From: Octopus sinensis
Lineage: Eukaryota
Assembly (NCBI RefSeq): GCF_006345805.1
Contig: NC_043000.1
Coordinates: 78,926,001-78,990,000, forward strand
Direction: 5' to 3'
DNA length: 64,000 nucleotides
In this document: in pieces, positions 1-64,000 of the stretch
How positions within the stretch are numbered: the stretch's first letter is position 1
Layout: every line of letters begins with the position of its first letter
Translations under genes and position numbers: made by a program
The notes under the pieces: model-generated
Told to the model about the DNA's origin: nothing
The model's input: only the letters and a program-made list of their open reading frames with translations
Database searches by the model: none

Positions 1-1
1 C

Positions 2-1561
2 GGAAAGGTATACCAAGAGGGTGAAGAATTCCAAGACAAATGTAATAGATGTAAATGTCTTTCTTCTGGCTATATTCAGTGTACTAATAACGTGTGTCAG
101 TGCCAGTATAATGGTAAAGACTACGACGTTGGAGTGAGTTTCAATGATGGTTGTAAGACTTGCACCTGTCAAACTACAGGAACAGTGCAGTGTAACAGTG
201 ATAGATGTGGCTGTTATTACAAAAAATCACAATATCAAGAGGGTCAAACTCTCACCGACGCTTGCAACACTTGCCGTTGTATAAACGGACAAGTAGATTG
301 TACAACAAGAGTCTGTCAATGTACTTACCAAGGACGGACCTATAATATTGGCCAAAGATTTGGTGAATGTGATGAATGTCAATGTTTGTTTAGTGGTACA
401 GTCCAGTGTTCTAACAAGCGATGCAAATGCATTTATAACGGAAATACCTACCGAATTGGAGAAACATTTCCAAACGGCTGCAATACATGCACGTGTAAAA
501 TTGATGGTAGTGTAGACTGCACTACAAATCCATGTACCTGTACATACAAACACAGGGTTTATAATATGGGACAGACATTCACTGATGACTGTAATACTTG
601 TACATGCCAACATAACGGTCAAGTTGCGTGCACACATAGAATGTGCAAATGTAGTTATAACAACCAGTTTTATAATATAGGTCAAACATTTAGAAAGGGG
701 TGTAATACGTGCACATGCCAAGCCGATGGTACCGTAGACTGCACTACAAATCCATGTACCTGTACTTACAATCATAAAGTTTATAATATCGGACAGGCAT
801 TCACTGATGACTGTAACACTTGTACATGTCAGCATAACGGACAAGTAGAGTGCACATATAAAACGTGTCGATGTACACGGAAAGGACGGTCTTATAAAAT
901 TGGTCAGACATTTCACGAAGATTGTAACCAATGCCAATGTTTATCAACTGGATATGTTCAATGTACAACCAAAGTTTGCAAATGTACTTACAACAACCAG
1001 CTTTATAATGTAGGTCAAACATTTAGACAAGGTTGTAATACATGTACGTGTGAAGTGAACGGTAGAGTCAGCTGTACTAATAACCCTTGTAATTGCTTAT
1101 ACAATGGAAACACATACGGAATAGGGGATTCATTTAGAAAGGATTGTAACAAGTGCACATGCAAAGCCGATGGTACTGTAGACTGCACTACAAATCTATG
1201 TACCTGCAATTACAACGGCAAGCATTACGACATTGGTTCTATATGGTATAATGATTGCAACAAATGTCAGTGCACTTCTGAGGGAAGGGTGGTTTGTGAA
1301 CAGAATACATGCACGAAACCCTGTATACACAAAGGAAAAACCTATTCTGCTGGCGAAACATTTAAAGATGACTGCAACACCTGTACATGCGGACAGTTTG
1401 GTCAAGTATCCTGTACTAAAATGTACTGTCCCCCAACTACATGCCAATATTATGGGAAAACTATCCCAGATGGAAAAACATTTATGACTCAAGATAGATG
1501 CAATGTTTGTCGATGTTCAAATGGAAATGTCAAGTGTACCAAATACGATTGTTATAAAGAG
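2..1561 (+). CDS. Copy A exon 2 (5'-truncated by window): tandem six-Cys VWC-subdomain/pacifastin-like repeat protein, repeats 3-16
   Basis: Open frame from nt 2 (GKVYQEGEEF...) with repeats C-x-Y-x-G-x2-Y-x2-G-x2-F-x3-C-N-x-C-x-C-x3-G-x-V-x-C-T-x3-C. It ends at a strong donor GAG|GTGAGT (1561/1562). Colinear without indels with copy B (position A + position B = 33279). Confidence 0.93.
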
Positions 1562-2210
1562 GTGAGTAAAGTTTTCTATTAGTTTTGATCTCCCTAATAT
1601 AACGTGTCTCATCCTTATATAGTTAGTCATTGTAAACAGAGAAAACAACAAAGAATTGAATAATGTTTAGCATAAACATTGCAATGCTCTCACTGCACTA
1701 CACTCTACTACATTGTCGTACAAACAAAATTGTATCAGCGATTCGATTTCTGTCTTTATTTGAAGTAGTTCAATTTCATTGACCCTACCATTATCTTGAA
1801 GAAAGCCAATGTTCTCTTCATTGTAAACACGAGATTTTGTATATCTGCATATATTCATCATGTATATGAAAATTATTAACTTTCAACGTTTCAACTAACT
1901 TTATTGCTACTCTTGTGAAATCAACAGACTAGCTTTCACATTGAATCATCATTGTAAGTAGAATTGCGATACAGAATTGTAAATTTGCTATATATTATCT
2001 CATGTTTCAGAATATAGTTCGTGAGTTAAGCTTTTCTGCGCCTGGTGAAATATTAATACTTTGTTGTAAAAGAATGTGATATATACAACTAATCTAATAT
2101 ACACATTTTGAAATATAAATCCAACTTGATACTTAGTCTATGTTATTGTTTTTAATTTGTATGTCCAATCTAATAAATATATTGATTTCTTGTAATTTTA
2201 TTCTTTTCAG

Positions 2211-2225
2211 AGGCGACGTTACTGA
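2211..2225 (+). CDS. Copy A terminal micro-exon (RRRY-stop)
   Basis: Acceptor ttttattcttttcag| followed by AGG CGA CGT TAC TGA, in phase 0 with the 1561 donor. Conserved in all three copies. Confidence 0.75.
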   Translation, partial: RRRY

Positions 2226-2290
2226 TGAAGAATAGTTAATTTATATTGATATTTTTAAGAATTGTAAATATTACAAACATAACGTTTTTA

Positions 2291-2296
2291 AATAAA
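2291..2296 (+). promoter_or_regulatory. Candidate polyadenylation signal of copy A
   Basis: AATAAA about 65 nt after the predicted stop, also present in copies B and C. The context is AT-rich, so chance occurrence is possible. Confidence 0.45.
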
Positions 2297-3645
2297 ACAT
2301 ATATCTGCCGAACCTTTTTGTTTGATTTATAACTGTTTGATTCAATACCATTTTAGATAATCAAGTAATCTATTTGAAGATCTCTGATGAAAAGCATTTC
2401 AATACTTGAATAATTGAATGATTTGTTGTTAACTACTTGTCTGATGGTTATTGTCATATCTTATCATGGAATGCATCTTACACTCGACCACAGTTGCTAT
2501 GTATGCCTGTTAAGCTTCTACATGTTTTTCGAGAGACTGTACAAACAAAGCTGCATATAGGTATATCAGTATGCAGAAGCATATTCTGATATAATGTATT
2601 GTGTTTAGTTAAACCACCTCTGGACTGCAAACATTTCCACGTCCTATTGCATGTCACGCAACGTATAATTATGAACATACAATAGTCGTCTTTTTTACGA
2701 ATTTGTTGATGACTGATGAGCGCAGCATCGGAAAGTCATATGCGGCCACAAATAATATTTGTTGGGTCAAGACATGAGACGAGTAAATCCTGAGGGAAGC
2801 AGTTGCTTTCATATTTCATATTTCCTTGTCTAAAAATCAAGAAAAGCTGAGTATGCTGCCCAAAGAAACAAACTCGTCTACTATTTTCAGATCTGTTACT
2901 TCAAGTTATGCTTCCTTGCGTAGTTTGGAATATAACAAGTAAACTTGCTCAGACTAATGCCGAATATATATACGTTACAAGATACAAAAAATAATTCAAG
3001 AATATACACACACGCACGCACACAGACACTTACACAGATACATACACATGCACAAACACATACACAAACACCCAAAAACACACACGCACACACAAATACA
3101 CACACACACAGGAATATACTCACATCCACGCACACATGACTCCACACATATATACACTTAATTGCATACACATATTTGACAAGCTTCTTTTAGTTTGCGC
3201 CTACGAAATCATCTTACAAGCTTCACGGGTGGCCTGAAGTTATATTAGATGTCAGTCACAAAAGCAGCTGTGTAATGGGGCTTAGCCCAGAACCACATTG
3301 TTCGTATGTCAGAAACACATACCAAACTTTCTGTTGCTCTCTCTTCTCTCTCTCTCTCTCTCTCTCTTTCTCTTTCTATTTACGTATCTGCCTGTCCTTC
3401 TGTATGTCTGTCTGTCTATCTATCTGTATATATATGTGTGTGTGTGTGTGAGTGAATGCCTGTGTATGCATGTGTGTGAATATGTGTGTTTGAATGTGTG
3501 TGTGTGAGTGTGTGTGTTTATATAATTATATATAGAATCAACAGATGGGATCCAATGATTCTAATTACAGAAAACACTTTGTCGCCCTCAAATGATTTCA
3601 GCTTACACCCGGAAACTTTTAACGTGGATGATAGATATTTATATA

Positions 3646-3830
3646 TTAACAGACGATCAATATTCAAGTATAAATATATAGATATTTATATATTAAATGA
3701 AGGATGTATATTCAAGTATAAATTTATAGATATTTATATATTAACAGACGATAAATATTCAAGTATAAATATATAGATATTAACAGACGACGATTATTCC
3801 AAGAACAAATATATTAATGTTTATATATTA
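3646..3830. repeat. ~47-bp AT-rich minisatellite with alternating units (arm A)
   Basis: Units acagacgatcaatattcaagtataaatatatagatatttatatattaa and atgaaggatgtatattcaagtataaatttatagatatttatatattaa. Confidence 0.85.
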
Positions 3831-3879
3831 ACAGAGCAAATTTACGCAGAACAATTCTACCTTGATATATCCTAGCATC

Positions 3880-4170
3880 AGGGTCTGAAATGACAAATAT
3901 TTATCTCTCTATCTTAAAGACCCAGGTCGGATCTATCCAATGTTTATTTGTTTCCATTACTGGTTTATATTCTGGTGAACTACCTCAGCTAGCATTATGA
4001 AATAATCCTATTCCGAATCTTTCTCCCTCCAAGTTAAATCTTTACCTAAACTTTTCTTTAAAATCCTAAAATCTACCTTCCCATCAAACCTTAGATATTA
4101 CCTTATCTTCAATAAAACATCTATTAAAATCTCGTATTCGACCACGCCTAATTTAGGATCCATAATTTGT
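3880..4170 (+). mobile_element. Decayed PLE RT-thumb/linker remnant (shared by arms A, B, C)
   Basis: Translates to LKSTFPSNLRYYLIFNKTSIKISYSTTPNLGSII, resembling the PLE post-RT region. Confidence 0.55.
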
Positions 4171-4720
4171 TTTCCACAAAATTGTACGTATGTATATGTG
4201 TGTGTATACATATATATATATATCTATATATATATATACATACATATACATACATGATTATATAAATACATACATACCTTCCTACATACATACATTATAT
4301 ATGTACTTATGTACCTATTCGTTTGGAGGGATGAATGGTTTTTCGAACCTTTTATCTTGTACTAGCATCAAGTAAAGAGAAGAGAGGTAACTCTGATTTA
4401 ACAAAGAATTACCTCCGAACTATGAGATGAGATTTCATAGGAATCCAATCAAAACATTGTGAATCATGACGCTTTTCGGCAACCCAGCTAAGATAAAATG
4501 TGGATTAGAAGCACCAATCACTGACTGAGAATATGCAATACTTACTAGTTCAAATGAGATATGCCTGAGAGATATTTAAATGCGTTAATGTACATCCTCG
4601 TTGCTGAGAAAATAGTTAACACCATGTTGTTTAGGGTCCTTCTAAAGTGATACGCCAGTTCAGCTCCAGAAAATAGGGAAGGCCAACTCTTGGTATGATA
4701 GCCATAAATACCAGAGTGCC

Positions 4721-5254
4721 ATGTTCGTTGACACCACCCCTGGAGGTGAACTGGCGTATCGCTTTAGAAGGACCCTAGACAAACTTAAGCTAAGAATTAA
4801 GGTTGTTGAAAAGACAGGCAACCCTATCAAATCTATAATTGGTAGAACCTATCCTTTTAGTAGAACCCCCTGTACAGATAGGTACTGTACTGTATGTAGA
4901 TTTAGCCCACAAACAAACTGTAAAGCCAGAAATGTAGTCTATAGTATAAGATGTATAGAGGGACGATGCAGTAACAAGACAACGACATACGTAAGGGAAA
5001 CGGCAAGAAGCATAGGAGAGCGGGTAAATGTGCATTGGAGACAACTCAAGGAAGGTAAAAGCTCATCGATTCTGTACCAACACGCCGAACAAGAACACGG
5101 GGGATCAATCAATAACATAGAAATTAAAATATTATCCACACATAGATCAGATGCAACAATTAGACAAATTACAGAAGCTACACACATAATAGAAAATAAA
5201 CCTAGCCTGAATAGAAAACTAGAATGGAGCACTAACACACAACACAACATATGA
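4721..5254 (+). mobile_element. PLE GIY-YIG endonuclease fragment with preceding Cys knuckle (arm A only)
   Basis: C..CTVC...NCKARNVVYSIRC...YVRETARSIGERVNVH...SILYQH...IRQITEATHIIENKPSLN matches the GIY-YIG domain of Penelope-like elements. Confidence 0.85.
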
Positions 5255-6320
5255 CGATAGAGTATCCTGAAAACATAATAAATACACAGATAAATAAATA
5301 AATAATAAATAACTATATGTATGTATGTGTGTGTATATGTGTGGATATATATGTGTGTGTGTGTACTTGTTTACGTATTTATATATGTTTATATACATAA
5401 ATGGCGGTGCCCCAGCATGGCCACAGCTCATTAGCTGAAACTGGAAAAATCAAAATCAAAAATCAAATACATATATATATGAGCGTGAGCATGTATATAT
5501 TTTTTGTATTTTGAAATTAGCTATTTCATCTTTAAATGTTTCGACTGGAGATGGTTTGGGCCATGTTTAGTTTAATGGCGTAATTTGTATTGGATGGTAG
5601 TTCCCATTCATAGTTTTGTTTATAGTACTTGTGGTATTTATTTGGTTCTATATTACTAAGAATGGAGAGTTTATATGGGTGTGTGGTTGAGTGTCTGCGG
5701 CTGCTGGATGTTGTTTCTCCTCTTTGTTGATGTCTTGCTGAGAGTGTGCGTTTATGAATGAGTGATTGTGTGTGTGTGTGTGCGGCTGTGCATAGGTGGA
5801 GTGTGGAAGTGTGGGGCTGCATTGTTGGATATGTCCATGTCTGTGTGTGTGTGTGTGTATGTATGGATGTATGTATCTGTGTGTGTGTGTGTGTTTGTGT
5901 GCGTGTTTATGTGTGTTTTTATGCATACATATGTATATGAGCGTGAGCATGTATACATATTTTTTGTATTTTGAAATTAGCTATTTCATCTTTAAATATG
6001 AGAAATTAAATATATTACGTCTTCATTATATACTATCTTTTATAGAGATTATTTTAGATTTTGATTATAATATTTATATATTTTTTCATTGATAATTTAT
6101 ATATATTAGTCATTTCAAATATCTATATAAGTAGATACAGACTAAAATGGATATTAGAATATGGATTTTCTACCTTATAAATTAAAGTTAATATTTAACA
6201 TTGTAGTTGAATTTGATATAATCATATTTATTAATAGAGTTTATTATAAGTAAATTATTTTTTTTAGATTATATAGATTATCTATATCTTAAAAATATTG
6301 ATTATATTTTAGATTTGAAA

Positions 6321-6384
6321 CCACCTGAAGAATGTCTACTACTCAAAGATGTGATGAAAAGAAGACATGAAACGATCGTAGTGG
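6321..6384 (+). ncRNA. Type I hammerhead ribozyme in PLE pseudo-LTR
   Basis: CCAC-CTGAAGA-ATGTCT-loop-AGACAT-GAAAC-GATC-GTA^GTGG. Stem I is CCAC/GTGG, stem II is ATGTCT/AGACAT, stem III is the palindrome ACGATCGT, and the core is intact. Confidence 0.85.
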
Positions 6385-6632
6385 ATATTAATAATTGTTA
6401 AATTTCTAAATTATATAAATTAATTTATGTATTGGATTAAGTCTTTCTTTTTTTGATTTGCATAATAGTGGTTTTGTCTCTAATTTGTATAATATAATAT
6501 TTTACTATAAATTGGATTCAATCCTAAATCTGATTTTCCCCTGTAAGTTTGGATTTATTCCCTAATATTTATTATTAATTAATATATTGATAAATTGCGT
6601 ATATTGAGTGTAATACCTCAACTTCGTAAATT

Positions 6633-8108
6633 ATGGAATTTACAGGTAAGATAGAACCGCTATTTTGGAATTCATCATAGAAGGATATTCCAATACCCTC
6701 TAGAAAGGAATTTACTTTGAAACTTATTAATAATATTAAGGATTTTGTTTCTAGAATTAAATGGAAAGCTTACTATTATAACTATTATATATCTAATCTT
6801 AATGATAGTATGAATGATAATTTTACCTCTAATTTTAAATCGAAAAAGGACCCTCTATTTAATAAAGAATTACAAATACTAGAAGATAATATTTGGAAGG
6901 TTGTGAAAAATATTAAATTTCATAAATACCCAAATAGAAATAATGAATATTTAAGAAATTGAGCAATTAAAATTAAAGATATGAGAAATATGGATGGTAT
7001 TATAGTACAATCTGATAAAAGTAGGAATTTATATAAATTGGATGTTAAATTATATGATAAACTTTTAGAGAAAGAAATAATTAAAAAATATAAAATTGTT
7101 CCAGATAGTAAACTTTATAATATTAATAAGGCCTCTAAATTAGTAATGATAAACTATGAATTGGATAATAAAACTGAACCTTATGTACCTATGCACCCCA
7201 GAATTACTCTGAAGGACAATAAAGATAATTTTTATTCAGACCCTAAAGTTGGATTAATTTGTCCATGTAATTCTGACCTAGGTAAATTAAGTAAACTTAT
7301 TTTAGATAAATATATTAATAAATTAAATAAACTTAATTACTTAAAATTATGGTTTCGTAATAATAGTACTTTGAAATGGTTTAATAATATTAAAGATAAA
7401 AATCGTTATAAATTTATTCAAATAGATATAGATAATTACTATTCTTCTATTAATGAAATTGTGTTTAATAAGGCCCTTATTTTTGCAATGAATAAAGTGG
7501 GAATGACATTTGAAGAAGTTAATGTAATTAAAATGGCTAGGAAATCGCTCATTAAATATAAAAATAAATTATGGGCTAGGAAAGATACTAGGGATTTTTT
7601 TGATATACCTATGGGAGCACCTGATTCTGCACAAGCTACTGATTTAGTAGGTATTTACCTTTTATCTGAACTCCAATTAGAAAATTTAAAGATAGAGGGT
7701 GGTTTATATAGGGATGACCTTCTACTAATTACAAAGAATTGCACTAATAGGAACCTAGAAGTATATAAGAAAAAACTTTATATTTTCTTTAAAAGATATG
7801 GTTTAAGTATTACTATATATAATGAGAATTCTAATGTTAATTATTTAGATGTTAATTTTAATCTAATTACAGGTAAAACACAACCATATCATAAAATTAA
7901 TGAGAACCTTAGATATATAAATGTTAATAGTAATCACCCACCTTCAATTAAAAAATCGTTGATTAATAATATAAGTAAACGTATATCATTACTTTCTTAT
8001 GATATAGAGATTTTTAATAAACATGCTCCTTATTATAATGAGGCCCTTAGAGAGGCAGGTTATAATAGTAATATTAAATTTTATAATAAATTAATGATAA
8101 AGATATAA
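6633..8108 (+). pseudogene. PLE reverse transcriptase, one frame with two premature stops
   Basis: ATG at 6633, TAG at ~6678 and TGA at 6960 are in the same frame as track ORFs 6717 and 6981. Motifs KDIPIPS, IKWKAY, DIDNYYSSI, GAPDSAQATDL, YRDD, YLDV, NHPPSIKKSL. Confidence 0.88.
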
Positions 8109-8839
8109 CTAATAATTTTAGAGATAAAAATATTAATAATAATTATAATAATTTTGTTAATAATAGTGGTAAAAATTTTAGAAATTATAAAAATAAAAAT
8201 AAAATAAATAAAAATAAGAATAAAAACAAGAATAAAAATAAAAAAATAAAAAAATAATAATAATAAAAATAAAATTAATAACTTTAATAATTCTTTAAAT
8301 GTTGTACATTGATATAAATCGGGTGTGCATGGGTGGAGTGTGGAAGTGTGGGGCTGCATTGTGGGATATGTCTGTGTGTGTGTATGTATGGATGTATGTG
8401 TGTGTGTGTGTGTTTGTGTGCGTGTTTATGTGTGTTTATATGCATACACATGTATATGAGCGTGAGCATGTATATATATTTTTATTTTTGTATTTTGAAA
8501 TTAGCTATTTCATCTTTAAATGAGAAATTAAATATATTACGTCTTCATTATATACTATAGTTTATAGAGATTTTAGATTTTGATTATAATATTTATATAT
8601 TTTTTCATTGATATTTTATATATATTAGTCATTTCAAATATCTATATAAGTAGATATAGACTAAAATGGATATTAGAATATGGATTTTCTACCTTATAAA
8701 TTAAAGTTAATATTTAACATTATAGTTGATTTTGATATAATCATATTTATTAATAGAGTTTATTATAAGTAAATTATTTTTTTCAGATTACATAGATTAT
8801 CTATATCTTAAAAATATTGATTATATTTTAGATTTGAAA

Positions 8840-8903
8840 CCACCTGAAGAATGTCTACTATTCAAAGATGTGATGAAAAGAAGACATGAAACGATCGTAG
8901 TGG
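8840..8903 (+). ncRNA. Type I hammerhead ribozyme in second pseudo-LTR
   Basis: Same motif as 6321-6384, with one substitution in loop II only. Confidence 0.85.
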
Positions 8904-9006
8904 ATATTAATAATTGTTAAATTTCTAAATTATATAACTTAATTTATGTATTGGATTAAGTCTTTCTTTTTTTGATTTGCATAATTGTGGTTTTGTCTCT
9001 AATTTG

Positions 9007-9041
<35 letters not shown>

Positions 9042-9590
9042 CGATTCAATTTATTATTATTACTACTAGTATTGTTGTTATACATACATACATACATACA
9101 AACAAGCATATGTAATGATAATAATGGGTGGATGTAAACACATGAACAAAATAAGAATAAACAAAAACAACAAAAACAAAAACCAAAAAAAAAAATACAA
9201 AACAAAAAATACAAAATACAAAATACAAATTACATGAACGTATAAAATTACAAATTACATGAACACATATAAACAGAATATACAAATATTACAGGCATTC
9301 CCCACATACACACACTAAATAAACATAAACGCACATAGAGATATAAGCATGCGCAAATGAAGACATACAATAGAAATACAAAATGGCTGACGGTTAGTAA
9401 GGAGAGACACAAATAAGTGAGAAGAAAACAAAAGACCACTGATGCGGTCACAGGAGTGTGAGGAAAGAACTCTGGCCGAAATAAGATTAAGAATAATGTA
9501 AAAAAATAAGTAACACTGAAGCAAAGTAACACCAAATATAGTGCGTGTGTTTTTATTGGCTAGACTGGCAAAATGACCATTCCGAAATAT

Positions 9591-9666
<76 letters not shown>

Positions 9667-9828
9667 GTATACATAGATACATACATACATATATACATAC
9701 ATTTATGTATATATATGTGTGTGTGTTGTGTGTGTGTATATATAAATATAAACAAAGGGTAACAATTTTTAAAAATAAAATTTTTACAATTGGTCAGAAT
9801 GCTTATTAAATGTCAGAGGAAATATATA

Positions 9829-10224
9829 TCTATATATATAAAAGTGAAGTTGTGTGAGTGTCTGTCTCCTACGAATTAGATTCCTAACTACTCCCACATT
9901 TTGCGGTGCAGTTTAACCAAAACCGGGTATCTTATAGTCATGATTCATATCGAGCCCTTCTGGGTATTAGCGCGCGTCTACGATGAGTCTACCATTTTAA
10001 AAATAATTTACAATAATATTTTTCCATTTTAAAGCATATTTTTTAAATAAAGGGAAGTAACTCTCTAAAAATGTCTACGATGACTCAACGATTTAAAAAA
10101 AAATTTAGCATAATTTTTTTTCCATTTTTAATGCATTTCTTGCTATTTTTTGGCTATAACTCTCTAAAAATGCTTTATAGTTATTTCCCTTACAAACCCG
10201 AGCAACGCCGGGCGATACTGCTAG
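9829..10224 (+). mobile_element. Non-autonomous Helitron (arm A only)
   Basis: 5' TC, 3' hairpin cccgagcaacgccggg then CTAG, inserted between A and T with no TSD. The empty site is visible in arms B (~27640) and C (~60095). Confidence 0.85.
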
Positions 10225-10519
10225 TTTCTATATAATAGAGTATAGAAATTTATACACGGAGAGAATACCACCATGTCGACTTCTAATATGCTGAAAAGTG
10301 CAGTCAAAAGCGAAACCACGTTGCGTGTAGTCGAGCAGGATATGTAAATGAATAAAAATCTCAGTTACCCCTCTACCTATGAGTTTCTGAATTAATGACC
10401 AAACAAAATAATTAATTAGTCAATAAATTCATTTATTAACCATCCGTGGTTCACCAGTAGAGTCGCTGGGAAATGTATAATTATAAAACTATAATTATGA
10501 AACACTTCACTTAGGCGTT

Positions 10520-11600
10520 CTAGATTATCTGCTGATGTTGATATCTTCAACGATAAAGCCATATTTCATAGCTCTTCGTTACTTAAAGCAGGCTATAAAG
10601 AATAAAATTTCCGATATTAACGCTACTGACATAAATTCTTTCGCTACTCATCAGGACATGAAAACACGTCATAACGGTAATAACATTATAAATTTTAGTT
10701 CGAAAAACAACACTAAATCGAAAGATGAAATTTTGCAGTGTAAGTTAGTTAACTGTTCTTTATATCCCTCCTACACGTAATAAAAATAAGTCTAGGACTT
10801 CTCAAGATAATTACCCTAACAACAATGTCTATCCTAGTAAAACTGTTTGGTTGATAATTCCATATGGTAATCAGATCAAATCCAACCGCTTTTACCAGTT
10901 TCGAGAACCTATAGATAACAATTTTCCCAAATATCCAAGCTACCATTCCATTATTAATTCAAACCGAATCAGGATAGGGTTTTTAAACACAAAAAACCTT
11001 TCACAAATCATCTCTCTTAAACAAAAGTTGTTAAACTCAAATCCTCTTAACGAAAGTAATAACATTGATATTATTAACGATAATACTTTGAACAATACTT
11101 TGAACAATAATAACAGTAATATTAATATTTCTGATAGAAATTCGAATCGTATTCGTTTCTTTAGCAGTAATTCTAAGACTAGAATCTCTGTTTATGAATG
11201 AAAAATTACTTCCAGTTCTGAAGTCTTATTTGTAAATATGTACAAAATCGTCTCAGTTGTCGAAAAGAATAAATAACCATTAATCTACATTTAGACATAT
11301 CAATAAACGCAACAATACTGAGTATAGGACTTTAATTTGGTCTCTAAAGGAATATAACGAACAATTCGATCTGGAATGAAATATTCTATCTAGATCCTTC
11401 CCATATGACAAAGTAAATCTTTCTGCCCGCTCTGTAACGAAGAACAGTTTCTAGTCCTTTTTTCGGAGAATACACTTGTAAACACGTTTATCGTTGTAAA
11501 CTTTGGCAAAACATACCTTTTAGTTCCTATAAGTAAATTCTGACGACCTATAAAATTCGAACTGTAACTGTCATCTTACATTTCATTTTCCCTACATACA
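10520..11600 (+). mobile_element. Decayed PLE 3' part (thumb, linker, endonuclease region); copies at 26240-27340 (-) and 60820-62400 (+)
   Basis: WLIIPYGNQIK...IDNNFPKYPSYHSIINSNRIRIGFLNTKNLSQII, followed by a degenerate C-x2-C tail typical of PLEs. Confidence 0.7.
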
Positions 11601-11625
11601 ACTATTTACAGCTACATATAACTAT

Positions 11626-11878
11626 GTGGATGCGCGTGGTTAAGTGGTTAGGGTTTCAGCATTTTGACTGTGATTTCGATTCCTGGACCGGGAGACACGT
11701 TGTGTTCTTGAGCAAAACACTTCATTTCAGGTTGCTCCAGTCCACTCAGCTGGCAAAAATGAATAACACTGAGATGGACTGGCGTCACGTCCAGCTGAGT
11801 CACACATACGCCATAGAAACCGGGAAACCGGGCCCAAGAGCTTGGCTAGACTTTAAAAGGGCGCATTTATTTATTATT
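11626..11878 (+). mobile_element. tRNA-derived SINE (family 2); arm copies at 25975-26223 (-) and 62429-62680 (+)
   Basis: A-box gtggttaagtgg and B-box-like tttcgattcc. An independent copy lies at 35928-36185. Confidence 0.8.
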
Positions 11879-11879
11879 T

Positions 11880-12130
11880 TAAGTAAGGCAAAGCTATAAA
11901 ATATGGCTTTATCGTTGAAGATATCAACATTAGCAATCTTGAAAGTGTAAGTGAAATATTTCTTGTTATAGCCCTTGAATGGTAACTGAAGGAGCTAACG
12001 TATTTTAACTTTGTTGATGGTTTATGATATGGGGAAGAAGAAAAATTACATAAATTAAAGGTGATATCTAAAATGTTGGCTTTAGTGATGTTATCATCGA
12101 AAATAATAATGAAGCCCATATTTCGAAAAA
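11880..12130 (-). mobile_element. Inverted PLE RT palm/thumb fragment
   Basis: ANILDITFNL...PYHKP...YVSSFSYH..ITRNI resembles NFLDVTF..L...PY.KP...YV...SNHP. It shares ~30-45 nt with the + strand PLE piece at ~10540. Confidence 0.7.
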
Positions 12131-13190
12131 ATTAACCAACCTGTTTTTAATCCTATGTAATGTTTGTTCAGAAACATTATGAAAGGGGCTTAGCTATGTG
12201 TCCGCCATTATCACCGATAAAAGCCAATATATACTTTGAGAATTTGGCTTTAGGATCAACACTACTAAAACCAACACTATGGCTGCGATATGTTGATGAC
12301 ACCTCTATACTCTGGCCCCACCAGGAAGATGTCCAAGTGCTGTTAGATCATGTGAACTGAATATAGCCATCCATATAGTTCACAAAAGGAAAAAGACAAT
12401 CATCTAGCATTCCTGGACGTATTAATAACACGCACCAAGTATGGATTCAGGACATCCGTATACCGCAAGTCGACCTTCACTGGACGACACCTCAACTTCA
12501 ATCCCCACCATCAATACAGTGTAAAGGGAGGGATTGCTCAGTGCCTAAAACATTGAGCAAAGAATATATGTAGCGATCGTGATACACACCACGATGAAAT
12601 GATCAAACTCATTAACAATCTATTAAGCTCCAACTACCCACAAAACATACTATCCACCCCATTTATAAAGAACAGGGTTGATGAAACCAATAAACTATCC
12701 ACAGTCTGTCTACCCTATATGGAAAGCCTCTCCGGAAAGATACAAAAAATACGCAGCCCATATGACAGTCTCCAAGAGCAATACAACACTTTGCAAATAT
12801 CTCCTTCGCGTAAAACCACCTATAGAAGAGAATATGACCAAAAACTGCGTGTACTCCACGCCATGCAGCTGTGGTAGGTTTTACAAAGGCGAAACATGCT
12901 ACCCCCTCAAAATAAGGGGAGAGGAACATCGCAAAGCTGAGACATGAGGAGATATTGATCAATCGAATATAGTTGATTATATATGGAAACATGGAGACTA
13001 CCTCTCCCCGTGGGCTAAAGTTAAAATAATAGACAGAGAACACCATTGAAAAATACAAAAACTAAAAGAAGCAGCACACATGCTAAGATACAACAACCTC
13101 CTAAGCAGACTGAGTGCCAATATGAATATGGAAGCAGGTATTAAGGAAGGATAGGAAAATATTAGATTTATAAGCCCCAAAATTCACTAC

Positions 13191-13258
13191 GGGCATATGA
13201 CGTATTGGTTAAGAACGCGGTCTACTAACCCAAGATTCCGAGTTCGATTCCAGGCAGT
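13191..13258 (+). promoter_or_regulatory. tRNA-like Pol III promoter module (not a functional tRNA)
   Basis: A-box-like tgacgtattgg (13198) and B-box gttcgattcc (13242), with anticodon-loop-like ctactaa between. The acceptor stem does not pair. Confidence 0.6.
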
Positions 13259-13340
13259 GACCTGAATAATAATAATAATATAAATAATAATATCGAAAAA
13301 TACCTAAGGAATAAGAATCCAGTTCCGAAATTTCGCCAAG

Positions 13341-13382
13341 ATACCTAATGAAGGCTGGAGGGTATATAGCCGAAACGTTGTG
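13341..13382 (+). ncRNA. Degenerate minimal type I hammerhead
   Basis: atac-CTAATGA-aggct...agcc-GAAAC-gttgtg. Stem II is GGCT/AGCC and the palindrome AACGTT is present, but the core CTGATGA carries a G>A change. Confidence 0.55.
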
Positions 13383-13559
13383 CTAACAACAAACAAGATG
13401 AGGGCAAATATCCGTCAAATGTAAATAATGTAAAGAATGTACATATTTCCTCATCTCTCAAATATAGAACAGAAGAAAAGAGAGCTGAATTTCTGTAGCC
13501 CTTCAGATATGTGAAGTTGCTTACTGCTTGCAAACGAGCCAGTCACTATATGTCTCACT

Positions 13560-14370
13560 AACAAAATGTGAAGAAGATGAAAGTGATGTTTGGCGAGAGC
13601 AAAAAACAGAAATTGCAAACTCTAACAGGAGTTAAACGCTGTAAGTGAGGATCTCCCACATCAGAGGAGTATTATCGGAAGAGAAACAATAAACCAAATA
13701 TTTAACCGGAACCATGTAGCAAAGTACACAAGCATCAGAGAATAAGCAGTAAACAAATAGAAGCTTCTTCACCAGAAGTCAGAAACTCCATCTGGAGAAA
13801 AATCTGGAGTGAATAGATGGAGTTCAACAGAAACGCTCTGTGACTGGAAGAAATTCGAAGAAGTTATTTTCCCTGCATTACACCCAAGACATACAGCATT
13901 GATAGTGATACTATTGTGACTGTAAGCCAGAAACTTCAGGATGCAAGAGCACCTGGAAGAGACTTGACTTTTGGATACTGGTACAAGAAGATAGCCCTCT
14001 ATCAATCATACCTTATAAACCTATACCAGCAGGCTCTCCTTGAGTATAGCAGCATACCACACTGGTTAGATCTGAGAAAGACAAAACTGAAGACCCAAAA
14101 CAGAACCACCCATATATGAAAAAGTACCGACCAGTATCATGCCACAACTTAATGTATAAAATATATGCAACATGTTTAAACCCGTTTCTTCAAGACCATT
14201 TTGAATGTTATAACATCGTCACAGCAGAAAAAGCAGCTGGAAAGAAGGGGCTCTTGCGATATGATGAACAACTATTGATAAACAAAACTGTAATGTCAGA
14301 GGTGCGGGGTAGAAGAGGAACCTAGTTTCGATGTCACTGGACTACAAGAAAGACATTGAGTTTCTGCACA
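13560..14370 (+). mobile_element. R4/Dong-like non-LTR RT fragment (N-terminal RT domains)
   Basis: RAPGRDL..GYWYKK, KYRPVSCHNLMYKIYATCL, KAAGKKG...EQLLINK. Confidence 0.7.
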
Positions 14371-14731
14371 CATACACAGATACCACAAAACCGGATATAG
14401 CACTCTCCGAACATCCCATTTTTAATGTTCAGTTTTGATATCTATTGTTTATTTATTTATTAAATTTTCTAAAATTATAATTCGAATAATGACATCAAGC
14501 TAAATATCTCTTTTAGCTAGAGCTAATCAACCTATGTTTGGATTTTATTATCTCAAAAATTTCTTCCCTACATAATTGACATTTACTATCTGAAATTTGT
14601 TAAGCTCTGGCATGTCTTACAACTTCATATTTAATCTTATAATTTTTCCCATTATCATTTAACATAGATATAAATTTGTTCAAACTAGTATTGTTGATTT
14701 TATGCTAATTTCTAAAACAACTCTTATGTTT

Positions 14732-14807
<76 letters not shown>

Positions 14808-15589
14808 TATATATGATATATAGTAAATTAGAAATGGAGTCAAACGCAGGTGTTATTCAAATCTTTATACTTCCAACATATATTTCGACGAAAGCATTGA
14901 TATTATTCCGGAGGGAATAAAAATGATGTAAAACAATGCAATCATCTCGTCAGGAAAAAAAAGAGAAACGAAACACATCAACAAGCCATTTTAACCGAAT
15001 GTGATTACCGTGTAATATCCTTGGCACTTATGTGAAATTTTGCTACACTGGTAACTTTATTTTTTTCCGTGTTATTTGTACACATTGAGAAAAAACACAT
15101 ACATTTATATACACTCCAGGTTTCCATATAATCTGCAAATAAAATAGTTACCACATTTGAAATTATTTGATATAAACATATCTCTTAAGAATATACCCAT
15201 TCCCTTAAGAAAGGTTTTCCTTAAACAACTCATTACCAAGACAAACTCATTTATATGGCTTGCTAGAATTTTACAGTTCACTTACAGATTATATTTGTAA
15301 TGTGCGAAATAACCAAATACGTGACTAGACGCTTTTAGAGTTTGTGTGTATGAATGTATGTGTATGTATCTATGTCAGTATACCCTTGCATTTCCACATT
15401 GTCATTTAGGCGGTTATTCACAAAACCAACGGCGCCAACTTATTACTTCGATAAATCTGAATTTGTAGTTTGGATATAAAAGCTGAGGGTTTCGAAACAG
15501 TTGTCTTTCTCTTTAAGTTTCAAAACTTGTTCACATCTACAGGGCAGCTGACTTCTATGAGTATATGTAATTTTTCTTATTTCTTTACT

Positions 15590-15806
15590 GCCCACAAGGG
15601 GCTAAACATAGAGAGGACAAACAAGGACAGACAAGCGGATTATGTCGATTATATCGACCCCAGTCTGTAATTTATTTAAACGACCCCGAAAGTATGAAAG
15701 CAAAGTCGATCTCGGCGGAATTTGAACTCAGAACGTAACGGCAGACGATATACCTGTAAGCATTTCTCCGGGCGTTGGTAACGTTTCTGCCAGCTCGACG
15801 CCCTTG
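15590..15806 (-). mobile_element. tRNA-derived SINE (family 3); related partial copy at ~46540-46715
   Basis: Minus-strand head ggcgtcgagctggcagaaacgtt...gttctgagttcaaattccgccgagatcgactttgc. Confidence 0.7.
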
Positions 15807-15839
15807 GATATATACATTTTCTTGTCTGTCCTAAATACC

Positions 15840-17060
15840 AATATCCGGTCTTTTATGTTTACATTTGGTCATTTTGATGGAAATGTTCCATTAATATTCC
15901 TTGCGTTGATGTTTATTCAATAGGAGGAGGTTCTCTAAATTTATTCCATAATAGTCTTATTCTTCTGATAGCATTGTATATTGTTGTATCGACTATGTTG
16001 TGTCGCATAGAGAGCTGGTACTTCGAAGACATATTTGGGCAGCTGCTTACCAAGTGGGTGATGTTTTCAACAGAAATGTGACATGCTCAATATTTTCAGC
16101 TCTAAGGCGTCACGCTCTCTTTTTTTTGCTGTAAATTTTGTAGTAATCTTGTTCGAAGTCTGATGTGATGTAGCTTCGAAGAATCCAAGGATGGCTGCAA
16201 TTTATGTCAATATTAGTGTGCTTTCAAGTTTTCGAGAAAGGTACGATGCATAGTCTTCGGTGGGGTATGCGGAGCAATTCACGTTAAGGTTTTCTTTCAG
16301 ACATCTGAGTGCAGCTGTTTAGGGGTTGAATGGGAAGTCGACAAGAAGAGAGTGCTTCTTGAGGATCTCACTACCGACATACAGGATATTGTTCTCTTTG
16401 TTATTCAGTACTAAGTTTATGCATTCAGTACTAACTTTATGCAAGCGTTGTATGAGATAGACTCTACATTGCAAACTGTCTACATCTATCTCAAGCATCT
16501 TCCCACTTCAATTCTTCATGGATAGAGGCAGCCGATATCTTTGCCTCTGTGGAAGTTTCCATTTGATGTTGGGATTTTAATGTCAAAGGCGCGGATTTTC
16601 ACTACAAACCTGTCAACTTCTTCACTGGTACTGCAAGTGGATTGTGGGATATTGATGTGTATGAGGAGAATTCTGCCATATATTTCGAAGTTTATTATAC
16701 TAATCTCGGACCACTCTATCTTTATACATACAACATCTGTGTATGATGTGTTTTCATCAAAGCCTAGGTATTTGTACCATTCTTGATGTGGTAAAGAAGA
16801 CATAGTGAGACCATTGATGCATAAAGTATGTGTTTCTTGGGGACTGATTTTCTACGTGAAACCATCAAATACGAACATTTGTTTTTAGTCAAATTGCATT
16901 TCTCTGTGAGTTGAAAATGATAGCTTCAACAATTTAGTTTTCTCTTTGGCATTTTATAAATCTTAGTATAAATCTTCAGGTTATCCATAAAGAAGTTAAG
17001 TGTTTTGTTGGTCAATGAGTGTGAAAATTGTTCGCCAGTCCTTTGTAATCCTCTCAGTGG
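15840..17060 (-). mobile_element. R4/Dong-like LINE fragment (RT domain 5 to CCHC knuckle)
   Basis: FMDNLKIY (YMDD-like), EWYKYLGF, CHISVENITHLVSSCPNMSSKYQLSMRHNIV. Confidence 0.75.
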
Positions 17061-17099
17061 CGGTAACTAATGCATCAGGTATGTATGTATGCATGTACA

Positions 17100-17760
17100 C
17101 ATGAATGTAAGCATGTATGTATATATGTATGTTATTGCTCAGAACTCTTGCCAATAGAGAAAGATCCGGTTTCTAACCTAGATCCAAGGTTCCTTCATTG
17201 GAATTTCAACATCAAACACAGGGTATTTTTGTATGTATGTATGTATGTATGTATGTATGTATGGATGGATGGATGTATGTATGGATGCATGCATGCATGC
17301 ATGTATGTAGTATGTATGTATGTATGTATGTATGTATGTATGTATGTATGTATGTATGTATGTATGTATTTATGTATGTATGTATGTATGTATGCATGTA
17401 TATATATGTGCAGATTTGTATGTTTTGTCTTATGTACATATTCTCAAGCATATAGTTGCATATCTAGACATGCTCATATATATATTTAAATGACAAACTT
17501 CTGGAAATTTTTGCAGATTTTAAAAGTTCTAGTGATGGATTGGGACAGTATTCTTCGAATTATCTTTCTCCTTTCTGGTTTTGAGAAGCCTAACTTTCTC
17601 AAGACTGGTATTTAGGCAATGTGTTACATATCTCAGGGTCCCAATAATTACAGGTATAAACCTGAACTTATAATCTGGATAGAGTAACTTCAGATTTCTC
17701 AATAGTTCAATGTAGGTAATCTCTTTTTTACTGATCTTCAGCTTTAAGCTAACATCCCGC
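17100..17760 (-). mobile_element. 3' end of R4/Dong-like LINE (restriction-like endonuclease tail and 3'UTR with (ACAT)n)
   Basis: FIPVIIGTLRYVTHCL...KLGFSKPERRKIIRRILSQSITRTFKIC, then an ACAT-rich tail. An inverted copy lies at 24887-25490. Confidence 0.65.
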
Positions 17761-17762
17761 GC

Positions 17763-17816
<54 letters not shown>

Positions 17817-18734
17817 ATAATAATAATAATAATAATAATAATATCGAAAAATACCTTAGGAATGAGAACTCAATATATATTTATATATTGTAAATAAATG
17901 AATATGCATGGCTTAGTATTTAAAGTTATTGACCTATTGTCTCTTTGAGTACAGCCAATTATGGCTCTGGTCTGCTCTACTGCAACAAGTCCCAACCAAG
18001 TGGCCGGCGCAACTCTCTTTCTAGATGTTATATCCAGAATGCTTTGCAGGGTCAGAGCAGGGAAGGTGGAAGTCATTTTGTATATGATCGCCCACAATAG
18101 TTGGCTATCATGCGCATCCATGCCTTCCTGTGCCACACTCAACTTAGCTTGTTATTTACGCACACTTTTTGATACCAGCTGGTGTAGATATCAATTATCT
18201 TCTCTCTCCGTCTTCCCTAGATTCTATGACTGTTCAGTTCTTCAAGGCCCAGTTGGTGGCCAAGATCAAAGCGTTCGAATGTTTTCCCGGGACTTACTGA
18301 AGAACGCATGCGCCACTTTTCAAAGCTTCTTGAAGCCGTAGTGGAAGTTGATGACAGCTACTTTGAGTAAACTATTATATCACAGCCCTAATCTAGTTGA
18401 TAGATTTATATTTTTTAAATGTTTTATGTTTGGATGGGATATTGTTTTCGTTTCCTATTGCACAAACTCTCAAATGTAACCTGAACACACTGTGCGTGTG
18501 TTGTGTGTGTGTGTGTGTGTGTGTCTGAGTGAGTGTGTCTGTGTGTGCATATCTGTGTGTGTGCGTCTGTGTAATAAAAACACAATTAGGCTGAAGTTCA
18601 CTACAGCGGTTTCAAACATGTTTTTGTTGAGGAACAAATCAACATCATACAGAAATGAACGTTTTATTGAGGTTAATTAATATTAAATTCCAAAATTTAT
18701 CATTTAGGATATTTTACACAAAATGTATAGAATG

Positions 18735-18802
<68 letters not shown>

Positions 18803-18810
18803 CATATATG

Positions 18811-18983
<173 letters not shown>

Positions 18984-19176
18984 AATAAAAAAATTGCCTG
19001 CCAACAACTTGGTTCCAGGTTCAATCCCACTGTGCGATTGCAACCTGGGCAAGTGTCTTTTTTTCTAGCTCCGGGTCGAGAAATTCTTATCAGGGTATTT
19101 GGTAGACAGAAACTAAAATCGACCATTCGTTTACGTAGGTATGTCCGTATGTATATGTTATGTATGTATGTATATA

Positions 19177-19217
<41 letters not shown>

Positions 19218-19219
<2 letters not shown>

Positions 19220-20168
19220 ACTAATGTAGGATAAAATTTTTTCGAAAAATTTTATCAATGGCCAGCATATCAAAAAATAACTTAAAGGTTAAATTTATTA
19301 ATAACTTCTAAAATAAGGGCAAAAGTAAAGTTCTAATGCCAAATATGCCGAAAAAAAGACAAAATTGTCAATAACCATTGTAATTTATGCGTCTCGAAAC
19401 AAGCCGATAGAAATTTCTAAAAAATCCGTTATTACCTTATTGGTCCCAATTTTGGGGTTAATTCATAAGAATTTTCCCCTCCTCAGCGATAAATGCGTTA
19501 GACATAAATCAAATACTTACTCATACCCATGGAAAAAGCAAGCAGTAAGTCCTGAGCAGACCTAAGTACCCCAAATATATCCAAAATAGAGAATCTTCGG
19601 CACATGTCGAGAAACGTGTGATTCGAACTAGAAACTTTCACAGAGTGAGAGAATCCGGAAGTGAACACTTAAATTTACAACTAATATAGGATAAAATTTT
19701 TTCTAAAAAAAATTTTTATCAATGGCCAGCATATCAAAAAATACCTTTAAAGGTTAAATTGATAAATTACTTATAAAATAAGGGCAAAAGATAAATTGTA
19801 ATGCCAAATATGCCGAAAAAAAGACAAAATTGTCAATGACCATTGTAATTTATGCGTCTCGAAACAAGCCGATAGAAATTTCTAAAAAGGCCGTTATTAC
19901 CATATTTGTCCCAATACAATTCTCTCACTCTGTGAAAGTTTCTAGTTCGAATCACACGTTTCTCGAGATGTGCCGAAGATTTTCTATTTTGGATACATTT
20001 GGGGTACTTAGGTCTGCTCAGGACTTACTGCTTGCTTTTTCCATGGGTATGAGTAAGTATTTCATTTATGTCTAACGTATTTATCGCTGAGGAGGGGAAC
20101 ATTCTTATGAATTAACCCCGAAATTCGGACCAATACGGTAATAACTGATATTTTAGAAATTTGTATCT
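19218..20168. repeat. Direct-plus-inverted local duplication (a-b-a'-b inverted)
   Basis: 19218-19440 is repeated at 19678-19912, and 19405-19651 is the reverse complement of 19919-20168. Confidence 0.85.
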
Positions 20169-20735
20169 ATGTTAATAGAAATTGATATATATATATTTAT
20201 AGAGATATAAAATGATTTCTATATTTTCTATTCCTATATAAGATACTAAAATTTATTAGAATCCTTAGGAAAAAAACTACCTGAAGGATATTTATTTAAA
20301 ATTCGCAAACTGAATTATGGCTGTTAAATGGTAAACGACATTAGAAACACCTAGAGCATTAGTAGCCTCTACTCTCCTTACTCCACTAACTTTAGCCTAC
20401 TAACTTTAACCAAAATACATTCAAATATGTTAAATTCTTCATAATGGGAATGATTTATGGCTCTGACATATGTACTACCCGTTCCTCTATAAATAGAAAA
20501 AATTCTTGTTTGTTTCCATTGAACGAAACGAAGAAACCCCCTCCCCCATTGATAAATCTAAATAACAACGTGAACTCAGTGATAAAAAATCTACAGATGG
20601 AGAAGGACCTTCTACTACCATGTTCTTAATGATAAGATTAACCTCTCTGTCTATATATCTACCCTCTTTGTAATGTTGGCAAATGAAATAAGTATACAAA
20701 TGTACATTGTGCATTTAATTAAAAAATGTCTATAT

Positions 20736-20821
20736 GTGGCTGAAGATTGCTTTACATTTTAGAACTGATGTAATACTAACATTGTTTAATAAAATGAAGT
20801 AGCATGAAACGATTGTACTAC
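20736..20821 (+). ncRNA. Type I hammerhead ribozyme with extended stem II
   Basis: GTGG-CTGAAGA-tTGCT..CATTTTA...TAAAATG..AGCAt-GAAAC-GATT-GTA^CTAC. Stem I has one wobble and the first pair of stem II is mismatched. Confidence 0.7.
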
Positions 20822-21560
20822 ACGACCTTGGATATCCTTGTTGCTTATTTTGATTATAATCGTCCCATTTGATTTATATGGATAATACCATACCAAATTC
20901 TGGCGCCTTTAACTTAAGTACCATACACATCTGAATCTAAATTTTGCTGAACTTATATATACATATATATGCATACATATATATGTATATATATACATAA
21001 ACACACAAGCACACACACACATATATATATTTATATATATGTATGTATTATGTATATGTGTGTGTGTGTTCATGTATGTATTTTAAAGTCAGTTGGGTTT
21101 GAAGTTGGTGTATTTCTAGAGAACCGGAATACTCTACCCATATACTGGGTTATCAACACTCGGGATTCAAGCCAAGCAAAGGCCGGAATATATCTGATGA
21201 CCAAAATCTACGTTTCACGTCACATGGTTTGGCAAAGAGAAAATGATACAATGAAATTAAAGAAGATAAAGAAAATTCTTTAACACATCTGTAATTATTA
21301 GTTACACATTTTCCCGTACCGTCTCCATTTGCAACGCTAGTTTACGCAAAAATTATAAATGAAAAGTTACGTAATATATGTGGTTTTTGGCATTGGAGAG
21401 GCGCTAGAAAGACCTGCATCAAAGTTGTGTTATTACAGACGTCATTGTCATGTAAGTATCCGGAGGACATGAAAGTCAGAAAATTAAAACTGTGTATGCG
21501 GGATGGATCTGTGGGGAAGAAATTATGTGAGGGGCGAATGAAGAGGGTGGATACATGTCA

Positions 21561-21736
21561 AAATAAAAGGGAGAAGTGAAGGAGAGGGAGGAAAACGAAC
21601 AAGGGGAAGGAGAAGAATCGGAAGAAGGAAGAGAAAGAATAGAAGAAGAAAAGGAGAAGAAGAAGAAGAAGAAGAAGAGAAAAAAAGAGGAAGAAGAATA
21701 AGATGATGAATGAAGAAGAAGAAGAAAGAAGAAGAA

Positions 21737-21770
<34 letters not shown>

Positions 21771-21839
21771 TAGAAGAAGAAGAAGAAGAAGAAGAAGAAG
21801 AAGAAGAAGAAGAAGAAGAAGAAGAAGGAAGGAGAAGAA
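21561..21839. repeat. Polypurine tract with (GAA)n-(GAT)n-(GAA)n
   Basis: Directly visible. Confidence 0.9.
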
Positions 21840-22633
21840 TTCTAGGTGTGTGACAACTGGTACTGTCAAGGCCATTTTTGACAATGTTCATCAAAGGGAA
21901 CACTATATAATTAACCACGCAGCGACATTAGACGGTGACAACTTAAAGTGAAAAGTTCTAATACGTAAATAACTAGACAATCGTCCGGATGAGGAAGTTA
22001 AAGATGTATGTTGTGTTGCGAGGTAAAATTTATGATGTTACAATGTTTCGGCACTGGGAGAGAGGTACAAGTAGTAATAGTAAAAGACGATCATACATAC
22101 AGAAATGTACACAAACACACAGGTACACACACACATACTTGTTGTGGAGCGGTCTGTGTATATCTGTGCAAATATAAGAGTAATCGTCTGAGTATGAGTG
22201 CGTGAGCGTGTGATTGTGTCTGTGTACGTGAGTGAGCATGTGTTTGGGTACGTGTGTGTGTGTCCACGCGTGTCTTCGATCCAAATGTGTATGTGTCTCT
22301 ATGTGTGTGTTTGTGTATGCATGTATTTACATCGATACATACAAGACCTCACATACACGTACAAATAAATCTACACACAAACACACGCACACGCACAAAA
22401 AGACACCCACACGATCGTATAGATGTATCAGCCCATCCATACAACACGGATATACGCACATACATACGTACATACATACATACATACACACACACATACT
22501 ACAAACATGCATACACATATATACGTAAATAAATACATACACAGATACATTCATACATATATATATATATATACATGTTTCCGTACACACGCTCATACAT
22601 ACATATATGTACACATATATACATATACACACA

Positions 22634-22679
<46 letters not shown>

Positions 22680-22752
22680 CATATATATGTATAAATGTGT
22701 GTGTGTGTGTCTCATATATTAAAAGAGATTTGTGTGTGGTGCGTGTGTGTGT

Positions 22753-22787
<35 letters not shown>

Positions 22788-23529
22788 TGTGTGTGTATGT
22801 GTGCGTTGTTTCCTTATGGATTCGAAAACTGAGTTGCCGAAATTGACGTATGAGGTATCACAATATTTAGTAAACTTTCGTCTAATAAATAAAGTATAAT
22901 TTTTGAACAAGAACTCTTTTTTACTCCAATGATTACCTCGATAACCAGGTCGGCTCGCACAATGTTGAGGCTTTCACCGAAGAGTAACCACTCTACCTGA
23001 ACACTCTTAAAATACATGGATTTTTACGAAGGAATACTCCCGAAGATATACCCGTCAAGTTTGTTAGAATTATTTTTGTAGATAATCGTTTAATGTGAAG
23101 TGTCTTTGTTTAGTCCAGAATTCATCCGATGTAGCACACCCATCGCATATTTTACTTCTTTTCTTCTACCTGAAATAGTGTAAATCTGTATTTTGATTTG
23201 TTTAACAGAGATTTGGCTGCTATTGTAGTAGATCAAGTAACAACAGAGACACTTCTATGTGTGTGTTTTGTTGTGGTGAACCCCACATTTTGCACAATAA
23301 CTTTTAAAGAAATCTGCACATCTTACGGCTAACCATTTAACTTCTTTCGATTGTCCCCATGATGACGTATCCCCTGAAAAAATCCCGTTGATCATTCTGA
23401 GCTCAGTGCGTATTTCAATCTGGCTTTTATTTTTAGATCTCTGCCTGATAAAGTGCCAACTTTGAGACATAGGACAAAATACTCGATTTAACAAAAATTG
23501 TACGCACACGCGCGCGAACACACACACAC

Positions 23530-23572
<43 letters not shown>

Positions 23573-23574
23573 TA

Positions 23575-24714
23575 TTTCTAGTTAATTTTTTTAATTTTCA
23601 GATCATTAAAACGGAATATCAAGCTAAGAAAAACGAGTATTTTCGATACCTCATTATTTTTGCTATTAATCAAGGTTCTAAGGCCGCAAAAGCTGCTCTC
23701 GACATTTGTGCTGTGTATGGAGAGGGTGCCATAGCTCAAAGAACCGCTCGTGATTGGCATGCCAAATTCAAAAATGGAAATTTTGACCTGAAAGATGTAC
23801 CTCGTTCTGGCCGTACAGTTGAGTTCAATGAAGAGCGATTTAACCAACTCGTCAAACGACAAGGGAACTGGCAGAGAAAATGGAATGTTCCCACACGGCT
23901 TTAGAGAAGCATCTTCACTCGATGGGAAAATTTCAGAAGTATGGAGCATGGGTTCCGCATGCTTTAATTGACCACAACAAAAATCAACGAGCCACATTCT
24001 CCGCTGGTTTGCTTGATCGTCACCGCTCAACTCATGGACAGAAACAACGATTTCTTTACCGAATCGTTACTGGCGACGGAAAATGGTGCCCGTATATCCA
24101 TATGAAGCAGCGTAAGGAATGGCTTAGCTCCGGTAAACAAGCGACACCGCGCGTGAAACAAGATCTTCATCCGCGTAAGATGATGTTGTGCGTATGGTGG
24201 GACTGGGAAGGGAGTATCCATTACGGATTGTTTGAACGGAACCAAACAGTCAATGTGGAACTCTATGTTCAGTTGATGGAACAACTCAACATGGCTATTC
24301 AAGAGAAAAGACCTAATCAGCAGCATGGAATTCTATTGTTGTACGACAAAGCCCGCCCTCATATCGCCAATATGACCAAGGAAGCCATTCGAACGCATGC
24401 CTGGGAGGTGTTGCCACACCCGCCGTACTCTCCTGATTGGCACAACGTTTTTTCCACCTCTTTCGATCTCTTTCAAATGCTATGCGCGGAGATTCGTTCA
24501 ATGCTGATGCAGAACTGAGAGCTTCGTTGGATAAATTCTTCGAGTCGAAATCGGATGATTTCTACCAACGAGGTATTAAAAATCTTGTTGAGCGATGAGA
24601 AGAAGCTATAAACAACAAGGTTGGATACATTATTAATTAATTAGTTGATATTTGATTAAACCTTAAAAAAAATTAAAATTTCAAACACGGCTGAACTTAT
24701 TTGCCAACCCAATA
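23575..24714 (+). mobile_element. Decayed mariner (Tc1/mariner) transposon
   Basis: HTH segment (GAIAQRTARDWHAKFKNGNFDLKDVPRSGR), WVPHAL, TGDGKW, LLYDKARPH, HPPYSPD. Right TIR ...ttatttgccaacccaa is followed by TA. The left TIR is lost to a (CA)n run, and the ORF is frameshifted. Confidence 0.9.
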
Positions 24715-27700
24715 TATGTGTGTGTGTGCGTATGTGTGTGTATCCATACAAACGTATCTACACGCTCACGGATATGCCCCATACATATGTATATAACTAA
24801 AGTCACATATTCATGCTGACACCCCCATACACGTATACCTATATATGCATATGCACTTAAGTACACACGCTTATGTATACAGTCACTGGGATATGTAACA
24901 CATTGCCTAAATACCAGTCTTGAGAAAGTTAGGCTTCCCGAAACCAGAAAGGAGAAAGCTAATTCGAAGTCTACTGTCCCAATCCATCACTAGAACTTCT
25001 AAAATCTGCAAAAATTTCCAGAAGTTTATCATTTAAATATATATGAGCATGTCTAGATATGCAAATATATGCTTGAGAATATATACATAAGACAAAACAT
25101 ACAAATCTGCAAATATATATATACGTACATACATACATACATACATACATACATACATACATACATACATACATACATACATACATACATGCATACATGC
25201 ATACATACATACATACATACATACATACATACATACATACATTCATACGTACATACATTCCATGAAGGAGCCTTGGATCTAGGTTAGAAACCGGATCTTT
25301 CTCCATTGGCAAGAGTTCTGAGCAATAACATACATATATACATACATACTTACATACATATGAACATGCATACATACATACAAAGAACCTGATGCATTAG
25401 TTACTGCCACTGAGAGGATTACAAAGGACTGGCAAACAATTTTCACACTCATTGACCAACAAAACACTTAAAATTTTATGGATAACCTGAAGAGTTCACA
25501 TGATCTAACAGCACTTGGACATCTTCCTGGTGGGGCCAGAGTATAGAGGTGTCATCAACATATCGAAGCCATAGTGTTGGTTTTAGTAGTGTCGATCCTA
25601 AAGCCAAATTCTCAAAGTATATATTGGCTTTTATCGGTGATAATGGCGGACACATAGCTAAGCCCCTTTCATAATGTTTCTGAACAAACATTACAAAGGA
25701 TTAAAAACAGGTTGGTTAAATTTTTCGAAATATGGGCTTCATTATTATTTTCGATGATAACATCACTAAAGCCAACATTTTAGATATCACCTTAAACTTA
25801 TGTAATTTTTCTTCTTCCTCATATCATAAACCATCAACAAAGTTAAAATACGTTAGCTCCTTCAGTTACCATTGAAGGGCTATAACAAGAAATATTTCAC
25901 TTACACTTTCAAGATTGCTAATGTTGATATCTTCAACGATAAAGCCATATTTTATAGCTTTGCCTTACTTAAAATAATAAATAATGCGCCCTTTTAAGGC
26001 CTAGCCAAGCTCTTGGGCCCGGTTTCCCGGTTTCTATGGCGTATGTGTGACTCAGCTGGACGTGACGCCAGTCCATCTCAGTTTTACTCATTTTTGCCAG
26101 CTGAGTGGACTGGAGCAACCTGAAATGAAGTGTTTTGCTCAAGAACACAACGCGTCTCCCGGTCTAGGAATCGAAATCACAGTCATGATGCTGACACCCT
26201 AACCACTTAGCCACGCGCATCCACATAGTTATATGTAGCTGTAAATAGTTATATGTAGCGAAAAATGAAATGTAAGATGATAGTTACAGTTCGAATTTTA
26301 TAGGTCGTCAGAATTTACTTATAGGAACTAAAGGTATGTTTTGCCAAAGTTTACAACGATAAACGTGTTTACAAGTGTATTCTCCGAAAAAATGACTAGA
26401 AACTGTTCTTCGTTACAGAGCGGGCAGAAAGATTTACTTTGTCATATGGGAAGGATCTAGATAGAATATTTCATTCCAGATCGAATTGTTCGTTATATTC
26501 CTTTAGAGACCAAATTAAAGTCCTATACTCAGTATTGTTGCGTTTATTGATATGTCTAAATGTATATTAAGGGTTATTTATTCTTTTCGACAACTGAGAC
26601 GATTGACTACCTATGTAAAAATAAGACTTCAGAACTGGAAGTAATTTTTCATTCATAAACAGAGATTCTAGTCTTAGAATTACTGCTAAAGAAACGAATA
26701 CGATTCGAATTTCTATCAGAAATATTAATATTACTGTTATTGTTCAAAGTATTGTTCAAAGTATTATCGTTAATAATATCAATGTTATTATTTTCATTAG
26801 GAGGATTTGAGTTTAACAACTTTTGTTATGTGAAGTGATGATTTGTGAAAGGTTTTTTGTGTTTAAAAACCCTATCCTGATTCGGTTTGAATTAATAATG
26901 GAATGGTAGCTTGGATATTTTGGAAAATTGTTATCTATAGGTTTACGAAAATGGTAAGAGCGGTTGGATTTGATCTGATTACTATATGGAATTATCAACC
27001 AAACAGTTTTACTAGGATAGACCTTGTTACTAGGGTAATTATCTTGTGAAGTCCTCGACTTATTTGTATTACGTGTAGTGGGATATAAAGAACAGTTAAC
27101 TAACTTACACTGCAAAATTTCATCTTTCGATTTAGTGTTGACTTCCGAACTAAAATTTATATTGTTATTACCGATATGACGTGTTTTCATGTCCTGATGA
27201 GTAGCGAAAGAATTTATGTCAGTAGCGTTAATATCGGAAATTTTATTCTTTATAGCCTGCTTTAAGTAACGAAGAGCTATGAAGTATGGCTTTATCGTTG
27301 AAGATATCAACATCAGCAGATAATCTAGAACGCCTAATGAAGTGTTTCATAATTATAGTTTTATAATTATACATTTCCCAGCGACTCTACTGATGAACCA
27401 CGGAATAAGTGAATTGATTGACTAATTAATTGTTTTGTTTGATCATTAATTCAGAAACACATAGGTATTGGGGTAACTGAGATTTTTATTCATTTACATA
27501 ACCTGCTCGACTACACGCAACGTACCTTAAATAAGAATCTTTCTTTTCGTGGTTTCGCTTTTGATTGCACTTTTCAGCATATTAGAAGTCGAATTGGTGG
27601 TATTTTCTCCGTGTATAAATTTCTATACTCTATTATATAGAAAAATATACGTCCTCTGACTTTTAATAAGCATTCTGACCAATTGTAAAAATTTTATTTT

Positions 27701-27818
27701 AAAAAATTGTTACCCTTTGTTTATATTTATATACATACACACACACAACACACACACATACACACATATATATACATAAATGTATGTATATATGTATGTA
27801 TATATCTATGTAATATAT

Positions 27819-27862
<44 letters not shown>

Positions 27863-27985
27863 CTATATATATATATATATATAGGATATATATATGATAT
27901 ATAATATATAATATTAATATAACTTCATCAGCGTAGTTTGTTATGAGCATAATATGCTGTTATGAGCATATTATGCTCATAACAA

Positions 27986-28045
27986 CTACGCTGATGAAGT
28001 TACAGATATCCTTGTGATATTAATAGCTGAAACTGCAGTACGTAG
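27986..28045 (+). ncRNA. Type I hammerhead ribozyme (arm B-specific insert)
   Basis: CTACG-CTGATGA-AGTTA-loop-TAGCT-GAAAC-TGCA-GTA^CGTAG. Stem I is a perfect 5 bp, stem III is the palindrome ACTGCAGT, and the core is intact. Confidence 0.87.
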
Positions 28046-28734
28046 GTAATTATTCCATTTAGTATTTTTCTTTTGTCTCATCCATTGCTTTAGGTCGTGC
28101 TGAATTTTATTTTTGTTTGAGAACAAAATCTTTGTGAAATGGCGATTTGACGTCTATATCTAGCATGTTGACTGTCCACCTTTTCGTTTCAGTCCTTAAT
28201 TGGTATATATAAATATTAAATCTTCGGATTCTTTTTAATGTGCTAGACCACTGGTTTTAATTGACTAATATCAATTTCTACCCTTAATTTTTAAATATAT
28301 ATATATATATAAATATATATATATATGTATACACACACATATACATACGTACAATTTTGTGGATAAACAAATTATGGATCCTAAATTAGGTGTGGTCGAA
28401 TACGAGATTTTAATAGATGTTTTATTGAAGATAAGGTAATATTTAAGGTTTGATGGGAAGGTAGATTTTAGGATTTTAAAGAAAATTTTAGGTAGAGATT
28501 TAACTTGGAGGGAGAAAGATTCGGAATAGGATTATTTCATAATGTTAGCTGATGTAGTTCATCAGAATATAAACCAGTACTGGAAAGAAATAAACATTAG
28601 ATAGATCCAACCTGGGTCTTTAAGATAGAGAGATAAAAATCTGTCATTTCAGACCATGACGCTAGGAAATATCAAGGTAGAATTGTTCTGCGTAAATTTG
28701 CTCTGTTAATATATAAACATTAATATATTTGTAC

Positions 28735-29092
28735 TTGGTATAATCGTCGTCTGTTAATATCTATATATTTATACTTGAATATTCATCGTCTGTAAATATA
28801 TGAATATCTATCAATTTATACTTGAATATACATCCTTCATTTAATATATAAATATCTATATATTTATACTTGAATATTGATCGTCTGTTAATATATATAA
28901 AATTATAAATTTATACTTGAATATACATCCTTCATTTAATATATAAATATCTATATATTTATACTTGAATATTGATCGTCTGTTAATATATAAAAATCTA
29001 TAAATTTACTTGAATATACATCCTTCATTTAATATATAAATATCTATATATTTATACTTGAATAATCATCGTCTGTTAATATATAAATATCT
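28735..29092. repeat. Expanded minisatellite (arm B)
   Basis: Three alternating ~95-bp dimers, versus one in arms A and C. Confidence 0.8.
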
Positions 29093-30332
29093 ATCATCCA
29101 CGTTAAAAGTTTCCGGGTATAAGCTGAAATCATTTGAGCGCGACAAAGTGTTTTCTGTAATTAGAATCATTGGATCCCATCTGTTTATTCCATATATAAA
29201 TATATAAACACACACACTCACACACACACATTCAAACACACATTTTCACACACACGCATACACAGGCATTCACGCACACACGCACACACACACATATATA
29301 TACAGAGAGATAGACAGACAGACATACATACAGACGGACAGGCAGATAAGTAAATAGATAGATAGATAGAGAGACAGAGAGAGAGAGCAACAGAGAGGTT
29401 TGGTATGTCTTTCTGACATACGGACAACGTGGTTCTGGGCTCAGCCCCATTACACGGCTGCTTTTGTGACTGACATCTAATATAACTTCAGGCCACCCGT
29501 GAAGCTTGTAAGTGGATTTCGTAGTCGCAAACTAAAAGAAGCTTGTCAAATATGTGTATGCAATTAAGTGTATATATGTGTGAAGTCATGTGTGCGTGGA
29601 TGTGAGTATATTCCTCTGTGTGTGTGTGTGTGTATTTGTGTGTGCGTGTGTGTTTTTGGGTGTTTGTGTATGTGTCTGTGCATGTGTATGTATCTGTGTA
29701 TATGTGTGTGTGTGCGTGCGTGTGTGTGTATATTCTTGAATTATTTTTTGTATCTTGTAACGTATATATATTCGGCATTAGTCTGAGCAAGTTTACTTGT
29801 TATATTCCAAACTACGCAAGGAAGCATAAGTTGAAGTAACAGATCTGAAAATAGTAGACGAGTTTGTTTCCTTGGGCAGCATACTCAGCTTTTATTGATT
29901 CCTAGACAAGGAAATATGAAAAGACTTCAGAAAGCAACTGCTTCCCTCAGGATTTACTTGTCTCATGTCTTGACCCAACAAATATTATTTGTGGCCGCAT
30001 ATGACTTTCCGATGCTGCGCTCATCAGTCATCAACAAATTCGTAAAGAAGACGACTATTGTACGTTCATAATTATACATTGTGTGACATGCAATAGGACG
30101 TTGAAATGTTTGCCAGTCCAGAGGTGGTTTAACTAAACACAATACATTATATCAGAATATGCTTCTGCATACTGATATACCTATAAGCAGCTTTGTTTGT
30201 GCAGTCTCTCGGAACACATGTAGAAGCTTAACAGGCATAAATAGCAACTATGGTCGAATGTAAGATGTATTCCATGATGAGATATGACAACAACCTTGAG
30301 ACATTGAATTGTTCTAACTATAGAAAATATAA

Positions 30333-30508
30333 GGAGTGGCTGTGTTGTAAGCAGCTGCTTTAACAACCACATAGTTCCGGGTTCAGTCCCACTGCGTAGC
30401 ATCTTGGACAAGTGTCTCCTACTATAGCCTCCGGCCAATTGAAACCATGTGAGTGGATTTGGTAGACGGAAACTGAAATAAGCCCGTCATATATATGTAT
30501 ATAATATA

Positions 30509-30574
<66 letters not shown>

Positions 30575-30785
30575 TGTGTCTGTGTTTGTCCACGCAACAT
30601 CGCTTGACAACCGATACTAGTGAGTTTACGGCCCCGTAACTTAGCAGTTCAGCAAAAAAGACCGATAGAATAAGTACTAGGCTTACAAAGAATAAGTCCT
30701 CGGGTGGATTTGCTCGGCTAAAAGGCGGTGCTCCAGCATGGCTACAGTCAAATGACTGAAACAAGTAAAACAGTAAAAGAGTAAT
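30333..30785 (+). mobile_element. tRNA-derived SINE (family 1) with internal microsatellite; arm C counterpart at 56049-56472 (-)
   Basis: Head ggagtggctgtgttgtaagcagc...gggttcagtcccactgcg and tail ggcggtgctccagcatggctacagtcaaatgactgaaacaagtaaaa. Confidence 0.85.
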
Positions 30786-31051
30786 TCTGAAGTAATTTGA
30801 CAAACTTTGTTATTCGTCACTTCCGGGTCAATAAATCAAAAGTAGTTAACAACAAATCATTCAATTATTGAAGTACTGAAATGCTTTTCATCACAGATCT
30901 TCAAATAGATAACTCGAATATCTAAAATGGTATTGAAGTTTACAGTTATAAATGAAACAAAAAGGTTGGCAGATATATGTTTTATTTAAAAACGTTATGT
31001 TTGTAATATTTACAATTCTTAAAAATATCAATATAAATTAACTGTTCTTCA

Positions 31052-31066
31052 TCAGTAACGTCGCCT
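31052..31066 (-). CDS. Copy B terminal micro-exon (RRRY-stop)
   Basis: Reverse complement reads tttattcttttcag|AGGCGACGTTACTGA. Confidence 0.75.
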   Translation of the reverse strand, partial: RRRY

Positions 31067-31717
31067 CTGAAAAGAATAAAATTACAAGAAATCAATATAT
31101 TTATTAGATTGGACATACAAATTAAAAACAATAACATAGACTAAGTATCAAGTTGGATTTATATTTCAAAATGTGTATATTAGATTAGTTGTATATATCA
31201 CATTCTTTTACAACAAAGTATGAATATTTCACCAGGCGCAGAAAAGCTTAACTCACGAACTATATTCTGAAACGTGAGATAATATATAGTAAAATTTACA
31301 ATTCTTTATCGCAATGCTACTTACAATGATGATCCAATGTGAAAGCTAGTCTGTTGATTTCACAAGAGTAGCAATAAAGTTAGTTGAAACATTGAAAGTT
31401 AATAATTTTCATATAGATAATGAAATATATGCAGATATACAAAATCTCGTGTTTACAGTGAAGAGAACATTGGCTTTCTTCAAGATAATGGTAGGGTCAA
31501 TGACATTGAACTACTTCAAATAAAGACAGAAATCGAATCGCTGATACAATTTTGTTTGTACGACAATGTAGTAGAGTGTAGTACAGTGAGAGCATTGCAA
31601 TGTTTATGCTAAACATTATTCAATTCTTTCTTGTTTTCTCTGTTTAAAATGACTAACTATATAAGGATGAGACACGTTATATTAGGGAGATCAAAACTAA
31701 TAGAAAACTTTACTCAC

Positions 31718-33534
31718 CTCTTTATAACAATCGTATTTGGTACACTTGACATTTCCATTTGAACAACGACAAACATTGCATCTATCTTGAGTCATAAATG
31801 TTTTTCCATCTGGGATAGTTTTCCCATAATATTGGCATGTAGTTGGGGGACAGTACATTTTAGTACAGGATACTTGACCAAACTGTCCGCATGTACAGGT
31901 GTTGCAGTCATCTTTAAATGTTTCGCCAGCAGAATAGGTTTTTCCTTTGTGTATACAGGGTTTCGTGCATGTTTTCTGCTCACAAACCACCCTTCCCTCA
32001 GAAGTGCACTGACATTTGTTGCAATCATTATACCATATAGAACCAATGTCGTAATGCTTGCCGTTGTAATTGCAGGTACATAGATTAGTAGTACAGCCTA
32101 CAGTACCATCGGCTTTGCATGTGCACGTGTTACAATCCTTTCTAAATGAATCCCCTATTCCATAGGTGTTTCCATTGTATAAGCAATTACAAGGGTTATT
32201 AGTACAGCTGACTCTACCGTTCACTTCACACGTACATGTATTACAACCTTGTCTAAATGTTTGACCTACATTATAAAGCTGGTTGTTGTAAGTACATTTG
32301 CAAACGTTGGTTGTACATTGAACATATCCAGTTGATAAACATTGGCATTGGTTACAATCTTCTTGAAAGGTCTGACCAATTTTATAAGACCGTCCTTTCC
32401 GTGTACATCGACACGTTTTATATGTGCACTCTACTTGTCCGTTATGCTGACATGTACAAGTGTTACAGTCATCAGTGAATGCCTGTCCGATATTATAAAC
32501 TTTATGATTGTAAGTACAGGTACATGGATTTGTAGTGCAGTCTACGGTACCATCGGCTTGGCATGTGCACGTATTACATCCCTTTCTAAATGTTTGACCT
32601 ATATTATAAAACTGGTTGTTATAACTACATTTGCACATTCTATATGTGCACGCAACTTGACCGTTATGTTGGCATGTACAAGTATTACAGTCATCAGTGA
32701 ATTTCTGTCCCATATTATAAACCCTGTGTTTGTATGTACAGGTACATGGATTTGTAGTGCAGTCTACACTACCATCAATTTTACACGTGCATGTATTGCA
32801 GCCGTTTGGAAATGTTTCTCCAATTCGGTAGGTATTTCCGTTATAAATGCATTTGCATCGCTTGTTAGAACACTGGACTGTACCACTAAACAAACATTGA
32901 CATTCATCACATTCACCAAATCTTTGGCCAATATTATAGGTCCGTCCTTGGTAAGTACATTGACAGACTCTTGTTGTACAATCTACTTGTCCGTTTATAC
33001 AACGGCAAGTGTTGCAAGCGTCAATGAAAGTTTGACCCTCTTGATATTGTGAATTTTTGTAATAACAGCCACATCTATCACTGTTACACTGCACTGTTCC
33101 TGTAGTTTGACAGGTGCAAGTCTTACAACCATCATTGAAACTCACTCCAACGTTGTAGTCTTTACCATTATACTGGCACTGACACACGTTATTAGTACAC
33201 TGAATATAGCCAGAAGAAAGACATTTACATCTATTACATTTGTCTTGGAATTCTTCACCCTCTTGGTATACCTTTCCGTTGTAAGTACATTGTTTAGGGC
33301 AGTCTTTGTTGCTACATTGTACCTGACCACCGTGTTTGCATTCACATGTATTACAGGATTGCTGGAATGTCTCTCCTACTCTGTAACGTCTACCTTGATA
33401 GATACAAGTAGATTCCTGCCCGTAATCACAACGTAAATTTGTACAGACTGCTTTGCCATATTCACCACATACACACGTGTTGCAGTCGATCTTGAATCTT
33501 CCTCCATACTTCCTTCCATTATGTGTACATTCGT
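31718..33534 (-). CDS. Copy B exon 2: 1817 nt, 16 six-Cys VWC-subdomain/pacifastin-like repeats (96 Cys)
   Basis: Acceptor ttttcctttacag|AC (phase 1) and donor GAG|gtgagt. The frame is uninterrupted (track ORF 31697-33577 minus its intronic ends). Confidence 0.93.
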
Positions 33535-33655
33535 CTGTAAAGGAAAACATCAACTGATAATTATTTCCATTAACCACAGAAGAGTTATCTACTGAAAATG
33601 AATATGTATATCCTAAAGTAATTCCTCACATACATACAGACATACAGACCTATAG

Positions 33656-33711
<56 letters not shown>

Positions 33712-33942
33712 ACATACACACACATATATACACATGAATAAATACATACATACAACATATGTATATACATGGACGTAATTGAATATGAAGGTACAGGTAT
33801 ATAAACATATATACATATATATATATGTATATACACGCATTTATACATACATACATATACACAAACACACACACACAGACACACACACAAATATATATAT
33901 ATATATATATACATACACACATGATTAAATACATACATACAT

Positions 33943-33984
<42 letters not shown>

Positions 33985-34006
33985 ATGGATGTACTTGAAT
34001 ATGCAG

Positions 34007-34055
<49 letters not shown>

Positions 34056-34107
34056 TTATACGTACATACATACAGTACATACAAACACACACACACAGAC
34101 ACGTACA

Positions 34108-34202
<95 letters not shown>

Positions 34203-34650
34203 AAGGGAATTTGAAAATGCAGAGGTCTTTAAGCTGTTTATTGACCGGTTTCACTTTCTTTTAAAAAAGCTGATCAAAAGGCTTTGTATAACCTTTGTGG
34301 TGTTAAAATTTAGTTAACATACATGTATTAAAATACAGTGATAGAGTCTTTGACAATGGTAAGAAAATGTTAAGAAATAGAATATTTGACGAAGATAGGA
34401 GCATGTCAAGAGAGGCTTTCTGTTTAAACAGATTAGGTAAAAGTGTTTAAAATAGGCAAAATAGTTCATAAGAATCATAATCATAATCAATATCTATAAA
34501 TCTGAAATGTGAAAAGTCTGTTTGTCTGGTTTTGGCATTGGAACGGGTTAAAGGGCACTAGATCCCGTCGGATTGACTCCAAAATTTACAGGGACATGTA
34601 AAATGAGGTGAGGATTTGAGTGGTTTAGGTTAGAAACCCCTATATAATGC

Positions 34651-34714
<64 letters not shown>

Positions 34715-34844
34715 ATGTGTGCATTATGTGGTCGGTTGTGCTGAACATATGCACACCTATGATAAAAGTGCTGGCGAGTTTGCATGACAACTCTAATGAA
34801 AGGCGTGACCTCTAGGACAAAATTCCTCATCTTATAAAATGTGG

Positions 34845-35830
34845 CCATGGTAAACCCGAATGAAATCGGGTTATATTAACCAAAATGTGAAAAGAGGTCT
34901 AAATGGGGCTTGAAGGGGATTAAAATTTACAGGAGCGGGTGTTTAAGAATTCTCTGTTACATCAAGCTAAAAAATTTGCGCCATCCTTTCAATCGTCAAT
35001 GTGATGCCGTCCATGATGAAGAAGATTTGAATGCTTGCCATGGTGAGTCAACTGTCATGAGAAAGAATCACTTCAAAGTTTGGTGTTTAGGAATTTTCTT
35101 TTACATCAAGTTCAAAATTTTACGCCAGCCGTTAAACTGCCACTACGTTGCTGTCCGTCGTTAAGAAATGCCAGCCATGGCGACTCTACTATCCTCAGAT
35201 TCTATCCCTTCAAACTTTGGTTTCCAATATTTTTTTTTATTCAGCTCGTAAGTTCGTCTGTCCCTTTTAAATGTTAGTGTTTTGCTGTCTGCCTTGAAGC
35301 AGACCGTTCCGTTGTTACTGCCTGATATTTATGATTGATCTTTCAAAATATTTTTCTTTCTCAACTTACTCAAGATCTTTTGTCGTTTATAAATGGGAGA
35401 GAGATAGATAGAGAAAGATAGAGAGTAAGAGAAAGCTAGGGAGAGTCCGAGAGAAAGGAAGAGTAAGAGAGTGGGAAAGTGAGAGAATAAGAAGCGAGAA
35501 ACATAGAGGGAGAATGCGGTGATAAAAACAGAAAGGAAGCAACAGAAAGTAAGAACCTCACTCTTACCCGCGCGTCGAGCGGGTCACCTTTGCGAAAAGT
35601 TTGTTTGTTTTGTTTTGGTTTCTCTCGGACTCTCCCAAGCTTCCTCTTACTCTCTATCTTTCTCTATCTACCTCTCTCGCATGTTTAAACAACAAAAGAT
35701 CTTGAGTAAGCTGAGAAAGAAAAATATTTTGAAAGATCAATCATAAATATCAGGCAGTAACAACCAAACAAAGGAAGCAACAGAAAGTAACAACCACACT
35801 CTTACCCGCACGTAGAGCGGGTCACCTTAA
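34845..35830. mobile_element. Helentron/HINE-like non-autonomous element with internal inverted repeat
   Basis: 5' hairpin aacccgaatgaaatcgggtt and duplicated 3' hairpin acccgc..gcgggt (~35570, ~35805). Inverted arms at 35311-35456 and 35619-35764. Confidence 0.45.
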
Positions 35831-35927
35831 GATAGTTGTTTATTTCATAAGAATCATAACTTTTTATAAGTTCAAAGAAATCGTAGCATATATACAGAAA
35901 GATTTTGTAGACAGTATTTGATAGTAG

Positions 35928-36185
35928 GTGGAAACGCGTGGCTTAGTGGTTAGGGTGTCAGCATCATGATCGTAAGATTGTGGTTTCGATTGCTGGACCG
36001 GGCGACGCGTTGTGTTCTTGAGCAAAACACTTCATTTCACGTTGCGTCCAGTCAACAGAGCTGGCAAAAATGAAGATCGCTGTGATCGACTGGCGTCCCG
36101 TCCAGCTGGGTAACACATACGCCATAGAAACCGGGAAACCGGGTCCATGAGCCTTGCTAGGCTTTAAATGGGCGCATTTATATTA
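35928..36185 (+). mobile_element. tRNA-derived SINE (family 2)
   Basis: Homologous to 11626-11878. Confidence 0.8.
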
Positions 36186-37172
36186 TTTGATAGGAGAAAG
36201 CGTGTATTGCTTTGTCAAATGTTCATTAGAAATGATAATTATTTATAAGGACTTTAGAGGAATGATCACAATATGCCCATTCCCCAGTAAAAACACACAG
36301 ACACACAAAGAAGAAGCACACACATATACACACGCAATACAATTCCAACAATCACAACAAAAAATCACAGGTACACACATACACAAATACACCAGCACGT
36401 AGACGCACACACAGCACAGAAAAATAACACATGTACATAGACACACACATGCACACACACCCGAAAAATACATGAAACACATACACACACACACACACAA
36501 ACGCATACCCAGTATAACTACGCACAGTATGTACACGCATACACAACACACACACGTACACACCATCCTTATAAACGTAGCACACAAGGACACACACGCA
36601 ATTATATTATTATCATTATTATTAATATTATTATTATTATTAAACAGCAAAACGTCAGAAAAATATCAGAAACTATCTGCTACTCATATGTTTCATGTAC
36701 ACGTTCGTCGCATAGTTTACTTTGAGAATTTGAGAATATTAGATTCTCAGTCTAAACCGTCAGACGAGCGAGAACGTGAAACTCTGAATAGCAGGTTTTT
36801 CTGCTGATTTTGCAGCTTTAATAGTACTAAAGCATATTACTCTACCTCCGGTTTGCCAGTGCTATATTTTAAATATTAAATGACTATTCTCTATTAATAT
36901 TTACTTTTCAATATTTAATTTGCTCAATCAGACAATCAATACTTCATTTCATTTCTTTCTTACTATATATTCTATATCCTATATTAATATTAAAAGAATA
37001 TAAATAAACATAGACAGAGTTGGAATTCCTTTGAGTAATCTATTCTTCTATACACAATCATACAAACCCCTTTGTATATATACGTATGAATAAATGGTTG
37101 ATAAATTAAACTAAATAATTAAGAAGGAAAACGTCGCGAAATAGACAATGTACGGCAATATAATTTACTTAC

Positions 37173-37224
37173 AGCTGTTCACACATGAAATAGCTACTAT
37201 TACTAGTAACAATTTGTACAACAT
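37173..37224 (-). CDS. Copy B exon 1: signal peptide MLYKLLLVIVAISCVNS
   Basis: accatcATG context, hydrophobic core, and donor T|GTAAGT in phase 1, matching the phase-1 acceptor at 33534. Homologous to 43118-43169. Confidence 0.8.
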
Positions 37225-37321
37225 GATGGTCAGTTGGTTTCTCTTTCCTCAGCGTCTTGGAGATCGGTGATGGTTGTCTTGTGACACAAGGGCAAGTTTG
37301 AGAAACGTCTTAATAGAGCTC

Positions 37322-37329
37322 TTTATATA
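37322..37329 (-). promoter_or_regulatory. TATA box of copy B
   Basis: TATATAAA ~100 nt upstream of the ATG, inside a ~250-bp block conserved with the copy C promoter. Confidence 0.65.
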
Positions 37330-39640
37330 GTTCTAAGTAAACGTGATCAATTATTTAAACTGAATTAATTCAGTTGGCTTAATTATTTACATTAATTCTA
37401 TATTTACAATCACAAATTTTCCCTGCAAAATGAAATATTCAAAAATGGGTGGATCTTTTTTCCTTGACATTATGTTAATTAGTTAAATGTTTTAATGATT
37501 GTTTCATTAATGAATACATTAACGTCACATGTTACTTAATGTGCTCATAGATATTAAAGCAGATATGAAATAATTGTTGCAGTATACGTTACACACCTCA
37601 ATACCGAAATGCAAATGTTCATGTATTCATTCAATCCTTAAGAATAGTTTTTGCAACTTTTTCTGAACATACAATGCCTGCACCCAACCCAAAGAAAATA
37701 ATTTAGCTTCGATTCTCGTGTCTTTTCACATGTTAGTCAAAGACGCATTTTCCAGTTTAAGGAATTTTGTCTCCCTTTTACATTTTTCTAACAGGCCACT
37801 TTTATACCAACTTTAATTGTGCCTAACTGGTTATACACATATTTGTGTATGGCTGAGGTCCACCATACAGAAATATATCTCCATACAATACAACATAGTT
37901 CACAAATATTTCTCCATACAACATTGTTCACATTCATACCGGTTATTTGTGTATGGCTGAGCTCGGCCATACACAAATAGCCAGCATGGATGTGAACTAC
38001 GTTGTATTGAGATATATCAAATATTCTAATAGAGAGATAAACGAAACCTAATTAATAATAAATTAATGATAAATAGGATCTTAGAGTATCATATGTTCAT
38101 AGGATTACCCGTACCTTTAAATACTTTAGATGCGGGTAATAAGTATATCATACTATGATTTGGTAGCACAAGTTATTCGGGGTGTCATATCATTCATAGC
38201 ATACCCTCTATTATCTCGAAATCTATGAAGTATTGCTTTCTAATAACTCTTAACCCCTTTGATCTGTAATCTTTTAATAATTATATTATATATTTACACC
38301 TTCAGTATTGGAATTCTCTTCGCTCGTGGTTAGTATACCATATAAATTTACAATGGATTACTAAATCTTGCACCTCACTTAAATATGAGATATAACCCCA
38401 AGGATCTGTTATTATTTTGCATAGATCAGTGTATTCGATGTATTTTAGAAATATTTTTGTAACCCATTTCCAAAGGTATCTTTATTTTTTAATTATATAT
38501 TTGATACTTATATTTTTATTTTATATGGTATTCATGATAATAACATATCTAAGAGTTTTTTCAATATATCAATATAACTTATATCTTAATTTATAAAATA
38601 ATCGTTATTTTATTTTATTTTGACTTATCCTTACTTTTATGTGTGTTATACCTTTTATATCATTCTGTAAAGAAATATCTTATAAAACTGTTTTTAAAAT
38701 GTTTATTTTTCATATTTTATATTAAATTTATGTATTCATAAACCTTCCTATACATTTGTCTAGCTTCTATATCTTATAAAGTGTTTATAACTTCTTTTCA
38801 TAAAACTCACTGTACAAGACAATTTTATATTTTAGATTTATAATTACACATTGTTTTATAAATTTTTTCTATCTATTTTTGATATTTTTATACATTTGTA
38901 TATCCTTTCATAAACTTTCCTAGCGTTTGTAATTCATAAATAATTCTTTTATAAGGTCGTTTTATATAATTTACTGGATATGGGAATCCTTATTTTAATA
39001 TATTTTTTAATCACTCTATATTCATTAAATGTTTACATGCCCAAGTAACGCTTTTATACATTTAGTATACCTCTAATTCAATTACCTCTTATATTCGATA
39101 CATTATTTTACATTATCTTATACTTATCCACCAGCAATGAAGAGAATAGTTCTTTTTATTGCTTTAAAATATACTATGTACTTCTACCCATATGATAATA
39201 TAATTCCGTTATACATTCATGTTAGAATGTCTTTATCATGACCTTCTCAGCAATATGCTTAGAAAATTTCTAATTTTTGTTGTATATTAAGGTTTTAAGT
39301 TTAATTTTTTTCCTTATTCTATATTTGATTTAATTTTCTCAAATTAATATTATAGGTTTGCTAAGTTATAAATTACTATCTCCCGTATCCTTCAATTCTC
39401 TAATCTAAATAATCTAAATAAGTATTGCCCACACTTGTCCTTCTTCCTTCCTTCCAATTACCATCCCTTCCCAATCAGACATTCTCTTACTCCCAACCTT
39501 GCATCCTACACTTTTATGTAGATATGGCTAGATATATGGTTCCAGTACATTGGAAGTCTAGTAAATTAACTCACTCTGCCACAAATATAACAAAAGGAAA
39601 CAATGTAAATATTTTAGTTTCCATTATTGATATAAATTTG

Positions 39641-39673
<33 letters not shown>

Positions 39674-39711
39674 GTTGTTGTTGTTGTTGTTGTTGTTATT
39701 ATTATTATACA

Positions 39712-40080
39712 GGCGCAGGAGTGGCTGTATGGTAAGCAGCTTGCTTACCAACGACGTGGTTTCGGGTTCAGTCCCACTTCATGGCACCTTGGTCAAGTGT
39801 CTCCTACTATAGCCTCTACCTATCAAAGCCTTGGAAGTGGATTTAGTAGACAGAAACTGAAAGAAGCCCGTTGTATATATATGTTTGTGTGTATGTTTGT
39901 CCCACCACCATTGCTTGACAACCGATGCTGGTGTGTTTACTTCCTCCTAGCCCGGCAAAAGAAACCGATAGAACAAGTACTAGGCTTACAAAGATTAAGT
40001 CCTGGGGTCGATTTGCTCGACTAAAGGTGGTGCTCCAGCATGGCCTCAGTCAAATGACTGAAACAAATGAAAGAGTAAAA
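39712..40080 (+). mobile_element. tRNA-derived SINE (family 1)
   Basis: ggcgcaggagtggctgtatggtaagcagc... to ...ccagcatggcctcagtcaaatgactgaaac. Confidence 0.85.
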
Positions 40081-40289
40081 GTGCAAAAATATAAACTTTA
40101 GTTCAGTTCAAATACGTTTCGGACGTATTAGGCCTGTAGATGATGATGGGGGAAAATTCTTGCTTCAGGCAAAAGGTATTTAAGAACTCAGTTCAGAGCG
40201 CCCGCCTTTGAACTCCAGGCTCTTTTGCTCTCTACATTACCAGATATATACAGGCCTATACACACACACACAAACATATATATTACAAT

Positions 40290-40590
40290 TACGAACCATT
40301 ACTCTACATTTAGACATATCAATAAACGCAACAATACTGGGCTTAGTAAATTAATTTGGTCTCTAGAGGAACATTTGATTTGGAATGTCATATTCTATAT
40401 AGGTCATTTCCTTATGATAACGGTAAATCTTTTTGTTCGCTCTGTAACGATGAACTGTATTTCATCCTGTTCTCAGAGAATCATTTTGTATACACATTTA
40501 AAGAACGGGTATACCGTTGCAAACGTTGGCAAAACCATACCTTTAGTTCCTATAAGTAACTTCTACCAGTCTATAAAATTCGACCTTTAA
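40290..40590 (+). mobile_element. PLE endonuclease-region 3' fragment
   Basis: HYSTFRHINKRNNTGLSKLIWSL and RSFPYDNGKSFCSLCNDE; homologous to 11280-11560. Confidence 0.65.
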
Positions 40591-42470
40591 CTATCTTCTT
40601 ACATTTCACTTCCACTAAATATATGTATTTCCACGCCTTTAATCTTTATTCCTGTTCACCTATCGCACTATATTTCTCCACTTTTAGTTTTCTGATAATT
40701 TCTTTCTCTCTCCTCCTCTTTCTATAAATTGCCGTTGATGTTATATCTGTTAACAATTTTTTTTTTAATAACTTACCAATGTTCCCTTCATCATATATGC
40801 AGTAATCACATTCGGTTGAAATGTCTTATTGATGCATTTTGTTTTTCTTTTTCCATTATGAGAAGAATGCATTGTTTTACATCATTGTATTAATTCTGGA
40901 ACAATGCCAACGTTTCCTTCGAAACATATGTCGGAAGTATAAAGATTTGAATAATACCTGCGTTTAACTCCATTTATTTACTTATCTATGTGATACAAAA
41001 ACCTTTCACCAAAATCTGGAATTCCTACCTTTATAGGTAGGCTGTTACATCTTTGGTACTTATGTGAATTTTTGCTACCCTGGTAACTATTTATTTATTC
41101 TTTCCGTGTTATTTGTAAACATTGATAAAATGCACATACATTTATGTGTGTGTGTGTTTGTGTGTCTGTGTGGTGTATGTGTCTGTGTATGTGTGTGTTT
41201 GTGTTTATGTATGTATGTGTATGTGTGAGTATGTGTTTGTCTCTCCACCATCGCTTGACAACCGAGGTTGGGCATCTCTGAATTGACTGAAATATTTATC
41301 TTCCTTATAAGATATTTTTCTTATAAGATATCTCGCACCTCAGCCGCCAGTTCGGAACAAAGTATATGGGTGGCACACGAAGTAGCGGAGTAAGAAAAAA
41401 TATTTTTTTGATCAGTAAATAGTATTTACTGACCTCTGATGAGAAAGCTAAAGCCTCCAGTCAATTCAGAGTTGATTCACTTGTTATCTGGTACTGAAGA
41501 GAAATTTGAAATGAATCTACTAATCCACAGGAATTTTGTAAGCTAAATTTGATGCTTTTAACACCTTTCATCCGACGTGAGAATTTTTCTCTGCGGCATA
41601 CGTCTCTCAAATTATCTTTTGATGAGTCAAATATGTCCCAAACATATTTGAACGGATCAAAAGTTTTATTTTAAAACAGTTCCCATACACACATGTGTAT
41701 ATGAATGTAAATATATACATATACATACATACTACATATATAAATATATCTATGTATGTATGTATGTCATTATTCTGTTTTATTTCATGATTTCTTGCCA
41801 ATAGAAAAAAAGGCTGTTTTCTAACCTAGATCCAAAGCTTTTTCATTGGAATTTTAACATCAACAAGGTATTTTTGTGCGTATTTATGTCATTATTCAAT
41901 TTTATTTCAAGATATTTGTCAATAGAGAAAACGTCGGTTTTTAACCAAGGCATTGGAATTTCAACATCAACAGGGTAATTTTGTATGTATGTATACGTGT
42001 AGATTCGTAGGTTTTGTTTTATGTCTGTCTTCTCATGCATATAGATAAAACCCAGAGCCTATGATACCAATCATGTAGGCAATACAAACATTGTCTGGAA
42101 GAAAATATATCCTAGATTTCGGTATCAGAAGATGATGTCACACGCATTTAAAGTTTGTATGAAAGTGTCATGTAAGAAAAATATAAGGGGAAGCCCAAAT
42201 TTCTTAAACCGGATAATGCGACTTTGACTTACAGGTGGAAAGACGCGTGAATGTAAATTACATTATTTTCTTTGTATTGGGCGTGTGCATTTAATGTTCA
42301 CAAAAAATTACAAAAGCCTTTTCTCAAGAATTGTATGAAAGCTGGAATGGAGTCATTTGGATTTTTGGTATCAATGTGTATAGTGTATACTTCAACAATT
42401 TTGTGTTTTTTACATTGCTTTTAGTGTTTGTGAACACATGAACTAATATGTGAGATTAACGTATTCATAA

Positions 42471-42870
42471 GCGCAGGCGTGGTAGTGTAGTAAGAAGCTT
42501 GCTTCCCAAATACATGATTGCTAGTTCATTCCCCCTGCATGGCACCTTGGACAACCGTCTTCTGTTATAACCACGGGCCGACCAAAGTCTTGTGAGTGGA
42601 TTTGGTAGGCGGAAACTGGAAGAACCCCGTCGTATGTATATTTATATATGTATGTGTGTCTGATTTTGCCCCACCCCTCAACTGCTTGACAACCAGTGTT
42701 GGTGTGCTTATGTCCCCGTAACTTAGCGGTTCGGCAATCAGAACCAATAGAATAAGTACCAGGCTTTAAAAAAGTACTTGGATCAATACATTCGACTATA
42801 AATTCTTCAAGGCGCTGCCCCAGCATGGCTGCAGTCTAATAACTGAAGCAAGCAAAAGATAAAAGAAAGA
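42471..42870 (+). mobile_element. tRNA-derived SINE (family 1) directly upstream of the copy C promoter
   Basis: gcgcaggcgtggtagtgtagtaagaagc... to ...gccccagcatggctgcagtc. Confidence 0.8.
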
Positions 42871-43012
42871 TTATTGAATCAATCTATAAAATGGCAAGGA
42901 AAAAGGATCCACCTATTTCTGAATAGTTTATTTTGCTGTGAAAATTTGCGAATTTAAAATACTTAAGCCAAATGAGTTTCAATTTAAACAATTGATCACG
43001 TTTACTTCGAGC

Positions 43013-43019
43013 TATATAG
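43013..43019 (+). promoter_or_regulatory. TATA-like box of copy C (variant TATATAG)
   Basis: Aligns with the copy B TATATAAA: ctatatagggagctc versus ctatataaagagctc. Confidence 0.5.
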
Positions 43020-43117
43020 GGAGCTCTTCTAAGACGTTTTTCAAACTTGTCCTTGTTTCACAAGACAGCCATCACCAATCTCCAAGAGGCAAAGAAAAGA
43101 AAATCCATCTGACCATC

Positions 43118-43169
43118 ATGCTGTACAAATTGTTACTAGTGATAGTAGCTATTTCATGTGCAAACAGCT
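43118..43169 (+). CDS. Exon 1 (assigned to copy C): signal peptide MLYKLLLVIVAISCANS
   Basis: accatcATG...AGC T|GTAAGT, with 4 of 52 nt differing from copy B exon 1. The link to exon 2 at 53312 crosses an assembly gap. Confidence 0.75.
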
Positions 43170-44038
43170 GTAAGTAAATTATATTGCTGTACATTGTCTA
43201 TTTCGCGTCGTTTTTCTACTTAGTTATTAACTTTAGTTTATCAACAATTGATTCTTACAGTTCACCTCTACCTAAATCTCTCACGCGTGCCTGAGTGTAT
43301 ATTTAATGCGTGCATATTTGTGCCTGCGTTTCCCTCTCTGCCTCTTTCTTTACACAAATACACACATATTTATCGTTTACTTGTTTCATTCATTTTATTG
43401 CAACCATGGTCGGATACTACCTTGAGTTTCGTCAAATAAATTGACTACAATTTATTCCATCAGTCTCTTTTACGGTATCGCGAAGTCACGGGAACGTAAA
43501 AGAGCTCGGCACTGGTTGTCAAACGGTGAGGGGACAATCACAAACACTAACACTAATACACACAGGTATACACTTATATACATATTATGACGGGCTTCCA
43601 CACAGTTTCCCTCTACCAGTTTCACTCACAAAGCAATAATTGGTCCGCGTAGTATATACTTGCCTAAAGTGCCTCTGTGTGATAAATCACACAGCCACAA
43701 CAGCGCCTATAAAAGCGTAATAGTGTATAAGGAGGGAAGGAAAGGAACAGACAGACGGCGTTTGCAGGTCGTTAAGCAACTTCCTCATTCAGGTTAAGAA
43801 GAGCTTTTGGAAAAACAAATAGGGACAGATATGCTCACACAAACGCACACCAAGCACACAGCTGCGCAGATTACACTTCTTATGACATTTTCACTACAGT
43901 TTAGCGTGGAATAAAAAAAATCTCGCTTACGGTAAGGGGTATAAAGACATCATTAGCGGCTCTATAGACCAAAAGATCAGCATTTCTGGCTCTTTTTCGG
44001 AACCGCTGATGAAGCTGTTAACTAGCATTTACTGCTGT

Positions 44039-44957
44039 ATTACCTCCGCCTTCGCTAAGGCGGAGGTATTGTTTTCAGTCGTGTTGGTTTGTTTCTTTAC
44101 CCGTGAACAAAGTATCTCAAGAAACGCTGGATGGATTCGAACTATTTTCGATTTTGTGATCGATCCGGTACCGGACAAGGATTCTGGATTATTTGTTATA
44201 TTTACTTTACGCTACATGATGTATTACGATCTTACACTGACTTTCAAGTCTTGCTCTTTCCAAAGTTTTATTTTCGTTTATCTATTAGCAATTTTACTCG
44301 CGTCCCTGTCTAAGTGGAAACATGGATAAAGAAATCAAACTACATAAACAAACGGCAGCAAAACCGTTCAGAAATTAAATAGCACTAACACATTCGGTAA
44401 CAATAATAAGTTTAACTTATTCTCGTCAATTTTTAGTTTTACCAGTTTTGAATATATCGCTCCTGTTTAAAACCTCTTACTTGCTTGAAAATTGCATTTC
44501 TTGGGCTCACCTTTTTGTGCGCAACGGTGTTGTTAAACCTCCGTTAGCTGCACCGTGTGCAGGTCCTTTCCGTTTTCTATCATGCACAGATAAATTTTTC
44601 CCTATACACCTTAATGGTCGTAAAGACACTATACCAGTGGATAAACTTTAAAAAAGGCCTTCATAGAGAAAACTGTCCCTGTTACCACCTCAGACGACAA
44701 ACACGGCTCGCACACCCACCTTCACATTCCATGACAACCACTGGGATCGATTAGGTACCGGACAAGGATCCTGGATTATTTTTCCGGTTTTTCTACTTAA
44801 TTTTTGAGATCAGTTGGGTTCATTGTTAGTATTCTCGTTTTTGAGAGCAGTCGAGTTTATTTCAGATATTTTCATTCTAAAAATCATCTTCGGCTTATCG
44901 TTGGGAGGACGGTGGTATTGCCTTGGCGAAGGTTTGCGCTCTCTGAGTGCTCTTGTT
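44039..44957 (+). mobile_element. Helentron/HINE-like non-autonomous element
   Basis: Perfect 12-bp hairpin tacctccgcctt-cgct-aaggcggaggta at the 5' end, a 3' end ttggcgaaggtttgcgctctctgagtgctcttgtt, and an internal duplication of ggtaccggacaaggat. Confidence 0.5.
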
Positions 44958-45207
44958 ATAAAAGATTTTTTTCAGTTCACGATTACTTCCCTTTGGTATC
45001 CGTTACTAAAGACGGTAAAAGAACTAGTGATCTACAGAGAGTGCTTTAAAACTTTTACCATAAGTGAGGAATTTTGTTCCACGGTAAACTGTACAAAAAT
45101 TGCTTTAAGATGTTTCAAGCATATTTGATGCAAAATTTATGTATGTATGAATGTTTGTGTTTAGACATACATACATACATGCATACATACATACATACAT
45201 ACATACA

Positions 45208-45273
<66 letters not shown>

Positions 45274-45419
45274 GCGTGTGTCTGTATATGTGTTTGTGTA
45301 TGCGTATACACAGAAACGCACACATGCACCCATACACCTATACACGTATATACCCACATATACATACATATGGACATTCTAATAAGCATGTGGCTCAAGG
45401 GTACGACAAAGGAACATAC

Positions 45420-46000
45420 AGAAAAACATGCGCAGAATGGACGTGGATATGCTCAATTTCTCATCAGACCAAATATCATCACAATTTTGACAACTTTCGA
45501 TTTGCGTCAAAGGGTTAATTTGAACGACCGATATAATATGATCAAGAATAATTTTACTAATTCTACCCAGATGCGACATGGAAGGCAGATTAACTTGATG
45601 GAGGTGTTAGTTAGAAAGACTGGTTTGTGGTCTTTCAAGCCAAATTGTGGGGTGCTTAGTGCATAAGGTTCCAGCTTTTGAGCCGCCCCGAACAAGTCTT
45701 TTGGAGAAGTTGACTGCTCATTCTAATAATATTTATGTATCTCATTAAATATAAATCCATTATAAGCGTCGGTATTCATTCTGTAAATTTCCTGGTTCTA
45801 TCGAAATGGATATCTACTCTCTCACAGTTCCAGATGTCCGATATCTGCTTAGATAGTCGTCGAAGGATTTCGCTCGTATATTTTCTTAATTTGATATTCA
45901 TAATTAAGTTGAGCATATCTTTCTCAAACTGGTCGAACACTGGTTTGTGTGGAGAGTTGCTGATAATTTTTAGCCCGTAGAAATAGTTAGAATTAAACTT
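45420..46000 (-). mobile_element. Decayed PLE RT N-terminal fragment
   Basis: LKDHKPVFLTNTSIKLICL...SHLGRISKIILDHII. Confidence 0.65.
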
Positions 46001-46768
46001 TCATGCTCAGTTATTTGTTTGTTTTCGAAATAGAATGTTTTCTATTGAATCCTAGAAATAAGGATATTGAATTTTCTGTACCATTAACCCGTGACATTGC
46101 TTTTTACTCGAGATAGGACTATTCCCAAGGGAAACGCCCAAGCGTCTCTTCTTCATGTCGGTGTTTCTTGGATCGTTTGTCAGAATGCGGAGTAAAGTGC
46201 GCACAAGTACATGTACTAAATGCACGCATGAAACGGGAATATTTTCTAGACACTACGCATGACATCTCAATGTAAATTTCAATGTTTGTCGAGGACAGAG
46301 TGGGAAACAATACAAGGAATAGAGGTTTATCTAAATTTGACAAACATATACAGGCAGATGTTGATATTATATTACGATTAAAACTTGACTACATGCAAAG
46401 GTGTGCGTGTGTGTGTGTATGTGCATGCGTGTGTGTGTGTGTGTGTGCATATGTCTGTGTTTGCATGTATATATGACATTATAATAATTACACTCATGAA
46501 TATATTGGTTACAAATTTTGAGAAAAGGCCAGCAATTTCGAGGTAATGCTTAAGTTTATTATATCAACCCTGTGTCCAAAAGGTTCTTATTTTATCGATC
46601 TCGAAGGATGAAAGGCAAAGTCGACCTCGGAAAAAATTGGATTCAGAACGTAAAGATGGATGAAATGCCGTTAAACATTTTACCCAACGTGCTAACGAAT
46701 CTGTTAGCTCACCGCACTCACGCATGAATATATTGCTATCTTATATATATAACATTGAAGTTTTCTGT

Positions 46769-46848
<80 letters not shown>

Positions 46849-49599
46849 AAAACTTTAATGTACCTCAATAACTGCTACATCTTTCATCCGATTTCATTAA
46901 AATTTCATACACAGCTGCTTCATATCCTTGACCCGAACATAGGCTACTTTATTTTTTAAAAATTGATATTGGGGCCTCTAGAGCGATGGGAAATCAACAA
47001 TAGATGATTCCTATTCATTTGCGTTAATCAGCTTTTTTAATCTTTTTATAACAGTGAAAGGATTTTTCTATTGATTTCCACTGTCCACCAGCGACGGTGG
47101 TTAAATCGACTAGGAACAGTGAACACATACGTTTCCATAATTCTCAACCGATTTTCACCAAACTTTACACACACGTTACTTATATCCCAAGGATGGTTAT
47201 ACACTAAACATTTTACCAGAGCTGCCGCATAGATGGACCTAACTTGACATAGCGTTTTTGTATGTAGGATCTTCCATACTTTTTAAAACTTTTTTATAAA
47301 AGTGAAAGGATTTTGTCTACTTATATATTTCGACTGTTCACCTACCACGGTGATTAGATTGACGGTGATATTAGATCGTAATATAATATCACCTACCACG
47401 GTGATTAGATTGACTAGGAACACTCTACGCGATGAATATCCAGTACCAAACAATTTTAATCTCCATAGTTAAACTGCATTAAACTTTGGCAAACTTACCT
47501 TTACCTTTTCTGAGTTACTTGAAAAGTGATGCTCCCTTCCCTTTCTCTTATTTGTTCATGCTTTTGTTTACATACTAATGCGTTGTTTCACTTTAAGGAT
47601 GCTTATTTACCCATTCATTATATTTCGACTGTCGTCCATTGTTTCCAATACGTTTTAGTATTGTTGCTCTAGCCTTTTTTTTTTAAAAGAATAACGTATG
47701 ATTCGTCCCAAAGAATCAAACTTTAAATGAGTTTTGCTTCCACAATCGAAAGCTATACATATCTTTCAGAAAGCTCTATACCAATTCAACTTTATGCAGT
47801 ATTCGCTGTTAGTTCATGCGCAGGCTATGTGGGAAGACAGAATAAAGGGGCTTTTATTAGCTTATCTCTCCGAAAAAAATAGATCCCTTTGCTGTTGAAA
47901 GCAATAAACTCGCAGAGGGGAAGTTTCAACGTTTTCCTTCAATTTCATTACACCATTTATGTGGCTGTTTCTGACAAGAAATTTCACTTTCATGTAAAAT
48001 AACTATATTTTGTAGTCAATATCCGTAATCTACTTCCAAAACACTTCAGTAGCTCTACTTTGCATTGCTTGCAAACTTATATGTTCTATGATCATTAAAG
48101 TGCAACAACCACCCTTCAGTTTGATTTTCCGTTCCTAGGTTAATCGGAATCGTAGATTGTCGTGCGATTCAACAGCCTTCTTGGTAGCTCAATTATTTGG
48201 TGAAAAAATACCACCTAAGCAACTTAAGCCGACCAAACGATGGGTGTGTTTGCTAGTATTTATTGTTGTTCAATCTTAAAACTATATATAAACCTTGTTT
48301 TATATTTATATTGTATTGATTTTAGTCCTTGCATTGCAGCCGTGTTTTGGCACCACATTGAAGGGTGAATCGACCCCAGTATTTTTTAAGTCTAGTACTT
48401 TATTCTATCAGGTTCTCATGCCAAGCGACTAAGTTACGGGGACGTAAGCAAAACAATATGTGTGTGTGTGCGTGTATGTATGTATGTATGTATGTATGTA
48501 TGTATACTACATATTATGTATGTATCTTTGTGTCTGTGTTTGTCTCCACCACCGCTGGTCAAGAGGTCTTACTTTGTTTACGTCCCCGTAACTTAGTGGT
48601 TTGGCAGACTCGGCAATGAAACCCCAGTCTCGCGCCATTTCCGCTCTACTGGTCATTCACTACAACACCTGTCTGTGTGGACTGTCTTTGCACAGAAGCC
48701 ATCCGGATCCCCGCCTTCGCCGTGAACAGGAATTAATCTCTTTGCTCCTTTGCGTCATATGGGCTCAACCCCCTCCTCTCTTCGTCTGACTCCCCTCTCT
48801 CTCCTCTCTTCATCTGACACCTACTTCCTCTCTTCATTCCTACCCACTTTCTCACTTCATTGATACCTTCTTTCAAACACTTTTTCTATTCAGTTGCCAT
48901 GCTTGACCGCTAAATCCACAAGTTTTTAAACTTCCATACTCAGTACGTCATTACTTTGCCTTTCTCTCTCCTTTTCTTAATTGTTTCTTTCTTTTTTCCT
49001 TTTCCACAATGCCCGATTACAAATTCTTCCTCCTGAACCTTCACCGCCGACTAAAGAAACACCTTCTATTGCTTTCAAACTTCTATTAATCTTTCCCATC
49101 TGATTTTCAAAAAAACACGCTTCTGTAGTCATGTTTACTTTCTCAGTCACCTCCCTCACCCCTACCTCATCCCCAAAGGTTTCCGCCTCCATTTCCACCC
49201 CACTTTCCACTCTGCTTCTGCCATCCTACCCATACTCTGTTCTACTTCTTACCGCCTTATCAGTGCCACCATTCGTTCTAATCTCTTTAAAATACACACC
49301 CCAGACCACCTTCTCCTTCTCGCTTATTCCACCTTTTCCTCCCGTCTTTCACCTTCTGTTGCACATTCCACTCTACGCTTCATACGCCATGTAAATCATG
49401 TTTTGTCCACGAGTTCCTCGCTCGCACTAAACAACATAAACTCCACTCACTCCATTTTCCCCAGCCGACGCCACTACACCCACGCTTTCCTCATCCTCAT
49501 CCCCCATACTCATCCCCACCCTTCCATTACTCTAATCCCCAAGCACTTACTTTCCCTCTCTCTCCTCCCAGCTTTCTACTGCCACGCCACCCCTTCCAC

Positions 49600-51050
49600 A
49601 TCTAACTCATCCACCCACTCCCGACTTCAGTCTGTTGTTACCATTCCTCCTAATCTTCCCCTCTCTGAAACGGAGCGCTCTCTTCTCAGTAAGGATCTGC
49701 ATTTCATCTCCCTCACTTTATCCAGTAACGAATTTTAGACCCGTGCTGGTATCCATAGCTTTGTGCGTCGCATCAGGCTATATGCACTATTCCACAACAC
49801 TTCACCTGCATCTAATGAAGAGGACTGCTTCACTGACCTGGGCCGCCGACCATCCTACTGGACGCCAGCTCCTTGCCAGTTCCAAGCAGTAGAACATTTT
49901 ACATGCATCTGCCAACGTGTGTGGACCAGTTTAACTTTCGCAGCAATCCCCAACATTTTAACATCTCCCCGGACGAACTCTCGACATTCCGATGTCTTCG
50001 AAGCTGCAAAGACATCATCACAAAGGCGGCCGACAAGGGTGGAGCCGTGGTGGTGTAGCGCGCAGACCTCTACAAGGCTGAAGCTCTACGCCAACTTCAA
50101 GGCACCTCATTTTATTGCCCTCTGCCCTCCAACCCCAAGCCTAACTACCAAGAGACTGTGTCCACCACTATCTATGACCTCACTTCCTCCTCCCATCTCC
50201 CTTTCACCACCTCCAACCTTATTATCTACACTCCACGCACCCCACCATTTACTTCCTTCCCCAAATCCACAAGCCCAACAACCCTGGCTGCCCCATCGCC
50301 TCCGCCTCTAACTGCTCCACGGAATTTATTTCTAAATACTTCGATCGTGTCCTTGCCTCCTAGTGGCTTCCCTCCCCTCCCACATCCATTACACTAAACT
50401 GTTTCCGTCTCTTTAACTCTTTCTCCTTCCCTTCTGGCCCTTCTAAACTTCTCTTCATTATTGATATCAAGGGTTTATATACGGTGATCCCATACAACGA
50501 AGGACTTCTTGCACTTAAACACTTTCTGGACCTTCGACCCAACCCCGAACCTTCGTCTGGCCGAACTTGTTCTCCCCCTCAACTGCTTCTCGTTCGCGGG
50601 TGATTTTTACCAACAGATCTCTCGGAAGTGGCTATAGCAACGAGAATGTGCCCCAACTACATGAACTTGTTCATTGGCTACGTTTCACTGGTCCCACTCA
50701 CGAACTATACGGTCGCTATATCGATGACTCTGTCGGTGCGACCTCACTCTCCCGCGAAAAACTAGACTCCTTCGTCTCTTTTGTCTAATCCTTCCAGCCT
50801 GCCATCGAATTCTCCTCAATTATTTCCAACACTTCCGTCGAATTTCTCGACATTTCGGTTAGAATATACCACTCCTCTCTCACTGTCTCCATCCACTACA
50901 AACACACTGACTCATGTTCATACCTCAACTTTTCCTCCTTCCACCCTACTAACATCAAGCTCTCCATTCCCTACTCTCAATTCCTCCGTCTGTGCAGGCT
51001 CTGCAGTAACAACCATGACTTTTCGTCCTTCGTGAATATCTCCTCACCAC
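49600..51050 (+). mobile_element. Decayed C-rich PLE reverse transcriptase
   Basis: LSETERSLLSKDL.F, KAADKGGAVVV, PKIHKPNNPGCPI, DIKGLYTVIP, YGRYIDD, YKHTDSCSYLNFSSFHP, IPYSQFLRL, spread across frameshifted frames. Confidence 0.85.
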
Positions 51051-51409
51051 TATCCACATAGCCCTTGCCAAGGCATGCTCCGTGGACCGTACCTCTGCTC
51101 TCTCCCCCACACCTGCCCCGCCGTTGCTCATCTCCCGTTTCCACCCACCCCACCCCCACCCCACCCTCTAACGCTCCGAGACTTCCGGTGACTCCTATCC
51201 GTCCCCTCCACTTTGCACATCTTCCCAACCTACCCCTTCCCTCCTTCAAAGAGCCCACAACAGCGTGACCTCCTGGTCTACAGTTTCTTCCCTAACCCCA
51301 CCTCCCAGCCTGGATCATAGCCCTGCTCTTGCCCACGCTACCGTGCTTGCCCCTACATCTCCAACACCAATATTTTCTTTTCTTTATTTTATGAATATTC
51401 TTATATATA

Positions 51410-51944
51410 TCTCTTATTATAAAAGGCAGATTTTATCTGCCTCCCTTTGTAACTTATAGAAATCTACAATATAGGATTTCTTCAATTAAAATTTACCTAG
51501 CATTTTTAAGAATAGAATGCATCGGGTCATGCCAGGTCCAGTTTTTCAAATTTAAACTCCAATTAAGCAAAATTTACAGAAAACTCACATTCTGGTGTGT
51601 ATGTCAAATGTTTTTCTTAATGTGGTTTACACCACACGCACACGCAGACACACAGTGTGCAACGAATAAAATGAAAGTAAATAGCGACAGAGTGATTTGA
51701 GGAAGACTAAACTGAAAGTATTTAAACCACTACTCAAAAAATAAAAAAACACAGCAAACAGAAACAAATAAATACATAACGATTTACTCCTCACACAATT
51801 TCTTCAATTAGATTTTTCAAAGTACTCCATTCGGTCATGCCATAATATATTTCTTTCAATTTCACCCCCAATTAAGACAAAATTCGAGAAAACTCAATAT
51901 TTTAACATTTCACTCCGAAAGCATTGATGTACATGTGTGCGTGC

Positions 51945-51985
<41 letters not shown>

Positions 51986-53064
51986 ATGGGTTGTGCGACA
52001 CAGAAAGTGTGGTGTGTAAGTGAAGTGCTTTTGTTAGTGTGTGTAAAGAGACAGACAGAGTGAAAGACAGAAATAACTGAACTTTTTTTATTCACTTTTT
52101 GTAGTGAGTGACTGAGAGAGAAAAGAGAGAGAGAGGTTATGTATGTATATATGTATGTATGGCTTCAGTGACACACGCACACAAAAACACATACCTACGT
52201 ACACCTAAAGCACGCACACACACACACAAGCGGAGCGCGAACTTCAAAATTTTGGTAGTATTAATTTGCGAGCGTACTTCTAAGCGCGCGTAATTGAAAG
52301 TTTTCACTATGATATCATCACGTGCGAAAAAATTCGAAGGGTTTTGAACAATTGAGATACACATGTCACGCCTGTATTGAAACCATTGCTAAGCTGCCGT
52401 AATTGCTTAATTAAGACTTTGTTTAAATTGAAAGGGGCAAATATGTGACGAGGTTGAAAAAAAATACCCCAGAAAAAAAATGTACTGCTGGTATTTATAT
52501 AATTCACTACTATTTTGCTACAATGTCATGAAAAAGAAAAAATTTAGGTATGTAAATCGAATTCGCCACCCCCTTTTCCCCGTTCGCGTTTGTGTAAAAA
52601 AAATTATTATTTAAGTTTTAAAAATTATTTACTTTGTTCAAAAAATATTAATATTAATTAATTTTCAAGAATTATTTAATTTTATTCTGTAAAATAGTAA
52701 TTAATTCATTTATCTGTAAATCCGCGAGGTTGTTACTCAGGCACCTAGAATGGTAACCTTCAACTAACACTATCTCCTCCGAGACCCTGCGGCGCAAGTT
52801 GACCAAAATTGAGAGTATGGTAGAAGAAGGGTTGCTCTTCCTTCCGTAGAACATAAAATTCAAATCGGACCATGTTAACACCAAAAATTATTTACATCAA
52901 AAAGATGCTTTTTTCTATGAAAATCCCTATTTTTTACGATTTTTTCACTGCTGTGTCGCCACTTTTCGGTGTATTTCGACCAGAAAAATGTTCACAAAAT
53001 TTTTACTTTTCAAAATTACAATTCCAGCGGGTCGAAACAAACCCGAGCAACGCAATACTGCTAG
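51410..53064 (+). mobile_element. Longer non-autonomous Helitron
   Basis: 5' a|TCtcttattataaaag and 3' cgggtcgaaacaaacccgagcaacgcaatactgCTAG|t, sharing its 3' end with 9829-10224. Confidence 0.6.
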
Positions 53065-53144
53065 TATATATATATATTTACATACCCACACCTATTTTGA
53101 ATATCTTTCTATATACCTTTATATACTCACATGTAAAGCCTTAT

Positions 53145-53244
53145 NNNNNNNNNNNNNNNNNNNNNNNNNNNNNNNNNNNNNNNNNNNNNNNNNNNNNNNN
53201 NNNNNNNNNNNNNNNNNNNNNNNNNNNNNNNNNNNNNNNNNNNN
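53145..53244. other. Assembly gap (100 N)
   Basis: Run of N. Confidence 1.
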
Positions 53245-53311
53245 CAGTAGTTAACTTTTTCCTGTGGTTTATGAGAAATAATTATCATTGATGTTTTTTT
53301 CCTTTACACAG

Positions 53312-55114
53312 ACGAATGTAACATATGGAAGAAAGTATGGAGGAAGATTCAAGATCGACTGCACACGTGTGTATGTGGTGAATATGGCAAAGCAGTCTGT
53401 ACAAATTTGCGTTGTGATTACGGCAGGAATCTACTTGTATCTATCAAGGTAGACGTTACAGAGTAGAAGGACATTCCGCATCCTGTAATACATGTGAATG
53501 CAAACACGGTGGTCAGGTACAATGTAGCAACAAAGACTGCACGAAACGATGTACTTACAACGGAAAGGTAAACCAAGAGGGTGAAGAATTCCAAGACAAA
53601 TGTAATAGATGTAAATGTCTTTCTTCTGGTTATATTCAGTGTACTAATAACGTGTGTCAGTGCCAGTATAATGGTAAGACTACGACGTTTGAGTGAGTTT
53701 CAATGATGGTTGTAAGACTTGCACCTGTCAAACTACCGGAACAGTGCAGTGTAACAGTGATAGATGTGGTTGTTATTACAAAAATTCGCAATATCAAGAG
53801 GGTCAAACTTTCATTGACGCTTGCAACACTTGCCGTTGTATAAACGGACAAGTAGATGTACAACAAGAGTCTGTCAATGTACTTACCAAGGACGGACCTA
53901 TAATATTGGCCAAAGATTTGGTGAATGTGATGAATGTAATGTTTTGTTTAGTGGTACAGTCCAGTGTTCTAACAAGCGATGGCAAATGCATTTATAACGG
54001 AAATACCTACCGAATTGGAGAAACATTTCCAAACGGCTGCAATACATGCACATGTAAAATCGATGGTAGTGTAGACTGCACTACAAATCCATGTACCTGT
54101 ACATACAAACACAGGGTTTATAATATGGGACAGAAATTCACTGATGATTGCAATAATTGTACATGTCAACATAACGGTCAAGTTGCGTGCACATATAGAA
54201 TGTGCAAATGTAGTAATAACAACCAGATTTATAATATAGGTCAAACATTTAGAAAGGGATGTAATACGTGCACATGCCAAGACAATGGCACCGTAGACTG
54301 CACTACAAATCCATGTACCTGTACTTACAATCATAGAGTTTATAATATCGGACAGGCATTCACTGATGACTGTAATACTTGTACATGTCAGCATAATGGA
54401 CAAGTAGACTGCACATATAAAACGTGTCGATGTACACGGAAAGGACAGTCTTATAAAATTGGTCAGACATTTCACGAAGATTGTAACCAATGCGAATGTT
54501 TATCAACTGGATATGTTCAATGTACAACCAAAGTTTGCAAATGTACTTACAACAACCAGCTTTATAATGTAGGTCAAACATTTAGACAAGGTTGTAATAC
54601 ATGTACGTGTGAAGTGAACGGTAGAGTAAGCTGTACTAATAACCCTTGTAATTGCTTATACATGGAACACATACGAATAGGGGATCATTTAGAAAGGATT
54701 GTAACACGTGCACATGCAAGCCGATGGTACTGTAGATGCATACTACAAATCTATGTACCTGCAATTACAACGGCAAGCATTACGACATTGGTTCTATATG
54801 GTATAATGATTGCAACAAATGTCAGTGCACTTCTGAGGGAAGGGTGGTTTGTGAACAGAAAACATGCACGAAACCCTGTATACACAAAGGAAAAACCTAT
54901 TCTGCTGCGCGAAACATTTAAAGATGACTGCAACACACCTGTACATGCGGACAGTTTGGTCAAGTATCCTGTACTAAAATTACTGTCCCCAACTACATGC
55001 ATATTATGGAAAACTATCCCAGATGGAAAAACATTTATGACTCAAGATAGATGCAATGTTTGTCGTTGTTCAAATGGAAATGTGAAGTGTACCAAATACG
55101 ATTGTTATAAAGAG
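53312..55114 (+). pseudogene. Copy C exon 2, frameshifted in this assembly (possibly an intact gene with consensus errors)
   Basis: Acceptor cag|AC at 53312 and donor GAG|gtgagt at 55114. It spans 1803 nt versus 1817 in B, with many single-base losses in short homopolymers. Confidence 0.7.
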
Positions 55115-55758
55115 GTGAGTAAAGTTTTCTATTAGTTTTGATCTCCCAATATAACGTGTCTCATCCTTATATAGTTAGTCATTGTAAACAGAGAAAACAA
55201 CAAAGAATGGAATAATGTTTAGCATAAACATTGCAATGCTCTCACTGTACTACACTCTACTACATTGTCGTACAAACAAAATTGTATCAGCGATTCGATT
55301 TCTGTCTTTCTTTGAAGTAGTTCAATCATTGACCCTACCATTATCTTGAAGGAAGCCAATGTTCTCTTCATTGTAAACACAAGATTTGTATATCTGCATA
55401 TATTCATTATCTATATGAAAATTATTAACTTTCAAGTTCAACTAACTTTATTGCTACTCTTGTGAAATCAACAGACTAGCTTTCGCATTGAATCATCATT
55501 GTAAGTAGCATTGCGATAAAGAATTGTAAATTTTACTATATATTATCTCACGTTTCAGAATATTGTTCGTGAGTTAAGCTTTTCTGCGCCTGGTGAAATA
55601 TTCATACTTTGTTGTAAAAGAATGTGATATATACATCTAATCTAATATACGCATTTTGAAATATAAATCCAACTTGATACTTAGTCTATGTTATTGTTTT
55701 TAATTTCTATGTCCAATCTAAAAAATATATTGATTTCTTGTAATTTTATTCTTTTCAG

Positions 55759-55773
55759 AGGCGACGTTACTGA
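55759..55773 (+). CDS. Copy C terminal micro-exon (RRRY-stop)
   Basis: cttttcag|AGGCGACGTTACTGA. Confidence 0.7.
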   Translation, partial: RRRY

Positions 55774-56260
55774 TGAAGAACAGTTAATTTATATTGATAT
55801 TTTTAAGAATTGTAAATATTACAAACATAACTTTTTAAATAAAACATATATATGCCGAACCTTTTTGTTTGATTTATAACTGTAAACTTCGTCAAGACCA
55901 TTTTAGATAATCGAGTTATCTATTTGAAGATCTGTGATGAAAAGCATTTCAGTACTTCAATAATTGAATGATTTGTTGTTAACTACTTTTGATTTATTGA
56001 CCCGGAAATGACGAATAATAGAGTTGGTCAAATTACTTCAGAATTACTCTTTTACTCTTTTACTCGTTTCAGTCATTTGACTGTAGCCATGCTGGAGCAC
56101 CGCCTTTAAGCCGAGCAAATCCACCCGAGGACTTATTCTTTGTAAGCCTAGTACTTATTCTATGTGTCATTTTTGCTGAACTGCTAAGTTACGGGGCCGT
56201 AAACACACCAGTATCGGTTGTCAAGCGATGTTGCGTGGACAAACACAGACACACAAACAT

Positions 56261-56306
<46 letters not shown>

Positions 56307-57439
56307 GCATATATATGACGGGCTTATTTCAGTTTCCGTATACCAAATCCACTCACATGGCTTTTATCTGCCCGAGGCTATAGTAGAAGACACTTGTCCA
56401 AGGTGCTACGCAGTGGGACTGAACCCGGAACTATGTGGTTGGTAAACCAGCTGCTTACCACACAGCCACTCCTTACATTGTCTATAGTTAGAAAAATTCA
56501 AGTCATGTGCTAGCGAATAAGAAATGACCCTCATGTCTGAGGGTTGTTGTCATATCTCATCATGGAATGCATCTTACATTCGACCACAGTTGCTATTTAT
56601 TCCTGTTAAGATTCTACATGTGTTTCGGGAGACTGCACAAACAAAGCTGCTTTTAGGTATATCAGTATGCAGAAGCATATTCTGATATAATGTATTGTGT
56701 TTAGTTAAACCACCTCTGGACTGCAAACATTTCCATGTCCTATTGCATGTCATGCAATGTATAATTATGAACATACAATAGTCGTCTTTTTTACGAATTT
56801 GTTGATGACTGATGAGCGCAGCATCGGAAAGTCATATGCGGCCACAAATAATATTTGTTGGGTCAAGACATGAGACAAGTAAATCCTGAGGGAAGCAGTT
56901 GCTTTCTGAAGTCTTTTCATATTTCCTTGTCTAGGAATCAATAAAAGCTGAGTATGCTGCCCAAGGAAACAAACTCGTCTACTATTTTCAGATCTGCTAC
57001 TTCAACTTATGCTTCCTTGCGTAGTTTGGAATATAACAAGTAAACTTGCTCAGACTAATGCCGAATATATATACGTTACAAAAAACAAAAAATCATTCAA
57101 GAATATACACACACATGCACGCACACACACACACATATACACAGATACATACACATGCACAGACACATACACAAACACCCAAAAACACACACGCACACAC
57201 AAATACACACACACACAGAGGAATATACTCACATCCACGCACACATGACTCCACACATACATACACATATGTGCATGCACATATTTTACAAGCTTCTTTT
57301 AGTTTGCCCCTACGAAATCCACTTACAAGCTTCACGGGTGGCCTGAAGTTATATTAGATGTCAGTCACAAAAGCAGCTGTGTAATGGGGCTTAGCCCAGA
57401 ACCACGTTGTTCGTATGTCAGAAAGACATACCAAACCTC

Positions 57440-57512
<73 letters not shown>

Positions 57513-57787
57513 CTATTTACTTATCTGCCTGTCCTTCTGTATGTCTGTCAGTCTATCTATATATATATGTATATATATATGTGTGTGTGTGTGTGAGTGA
57601 ATGCCTGTGTATGCGTGTGTGTGAATATGTGTGTTTGAATGTGTGTGTGTGAGTGTGTGTGTTTATATATTTATATATGGAATCAACATATGGGATCCAA
57701 TGATTCTAATTACAGAAAACACTTTGTCGCGCTCATGATTTCAGCTTATTCCCTGAAACATTTAACGTGGATAATAAATTTTTATAT

Positions 57788-57975
57788 ATTAACAGACGAT
57801 AAATATTCAAGTATAAATATATAGATATTTATATATTAAATGAAGGATGTGCATTCAAGTATAAATTTATAGATATTTATATATATACAGACGATCAATA
57901 TTCAAGTATAAAAATATAGATATCAACAGACGACGATTATACGAAGTACAAATATATTAATGTTTATATATTAAC
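57788..57975. repeat. Minisatellite (arm C)
   Basis: Homologous to 3646-3830. Confidence 0.8.
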
Positions 57976-58368
57976 AGAGCAAATTTACGCAGAACAATTC
58001 TACCTTGATATTTCCTAGCATCATGGTCTGAAATGACATATTTTTATCTCTCTATCTTAAAGACCCAGGTCGGATCTATCCAATGTTTATTTGTTTCCAT
58101 TACTGGTTTATATTCTGGTGAACTACATCAGCTAACATTATGAAATAATCCTATTCCGAATCTTTCTCCTTCCAAGTTAAATCTCTACCTAAAATTTTCT
58201 TTAAAATCCTAAAATCTAACTTCCCATCAAACCTTAAATATTACCTTATCTTCAATAAAACATCTATTAAAATCTCGTATTCGACCACGCCTAATTTAAG
58301 ATCCATAATTTATTTATCCACAAAATTGTATGTATGTATATGTGTGTGTGTATATATATATATATATC

Positions 58369-59136
58369 TGCTAGAATGGACAGGATACAAACAGGGGACA
58401 GTCATTAGTCAGAATATTGATGACGTCCTTTTCTGCTTGACTAGTCACCTAACAAGTACAGACAGGGGGCAGATCTAATGTAGCTATAAGTCGTGATTGG
58501 GCAGAATCTGGATGACGTCCCGTTCTGCTTGACTAACGAAGCGACTGGTCAAGACAGGAAACAGACAAGAGGCAGTTATAATACAGCGATTGGTCAAAAT
58601 GATGATGACGTCCCGTTCTACTTGACTAAAGCCACCTAACGAAACGATTGGTCAAAACGTTGATGACGTCACGCTACGCAGGACTGACCACCTAACAGGC
58701 ATTATAAAATCGAGCAATTCACAAGATTCACTAGAACCACCCAGCGAACACCCAACATGGGTCATCACAATTGCTTAAGGTAAAAATGAATTCCTCGCTC
58801 TTTCGGAAACATCAATCTTCTGTATTGACTGCTTTCCACCACTTTGATCTGTTTTTTGTATTGAATACGTATCGCCACCATGGGCCACTGCATCGAACAC
58901 TTTGAACATATAGCATGAATGAACTTACTTCAAACTATATATCAACTATACATGAACTCTAAGATGTCTGACTCCGTTGTGTATTATAAATGAATTTCTT
59001 GTGTTTGACGGCATGAGCTGTCTTTTTTTATATAACTTTTTTTGATAAGGTTCATTTCAGGAACTGAAACATGTTATAATGTATATATAAAATAAAAAAT
59101 TGTATAATATAGCAGCGTTTTCGAACTTCATTTTTT

Positions 59137-59139
<3 letters not shown>
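58369..59139 (+). mobile_element. Putative solo LTR (arm C only)
   Basis: TG...CA ends, four enhancer-like repeats (ATTGG/ATTAG plus GATGACGTC), TATAAAA at 58703 and AATAAA at 59091. No clean TSD. Confidence 0.55.
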
Positions 59140-59176
<37 letters not shown>

Positions 59177-59769
59177 ATATATATACATACACGTGATTAT
59201 ATAAATACATAAATATCTACCTACATACATACTTTATATATATGTATCTATGTACCTATCCTTTTGGAGGGATGAATGGTTTTTCGAACCTTTTATCTTG
59301 TACCAGCATCAAGTAACGAGAAGAGAGGTAACTCTGATTTAACAACGAATTATCTCCGAACTAAGTGAGGAGGTTTCAGTCATAGGAAACCAATCAAAAC
59401 ATTGTGAATTATGACGCTTTCGACAGCCCGGCTAAGATAAAATGTTGATTAGAAGCACCAAGCACTGATTGAGAATATGCAATACTTACTAGTTCAAATG
59501 AGATATGCCTGAGAGATATTTAAATGCGTTGATGTACATACTCGTTGTTGAGACAATAGTTTACACCATTTTCATTAGTCTTTTTGGAGTTCCTCTCTTC
59601 GCGATGTTTGATGCTGAGGAGAGAAGTTACTACGAAATGCATGTATACATAAATCCAGAAGAGGTTGCTTCGAACTCATATATATTCGAACTCATATAAA
59701 ACAAGTTTATACGTACACATATGCATACGTACATGCGTATATATATGCACATGCATATATATATGCACC

Positions 59770-59887
<118 letters not shown>

Positions 59888-59896
59888 CGTACGTAT

Positions 59897-59933
<37 letters not shown>

Positions 59934-60290
59934 CATAGATACACATATACATACATTTATGTATATATATGTGTGTATGTGTGTGTGTTGTGTCTGTGTG
60001 TATATATAAATATAAACAAAGGGTAACAATTTTTAAAAAATAAAATTTTTACAATTGGTCAGAATGCTTATTAAAAGTCAGAGGACATATATATTTCTAT
60101 ATAATAGAGTATAGAAATTTATACACGGAGAGAATACCACCATGTCGACTTCTAATATGCTGAAAAGGGCAGTCAAAAGCGAAACCACGAAAAGAAAGAT
60201 TCTTATTTAAGGTACGTTACGTGTAGTCGAGAAGGATATGTAAATGAATAAAAATCTCACTTATCCCTATACCTATGTGTTTCTGAATTA

Positions 60291-60681
60291 GGAATAGGAG
60301 CACTCCGTCGGTTACGACGATGAGGGTCCCAGCTGATACGATCAACGGAACAGGTTGCTCGTAGAATTAACGTGCAAGTGGCTGAGCATTCCACAGACAC
60401 GTGTATCCTTAACGTAGTTCTCGAGGAGATTCAGCGTGACACAGAGTGTGACAAGGCCGGCCCTTTGAAATACAGGTACAACAGAAACAGGAAGAAAGAG
60501 TGAGAGAAGGTTGTGGTGAAAGAGTACAGCAGGGTTCACCACCACCCCCTGCAGGAGCCTTGTGAAGCTTTAGGTGTTTTCGCTCAATAAACACTCACCA
60601 TGCCCGGTCTGGGAATCGAAACCGCGATCCTACGACCGCGAGTCCGCTGCCCTAACCACAAGGCCATTGCGCCTCCACTGT
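60291..60681 (-). mobile_element. tRNA-derived SINE with 11-bp TSD (arm C only)
   Basis: Minus-strand head gtggaggcgcaatggccttgtggttagggcagcggactcgcggtcgtagg...tttcgattccc. TSD tttctgaatta at 60280-60290 and 60682-60692. Empty site in A at ~10385. Confidence 0.88.
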
Positions 60682-60977
60682 TTCTGAATTAATGATCAAA
60701 CAAAACAATTAATTAGTCAATCAATTCATTTATTAACCATCCGTGGTTCATCGGTAGAGTCCCTGGGAAATGTATAATTATAAAACTATAATTAGGAAAC
60801 TCTTCACTTAGGCGTTCTAAATTATCTGCTGATGTTGATATCTTCAACGATAAAGCCATATTTCATAGCTCTTCGTTACTTAAAGCAGGCTATAAAGAAA
60901 AAAATTTCCGATATTAACACTACTGAAAAAAATTCTGTCGCTACTCATCAGGACATGAAAACACGTCATAACGGTAA

Positions 60978-61483
60978 ACTATATATATAAAACTCTAGTT
61001 GTGTGAGTGTCTGTCCCCTTCGATTTAGATTCCTAACTCCTCCCACATTTTGCGGTGCAGTTTAACCAAATTCGGGTATCTTATAGTCGTGATTCATATC
61101 GAGCCCGTCTGACTATTAGCGCGCGTCAACGATGAGTCTACGATTTTTAAAATAATTTAACATCATTTTTTATTCCATTTTAATGCATAAAATGCATCGT
61201 GTGTCGATGGCGGCGGAGTTGGCGTCCACGCTCACAGCTGCACCTGTTTGCTTCTCCCCCTTCCCTCCCTCGTGAAGCTGTGGGGAAGGGAGTGTAAAGA
61301 AATCAACGTCGTAATGCGTTGTGAAGGAGACCAGCGTTATTTTAGAACAACGACTTCATGGCTTGAAGACACCAAAACAAAAATGGCTAAGAAAGCCCGA
61401 ATTTATAAGGGAAGTAACTCTCTAAAAATGCTTATATAGTTATTTCCCTTACAAACCCGAGCAACGCCGGGCGATACTGCTGG
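60978..61483 (+). mobile_element. Non-autonomous Helitron, same family as 9829-10224, at a different site (arm C only)
   Basis: Inserted at acggtaa|taacatt. Same gttgtgtgagtgtctgtc start and cccgagcaacgccgggcgatactg end, with CTGG terminus. Confidence 0.85.
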
Positions 61484-64000
61484 TAACATTATAAATTTTA
61501 GTTCGAAAAACAACACTAAATCGATAAATGAAATTTTGCAGTGTAAGGGAGATAACTGTTCTTTATATCCCACTACACGTAATAAAAATAAGTCTATGAC
61601 TTCTCAAGATAATTACTCTAATAACAAGGTCTATCCTAGTAAAACTGTTTGGTTGATAATTCCATATGGTAATCAGATCAAATCCCACTGCTCTTACCAG
61701 TTTCGTGAACCTATAGATAACAATTTTCCAAAATATCCAAGCTACCATTCCATTATTAATTCAAACGAAGTCAGGATAGGGTTTTTAAACACAAAAAACC
61801 TTTCACAAATCATCTCTTCGCATAACAAAAGTTGTTAAACTCAAATCCTCTAAACGAAAATAATAACATTGATATTAATAACGATAATACTTTGAACAAT
61901 ACTTTGAACAATAATAACAGTAATATTAATATTTCTGATAGAAATTCGAATCGTATTCGTTTCTTTAGCAGTAATTCTAAGACTAGGATCTCTGTTTTTG
62001 AATGAAAAATTACTTCCAGTTCTGAAGTCTTATTTTTAAATATGTAGTCAATCGTCTCAGTTGTCGAAAAGAATAAATAACCATTAATCTACATTTAGAC
62101 ATATCAATAAACGCAACAATACTGAGTATAGGACTTTAATTTGGTCTCTAAAGGAATATAATGAACAATTCGATCTTGAATGAATTATTCTATCTAGATC
62201 CTTCCCATATGACAAAGTAAATCTTTCTGCCCGCTCTGTAACGAAGAACAGTTTCTAGTCATTTTTTCGGAGAATACACTTGTAAACACGTTTATCGTTG
62301 TAAACTTTGGCAAAACATACCTTTAGTTCCTATAAGTAAATTCTAAAGACCTATAAAATTCGAACTGTAACTGTCATCTTACATTTCATTTTTGCTACAT
62401 ATAACTATTTACAGCTACATATAACTATGTGGATGCGCGTGGCTAAGTGGTTAGGGTGTCAGCATCATGACTGTGATTTCGATTCCTGGCCTGGGAGACG
62501 CGTTGTGTTCTTGAGCAAAACACTTCATTTCAGGTTGCTCCAGTCCACTCAGCTGGCAAAAATGAGTAACACTGAGATGGACTGGCGTTCCGTCCAGCTG
62601 AGTCACACATACGCCATAGAAACCGGGAAACCGGGCCCAAGAGCTTGGCTAGGCTTTAAAAGGGCGCATTTATTTATTATTTTAAGTAAGGCAAAGCTAT
62701 AAAATATGGCTTTATCGTTATAGAATATGGCTTTATCGTTATAGAATATGGCTTTATCAACATTAGCAATCTTGAAAGTGTAAGTGAAATATTTCTTGTT
62801 ATAGCCCTTGAATGGTAACTGAAGGAGCTAACGTATTTTAACTTTGTTGATGGTTTATGATATGAGGAAGAAGAAAAATAACATAAGTTAAAGGTGATAT
62901 CTAAAATGTTGGCTTTAGTGATGTTATCATCGAAAATAATAATGAAGCCCATATTTCGGAAAATTTAACCAACCTGTTTTTAATCCTTTGTAATGTTTGT
63001 TCAGAAACATTATGAAAGGGGCTTAGCTATGTGTCCGCCATTATCACCGATAAAAACCAATATATACTTTGAGAATTTGGCTTTAGGATCAACACTACTA
63101 AAACCAACACTATGGCTTCGATATGTTGATGACACCTCTATACTCTGGCCCCACCAGGAAGATGTCCAAGTGCTGTTAGATCATGTTAACTGAATAAAGC
63201 CATCCATACAGTTGACAAAAGGAAAAAGACAATCATCTAGCATTTCTGGACGTATTAATAACACGCACCAAGTATGGATTCAGGACATCCGTATACCGCA
63301 AGTCGACCTTCACTGGACGATACCTCAACTTCAATCCCCACCATCAATACAGTGCATAGGGGGGGATTGCTCAGTGCCTAAAACATTGAGCAAAGAATAT
63401 ATGTAGCGATCGTGATGCACACCATGATGAAATGATCAAACTCATTAACAATCTATTAAGCACCAACTACCCACAAAACATACTATCCACCCCATTTATA
63501 AAGAACAGGGTGGATGAAACCAATAAACTGTCCATTGTCTGTCTACCCTATTTGAAAAGCCTCTCCGGAACGAAACAAAAAATACGCAGCCATATGACAT
63601 CAGGACTGTCTCCAAGAGCAATACAACACTTTGCAAATATCTCCTTCACGTAAAACCACCTATAGTAGAGAATATGACCAAAAACTGCGTGTACTCCACG
63701 CCATGCAGCTGTGGTAGGTTATACAAAGGCGAAACATGCTACCCCTCAAAATAAGGGGAGAGGAACATCGCAAAGCTGAGACATGAGGAGATATTGATCA
63801 ATCGATTATAGCTGATCATGTATGGAAAAATGGAGACTACCTCTCCCCTTGGGCTAATATTAAAATAATAGACAGAGAACACCACTGAAAAATACGAAAA
63901 CTAAAAGAAGTAGCACACATGCTAAGATACAACAACCTCCTAAGCAGACTGAGTGCCAATATGAATATGGAAGCAGGTATTAAGGAAGGATAGGAAAATA

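Follow-up and report, generated by a model that had tools for sequence, protein, structure and literature searches.

The 64,000-nt stretch of Octopus sinensis DNA analyzed here (the window) carries two outward-facing promoter and signal-exon modules between inverted repeats, which raises the question of whether their orientation can be switched. The sequence-only reading of the window proposed that crossover between the repeats would swap which promoter drives which domain array, as a flip-flop mechanism for changing expression or isoform. We consider it probable that the locus is instead an ordinary inverted segmental duplication, made up of three young two-exon paralogs that evolve passively, with no sign of a regulated switch.

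Self-BLAST and a repeat search recovered one segment in three copies within the window, joined by kilobase-long matches well above chance. The arms and the sequences between them are as follows.

1-17636, forward strand: arm A, with an array exon, 3′ UTR and TE-rich 3′ flank; its BLAST blocks are inverted relative to B and direct relative to C.
17637-24885: A/B spacer, 7,249 bp, with microsatellites, a local inverted repeat and a mariner-type remnant.
24886-33594, reverse strand: arm B, the inverted copy, 8,709 bp.
33595-53244: B/C intervening segment, ~19.6 kb including 100 N.
53245-64000, forward strand: arm C, a direct repeat of A, inverted relative to B; it starts at the assembly gap and spans at least 10,756 bp.

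This forward/reverse/forward layout places A and B tail-to-tail and B and C head-to-head, so that the proposed double inverted-repeat architecture was borne out. Arm A is truncated by the start of the window and arm C by its end. The inverted A/B matches begin with A 1-2453 against B 33278-30829 (97.8% identity, the best block) and continue in collinear blocks to A 17636 and B 24886, while those of B and C begin with B 30300-33594 against C 56504-53245 (95.1%), with more blocks out to B 25493 and C 63191; A and C are direct repeats at 90-96%. Each arm is at least 8 kb long, the length used as a palindrome criterion in PMC8327919 (B 8,709, A 17,636 and C at least 10,756 bp), and only ~6.4-6.6 kb is alignable between arm pairs. 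About 6.6 kb of the 8.7 kb of B aligns to A, because A carries ~10 kb of insertions relative to B (4626-9586 and 12359-16972). The description of the arms as near-identical was overstated. Weighted gapped identity was 95.1% for A/B and 94.7% for B/C (87-98% by block), below the palindrome criterion of at least 99% in PMC8327919. One ungapped stretch of 1,855 nt was given as 99% by the repeat search, and the longest perfect tracts were 319 bp for A/B and 207 bp for B/C. The A/B spacer holds neither an array exon nor a signal exon; it contains a small local inverted repeat at 19406-20167 and, by Pfam on spacer ORFs, a mariner-type transposase remnant at 23880-24518 (partial Transposase_1/DDE_3).

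The cluster is a set of three recently duplicated copies of one two-exon gene, represented in the window by three array exons and only two signal exons.

1-1582, forward strand: gene A array exon, partial, starting at about codon 85 of the B exon; stop TAG at 1580-1582.
2172-2296, forward strand: two gene A AATAAA signals, 589 and 708 nt past the stop.
31697-33534, reverse strand: gene B exon 2, 16 tandem six-cysteine domains; stop TAG at 31697-31699, acceptor AG ending at 33535.
33535-37172, reverse strand: gene B intron 1, 3.6 kb, starting GTAAGT.
37173-37224, reverse strand: gene B exon 1, coding part, MLYKLLLVIVAISCVNS plus 1 nt (phase 1), then GTAAGT.
37321-37330, reverse strand: gene B TATA box, CTATATAAAG, ~100 nt upstream of the ATG at 37224.
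43011-43020, forward strand: gene C TATA box, GCTATATAGG, ~100 nt upstream of the ATG at 43118.
43118-43169, forward strand: gene C exon 1, coding part, MLYKLLLVIVAISCANS plus 1 nt, with donor GTAAGT.
53145-53244: assembly gap, 100 N, inside the putative gene C intron 1.
53245-56244: zone of excess indels of 1-3 bp, with 2-8 in every 500 bp; past this zone the count drops to 0-1.
53312-55135, forward strand: gene C exon 2, its frame broken by 17 short indels as assembled and its substitutions under purifying selection.

In gene B, a predicted phase-1 splice joins exon 1 in frame to exon 2 and would give a protein of 629 aa with 97 cysteines and 16 CxxCxC-centred repeats. The array exon measures ~1.83 kb in each complete copy and encodes all 16 domains. 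Gene A retains an ORF at 92-1582 with 97.9% identity to the B protein by tblastn, and the AATAAA signals are conserved in B (31105 and 30986) and, as a single signal at 55838, in C. Intron 1 of gene B includes a compound (ACAT)n/(AT)n/(AC)n microsatellite of ~600 bp (33628-34197) that adjoins the arm boundary. The two outward-facing modules were found between B and C as claimed, with ATGs at 37224 (reverse strand) and 43118 (forward strand). The gene B module (37084-37819) is homologous to 42145-43258, where a SINE-like insert at 42470-42866 interrupts the upstream homology. Judged by their sequence signals, these modules would act as promoters, and the genes would be transcribed, spliced and polyadenylated.

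We then compared divergence along the arms with that of the promoter modules. Substitutions amounted to 3.3-3.9% in the arms (A-B 3.3%, A-C 3.9%), as against 13.3% in the core of the promoter modules and 24.8% upstream. The counts of sites at which one copy differs from the other two shifted from 9 for A, 7 for B and 37 for C at A coordinates 1-1250 to 57, 25 and 27 at 2251-3500 (p = 2e-7). Two segments are common to A and C and missing from B, and in the outer block at 10681-12358 the three copies are equidistant (31/25/31). The far lower divergence of the arms and the shift in copy relationships along them together suggest patchy concerted evolution. Non-allelic exchange, as patchy gene conversion, past crossover or both, may have kept or made the arms more alike than the promoters, in a passive concerted evolution of the segmental duplication. 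The signal rests partly on C-private substitutions in the low-quality zone, most of which the dN/dS of 0.31 argues are real. GC content was not enriched in the arms over the spacers (32-36% vs 35-36%) and therefore gives no sign of intense GC-biased conversion. The arm-to-arm exchange put forward by the sequence-only reading is supported in this respect, with ongoing gene conversion a possibility.

[quoted passage not shown] Both they and the octopus locus have kilobase-scale inverted arms that each carry a protein-coding gene copy and flank a unique spacer, both show signs of inter-arm exchange, and in both an intrachromatid crossover would invert the spacer. The octopus arms differ in being ~95% rather than at least 99% identical, in being split by private TE insertions, in having a third, direct copy and in lacking GC enrichment. 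The locus appears to be a small, clean case of inverted and direct paralogs evolving in concert away from the sex chromosomes of vertebrates.

The weight placed on copy C depends on the assembly. Arm C begins exactly at the gap in intron 1, so the pairing of promoter C with array C is only putative; no reading frame runs across 53145-53244, and the gap sits 67 bp upstream of the gene C acceptor AG (53310-53311). The exact B/C architecture rests on scaffolding, since arm C is joined across a gap of unspecified length and its first 3 kb are of doubtful quality. We therefore weighed the reading that the contig starting at 53245 represents a haplotype of A left uncollapsed, or else was misplaced or misoriented, in which case the head-to-head B/C pair would be unreal and the true partner of the 43118 exon would lie within the gap. 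The coincidence of the arm C start with the gap favors it, as do the ~3 kb of dense short indels, typical of poorly supported contig ends, and the shared orientation of A and C with the two segments that B lacks. However, A-C divergence is not below that of A-B, and kilobase-scale insertions distinguish A from C. A divergence of 3-4% would exceed that expected between octopus haplotypes. The signal exon at 43118, an orphan, also faces the gap; 67 bp past the gap an array exon begins, correctly oriented and sharing its acceptor context with B, an arrangement that a correct join predicts. These observations make an artefact unlikely and the scaffold join appears correct.

A second reading takes copy C for a true pseudogene, leaving two live genes and one decaying, since its exon as assembled holds 17 frame-breaking indels. 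Its substitutions show no relaxation: the B-C dN/dS of 0.31 equals the A-B value of 0.29 (0.29-0.34 over all three pairs), for which reason we read the indels as errors. The indel excess moreover extends into the non-coding 3′ flank and ends ~3 kb from the gap, and the remainder of arm C has a normal indel density. Pseudogene decay is accordingly improbable, and the frameshifts are probably assembly errors beside the gap, which makes them relevant to annotation quality.

With the duplication of three paralogs as the preferred reading, we examined what inversion of the B/C segment would do. Because the two genes lie head-to-head, both would stay intact after homologous recombination between B and C, and the inversion would be tolerated. 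In the human Xq28 FLNA-EMD inverted duplication, inversion is a neutral polymorphism (Small et al. 1997, as cited in PMC8327919). In both cases inverted repeats flank a gene-containing segment whose inversion leaves genes intact and so is tolerated. At Xq28 the repeats are non-coding sequence beside single-copy genes, and the segment has been observed in both orientations; in the octopus they consist of the coding exons, and one orientation is seen, in a single assembled sequence. We give a small chance to the reading that the cassette is a recurrent, still-segregating NAHR inversion that re-pairs differently regulated promoters with slightly different 16-domain arrays. Were it true, promoters would be swapped by a natural polymorphism, in a family of secreted proteins that evolves fast and may belong to the salivary or venom gland; a polymorphic orientation would also make the locus convenient for studying gene-sparing NAHR inversions in an invertebrate.

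A functional flip-flop, in which the 19.6-kb cassette is repeatedly turned over by B/C recombination and the organism makes use of both promoter-array states, is very improbable. The part of the claim that stood is geometric: inversion would re-pair promoters and arrays, with two complete genes in either orientation. Past exchange between copies is evident from the mosaic of the arms, and NAHR between inverted arms often inverts spacers in primate X palindromes (PMC8327919). The proposed mechanism for changing expression or isoform, however, found no support. Arms of ~95% identity with a longest perfect B/C tract of 207 bp compare poorly with the at least 99% of palindromes that often invert (PMC8327919), and the arrangement spanning the gap is putative. 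A swap would alter little unless promoter regulation differs, since B and C differ in one of 17 signal-peptide residues and in ~5% of array residues. Pfam detected no recombinase among the spacer ORFs, where the only transposase-like ORF was the decayed mariner fragment of the A/B spacer, and a search for short exact inverted recombination sites bounding the B/C segment found none; its boundaries are kilobase-long diverged paralogous arms, with a microsatellite at one edge (33595-34200) and the gap at the other. In bacteria, invertible promoter switches (fim, hin and shufflon types) depend on a site-specific recombinase of their own and on inverted repeats that are short and exact. The octopus locus shares their logic of a promoter-bearing segment between inverted repeats but has neither component, and its host is an animal; we know of no programmed promoter inversion of this kind in animals. 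As it stands, the locus reveals no new mechanism and matters mainly for annotation and quality control.

The further suggestion that read-through of the A/B palindrome yields hairpin dsRNA or small RNAs is extremely unlikely: inverted arms could pair if on one RNA, but such a hairpin would need >20 kb of read-through (~15 kb within arm A, then the 7.2-kb spacer) past conserved AATAAA signals 0.6-0.7 kb beyond both stop codons, and we found no Rfam match and no other RNA feature.

Finally, we characterized the encoded protein. Two Pfam families scored above their gathering cutoffs, Pacifastin_I (PF05375; E = 2.2e-80, 264.5 bits vs 27.9, 14 stretches) and VWC (PF00093; E = 5.5e-60, 200 bits vs 27.6, 11 stretches). 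A VWC domain in full form has ten cysteines and a C-terminal subdomain. The octopus repeats lack this full form: each has 34-37 aa and six cysteines and corresponds only to the N-terminal FnI-like part of VWC and to the VWF/mucin E module. From Cys2 onward, the consensus CNTCTCxxxGxVxCTxxxC fits the pacifastin pattern Cys1-X9-12-Cys2-N-X-Cys3-X-Cys4-X2-3-G-X3-6-Cys5-T-X3-Cys6 (PMC2689174). The Cys1-Cys2 spacing of 16 residues lies outside it, and a longer N-terminal hairpin has been described for the molluscan ‘ancestral’ pacifastin type (PMC13388995). A structure model of a single repeat (pLDDT 89, three strands) matched pacifastin inhibitors in all of its best 20 PDB matches (probability 0.98-1.00; TM 0.55-0.76, query- or target-normalised), with TM of 0.6-0.75, 40-48% identity and rmsd of 0.8-2 Å to the solved inhibitors; for so short a domain (36 residues), the E-values were weak (0.03-0.2). 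The model also resembles VWF/mucin E modules. As modelled, the repeat has the pacifastin fold, a small three-stranded sheet.

Pacifastins inhibit serine peptidases through the Cys5-Cys6 loop, which varies over the 16 octopus domains (TNLR, SNKD, TYRM, TYKT, TKMY, TKYD and others). The product is most likely a secreted multi-headed serine-protease inhibitor of ~629 aa or a related extracellular binding protein, its secretion and inhibitory activity being predicted from these features. Like multi-domain pacifastin precursors (PMC2689174), it contains nothing but tandem six-cysteine domains after its signal peptide; these domains show the shared pattern C-N-x-C-x-C-x3-G-x3-C-T-x3-C and have no dibasic linkers between them. 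It differs from them in the 16-residue rather than 9-12-residue Cys1-Cys2 spacing and in single-residue linkers, and in having 16 domains in one exon and at most 40% identity to database proteins. Crayfish pacifastin light chain has nine unprocessed domains and a Trichoplax protein has 42 (PMC2689174). Pacifastin genes are clustered and rapidly duplicating in insects (PMC2689174), and the octopus paralogs are likewise clustered and recently duplicated. Many ‘ancestral-type’ homologs occur in molluscs (PMC13388995), and pacifastin-type proteins have been reported from octopus posterior salivary glands (PMC7693380). The database search returned no homolog above 40% identity, and the best named homologs were VWFC proteins of Octopus bimaculoides (33-35%). 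Dispersed repeats in the window are shared with an O. bimaculoides locus at 75-89%, in line with an octopus-like genome. The cluster represents previously unnamed, lineage-specific multi-domain pacifastin-like genes in a cephalopod.

Self-BLAST and a repeat search identified three copies of one segment in the window, separated by spacers of 7,249 bp (A/B) and approximately 19.6 kb (B/C):

1-17636, plus strand: arm A, cut by the window start
24886-33594, minus strand: arm B
53245-64000, plus strand: arm C, cut by the window end

These positions agreed within a few bases with those proposed in the sequence-only reading. Its description of the arms as near-identical did not hold, as chained blocks gave 94.0-95.1% gapped identity, with single blocks ranging from 87% to 98%.

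Pairwise comparison of the arms (chained blocks; longest perfect tract in the last column)
A/B: 6.6 kb aligned, 95.1% gapped identity, 3.3% substitutions, 319 bp
B/C: 6.4 kb aligned, 94.7% gapped identity, 3.3% substitutions, 207 bp
A/C: 7.7 kb aligned, 94.0% gapped identity, 3.9% substitutions, 133 bp

Arm A is twice as long as arm B because it carries insertions, private relative to B, at 4626-9586 and 12359-16972; beyond the array exon, the arms consist of 3′ UTR and intergenic DNA rich in transposable elements. An origin of the A/B palindrome as a foldback or chimeric-read artefact was ruled out, since 2-8% divergence and kilobase-scale transposable element insertions distinguish the two arms, and 7.2 kb of unique spacer lies between them. 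At this locus, a lineage-specific gene for a predicted secreted 16-domain pacifastin-like protein has been triplicated segmentally, in inverted and direct copies; the triplication is real and of an ordinary type. It adds a member to two kinds already known, pacifastin-like paralogs in clusters and inverted duplications that carry genes.

A long ORF opens each arm (in B, 33577-31697 on the minus strand). Searching the window by tblastn with the B protein recovered exactly three array exons and two signal exons, and no further exon of either type. The elements at the 5′ ends of genes B and C were as follows:

ATG 37224, minus strand: signal exon of gene B, MLYKLLLVIVAISCVNS then GTAAGT
37321-37330: putative TATA box of gene B, ~100 nt upstream of ATG 37224
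ATG 43118, plus strand: signal exon of gene C, MLYKLLLVIVAISCANS then GTAAGT
43011-43020: putative TATA box of gene C, ~100 nt upstream of ATG 43118

Both signal exons end in phase 1, and joining the exon at 37224 to the B acceptor (…TTCCTTTACAG, with the AG ending at 33535) produced an uninterrupted coding sequence of 1,890 nt, encoding 629 aa with 97 cysteines. AATAAA signals lie 589 and 708 nt past the stop in each of A and B, and one lies 702 nt past it in C. Based on the signal exons, the in-frame join in B and the positions of the TATA boxes and AATAAA signals, the predicted gene layout is a promoter and signal exon followed by a single intron and a single array exon. Intron 1 spans 3.6 kb in B and at least 10 kb in C, gap included, and a sensitive search for homology between the two introns found nothing beyond the promoter/exon-1 module and dispersed repeats. 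A compound microsatellite of ~600 bp (33628-34197) adjoins arm B. Within the array exon, a two-domain unit of 222 bp is present as a tandem duplicate with ~83% identity (462-645 and 684-867 in A), and the same duplicate was found in B (32412-32817) and C (54021-54426), indicating that the domain array grew by two-domain duplication before the gene was triplicated.

The predicted mature part comprises 16 tandem domains of 34-37 residues each, mostly spaced by one residue, with the consensus CxYNGxxYxxGxTFxxxCNTCTCxxxGxVxCTxxxC. Pfam Pacifastin_I (2.2e-80, 14 stretches) and VWC (5.5e-60, 11 stretches) both matched far over threshold, and a PDB sequence search gave weak matches to the mucin-5AC E/TIL region and to locust and crayfish pacifastin inhibitors. 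An AlphaFold2 model of a single repeat, built from an alignment of the 16 repeats, showed three short strands with a mean pLDDT of 89. When this predicted model was searched with Foldseek, ranks 1-20 were all solved pacifastin inhibitors (40-48% identity, rmsd 0.8-2 Å, TM 0.6-0.75), followed by VWF/mucin/NEL modules. The domains fit the published pacifastin pattern from Cys2 onward, whereas their Cys1-Cys2 loop has 16 residues instead of 9-12 (PMC2689174); this agrees with the longer N-terminal hairpin of the 'ancestral-type' pacifastin homologs in which molluscs are rich (PMC13388995). No dibasic linkers were found between the 16 domains, so the protein would be expected to remain a string of domains, as in crayfish pacifastin (PMC2689174). 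The pacifastin reactive site is located between Cys5 and Cys6 (PMC2689174), and the four residues there vary among the 16 domains. Octopus posterior salivary glands are a reported source of pacifastin-type proteins (PMC7693380).

Top database matches reached only 38-40% identity and came from marine transcript or metagenome records, while the best named matches were VWFC-domain proteins of Octopus bimaculoides (33-35%). Together with SINE-like repeats shared with an O. bimaculoides locus, these matches suggest an octopod or a near cephalopod relative as the source. Two homologs, P0014 and P0002, were rejected as orthologs: the O. bimaculoides locus of P0014 (L001) holds a distant, multi-exon paralog whose neighbour is on the same strand, and P0002 lies on a 3.5-kb transcript-like contig.

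We then compared divergence along the arms with that of the promoters. The promoter/exon-1 modules are homologous (37084-37819 matches 42145-43258, the C-side module holding a SINE-like insert at 42470-42866) and show substitution divergence of 13.3% (core) and 24.8% (farther upstream). The arms, with their non-coding parts counted, are four to seven times less diverged. Counts of sites at which one copy is the odd one out were 9 for A, 7 for B and 37 for C over A coordinates 1-1250, making A and B closest there, and 57, 25 and 27 over 2251-3500, making B and C closest; this shift was significant in a contingency test (p = 2e-7). Over 10681-12358 the copies were equidistant (31/25/31), and two segments common to A and C are missing in B (A 4205-4625 = C 59142-59569; A 12359-13161 = C 63192-64000). 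Such a patchwork may be read as a sign of patchy concerted evolution, of the kind that interlocus gene conversion or old crossovers would leave, exchange between inverted copies included. One past crossover would not by itself explain the mosaic, as the site pattern shifts more than once along the arm. The arm-to-arm gene conversion put forward earlier is thus consistent with the mosaic relationships and with arms less diverged than promoters, although G+C content was not raised in the arms relative to the spacers. The orientations would fit a tandem duplication of a head-to-head pair, in which A would correspond to the C-type copy of the unit lying upstream.

The window (34.6% G+C) contains one run of 100 N, at 53145-53244. 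Homology to arm B begins at the first base right of this gap (53245 matches B 33594), and 67 bp past the gap, at 53311, lies the end of the acceptor of the gene C array exon (…CCTTTACACAG). The sequence left of the gap (52.9-53.14 kb) is non-coding and unrelated to the microsatellite DNA adjoining arm B. From both flanks, the gap falls in the putative first intron of gene C, so there is no reading frame to keep; no coding sequence crosses it, and the ORF 52872..53291 is a mechanical read through X residues only. The join of the left contig, with the 43118 signal exon, to the right contig, with arm C, is putative.

Sequence quality is doubtful directly right of the gap. Over 53245-56244, short indels of 1-3 bp between B and C numbered 8, 2, 4, 7, 4 and 3 in successive 500-bp bins, compared with 1, 1, 1, 0 and 0 past that point. 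In three-way alignments only C carried this excess, with 19 events over 2.4 kb, most of them deletions of 1 bp, and more distal arm blocks lacked it. The stretch resembles a contig end left unpolished or a gap filled with raw reads, and 53.1-56.2 kb is a weak point of the assembly. As assembled, the C exon contains 17 frameshifting indels, as a pseudogene might, but its substitutions still show purifying selection. By the Nei-Gojobori method, dN/dS was 0.29 for A-B (dS 0.030), 0.31 for B-C (dS 0.070) and 0.34 for A-C (dS 0.067), and these like values indicate that C carries the same signature as A and B. A pseudogene is hard to reconcile with this result, and the indels would fit consensus errors at a contig end; annotating this 'frameshifted' exon as a pseudogene is unsafe without a check. 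Nor is C likely to be simply a second haplotype of A, as A-C is no closer than A-B, the two differ by kilobase-scale insertions, and the lone signal exon at 43118 and lone array exon at 53312 are oriented to make one gene.

The geometry of the proposed flip-flop was confirmed: if B and C crossed over within one chromatid, the segment 33.6-53.2 kb would be inverted and its promoters re-paired with the arrays. Two intact genes would exist in either orientation because both promoters face outward. In primate X palindromes, non-allelic homologous recombination (NAHR) between inverted arms often inverts spacers, but palindromes known to invert have arms with at least 99% identity (PMC8327919), compared with ~95% and short perfect tracts here. 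No defined recombination sites were found, and Pfam searches on 13 ORFs from the spacers, insertions and arms gave no recombinase, returning a mariner remnant only. The products would also be nearly the same, with signal peptides of B and C differing by one residue and arrays by 31 non-synonymous changes in ~600 codons, and the cassette is bounded on one side by an assembly gap. Inversion is therefore a possibility that the geometry permits, and the case for a switching mechanism goes no further. For read-through over the A/B spacer to form long dsRNA, as was suggested, transcription would have to pass conserved poly(A) signals and run >20 kb. Rfam and tRNA scans gave no matches.

Several mobile elements and repeats were also observed. 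The A-private insertion at 4626-9586 (~5 kb, very AT-rich, with 22-24% GC over 6-10 kb) is probably a retroelement. It contains 724-bp direct repeats (5783-6500 and 8320-9020, 93.6%) around a 375-aa ORF (6981-8108) with a YRDD-type motif, and a 177-aa ORF (4721-5254) upstream; neither ORF had Pfam matches, and from motifs we would guess at a Penelope-like element. A weak antisense relative of the 375-aa ORF C-terminus occurs in A (11883-12131), B (25723-25968) and C (62734-62961). The A/B spacer holds a mariner-type transposase remnant (23880-24518, plus strand; Pfam Transposase_1 1.5e-21, DDE_3), ~370 bp from the outer end of arm B, and a composite repeat (19210-20167) with inverted arms (19406-19654 and 19919-20167, 95%) and direct repeats (19210-19450 and 19670-19915, 91%) that may be a foldback-type element. 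In the putative intron 1 of gene C, the block 48000-52000 (GC 0.44-0.46 versus 0.35 elsewhere, GC skew ~-0.38) is probably another transposable element; its ORFs 49403-49738 and 49763-50311 had no Pfam matches. A 47-nt minisatellite in the 3′ flank has 3.2 copies in A (3631-3781) and C (57774-57923) and 7.2 in B (28756-29096). SINE-like repeats of ~350-400 bp were found at 30332-30784, 39711-40081, 42467-42866 and 56044-56473, one copy splitting the upstream region of promoter C, and are shared with O. bimaculoides L001 (26927-27270 and 54862-55419) at 75-89% identity. A dispersed repeat of ~260 bp with a 91-aa ORF lies in the arms (11624-11899, 25972-26227 and 62427-62702) with one more copy in gene B intron 1 (35925-36187, 85%), and matches L001 at 72-76% over 129-212 bp.

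Follow-up and report, generated by a model that had tools for sequence, protein, structure and literature searches.

A predicted secreted chain of 16 six-cysteine pacifastin-like modules encoded by an unannotated gene of Octopus sinensis

Introduction

The locus described here raises two questions: whether it holds a genuine gene, and what a protein built almost entirely of cysteine-rich repeats would do outside the cell. The analyzed window comprises 64,000 nucleotides of Octopus sinensis contig NC_043000.1 (RefSeq assembly GCF_006345805.1, positions 78,926,001–78,990,000), and all positions below refer to this window. The initial annotation had described a triplicated gene, matching no named gene, for a secreted protein of 16 VWC/pacifastin-like domains, and had suggested that it might be a multivalent protease inhibitor, a BMP/TGF-beta binder, or a structural or adhesive protein. 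Here, we show that the complete copy, gene B, is a genuine, unannotated mollusc gene and that it is a further member of an already described family, and not a new kind of gene.

Results

Gene B has two or three predicted exons

Gene B lies on the minus strand and spans positions 37329–30981, from the TATA box to AATAAA. Judged from its sequence, it is an intact, TATA-driven gene of two or three exons, with a 52-nt exon 1, a 1817-nt exon 2, and a possible RRRY micro-exon that would give a product of 627 amino acid residues. The TATA box TATATAAA (37322–37329) is located ~100 nt 5′ of the ATG, and a TATATAGG box is found at the equivalent position in the paralogous exon-1 region. The coding part of exon 1 (37173–37224) reads ATG...AGC T|gtaagt and codes for the predicted signal peptide MLYKLLLVIVAISCVNS, with a mean Kyte-Doolittle value of 3.3 in its hydrophobic core, plus the first base of a Tyr codon. 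Support for this exon comes from its paralogous counterpart (43013–43169), in which the signal peptide, the donor, and a TATA-like box are conserved. Intron 1 (33535–37172; 3.6 kb, phase 1) is rich in (TA)n/(CA)n microsatellites and short interspersed repeats. Exon 2 (31718–33534) is preceded by ttttcctttacag and ends with gag|gtgagt. It comprises 605 codons plus 2 nt, and all 16 six-Cys modules are encoded within it, as supported by Pfam and AlphaFold2. The phases of the two exons agree, because T from exon 1 and AC from exon 2 form the Tyr codon. A 626-codon open frame in DNA of 34% GC, together with a Pfam E-value of 2e-80, is far beyond chance.

The 3′ end of the gene is less firmly defined. 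A predicted intron 2 (31067–31717), running from gtgagt to ttattcttttcag, would be followed by the coding part of exon 3 (31052–31066), which reads AGG CGA CGT TAC TGA and codes for RRRY and a stop. The polyadenylation signal AATAAA (30981–30986) lies ~65 nt 3′ of this predicted stop. Exon 3 is thus a possible, predicted exon. Its sequence is identical across all three copies in the window, and so, to the same degree, are its flanks. The collinear alignment with P0001, the closest transcript-derived relative, reaches the last residues of that protein (...KTGRR). Of note, the 650-nt interval after exon 2 contains at least one alternative acceptor, and an AATAAA is also present upstream; the chain could instead end without this splice, with the C-terminus ...KEVSKVFY. 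With splicing as predicted, the exon coordinates and counts of the initial annotation (exons 1–3, ~627 residues, 96 Cys, 16 domains) were reproduced.

Each module combines a β-hairpin with a pacifastin core

The product of gene B contains 97 Cys, one in the signal peptide and 96 in the mature chain, consistent with the proposed secreted protein of 16 six-Cys modules. Its computed mass is ~69 kDa and its computed pI ~8.4. The modules share the spacing C-x16-C-x2-C-x-C-x7-C-x4-C, and those from 3 to 14 are joined by single residues. No dibasic site occurs between modules, as had been claimed, and the internal dibasic pairs are found only inside the predicted disulfide-locked modules; the predicted C-terminus KERRRY has a basic run. 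The protein contains no N-glycosylation sequon and no CC dipeptide. The latter shows that the second half of VWC (CCxxC) is absent, so the description of the repeat as a first VWC subdomain holds. The pacifastin core motif is strict in 12 of the 16 modules, and its Cys/Gly spacing is present in every one. The Cys1–Cys2 spacing is 14–18, compared to 9–12 in arthropods. This spacing, together with the lack of CC, assigns the modules to the "ancestral" type of pacifastin-like domain, which has a β-hairpin at its N-terminus. Each module is therefore a six-Cys FnI-like unit, in which a hairpin resembling VWC subdomain 1 and the VWF/mucin E module is followed by a pacifastin core. The Tyr residues of the repeats, about two in each, had been taken as a hint of adhesion. 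They occupy conserved fold positions in the N-terminal hairpin, which aligns lengthwise with VWC and E modules, and thus provide no evidence for DOPA-type adhesion.

Searches with Pfam matched both families anticipated for the protein, Pacifastin_I (2.2e-80, 264 bits, 15 stretches) and VWC (5.5e-60, 200 bits), and also FnI_RECK (120 bits). No chordin-specific CHRD or other accessory domain was found by Pfam. AlphaFold2 predicted the exon 2 product as all-β, with mostly five strands per module and a mean pLDDT of 78.8. When the repeat profile was compared with PDB sequences, the N-terminal halves of NELL2/NEL VWC domains and the E modules of VWF and mucins matched over the full length, whereas locust pacifastins matched only at positions 10–38. 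A single-module model (module 15, pLDDT 90.6) superposed on protease-bound locust pacifastins with an rmsd of 0.9–1.1 Å (48–55% identity), and its superposition on VWF/MUC E modules extended to all 37 columns (TMq 0.75–0.83). The best PDB sequence match of module 15 was SGPI-1. Its Lys aligns with the P1 Arg of that inhibitor, and the model fitted trypsin-bound SGPI-1 with an rmsd of 1.0 Å over 29 columns (55% identity).

The predicted P1 residue is canonical in only 4 of the 16 modules. Module 15 (31847–31960, minus strand, as are the following) is the most pacifastin-like, with T-K-M-Y in the Cys5–Cys6 loop and predicted P1 Lys and P1′ Met. In module 16 (31724–31840), where the Cys1–Cys2 spacing is longer (x18), the predicted pair is P1 Lys with P1′ Tyr. 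Modules 8 and 10, within the segment of modules 8–10 (32408–32743), have predicted P1 Tyr. The remaining 12 modules have Asn, Thr, Ser, or Gln at this position, which contrasts with the 75% of domains with trypsin- or chymotrypsin-type P1 across the family (PMC2689174) and counts against an inhibitory reading. Modules 7–10 are a recently duplicated two-module unit, with identities of 70% (7/9) and 78% (8/10) and repeat spacings of 222 and 111 nt.

The three copies evolve by birth and death

The window contains three copies, as first described, but these are unequal: gene B is complete, copy A is intact but cut by the window edge, and copy C is a pseudogene. Copy A (1–1561, plus strand) retains 1561 nt from the 3′ end of exon 2 with its frame intact, and its equivalent of the RRRY exon is at 2211–2225. 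It differs from gene B by 20 substitutions, with 8 synonymous and 11 non-synonymous codon differences, no lost Cys, and a dN/dS of ~0.36 over 1561 nt, consistent with constraint. The exon-2 equivalent of copy C (53312–55114, plus strand) is 96% identical to that of gene B, but its frame is disrupted by 18 of 19 indel events and by one in-frame stop, and two of its Cys are lost; its RRRY equivalent is at 55759–55773. A second signal-peptide exon, MLYKLLLVIVAISCANS (43118–43169, plus strand), lies head-to-head with gene B and is presumably the first exon of copy C. It shows one V to A change and retains the GTAAGT donor, with the TATA-like box upstream at 43013, and its region is 82% identical to the exon-1 region of gene B over ~390 nt. 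Copies A and B, inverted relative to each other, are both intact duplicates, whereas copy C is decaying. The pattern is one of birth and death, accompanied by signs of gene conversion. The triplication had been read as a sign of selection for dosage; with one copy a decaying pseudogene, such selection is not evident.

Gene B belongs to a described molluscan family

A search of 5.8 billion non-redundant protein clusters, drawn from public genomes and metagenomes, yielded nothing near-identical to the product, with a best match of 40% identity, and the product is in no public protein set. Named relatives nevertheless exist, contrary to the first impression. In octopus, mussel, and chiton, relatives bear the annotation VWFC-domain or kielin/chordin-like protein, and gene B belongs to this molluscan multigene family, annotated under these names or as pacifastin. 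Some relatives pair the module with Kunitz, Kazal, or WAP inhibitor domains (Pfam). The class itself has been described as ancestral-type pacifastin-like, with 109 mollusc proteins as its second largest group (Rodriguez-Aguilar et al. 2026, PMC13388995). Like gene B, these ancestral mollusc domains form tandem arrays with linkers lacking processing sites, K-M/K-Y pairs, and Thr at P1. Gene B differs from the mollusc set in that its product is nothing but 16 modules, which abut through linkers of one residue, and in having mostly Asn or Thr at P1, where Lys or Glu is typical. The closest relatives, P0001 and P0002, share its non-canonical P1 bias.

Octopus proteins named pacifastin, kielin/chordin-like, or VWFC-domain are likewise arrays of this module. 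O. bimaculoides A0A0L8H6G5 and its paralogues are homologous to gene B (E = 5e-80 to 1e-47, 29–35% identity), and the salivary-gland "pacifastin" of Octopus is of the same family. In these paralogues, Thr/Pro-rich linkers of 10–20 residues, which gene B lacks, separate modules with mostly Lys or Glu at P1. Family members were detected as proteins, with signal peptides recorded, in the posterior salivary gland of O. vulgaris, in whose venom serine proteases make up 54% of protein groups (PMC7693380). Octopus proteins annotated as pacifastin or kielin/chordin-like have also been detected in ink.

The initial annotation had contrasted gene B with arthropod precursors cut at dibasic sites. This contrast does not extend to crustaceans, whose precursors mostly lack such sites: the crayfish pacifastin light chain has nine unprocessed inhibitor domains, and Trichoplax TAPP-1 has 42 domains (PMC2689174). 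In both, as predicted for gene B, a signal peptide precedes many unprocessed domains without separating dibasic sites. Unlike gene B, the crayfish domains have the short Cys1–Cys2 spacing of the published 9–12 signature, their chain is partnered with a transferrin-like heavy chain, and crustacean multi-headed inhibitors span trypsin, chymotrypsin, and elastase specificities. In profile and predicted structure, the 37-residue module corresponds to VWC subdomain 1 (NELL2, NEL, CCN3) and to the E modules of VWF, MUC2, MUC5AC, and MUC5B. VWC has a second subdomain, whereas each gene B module is a self-contained six-Cys unit, and no VWD, C8, or TIL domain was recognized beside the modules, unlike in VWF/mucin D assemblies.

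Discussion

Our preferred explanation, which we hold tentatively, is that gene B encodes a secreted chain of 16 ancestral-type modules, a few of them inhibitors and the others spacers or weak or different heads. The chain would stay whole, a reasonable inference from the lack of dibasic sites between modules, with three disulfides per module (1-4, 2-6, 3-5). It would resemble a string of beads, stiff and rod-like, within a secretion or matrix outside the cell, and bind proteins through exposed Cys5–Cys6 loops. Modules 15 and 16 are predicted to be canonical, substrate-like inhibitors of trypsin-like S1 proteases, and modules 8 and 10 of chymotrypsin-like ones. The other twelve are more likely rigid spacers, or heads with weak or unassigned specificity. 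With so few canonical P1 residues, a multi-headed inhibitor role is plausible for a few modules only, and the proposal of a multivalent inhibitor was overstated to that extent. Our explanation is favored by K-M in module 15 and K-Y in module 16, two pairs reported to be enriched in the ancestral lineage (PMC13388995).

The main competitor, a rather unlikely one, is a purely structural role, in which the rigid rod would help to build or cross-link a secreted material (egg case or capsule, shell-like matrix, mucus, or cement) and the inhibitor-type loops would be vestigial. Proteins made entirely of VWC modules and named kielin/chordin-like are the most abundant matrix proteins of argonaut egg cases, with 9–13 contigs per species (bioRxiv 10.1101/2021.07.10.451900). 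Like the predicted product of gene B, these are secreted octopod proteins with no component other than VWC-type modules, one or several per chain, although the likeness is by description only. They are encoded by many paralogues and abundant in the secreted matrix. The Lottia shell matrix contains a VWC/pacifastin protein (PMC4094399), and the ancestral class is tied to extracellular-matrix architectures and stable linkers (PMC13388995). The mostly non-canonical P1 of the subfamily, the single-residue linkers, and the full-length match to E modules, which are assembly modules, point the same way. However, gene B itself is linked to no material, modules 15 and 16 retain P1 Lys and a near-perfect inhibitor core, and protease inhibitors are common in matrices, so both roles are compatible.

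It is improbable that gene B encodes a chordin/kielin-type extracellular binder whose subdomain-1-like modules sequester BMP/TGF-β ligands. The strong Pfam VWC match and the profile match to N-terminal VWC halves of NELL2/NEL and CCN3 would fit, as would the crossveinless-2 VWC1–BMP2 complex, where the N-terminal clip and subdomain 1 make the contacts. Nevertheless, none of the 16 modules has the C-terminal half that defines VWC, Pfam found no accessory domains such as CHRD, and a young gene cluster that duplicates, loses members to pseudogenization, and has a TATA promoter does not resemble conserved developmental regulators. Cleavage of a precursor into single-module peptides of venom or hormone type is highly improbable. 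Precursors of locusts and assassin bugs are processed in this way (PMC2689174; PMC6891600) and the basic run in KERRRY could be accommodated, but the one-residue linkers and the confinement of internal dibasic pairs to the predicted disulfide-locked modules argue against it, as does the low processing potential predicted for molluscs as a group (PMC13388995). We give equally little credence to a silent locus or one in which all copies are decaying relics. The state of copy C and the absence of a near-identical protein or transcript product from the public collection would agree with this, but in gene B the 605 codons are still open, none of the 96 Cys has been lost, and the TATA box, signal peptide, and canonical splice sites are all in place, and copy A has kept its frame at a low dN/dS.

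Regarding the secreted, partly inhibitory chain that we prefer, the same fold is used by VWC, E, and FnI modules for roles other than inhibition, which counts against an inhibitory reading.

Gene model and architecture of the encoded protein

Gene B, the complete copy of the gene, was read on the minus strand around an open frame of 626 codons (33577–31697). A TATA-type box, TATATAAA (37329–37322), precedes the start ATG at 37224, which has A at the minus-3 position. Exon 1 starts at this ATG and comprises 52 coding nt, encoding MLYKLLLVIVAISCVNS and one further base, before a gtaagt donor. Exon 2 begins at 33534 after the acceptor ttttcctttacag, and its phase agrees with that of exon 1 (T + AC, a Tyr codon); its donor, gag/gtgagt, lies after 31718. 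The predicted exon 3 (31066–31052) consists of the acceptor ttattcttttcag followed by AGG CGA CGT TAC TGA, and an AATAAA is located at the 3′ end of the gene (30986–30981). The spliced coding sequence of 1884 nt encodes 627 aa with 97 Cys, 96 of which are in the mature chain. The initial annotation had described a signal-peptide exon, 16 six-Cys modules, and 96 Cys in these modules, and this anatomy proved right on our reading of the sequence.

A second copy of the promoter, 5′UTR, signal-peptide exon, and donor was found on the plus strand at 42890–43258, with 82% overall identity to its gene B counterpart. It includes a paralogous signal-peptide exon (43118–43169, plus strand), MLYKLLLVIVAISCANS followed by GTAAGT, and a TATATAGG box at the equivalent position. 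Because this second copy exists, exon 1 of gene B is independently supported; if exon 1 were omitted, the product would have no signal peptide. Exon 3 appears less firmly supported than exon 1. Its sequence is the same in all three copies, and the neighboring non-coding DNA is likewise identical. At least one alternative acceptor is present within the 650-nt interval before exon 3, and an AATAAA sits shortly upstream of this exon. Given the other acceptor, the upstream AATAAA, and an identity of exon 3 that is no better than that of its flanks, an unspliced C-terminus ending in ...KEVSKVFY is possible. One point in favor of exon 3 is the alignment with P0001, one of the two closest homologues retrieved by protein search, which is collinear with the gene B product over the last three modules and places ...KTGRR opposite ...KERRR(Y). 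P0001 is probably transcript-derived, because its signal peptide is preceded by what seems to be a translated 5′ UTR.

Dense (TA)n/(CA)n microsatellites occupy 33585–34260, starting directly upstream of the exon 2 acceptor, and similar arrays were observed at 18700–19270 and 30420–30620. Long ORFs arise from these arrays but are spurious, with a high content of Cys, Val, Tyr, and Ile. A MITE-like pair of inverted repeats (35311–35456 and 35619–35764; 146 nt, 94.5% identical) also lies in intron 1 of gene B, as does a 260-nt SINE-like element (35925–36188), which occurs again, 84%–85% identical, at 11623–11879, 25972–26227, and 62426–62682.

The mature gene B protein was computed to have 610 aa, a mass of ~68.6 kDa, and a pI of 8.35, and N-x-S/T sequons are absent from it. 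Cys accounts for 15.7% of its residues, Thr for 12.5%, Asn for 9.3%, Gly for 9.2%, and Tyr for 6.9%. The 96 Cys form 16 modules of the pattern C-x16-C-x2-C-x-C-x7-C-x4-C, with small spacing variants in modules 1, 5, 6, and 16, and single-residue joins run throughout modules 3–14. Pairwise identity among the modules ranges from 26% to 78%; modules 7–8 and 9–10 represent a recently duplicated two-module unit. The twelve modules of 37 columns all have Tyr8 and Gly11, and either Phe or Trp at position 14.

Domain identity of the modules

The similarity to pacifastin and VWC domains noted in the initial annotation was borne out by the Pfam profiles. Pacifastin_I (PF05375; MEROPS I19) matched the gene B product in 15 stretches with 264.5 bits (gathering score 27.9; E = 2.2e-80), and VWC (PF00093; the chordin-like repeat) matched in 16 stretches (E = 5.5e-60). 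FnI_RECK also matched (E = 5.9e-35), and TILa was marginal (31.8 bits, cut-off 27, E = 1.6e-7). The arthropod single-domain VWC family (SVWC), which had been considered alongside the first two, gave no match here up to an E-value of 10; its pattern has eight Cys, compared to six in each gene B module.

The published pacifastin core signature, Cys2-Asn-x-Cys3-x-Cys4-x2-3-Gly-x3-6-Cys5-Thr-x3-Cys6 (PMC2689174), is strictly present in 12 of the 16 modules, and its Cys/Gly spacing in all 16. Asn follows Cys2 in 14 modules and Thr follows Cys5 in 12. Conventional arthropod pacifastins have 9–12 residues between Cys1 and Cys2 (PMC2689174), and the strict pattern with this spacing was found in none of the 16 modules. 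The actual spacing is 14–18 residues (16 in 13 of the 16 modules) and therefore agrees with the ancestral class, which has an N-terminal β-hairpin (PMC13388995), rather than with the conventional class. The VWC N-terminal motif (C...G-x-x-Y-x-x-G-x-x-F/W...C-x-x-C-x-C) is also present, with the CxxCxC spacing in 16/16 modules. The gene B protein contains no CC dipeptide and does not follow the ten-Cys VWC pattern with CCxxC, so the second VWC subdomain is missing from every module. The best VWC stretch covered profile positions 1–49 of 57 and extended into the start of the module that follows.

A profile built from all 16 repeats was searched against the PDB sequences. It matched over its whole length the N-terminal halves of the VWC domains of NELL2/NEL (E = 4e-13) and the E modules of VWF, MUC2, MUC5AC, and MUC5B; locust pacifastin inhibitors matched at profile positions 10–38 only. 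The E module is like the gene B module in fold and in sequence over the full length. However, the E module, which is six-Cys and FnI-like, follows TIL in a D assembly, and this context is lacking here, as VWD, C8, and TIL were all absent in the Pfam scan.

The AlphaFold2 model of the full chain is all-β, mostly with five strands per module (mean pLDDT 78.8). Its pTM of 0.23 is expected for a beads-on-string chain. Whole-chain Foldseek returned TM-scores of ≤0.11 and matched any β-hairpin repeat protein, together with NEL, mucins, and VWF, so that only the single-module search was informative. For this search, module 15 alone was modeled (pLDDT 90.6). It superimposed on protease-bound SGPI-1, SGTI, PMP-C, and related pacifastins with an rmsd of 0.9–1.6 Å over 29–32 columns (48%–55% identity), on the VWF/mucin E modules over all 37 columns (TMq 0.75–0.83), and on the VWC domain of CCN3 (TMq 0.78). 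The superposition on solved pacifastins (rmsd 0.9–1.1 Å) would be consistent with disulfides 1–4, 2–6, and 3–5 and a three-stranded core. The profile and structure matches indicate that in each module a VWC/E-type N-terminal hairpin precedes a pacifastin core, exactly as in the class of pacifastin-like domains termed "ancestral" in PMC13388995. In this class, Mollusca form the second largest group (109 proteins), predicted processing potential is low, and there is a link to extracellular-matrix architectures.

The Tyr content had been taken as a hint of adhesion. As a sign of a DOPA adhesive, this content was rejected, because the two Tyr of each module occupy positions that the fold conserves in its N-terminal hairpin, and this hairpin aligns with VWC and E modules.

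Predicted reactive sites and relatives

In pacifastins, the residue pair after Cys5-Thr forms the reactive site (PMC2689174, PMC13388995). Heads 1–16 of gene B read NL, NK, NN, SD, TR, NK, TN, YR, TN, YK, TN, NN, TN, QK, KM, and KY. The predicted P1 residues are thus two Lys, two Tyr, five Thr, five Asn, one Ser, and one Gln, of which 4/16 are classical for an S1 protease. Judged by these residues, modules 15 and 16 (Lys) look like canonical trypsin-type heads, and modules 8 and 10 (Tyr) like chymotrypsin-type heads; the Lys of module 15 aligned with the P1 Arg of SGPI-1. The P1 residues of the other twelve heads belong to the "unknown specificity" group of PMC2689174, which accounts for 75% of gene B heads compared to ~20% of domains family-wide. 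P1 of the ancestral class is biased to Lys, Glu, and Thr, and K-M and K-Y pairs are enriched (PMC13388995).

The closest homologues in the protein search, P0001 and P0002, were 38%–40% identical to the gene B product. The catalogue entry P0001 lacks a source annotation; P0002 is encoded on a 3.5-kb contig from JGI sample 3300019005, which we take to be a Tara Oceans metatranscriptome. Six VWFC-domain proteins of O. bimaculoides matched with E = 5e-80 to 6e-68. Further matches were kielin/chordin-like proteins of Octopus (O. vulgaris, O. bimaculoides) and kielin/chordin-like or tenascin-X-like proteins of Mytilus, Dreissena, and Liolophura (E = 2e-53 to 4e-44 for Octopus, Mytilus, and Liolophura), as well as pacifastin-type inhibitors of dipterans and a flea. 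Full-length homology and a signal peptide followed by a module array place gene B in the cephalopod/mollusc secreted multigene family of pacifastin or kielin/chordin-like proteins. The "pacifastin" protein group in the proteome of the O. vulgaris posterior salivary gland has a locust inhibitor as its best Swiss-Prot match and an O. bimaculoides kielin/chordin-like protein as its best nr match. Therefore, the "pacifastin" of the venom literature and the "kielin/chordin-like" of NCBI are one family. At the protein level, family members have also been seen in octopus ink and in the shell matrix of Lottia ("VWC/pacifastin" in the latter), and kielin/chordin-like proteins built of VWC modules only are the most abundant component of the argonaut egg-case matrix.

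Several homologues (P0030, P0031, P0040, P0054, P0058, and P0063) carry tandem arrays of the module, in many cases joined to Kunitz or Kazal domains; those with a named source are bacterial (Polyangiaceae, Myxococcota, Deltaproteobacteria). Bacterial occurrences are also reported, with caution, in PMC13388995.

The initial annotation recognized no named gene with this architecture, but precedents exist. Crayfish pacifastin has nine unprocessed domains and a Trichoplax protein 42 (PMC2689174), long multi-domain pacifastins occur in assassin-bug venom (PMC6891600), and the mollusc ancestral class precedes gene B in domain type (PMC13388995). Gene B is an unannotated addition to a known family and opens no new category; what sets it apart is that its linkers are one residue long and most of its heads non-canonical. 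Linker-containing Octopus paralogues have mostly Lys or Glu at P1, whereas gene B lacks such linkers and its P1 residues are mostly non-canonical, a bias shared by P0001 and P0002.

Possible function of the gene B product

Once secreted, the gene B product would be an unprocessed, stiff extracellular chain. Its best reading, which we favor tentatively, is a scaffold of the matrix or secretion type that carries a few live inhibitor heads. A purely structural role is the main rival. Beside the twelve non-canonical heads stand four of canonical appearance, and this role, a somewhat doubtful possibility, is compatible with the scaffold-inhibitor reading. Processing into peptides is less likely; no cleavable linkers were found between the gene B modules. 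The same holds for BMP binding, with the second VWC subdomain missing from every module, and for non-expression, where a product with no entry in public protein sets (best match, 40% identity) stands beside an apparently functional gene.

It is rather unlikely that gene B, P0001, and P0002 form a distinct subfamily that lost its linkers and most canonical P1 residues and became a stiff extracellular rod that is non-inhibitory apart from one or two live inhibitor heads at its C-terminal end. If true, this subfamily would stand midway between a scaffold of the matrix and an inhibitor in solution, and its rod could be a building block of a cephalopod-specific secretion. Gene B adds an apparently functional, unannotated member to a mollusc family whose proteins have been found in the saliva and ink of octopus, in egg case, and in shell matrices. 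No functional assay was found in the literature for any molluscan member. With four canonical and 12 non-canonical heads on one chain, the gene B protein lends itself well to testing whether ancestral modules inhibit proteases.

Copies of the gene and history of the locus

A tblastn search of the window gave exactly three exon 2 loci and two exon 1 loci, and no further family members beyond these five. Copy A (1–1561, plus strand), an intact relative of gene B cut by the window start, has kept the frame and every Cys. It differs from gene B at 20 of 1561 positions, with 8 synonymous and 11 non-synonymous codon differences (dS ~0.027, dN ~0.0095, dN/dS ~0.36). Three of the 11 amino-acid changes are in reactive loops compared to ~10% expected, numbers too small to be interpreted as an excess. 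The exon 2 equivalent of copy C (53312–55114, plus strand) is 96% identical to that of gene B but carries 19 indel events (18 frameshifting) and one in-frame stop, and has lost two Cys. Copy C is read as a pseudogene, unless 53312–55114 alone is badly assembled.

A and B are oriented tail to tail; B and C are head to head, their promoters separated by ~5.7 kb. The duplicated unit spans at least 12–13 kb (A, 1–12358; B, 33278–25493; C, 53561–64000), and the units differ by several-kb insertions. Between A and B, the gene region is 98%–99% identical and the distal flanks 90%–96%, which suggests gene conversion or constraint. A haplotype-duplication artefact was rejected for this pair because of the limited identity of the distal flanks and the several-kb insertion differences. 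The exon 1 region of C (42890–43258) is 82% identical to that of B (37084–37471), compared to 96% for exon 2, which indicates a mosaic history: either the body underwent gene conversion or the 5′ end was duplicated earlier. The locus picture is one of birth-and-death evolution; the initial suggestion of triplication with selection for dosage does not agree with a pseudogene and mosaic copies. A single window thus shows the turnover of this family, with an intact inverted pair more alike than its flanks and a decaying head-to-head copy.

Rfam gave no match in the whole window, and Pfam searches of the neighboring ORFs matched only a mariner-type transposase remnant (23880–24518, plus strand; Transposase_1, E = 1.5e-21) in the spacer between A and B. 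Proteins with up to 80% identity to this transposase occur in unrelated animals and metagenomes, all of them widespread elements, and a second transposon-derived ORF, of 177 aa, matched two unnamed proteins. A 4-kb block (48000–52000) within the putative first intron of copy C (10 kb) has 44%–46% GC and a GC skew near −0.38, compared to a window mean of ~34% GC. Its Pro/Ser-rich ORFs (49403–49738 and 49763–50311) have no Pfam match, and the block is probably a decayed retroelement. An AT-rich insertion (4600–9600; 22%–24% GC) is present downstream of copy A only. Its direct repeats of 700 nt (5783–6500 and 8320–9020; 94% identical) flank a 375-aa ORF (6981–8108) with no Pfam match, and the insertion resembles a mobile element, LTR-like or of another kind.
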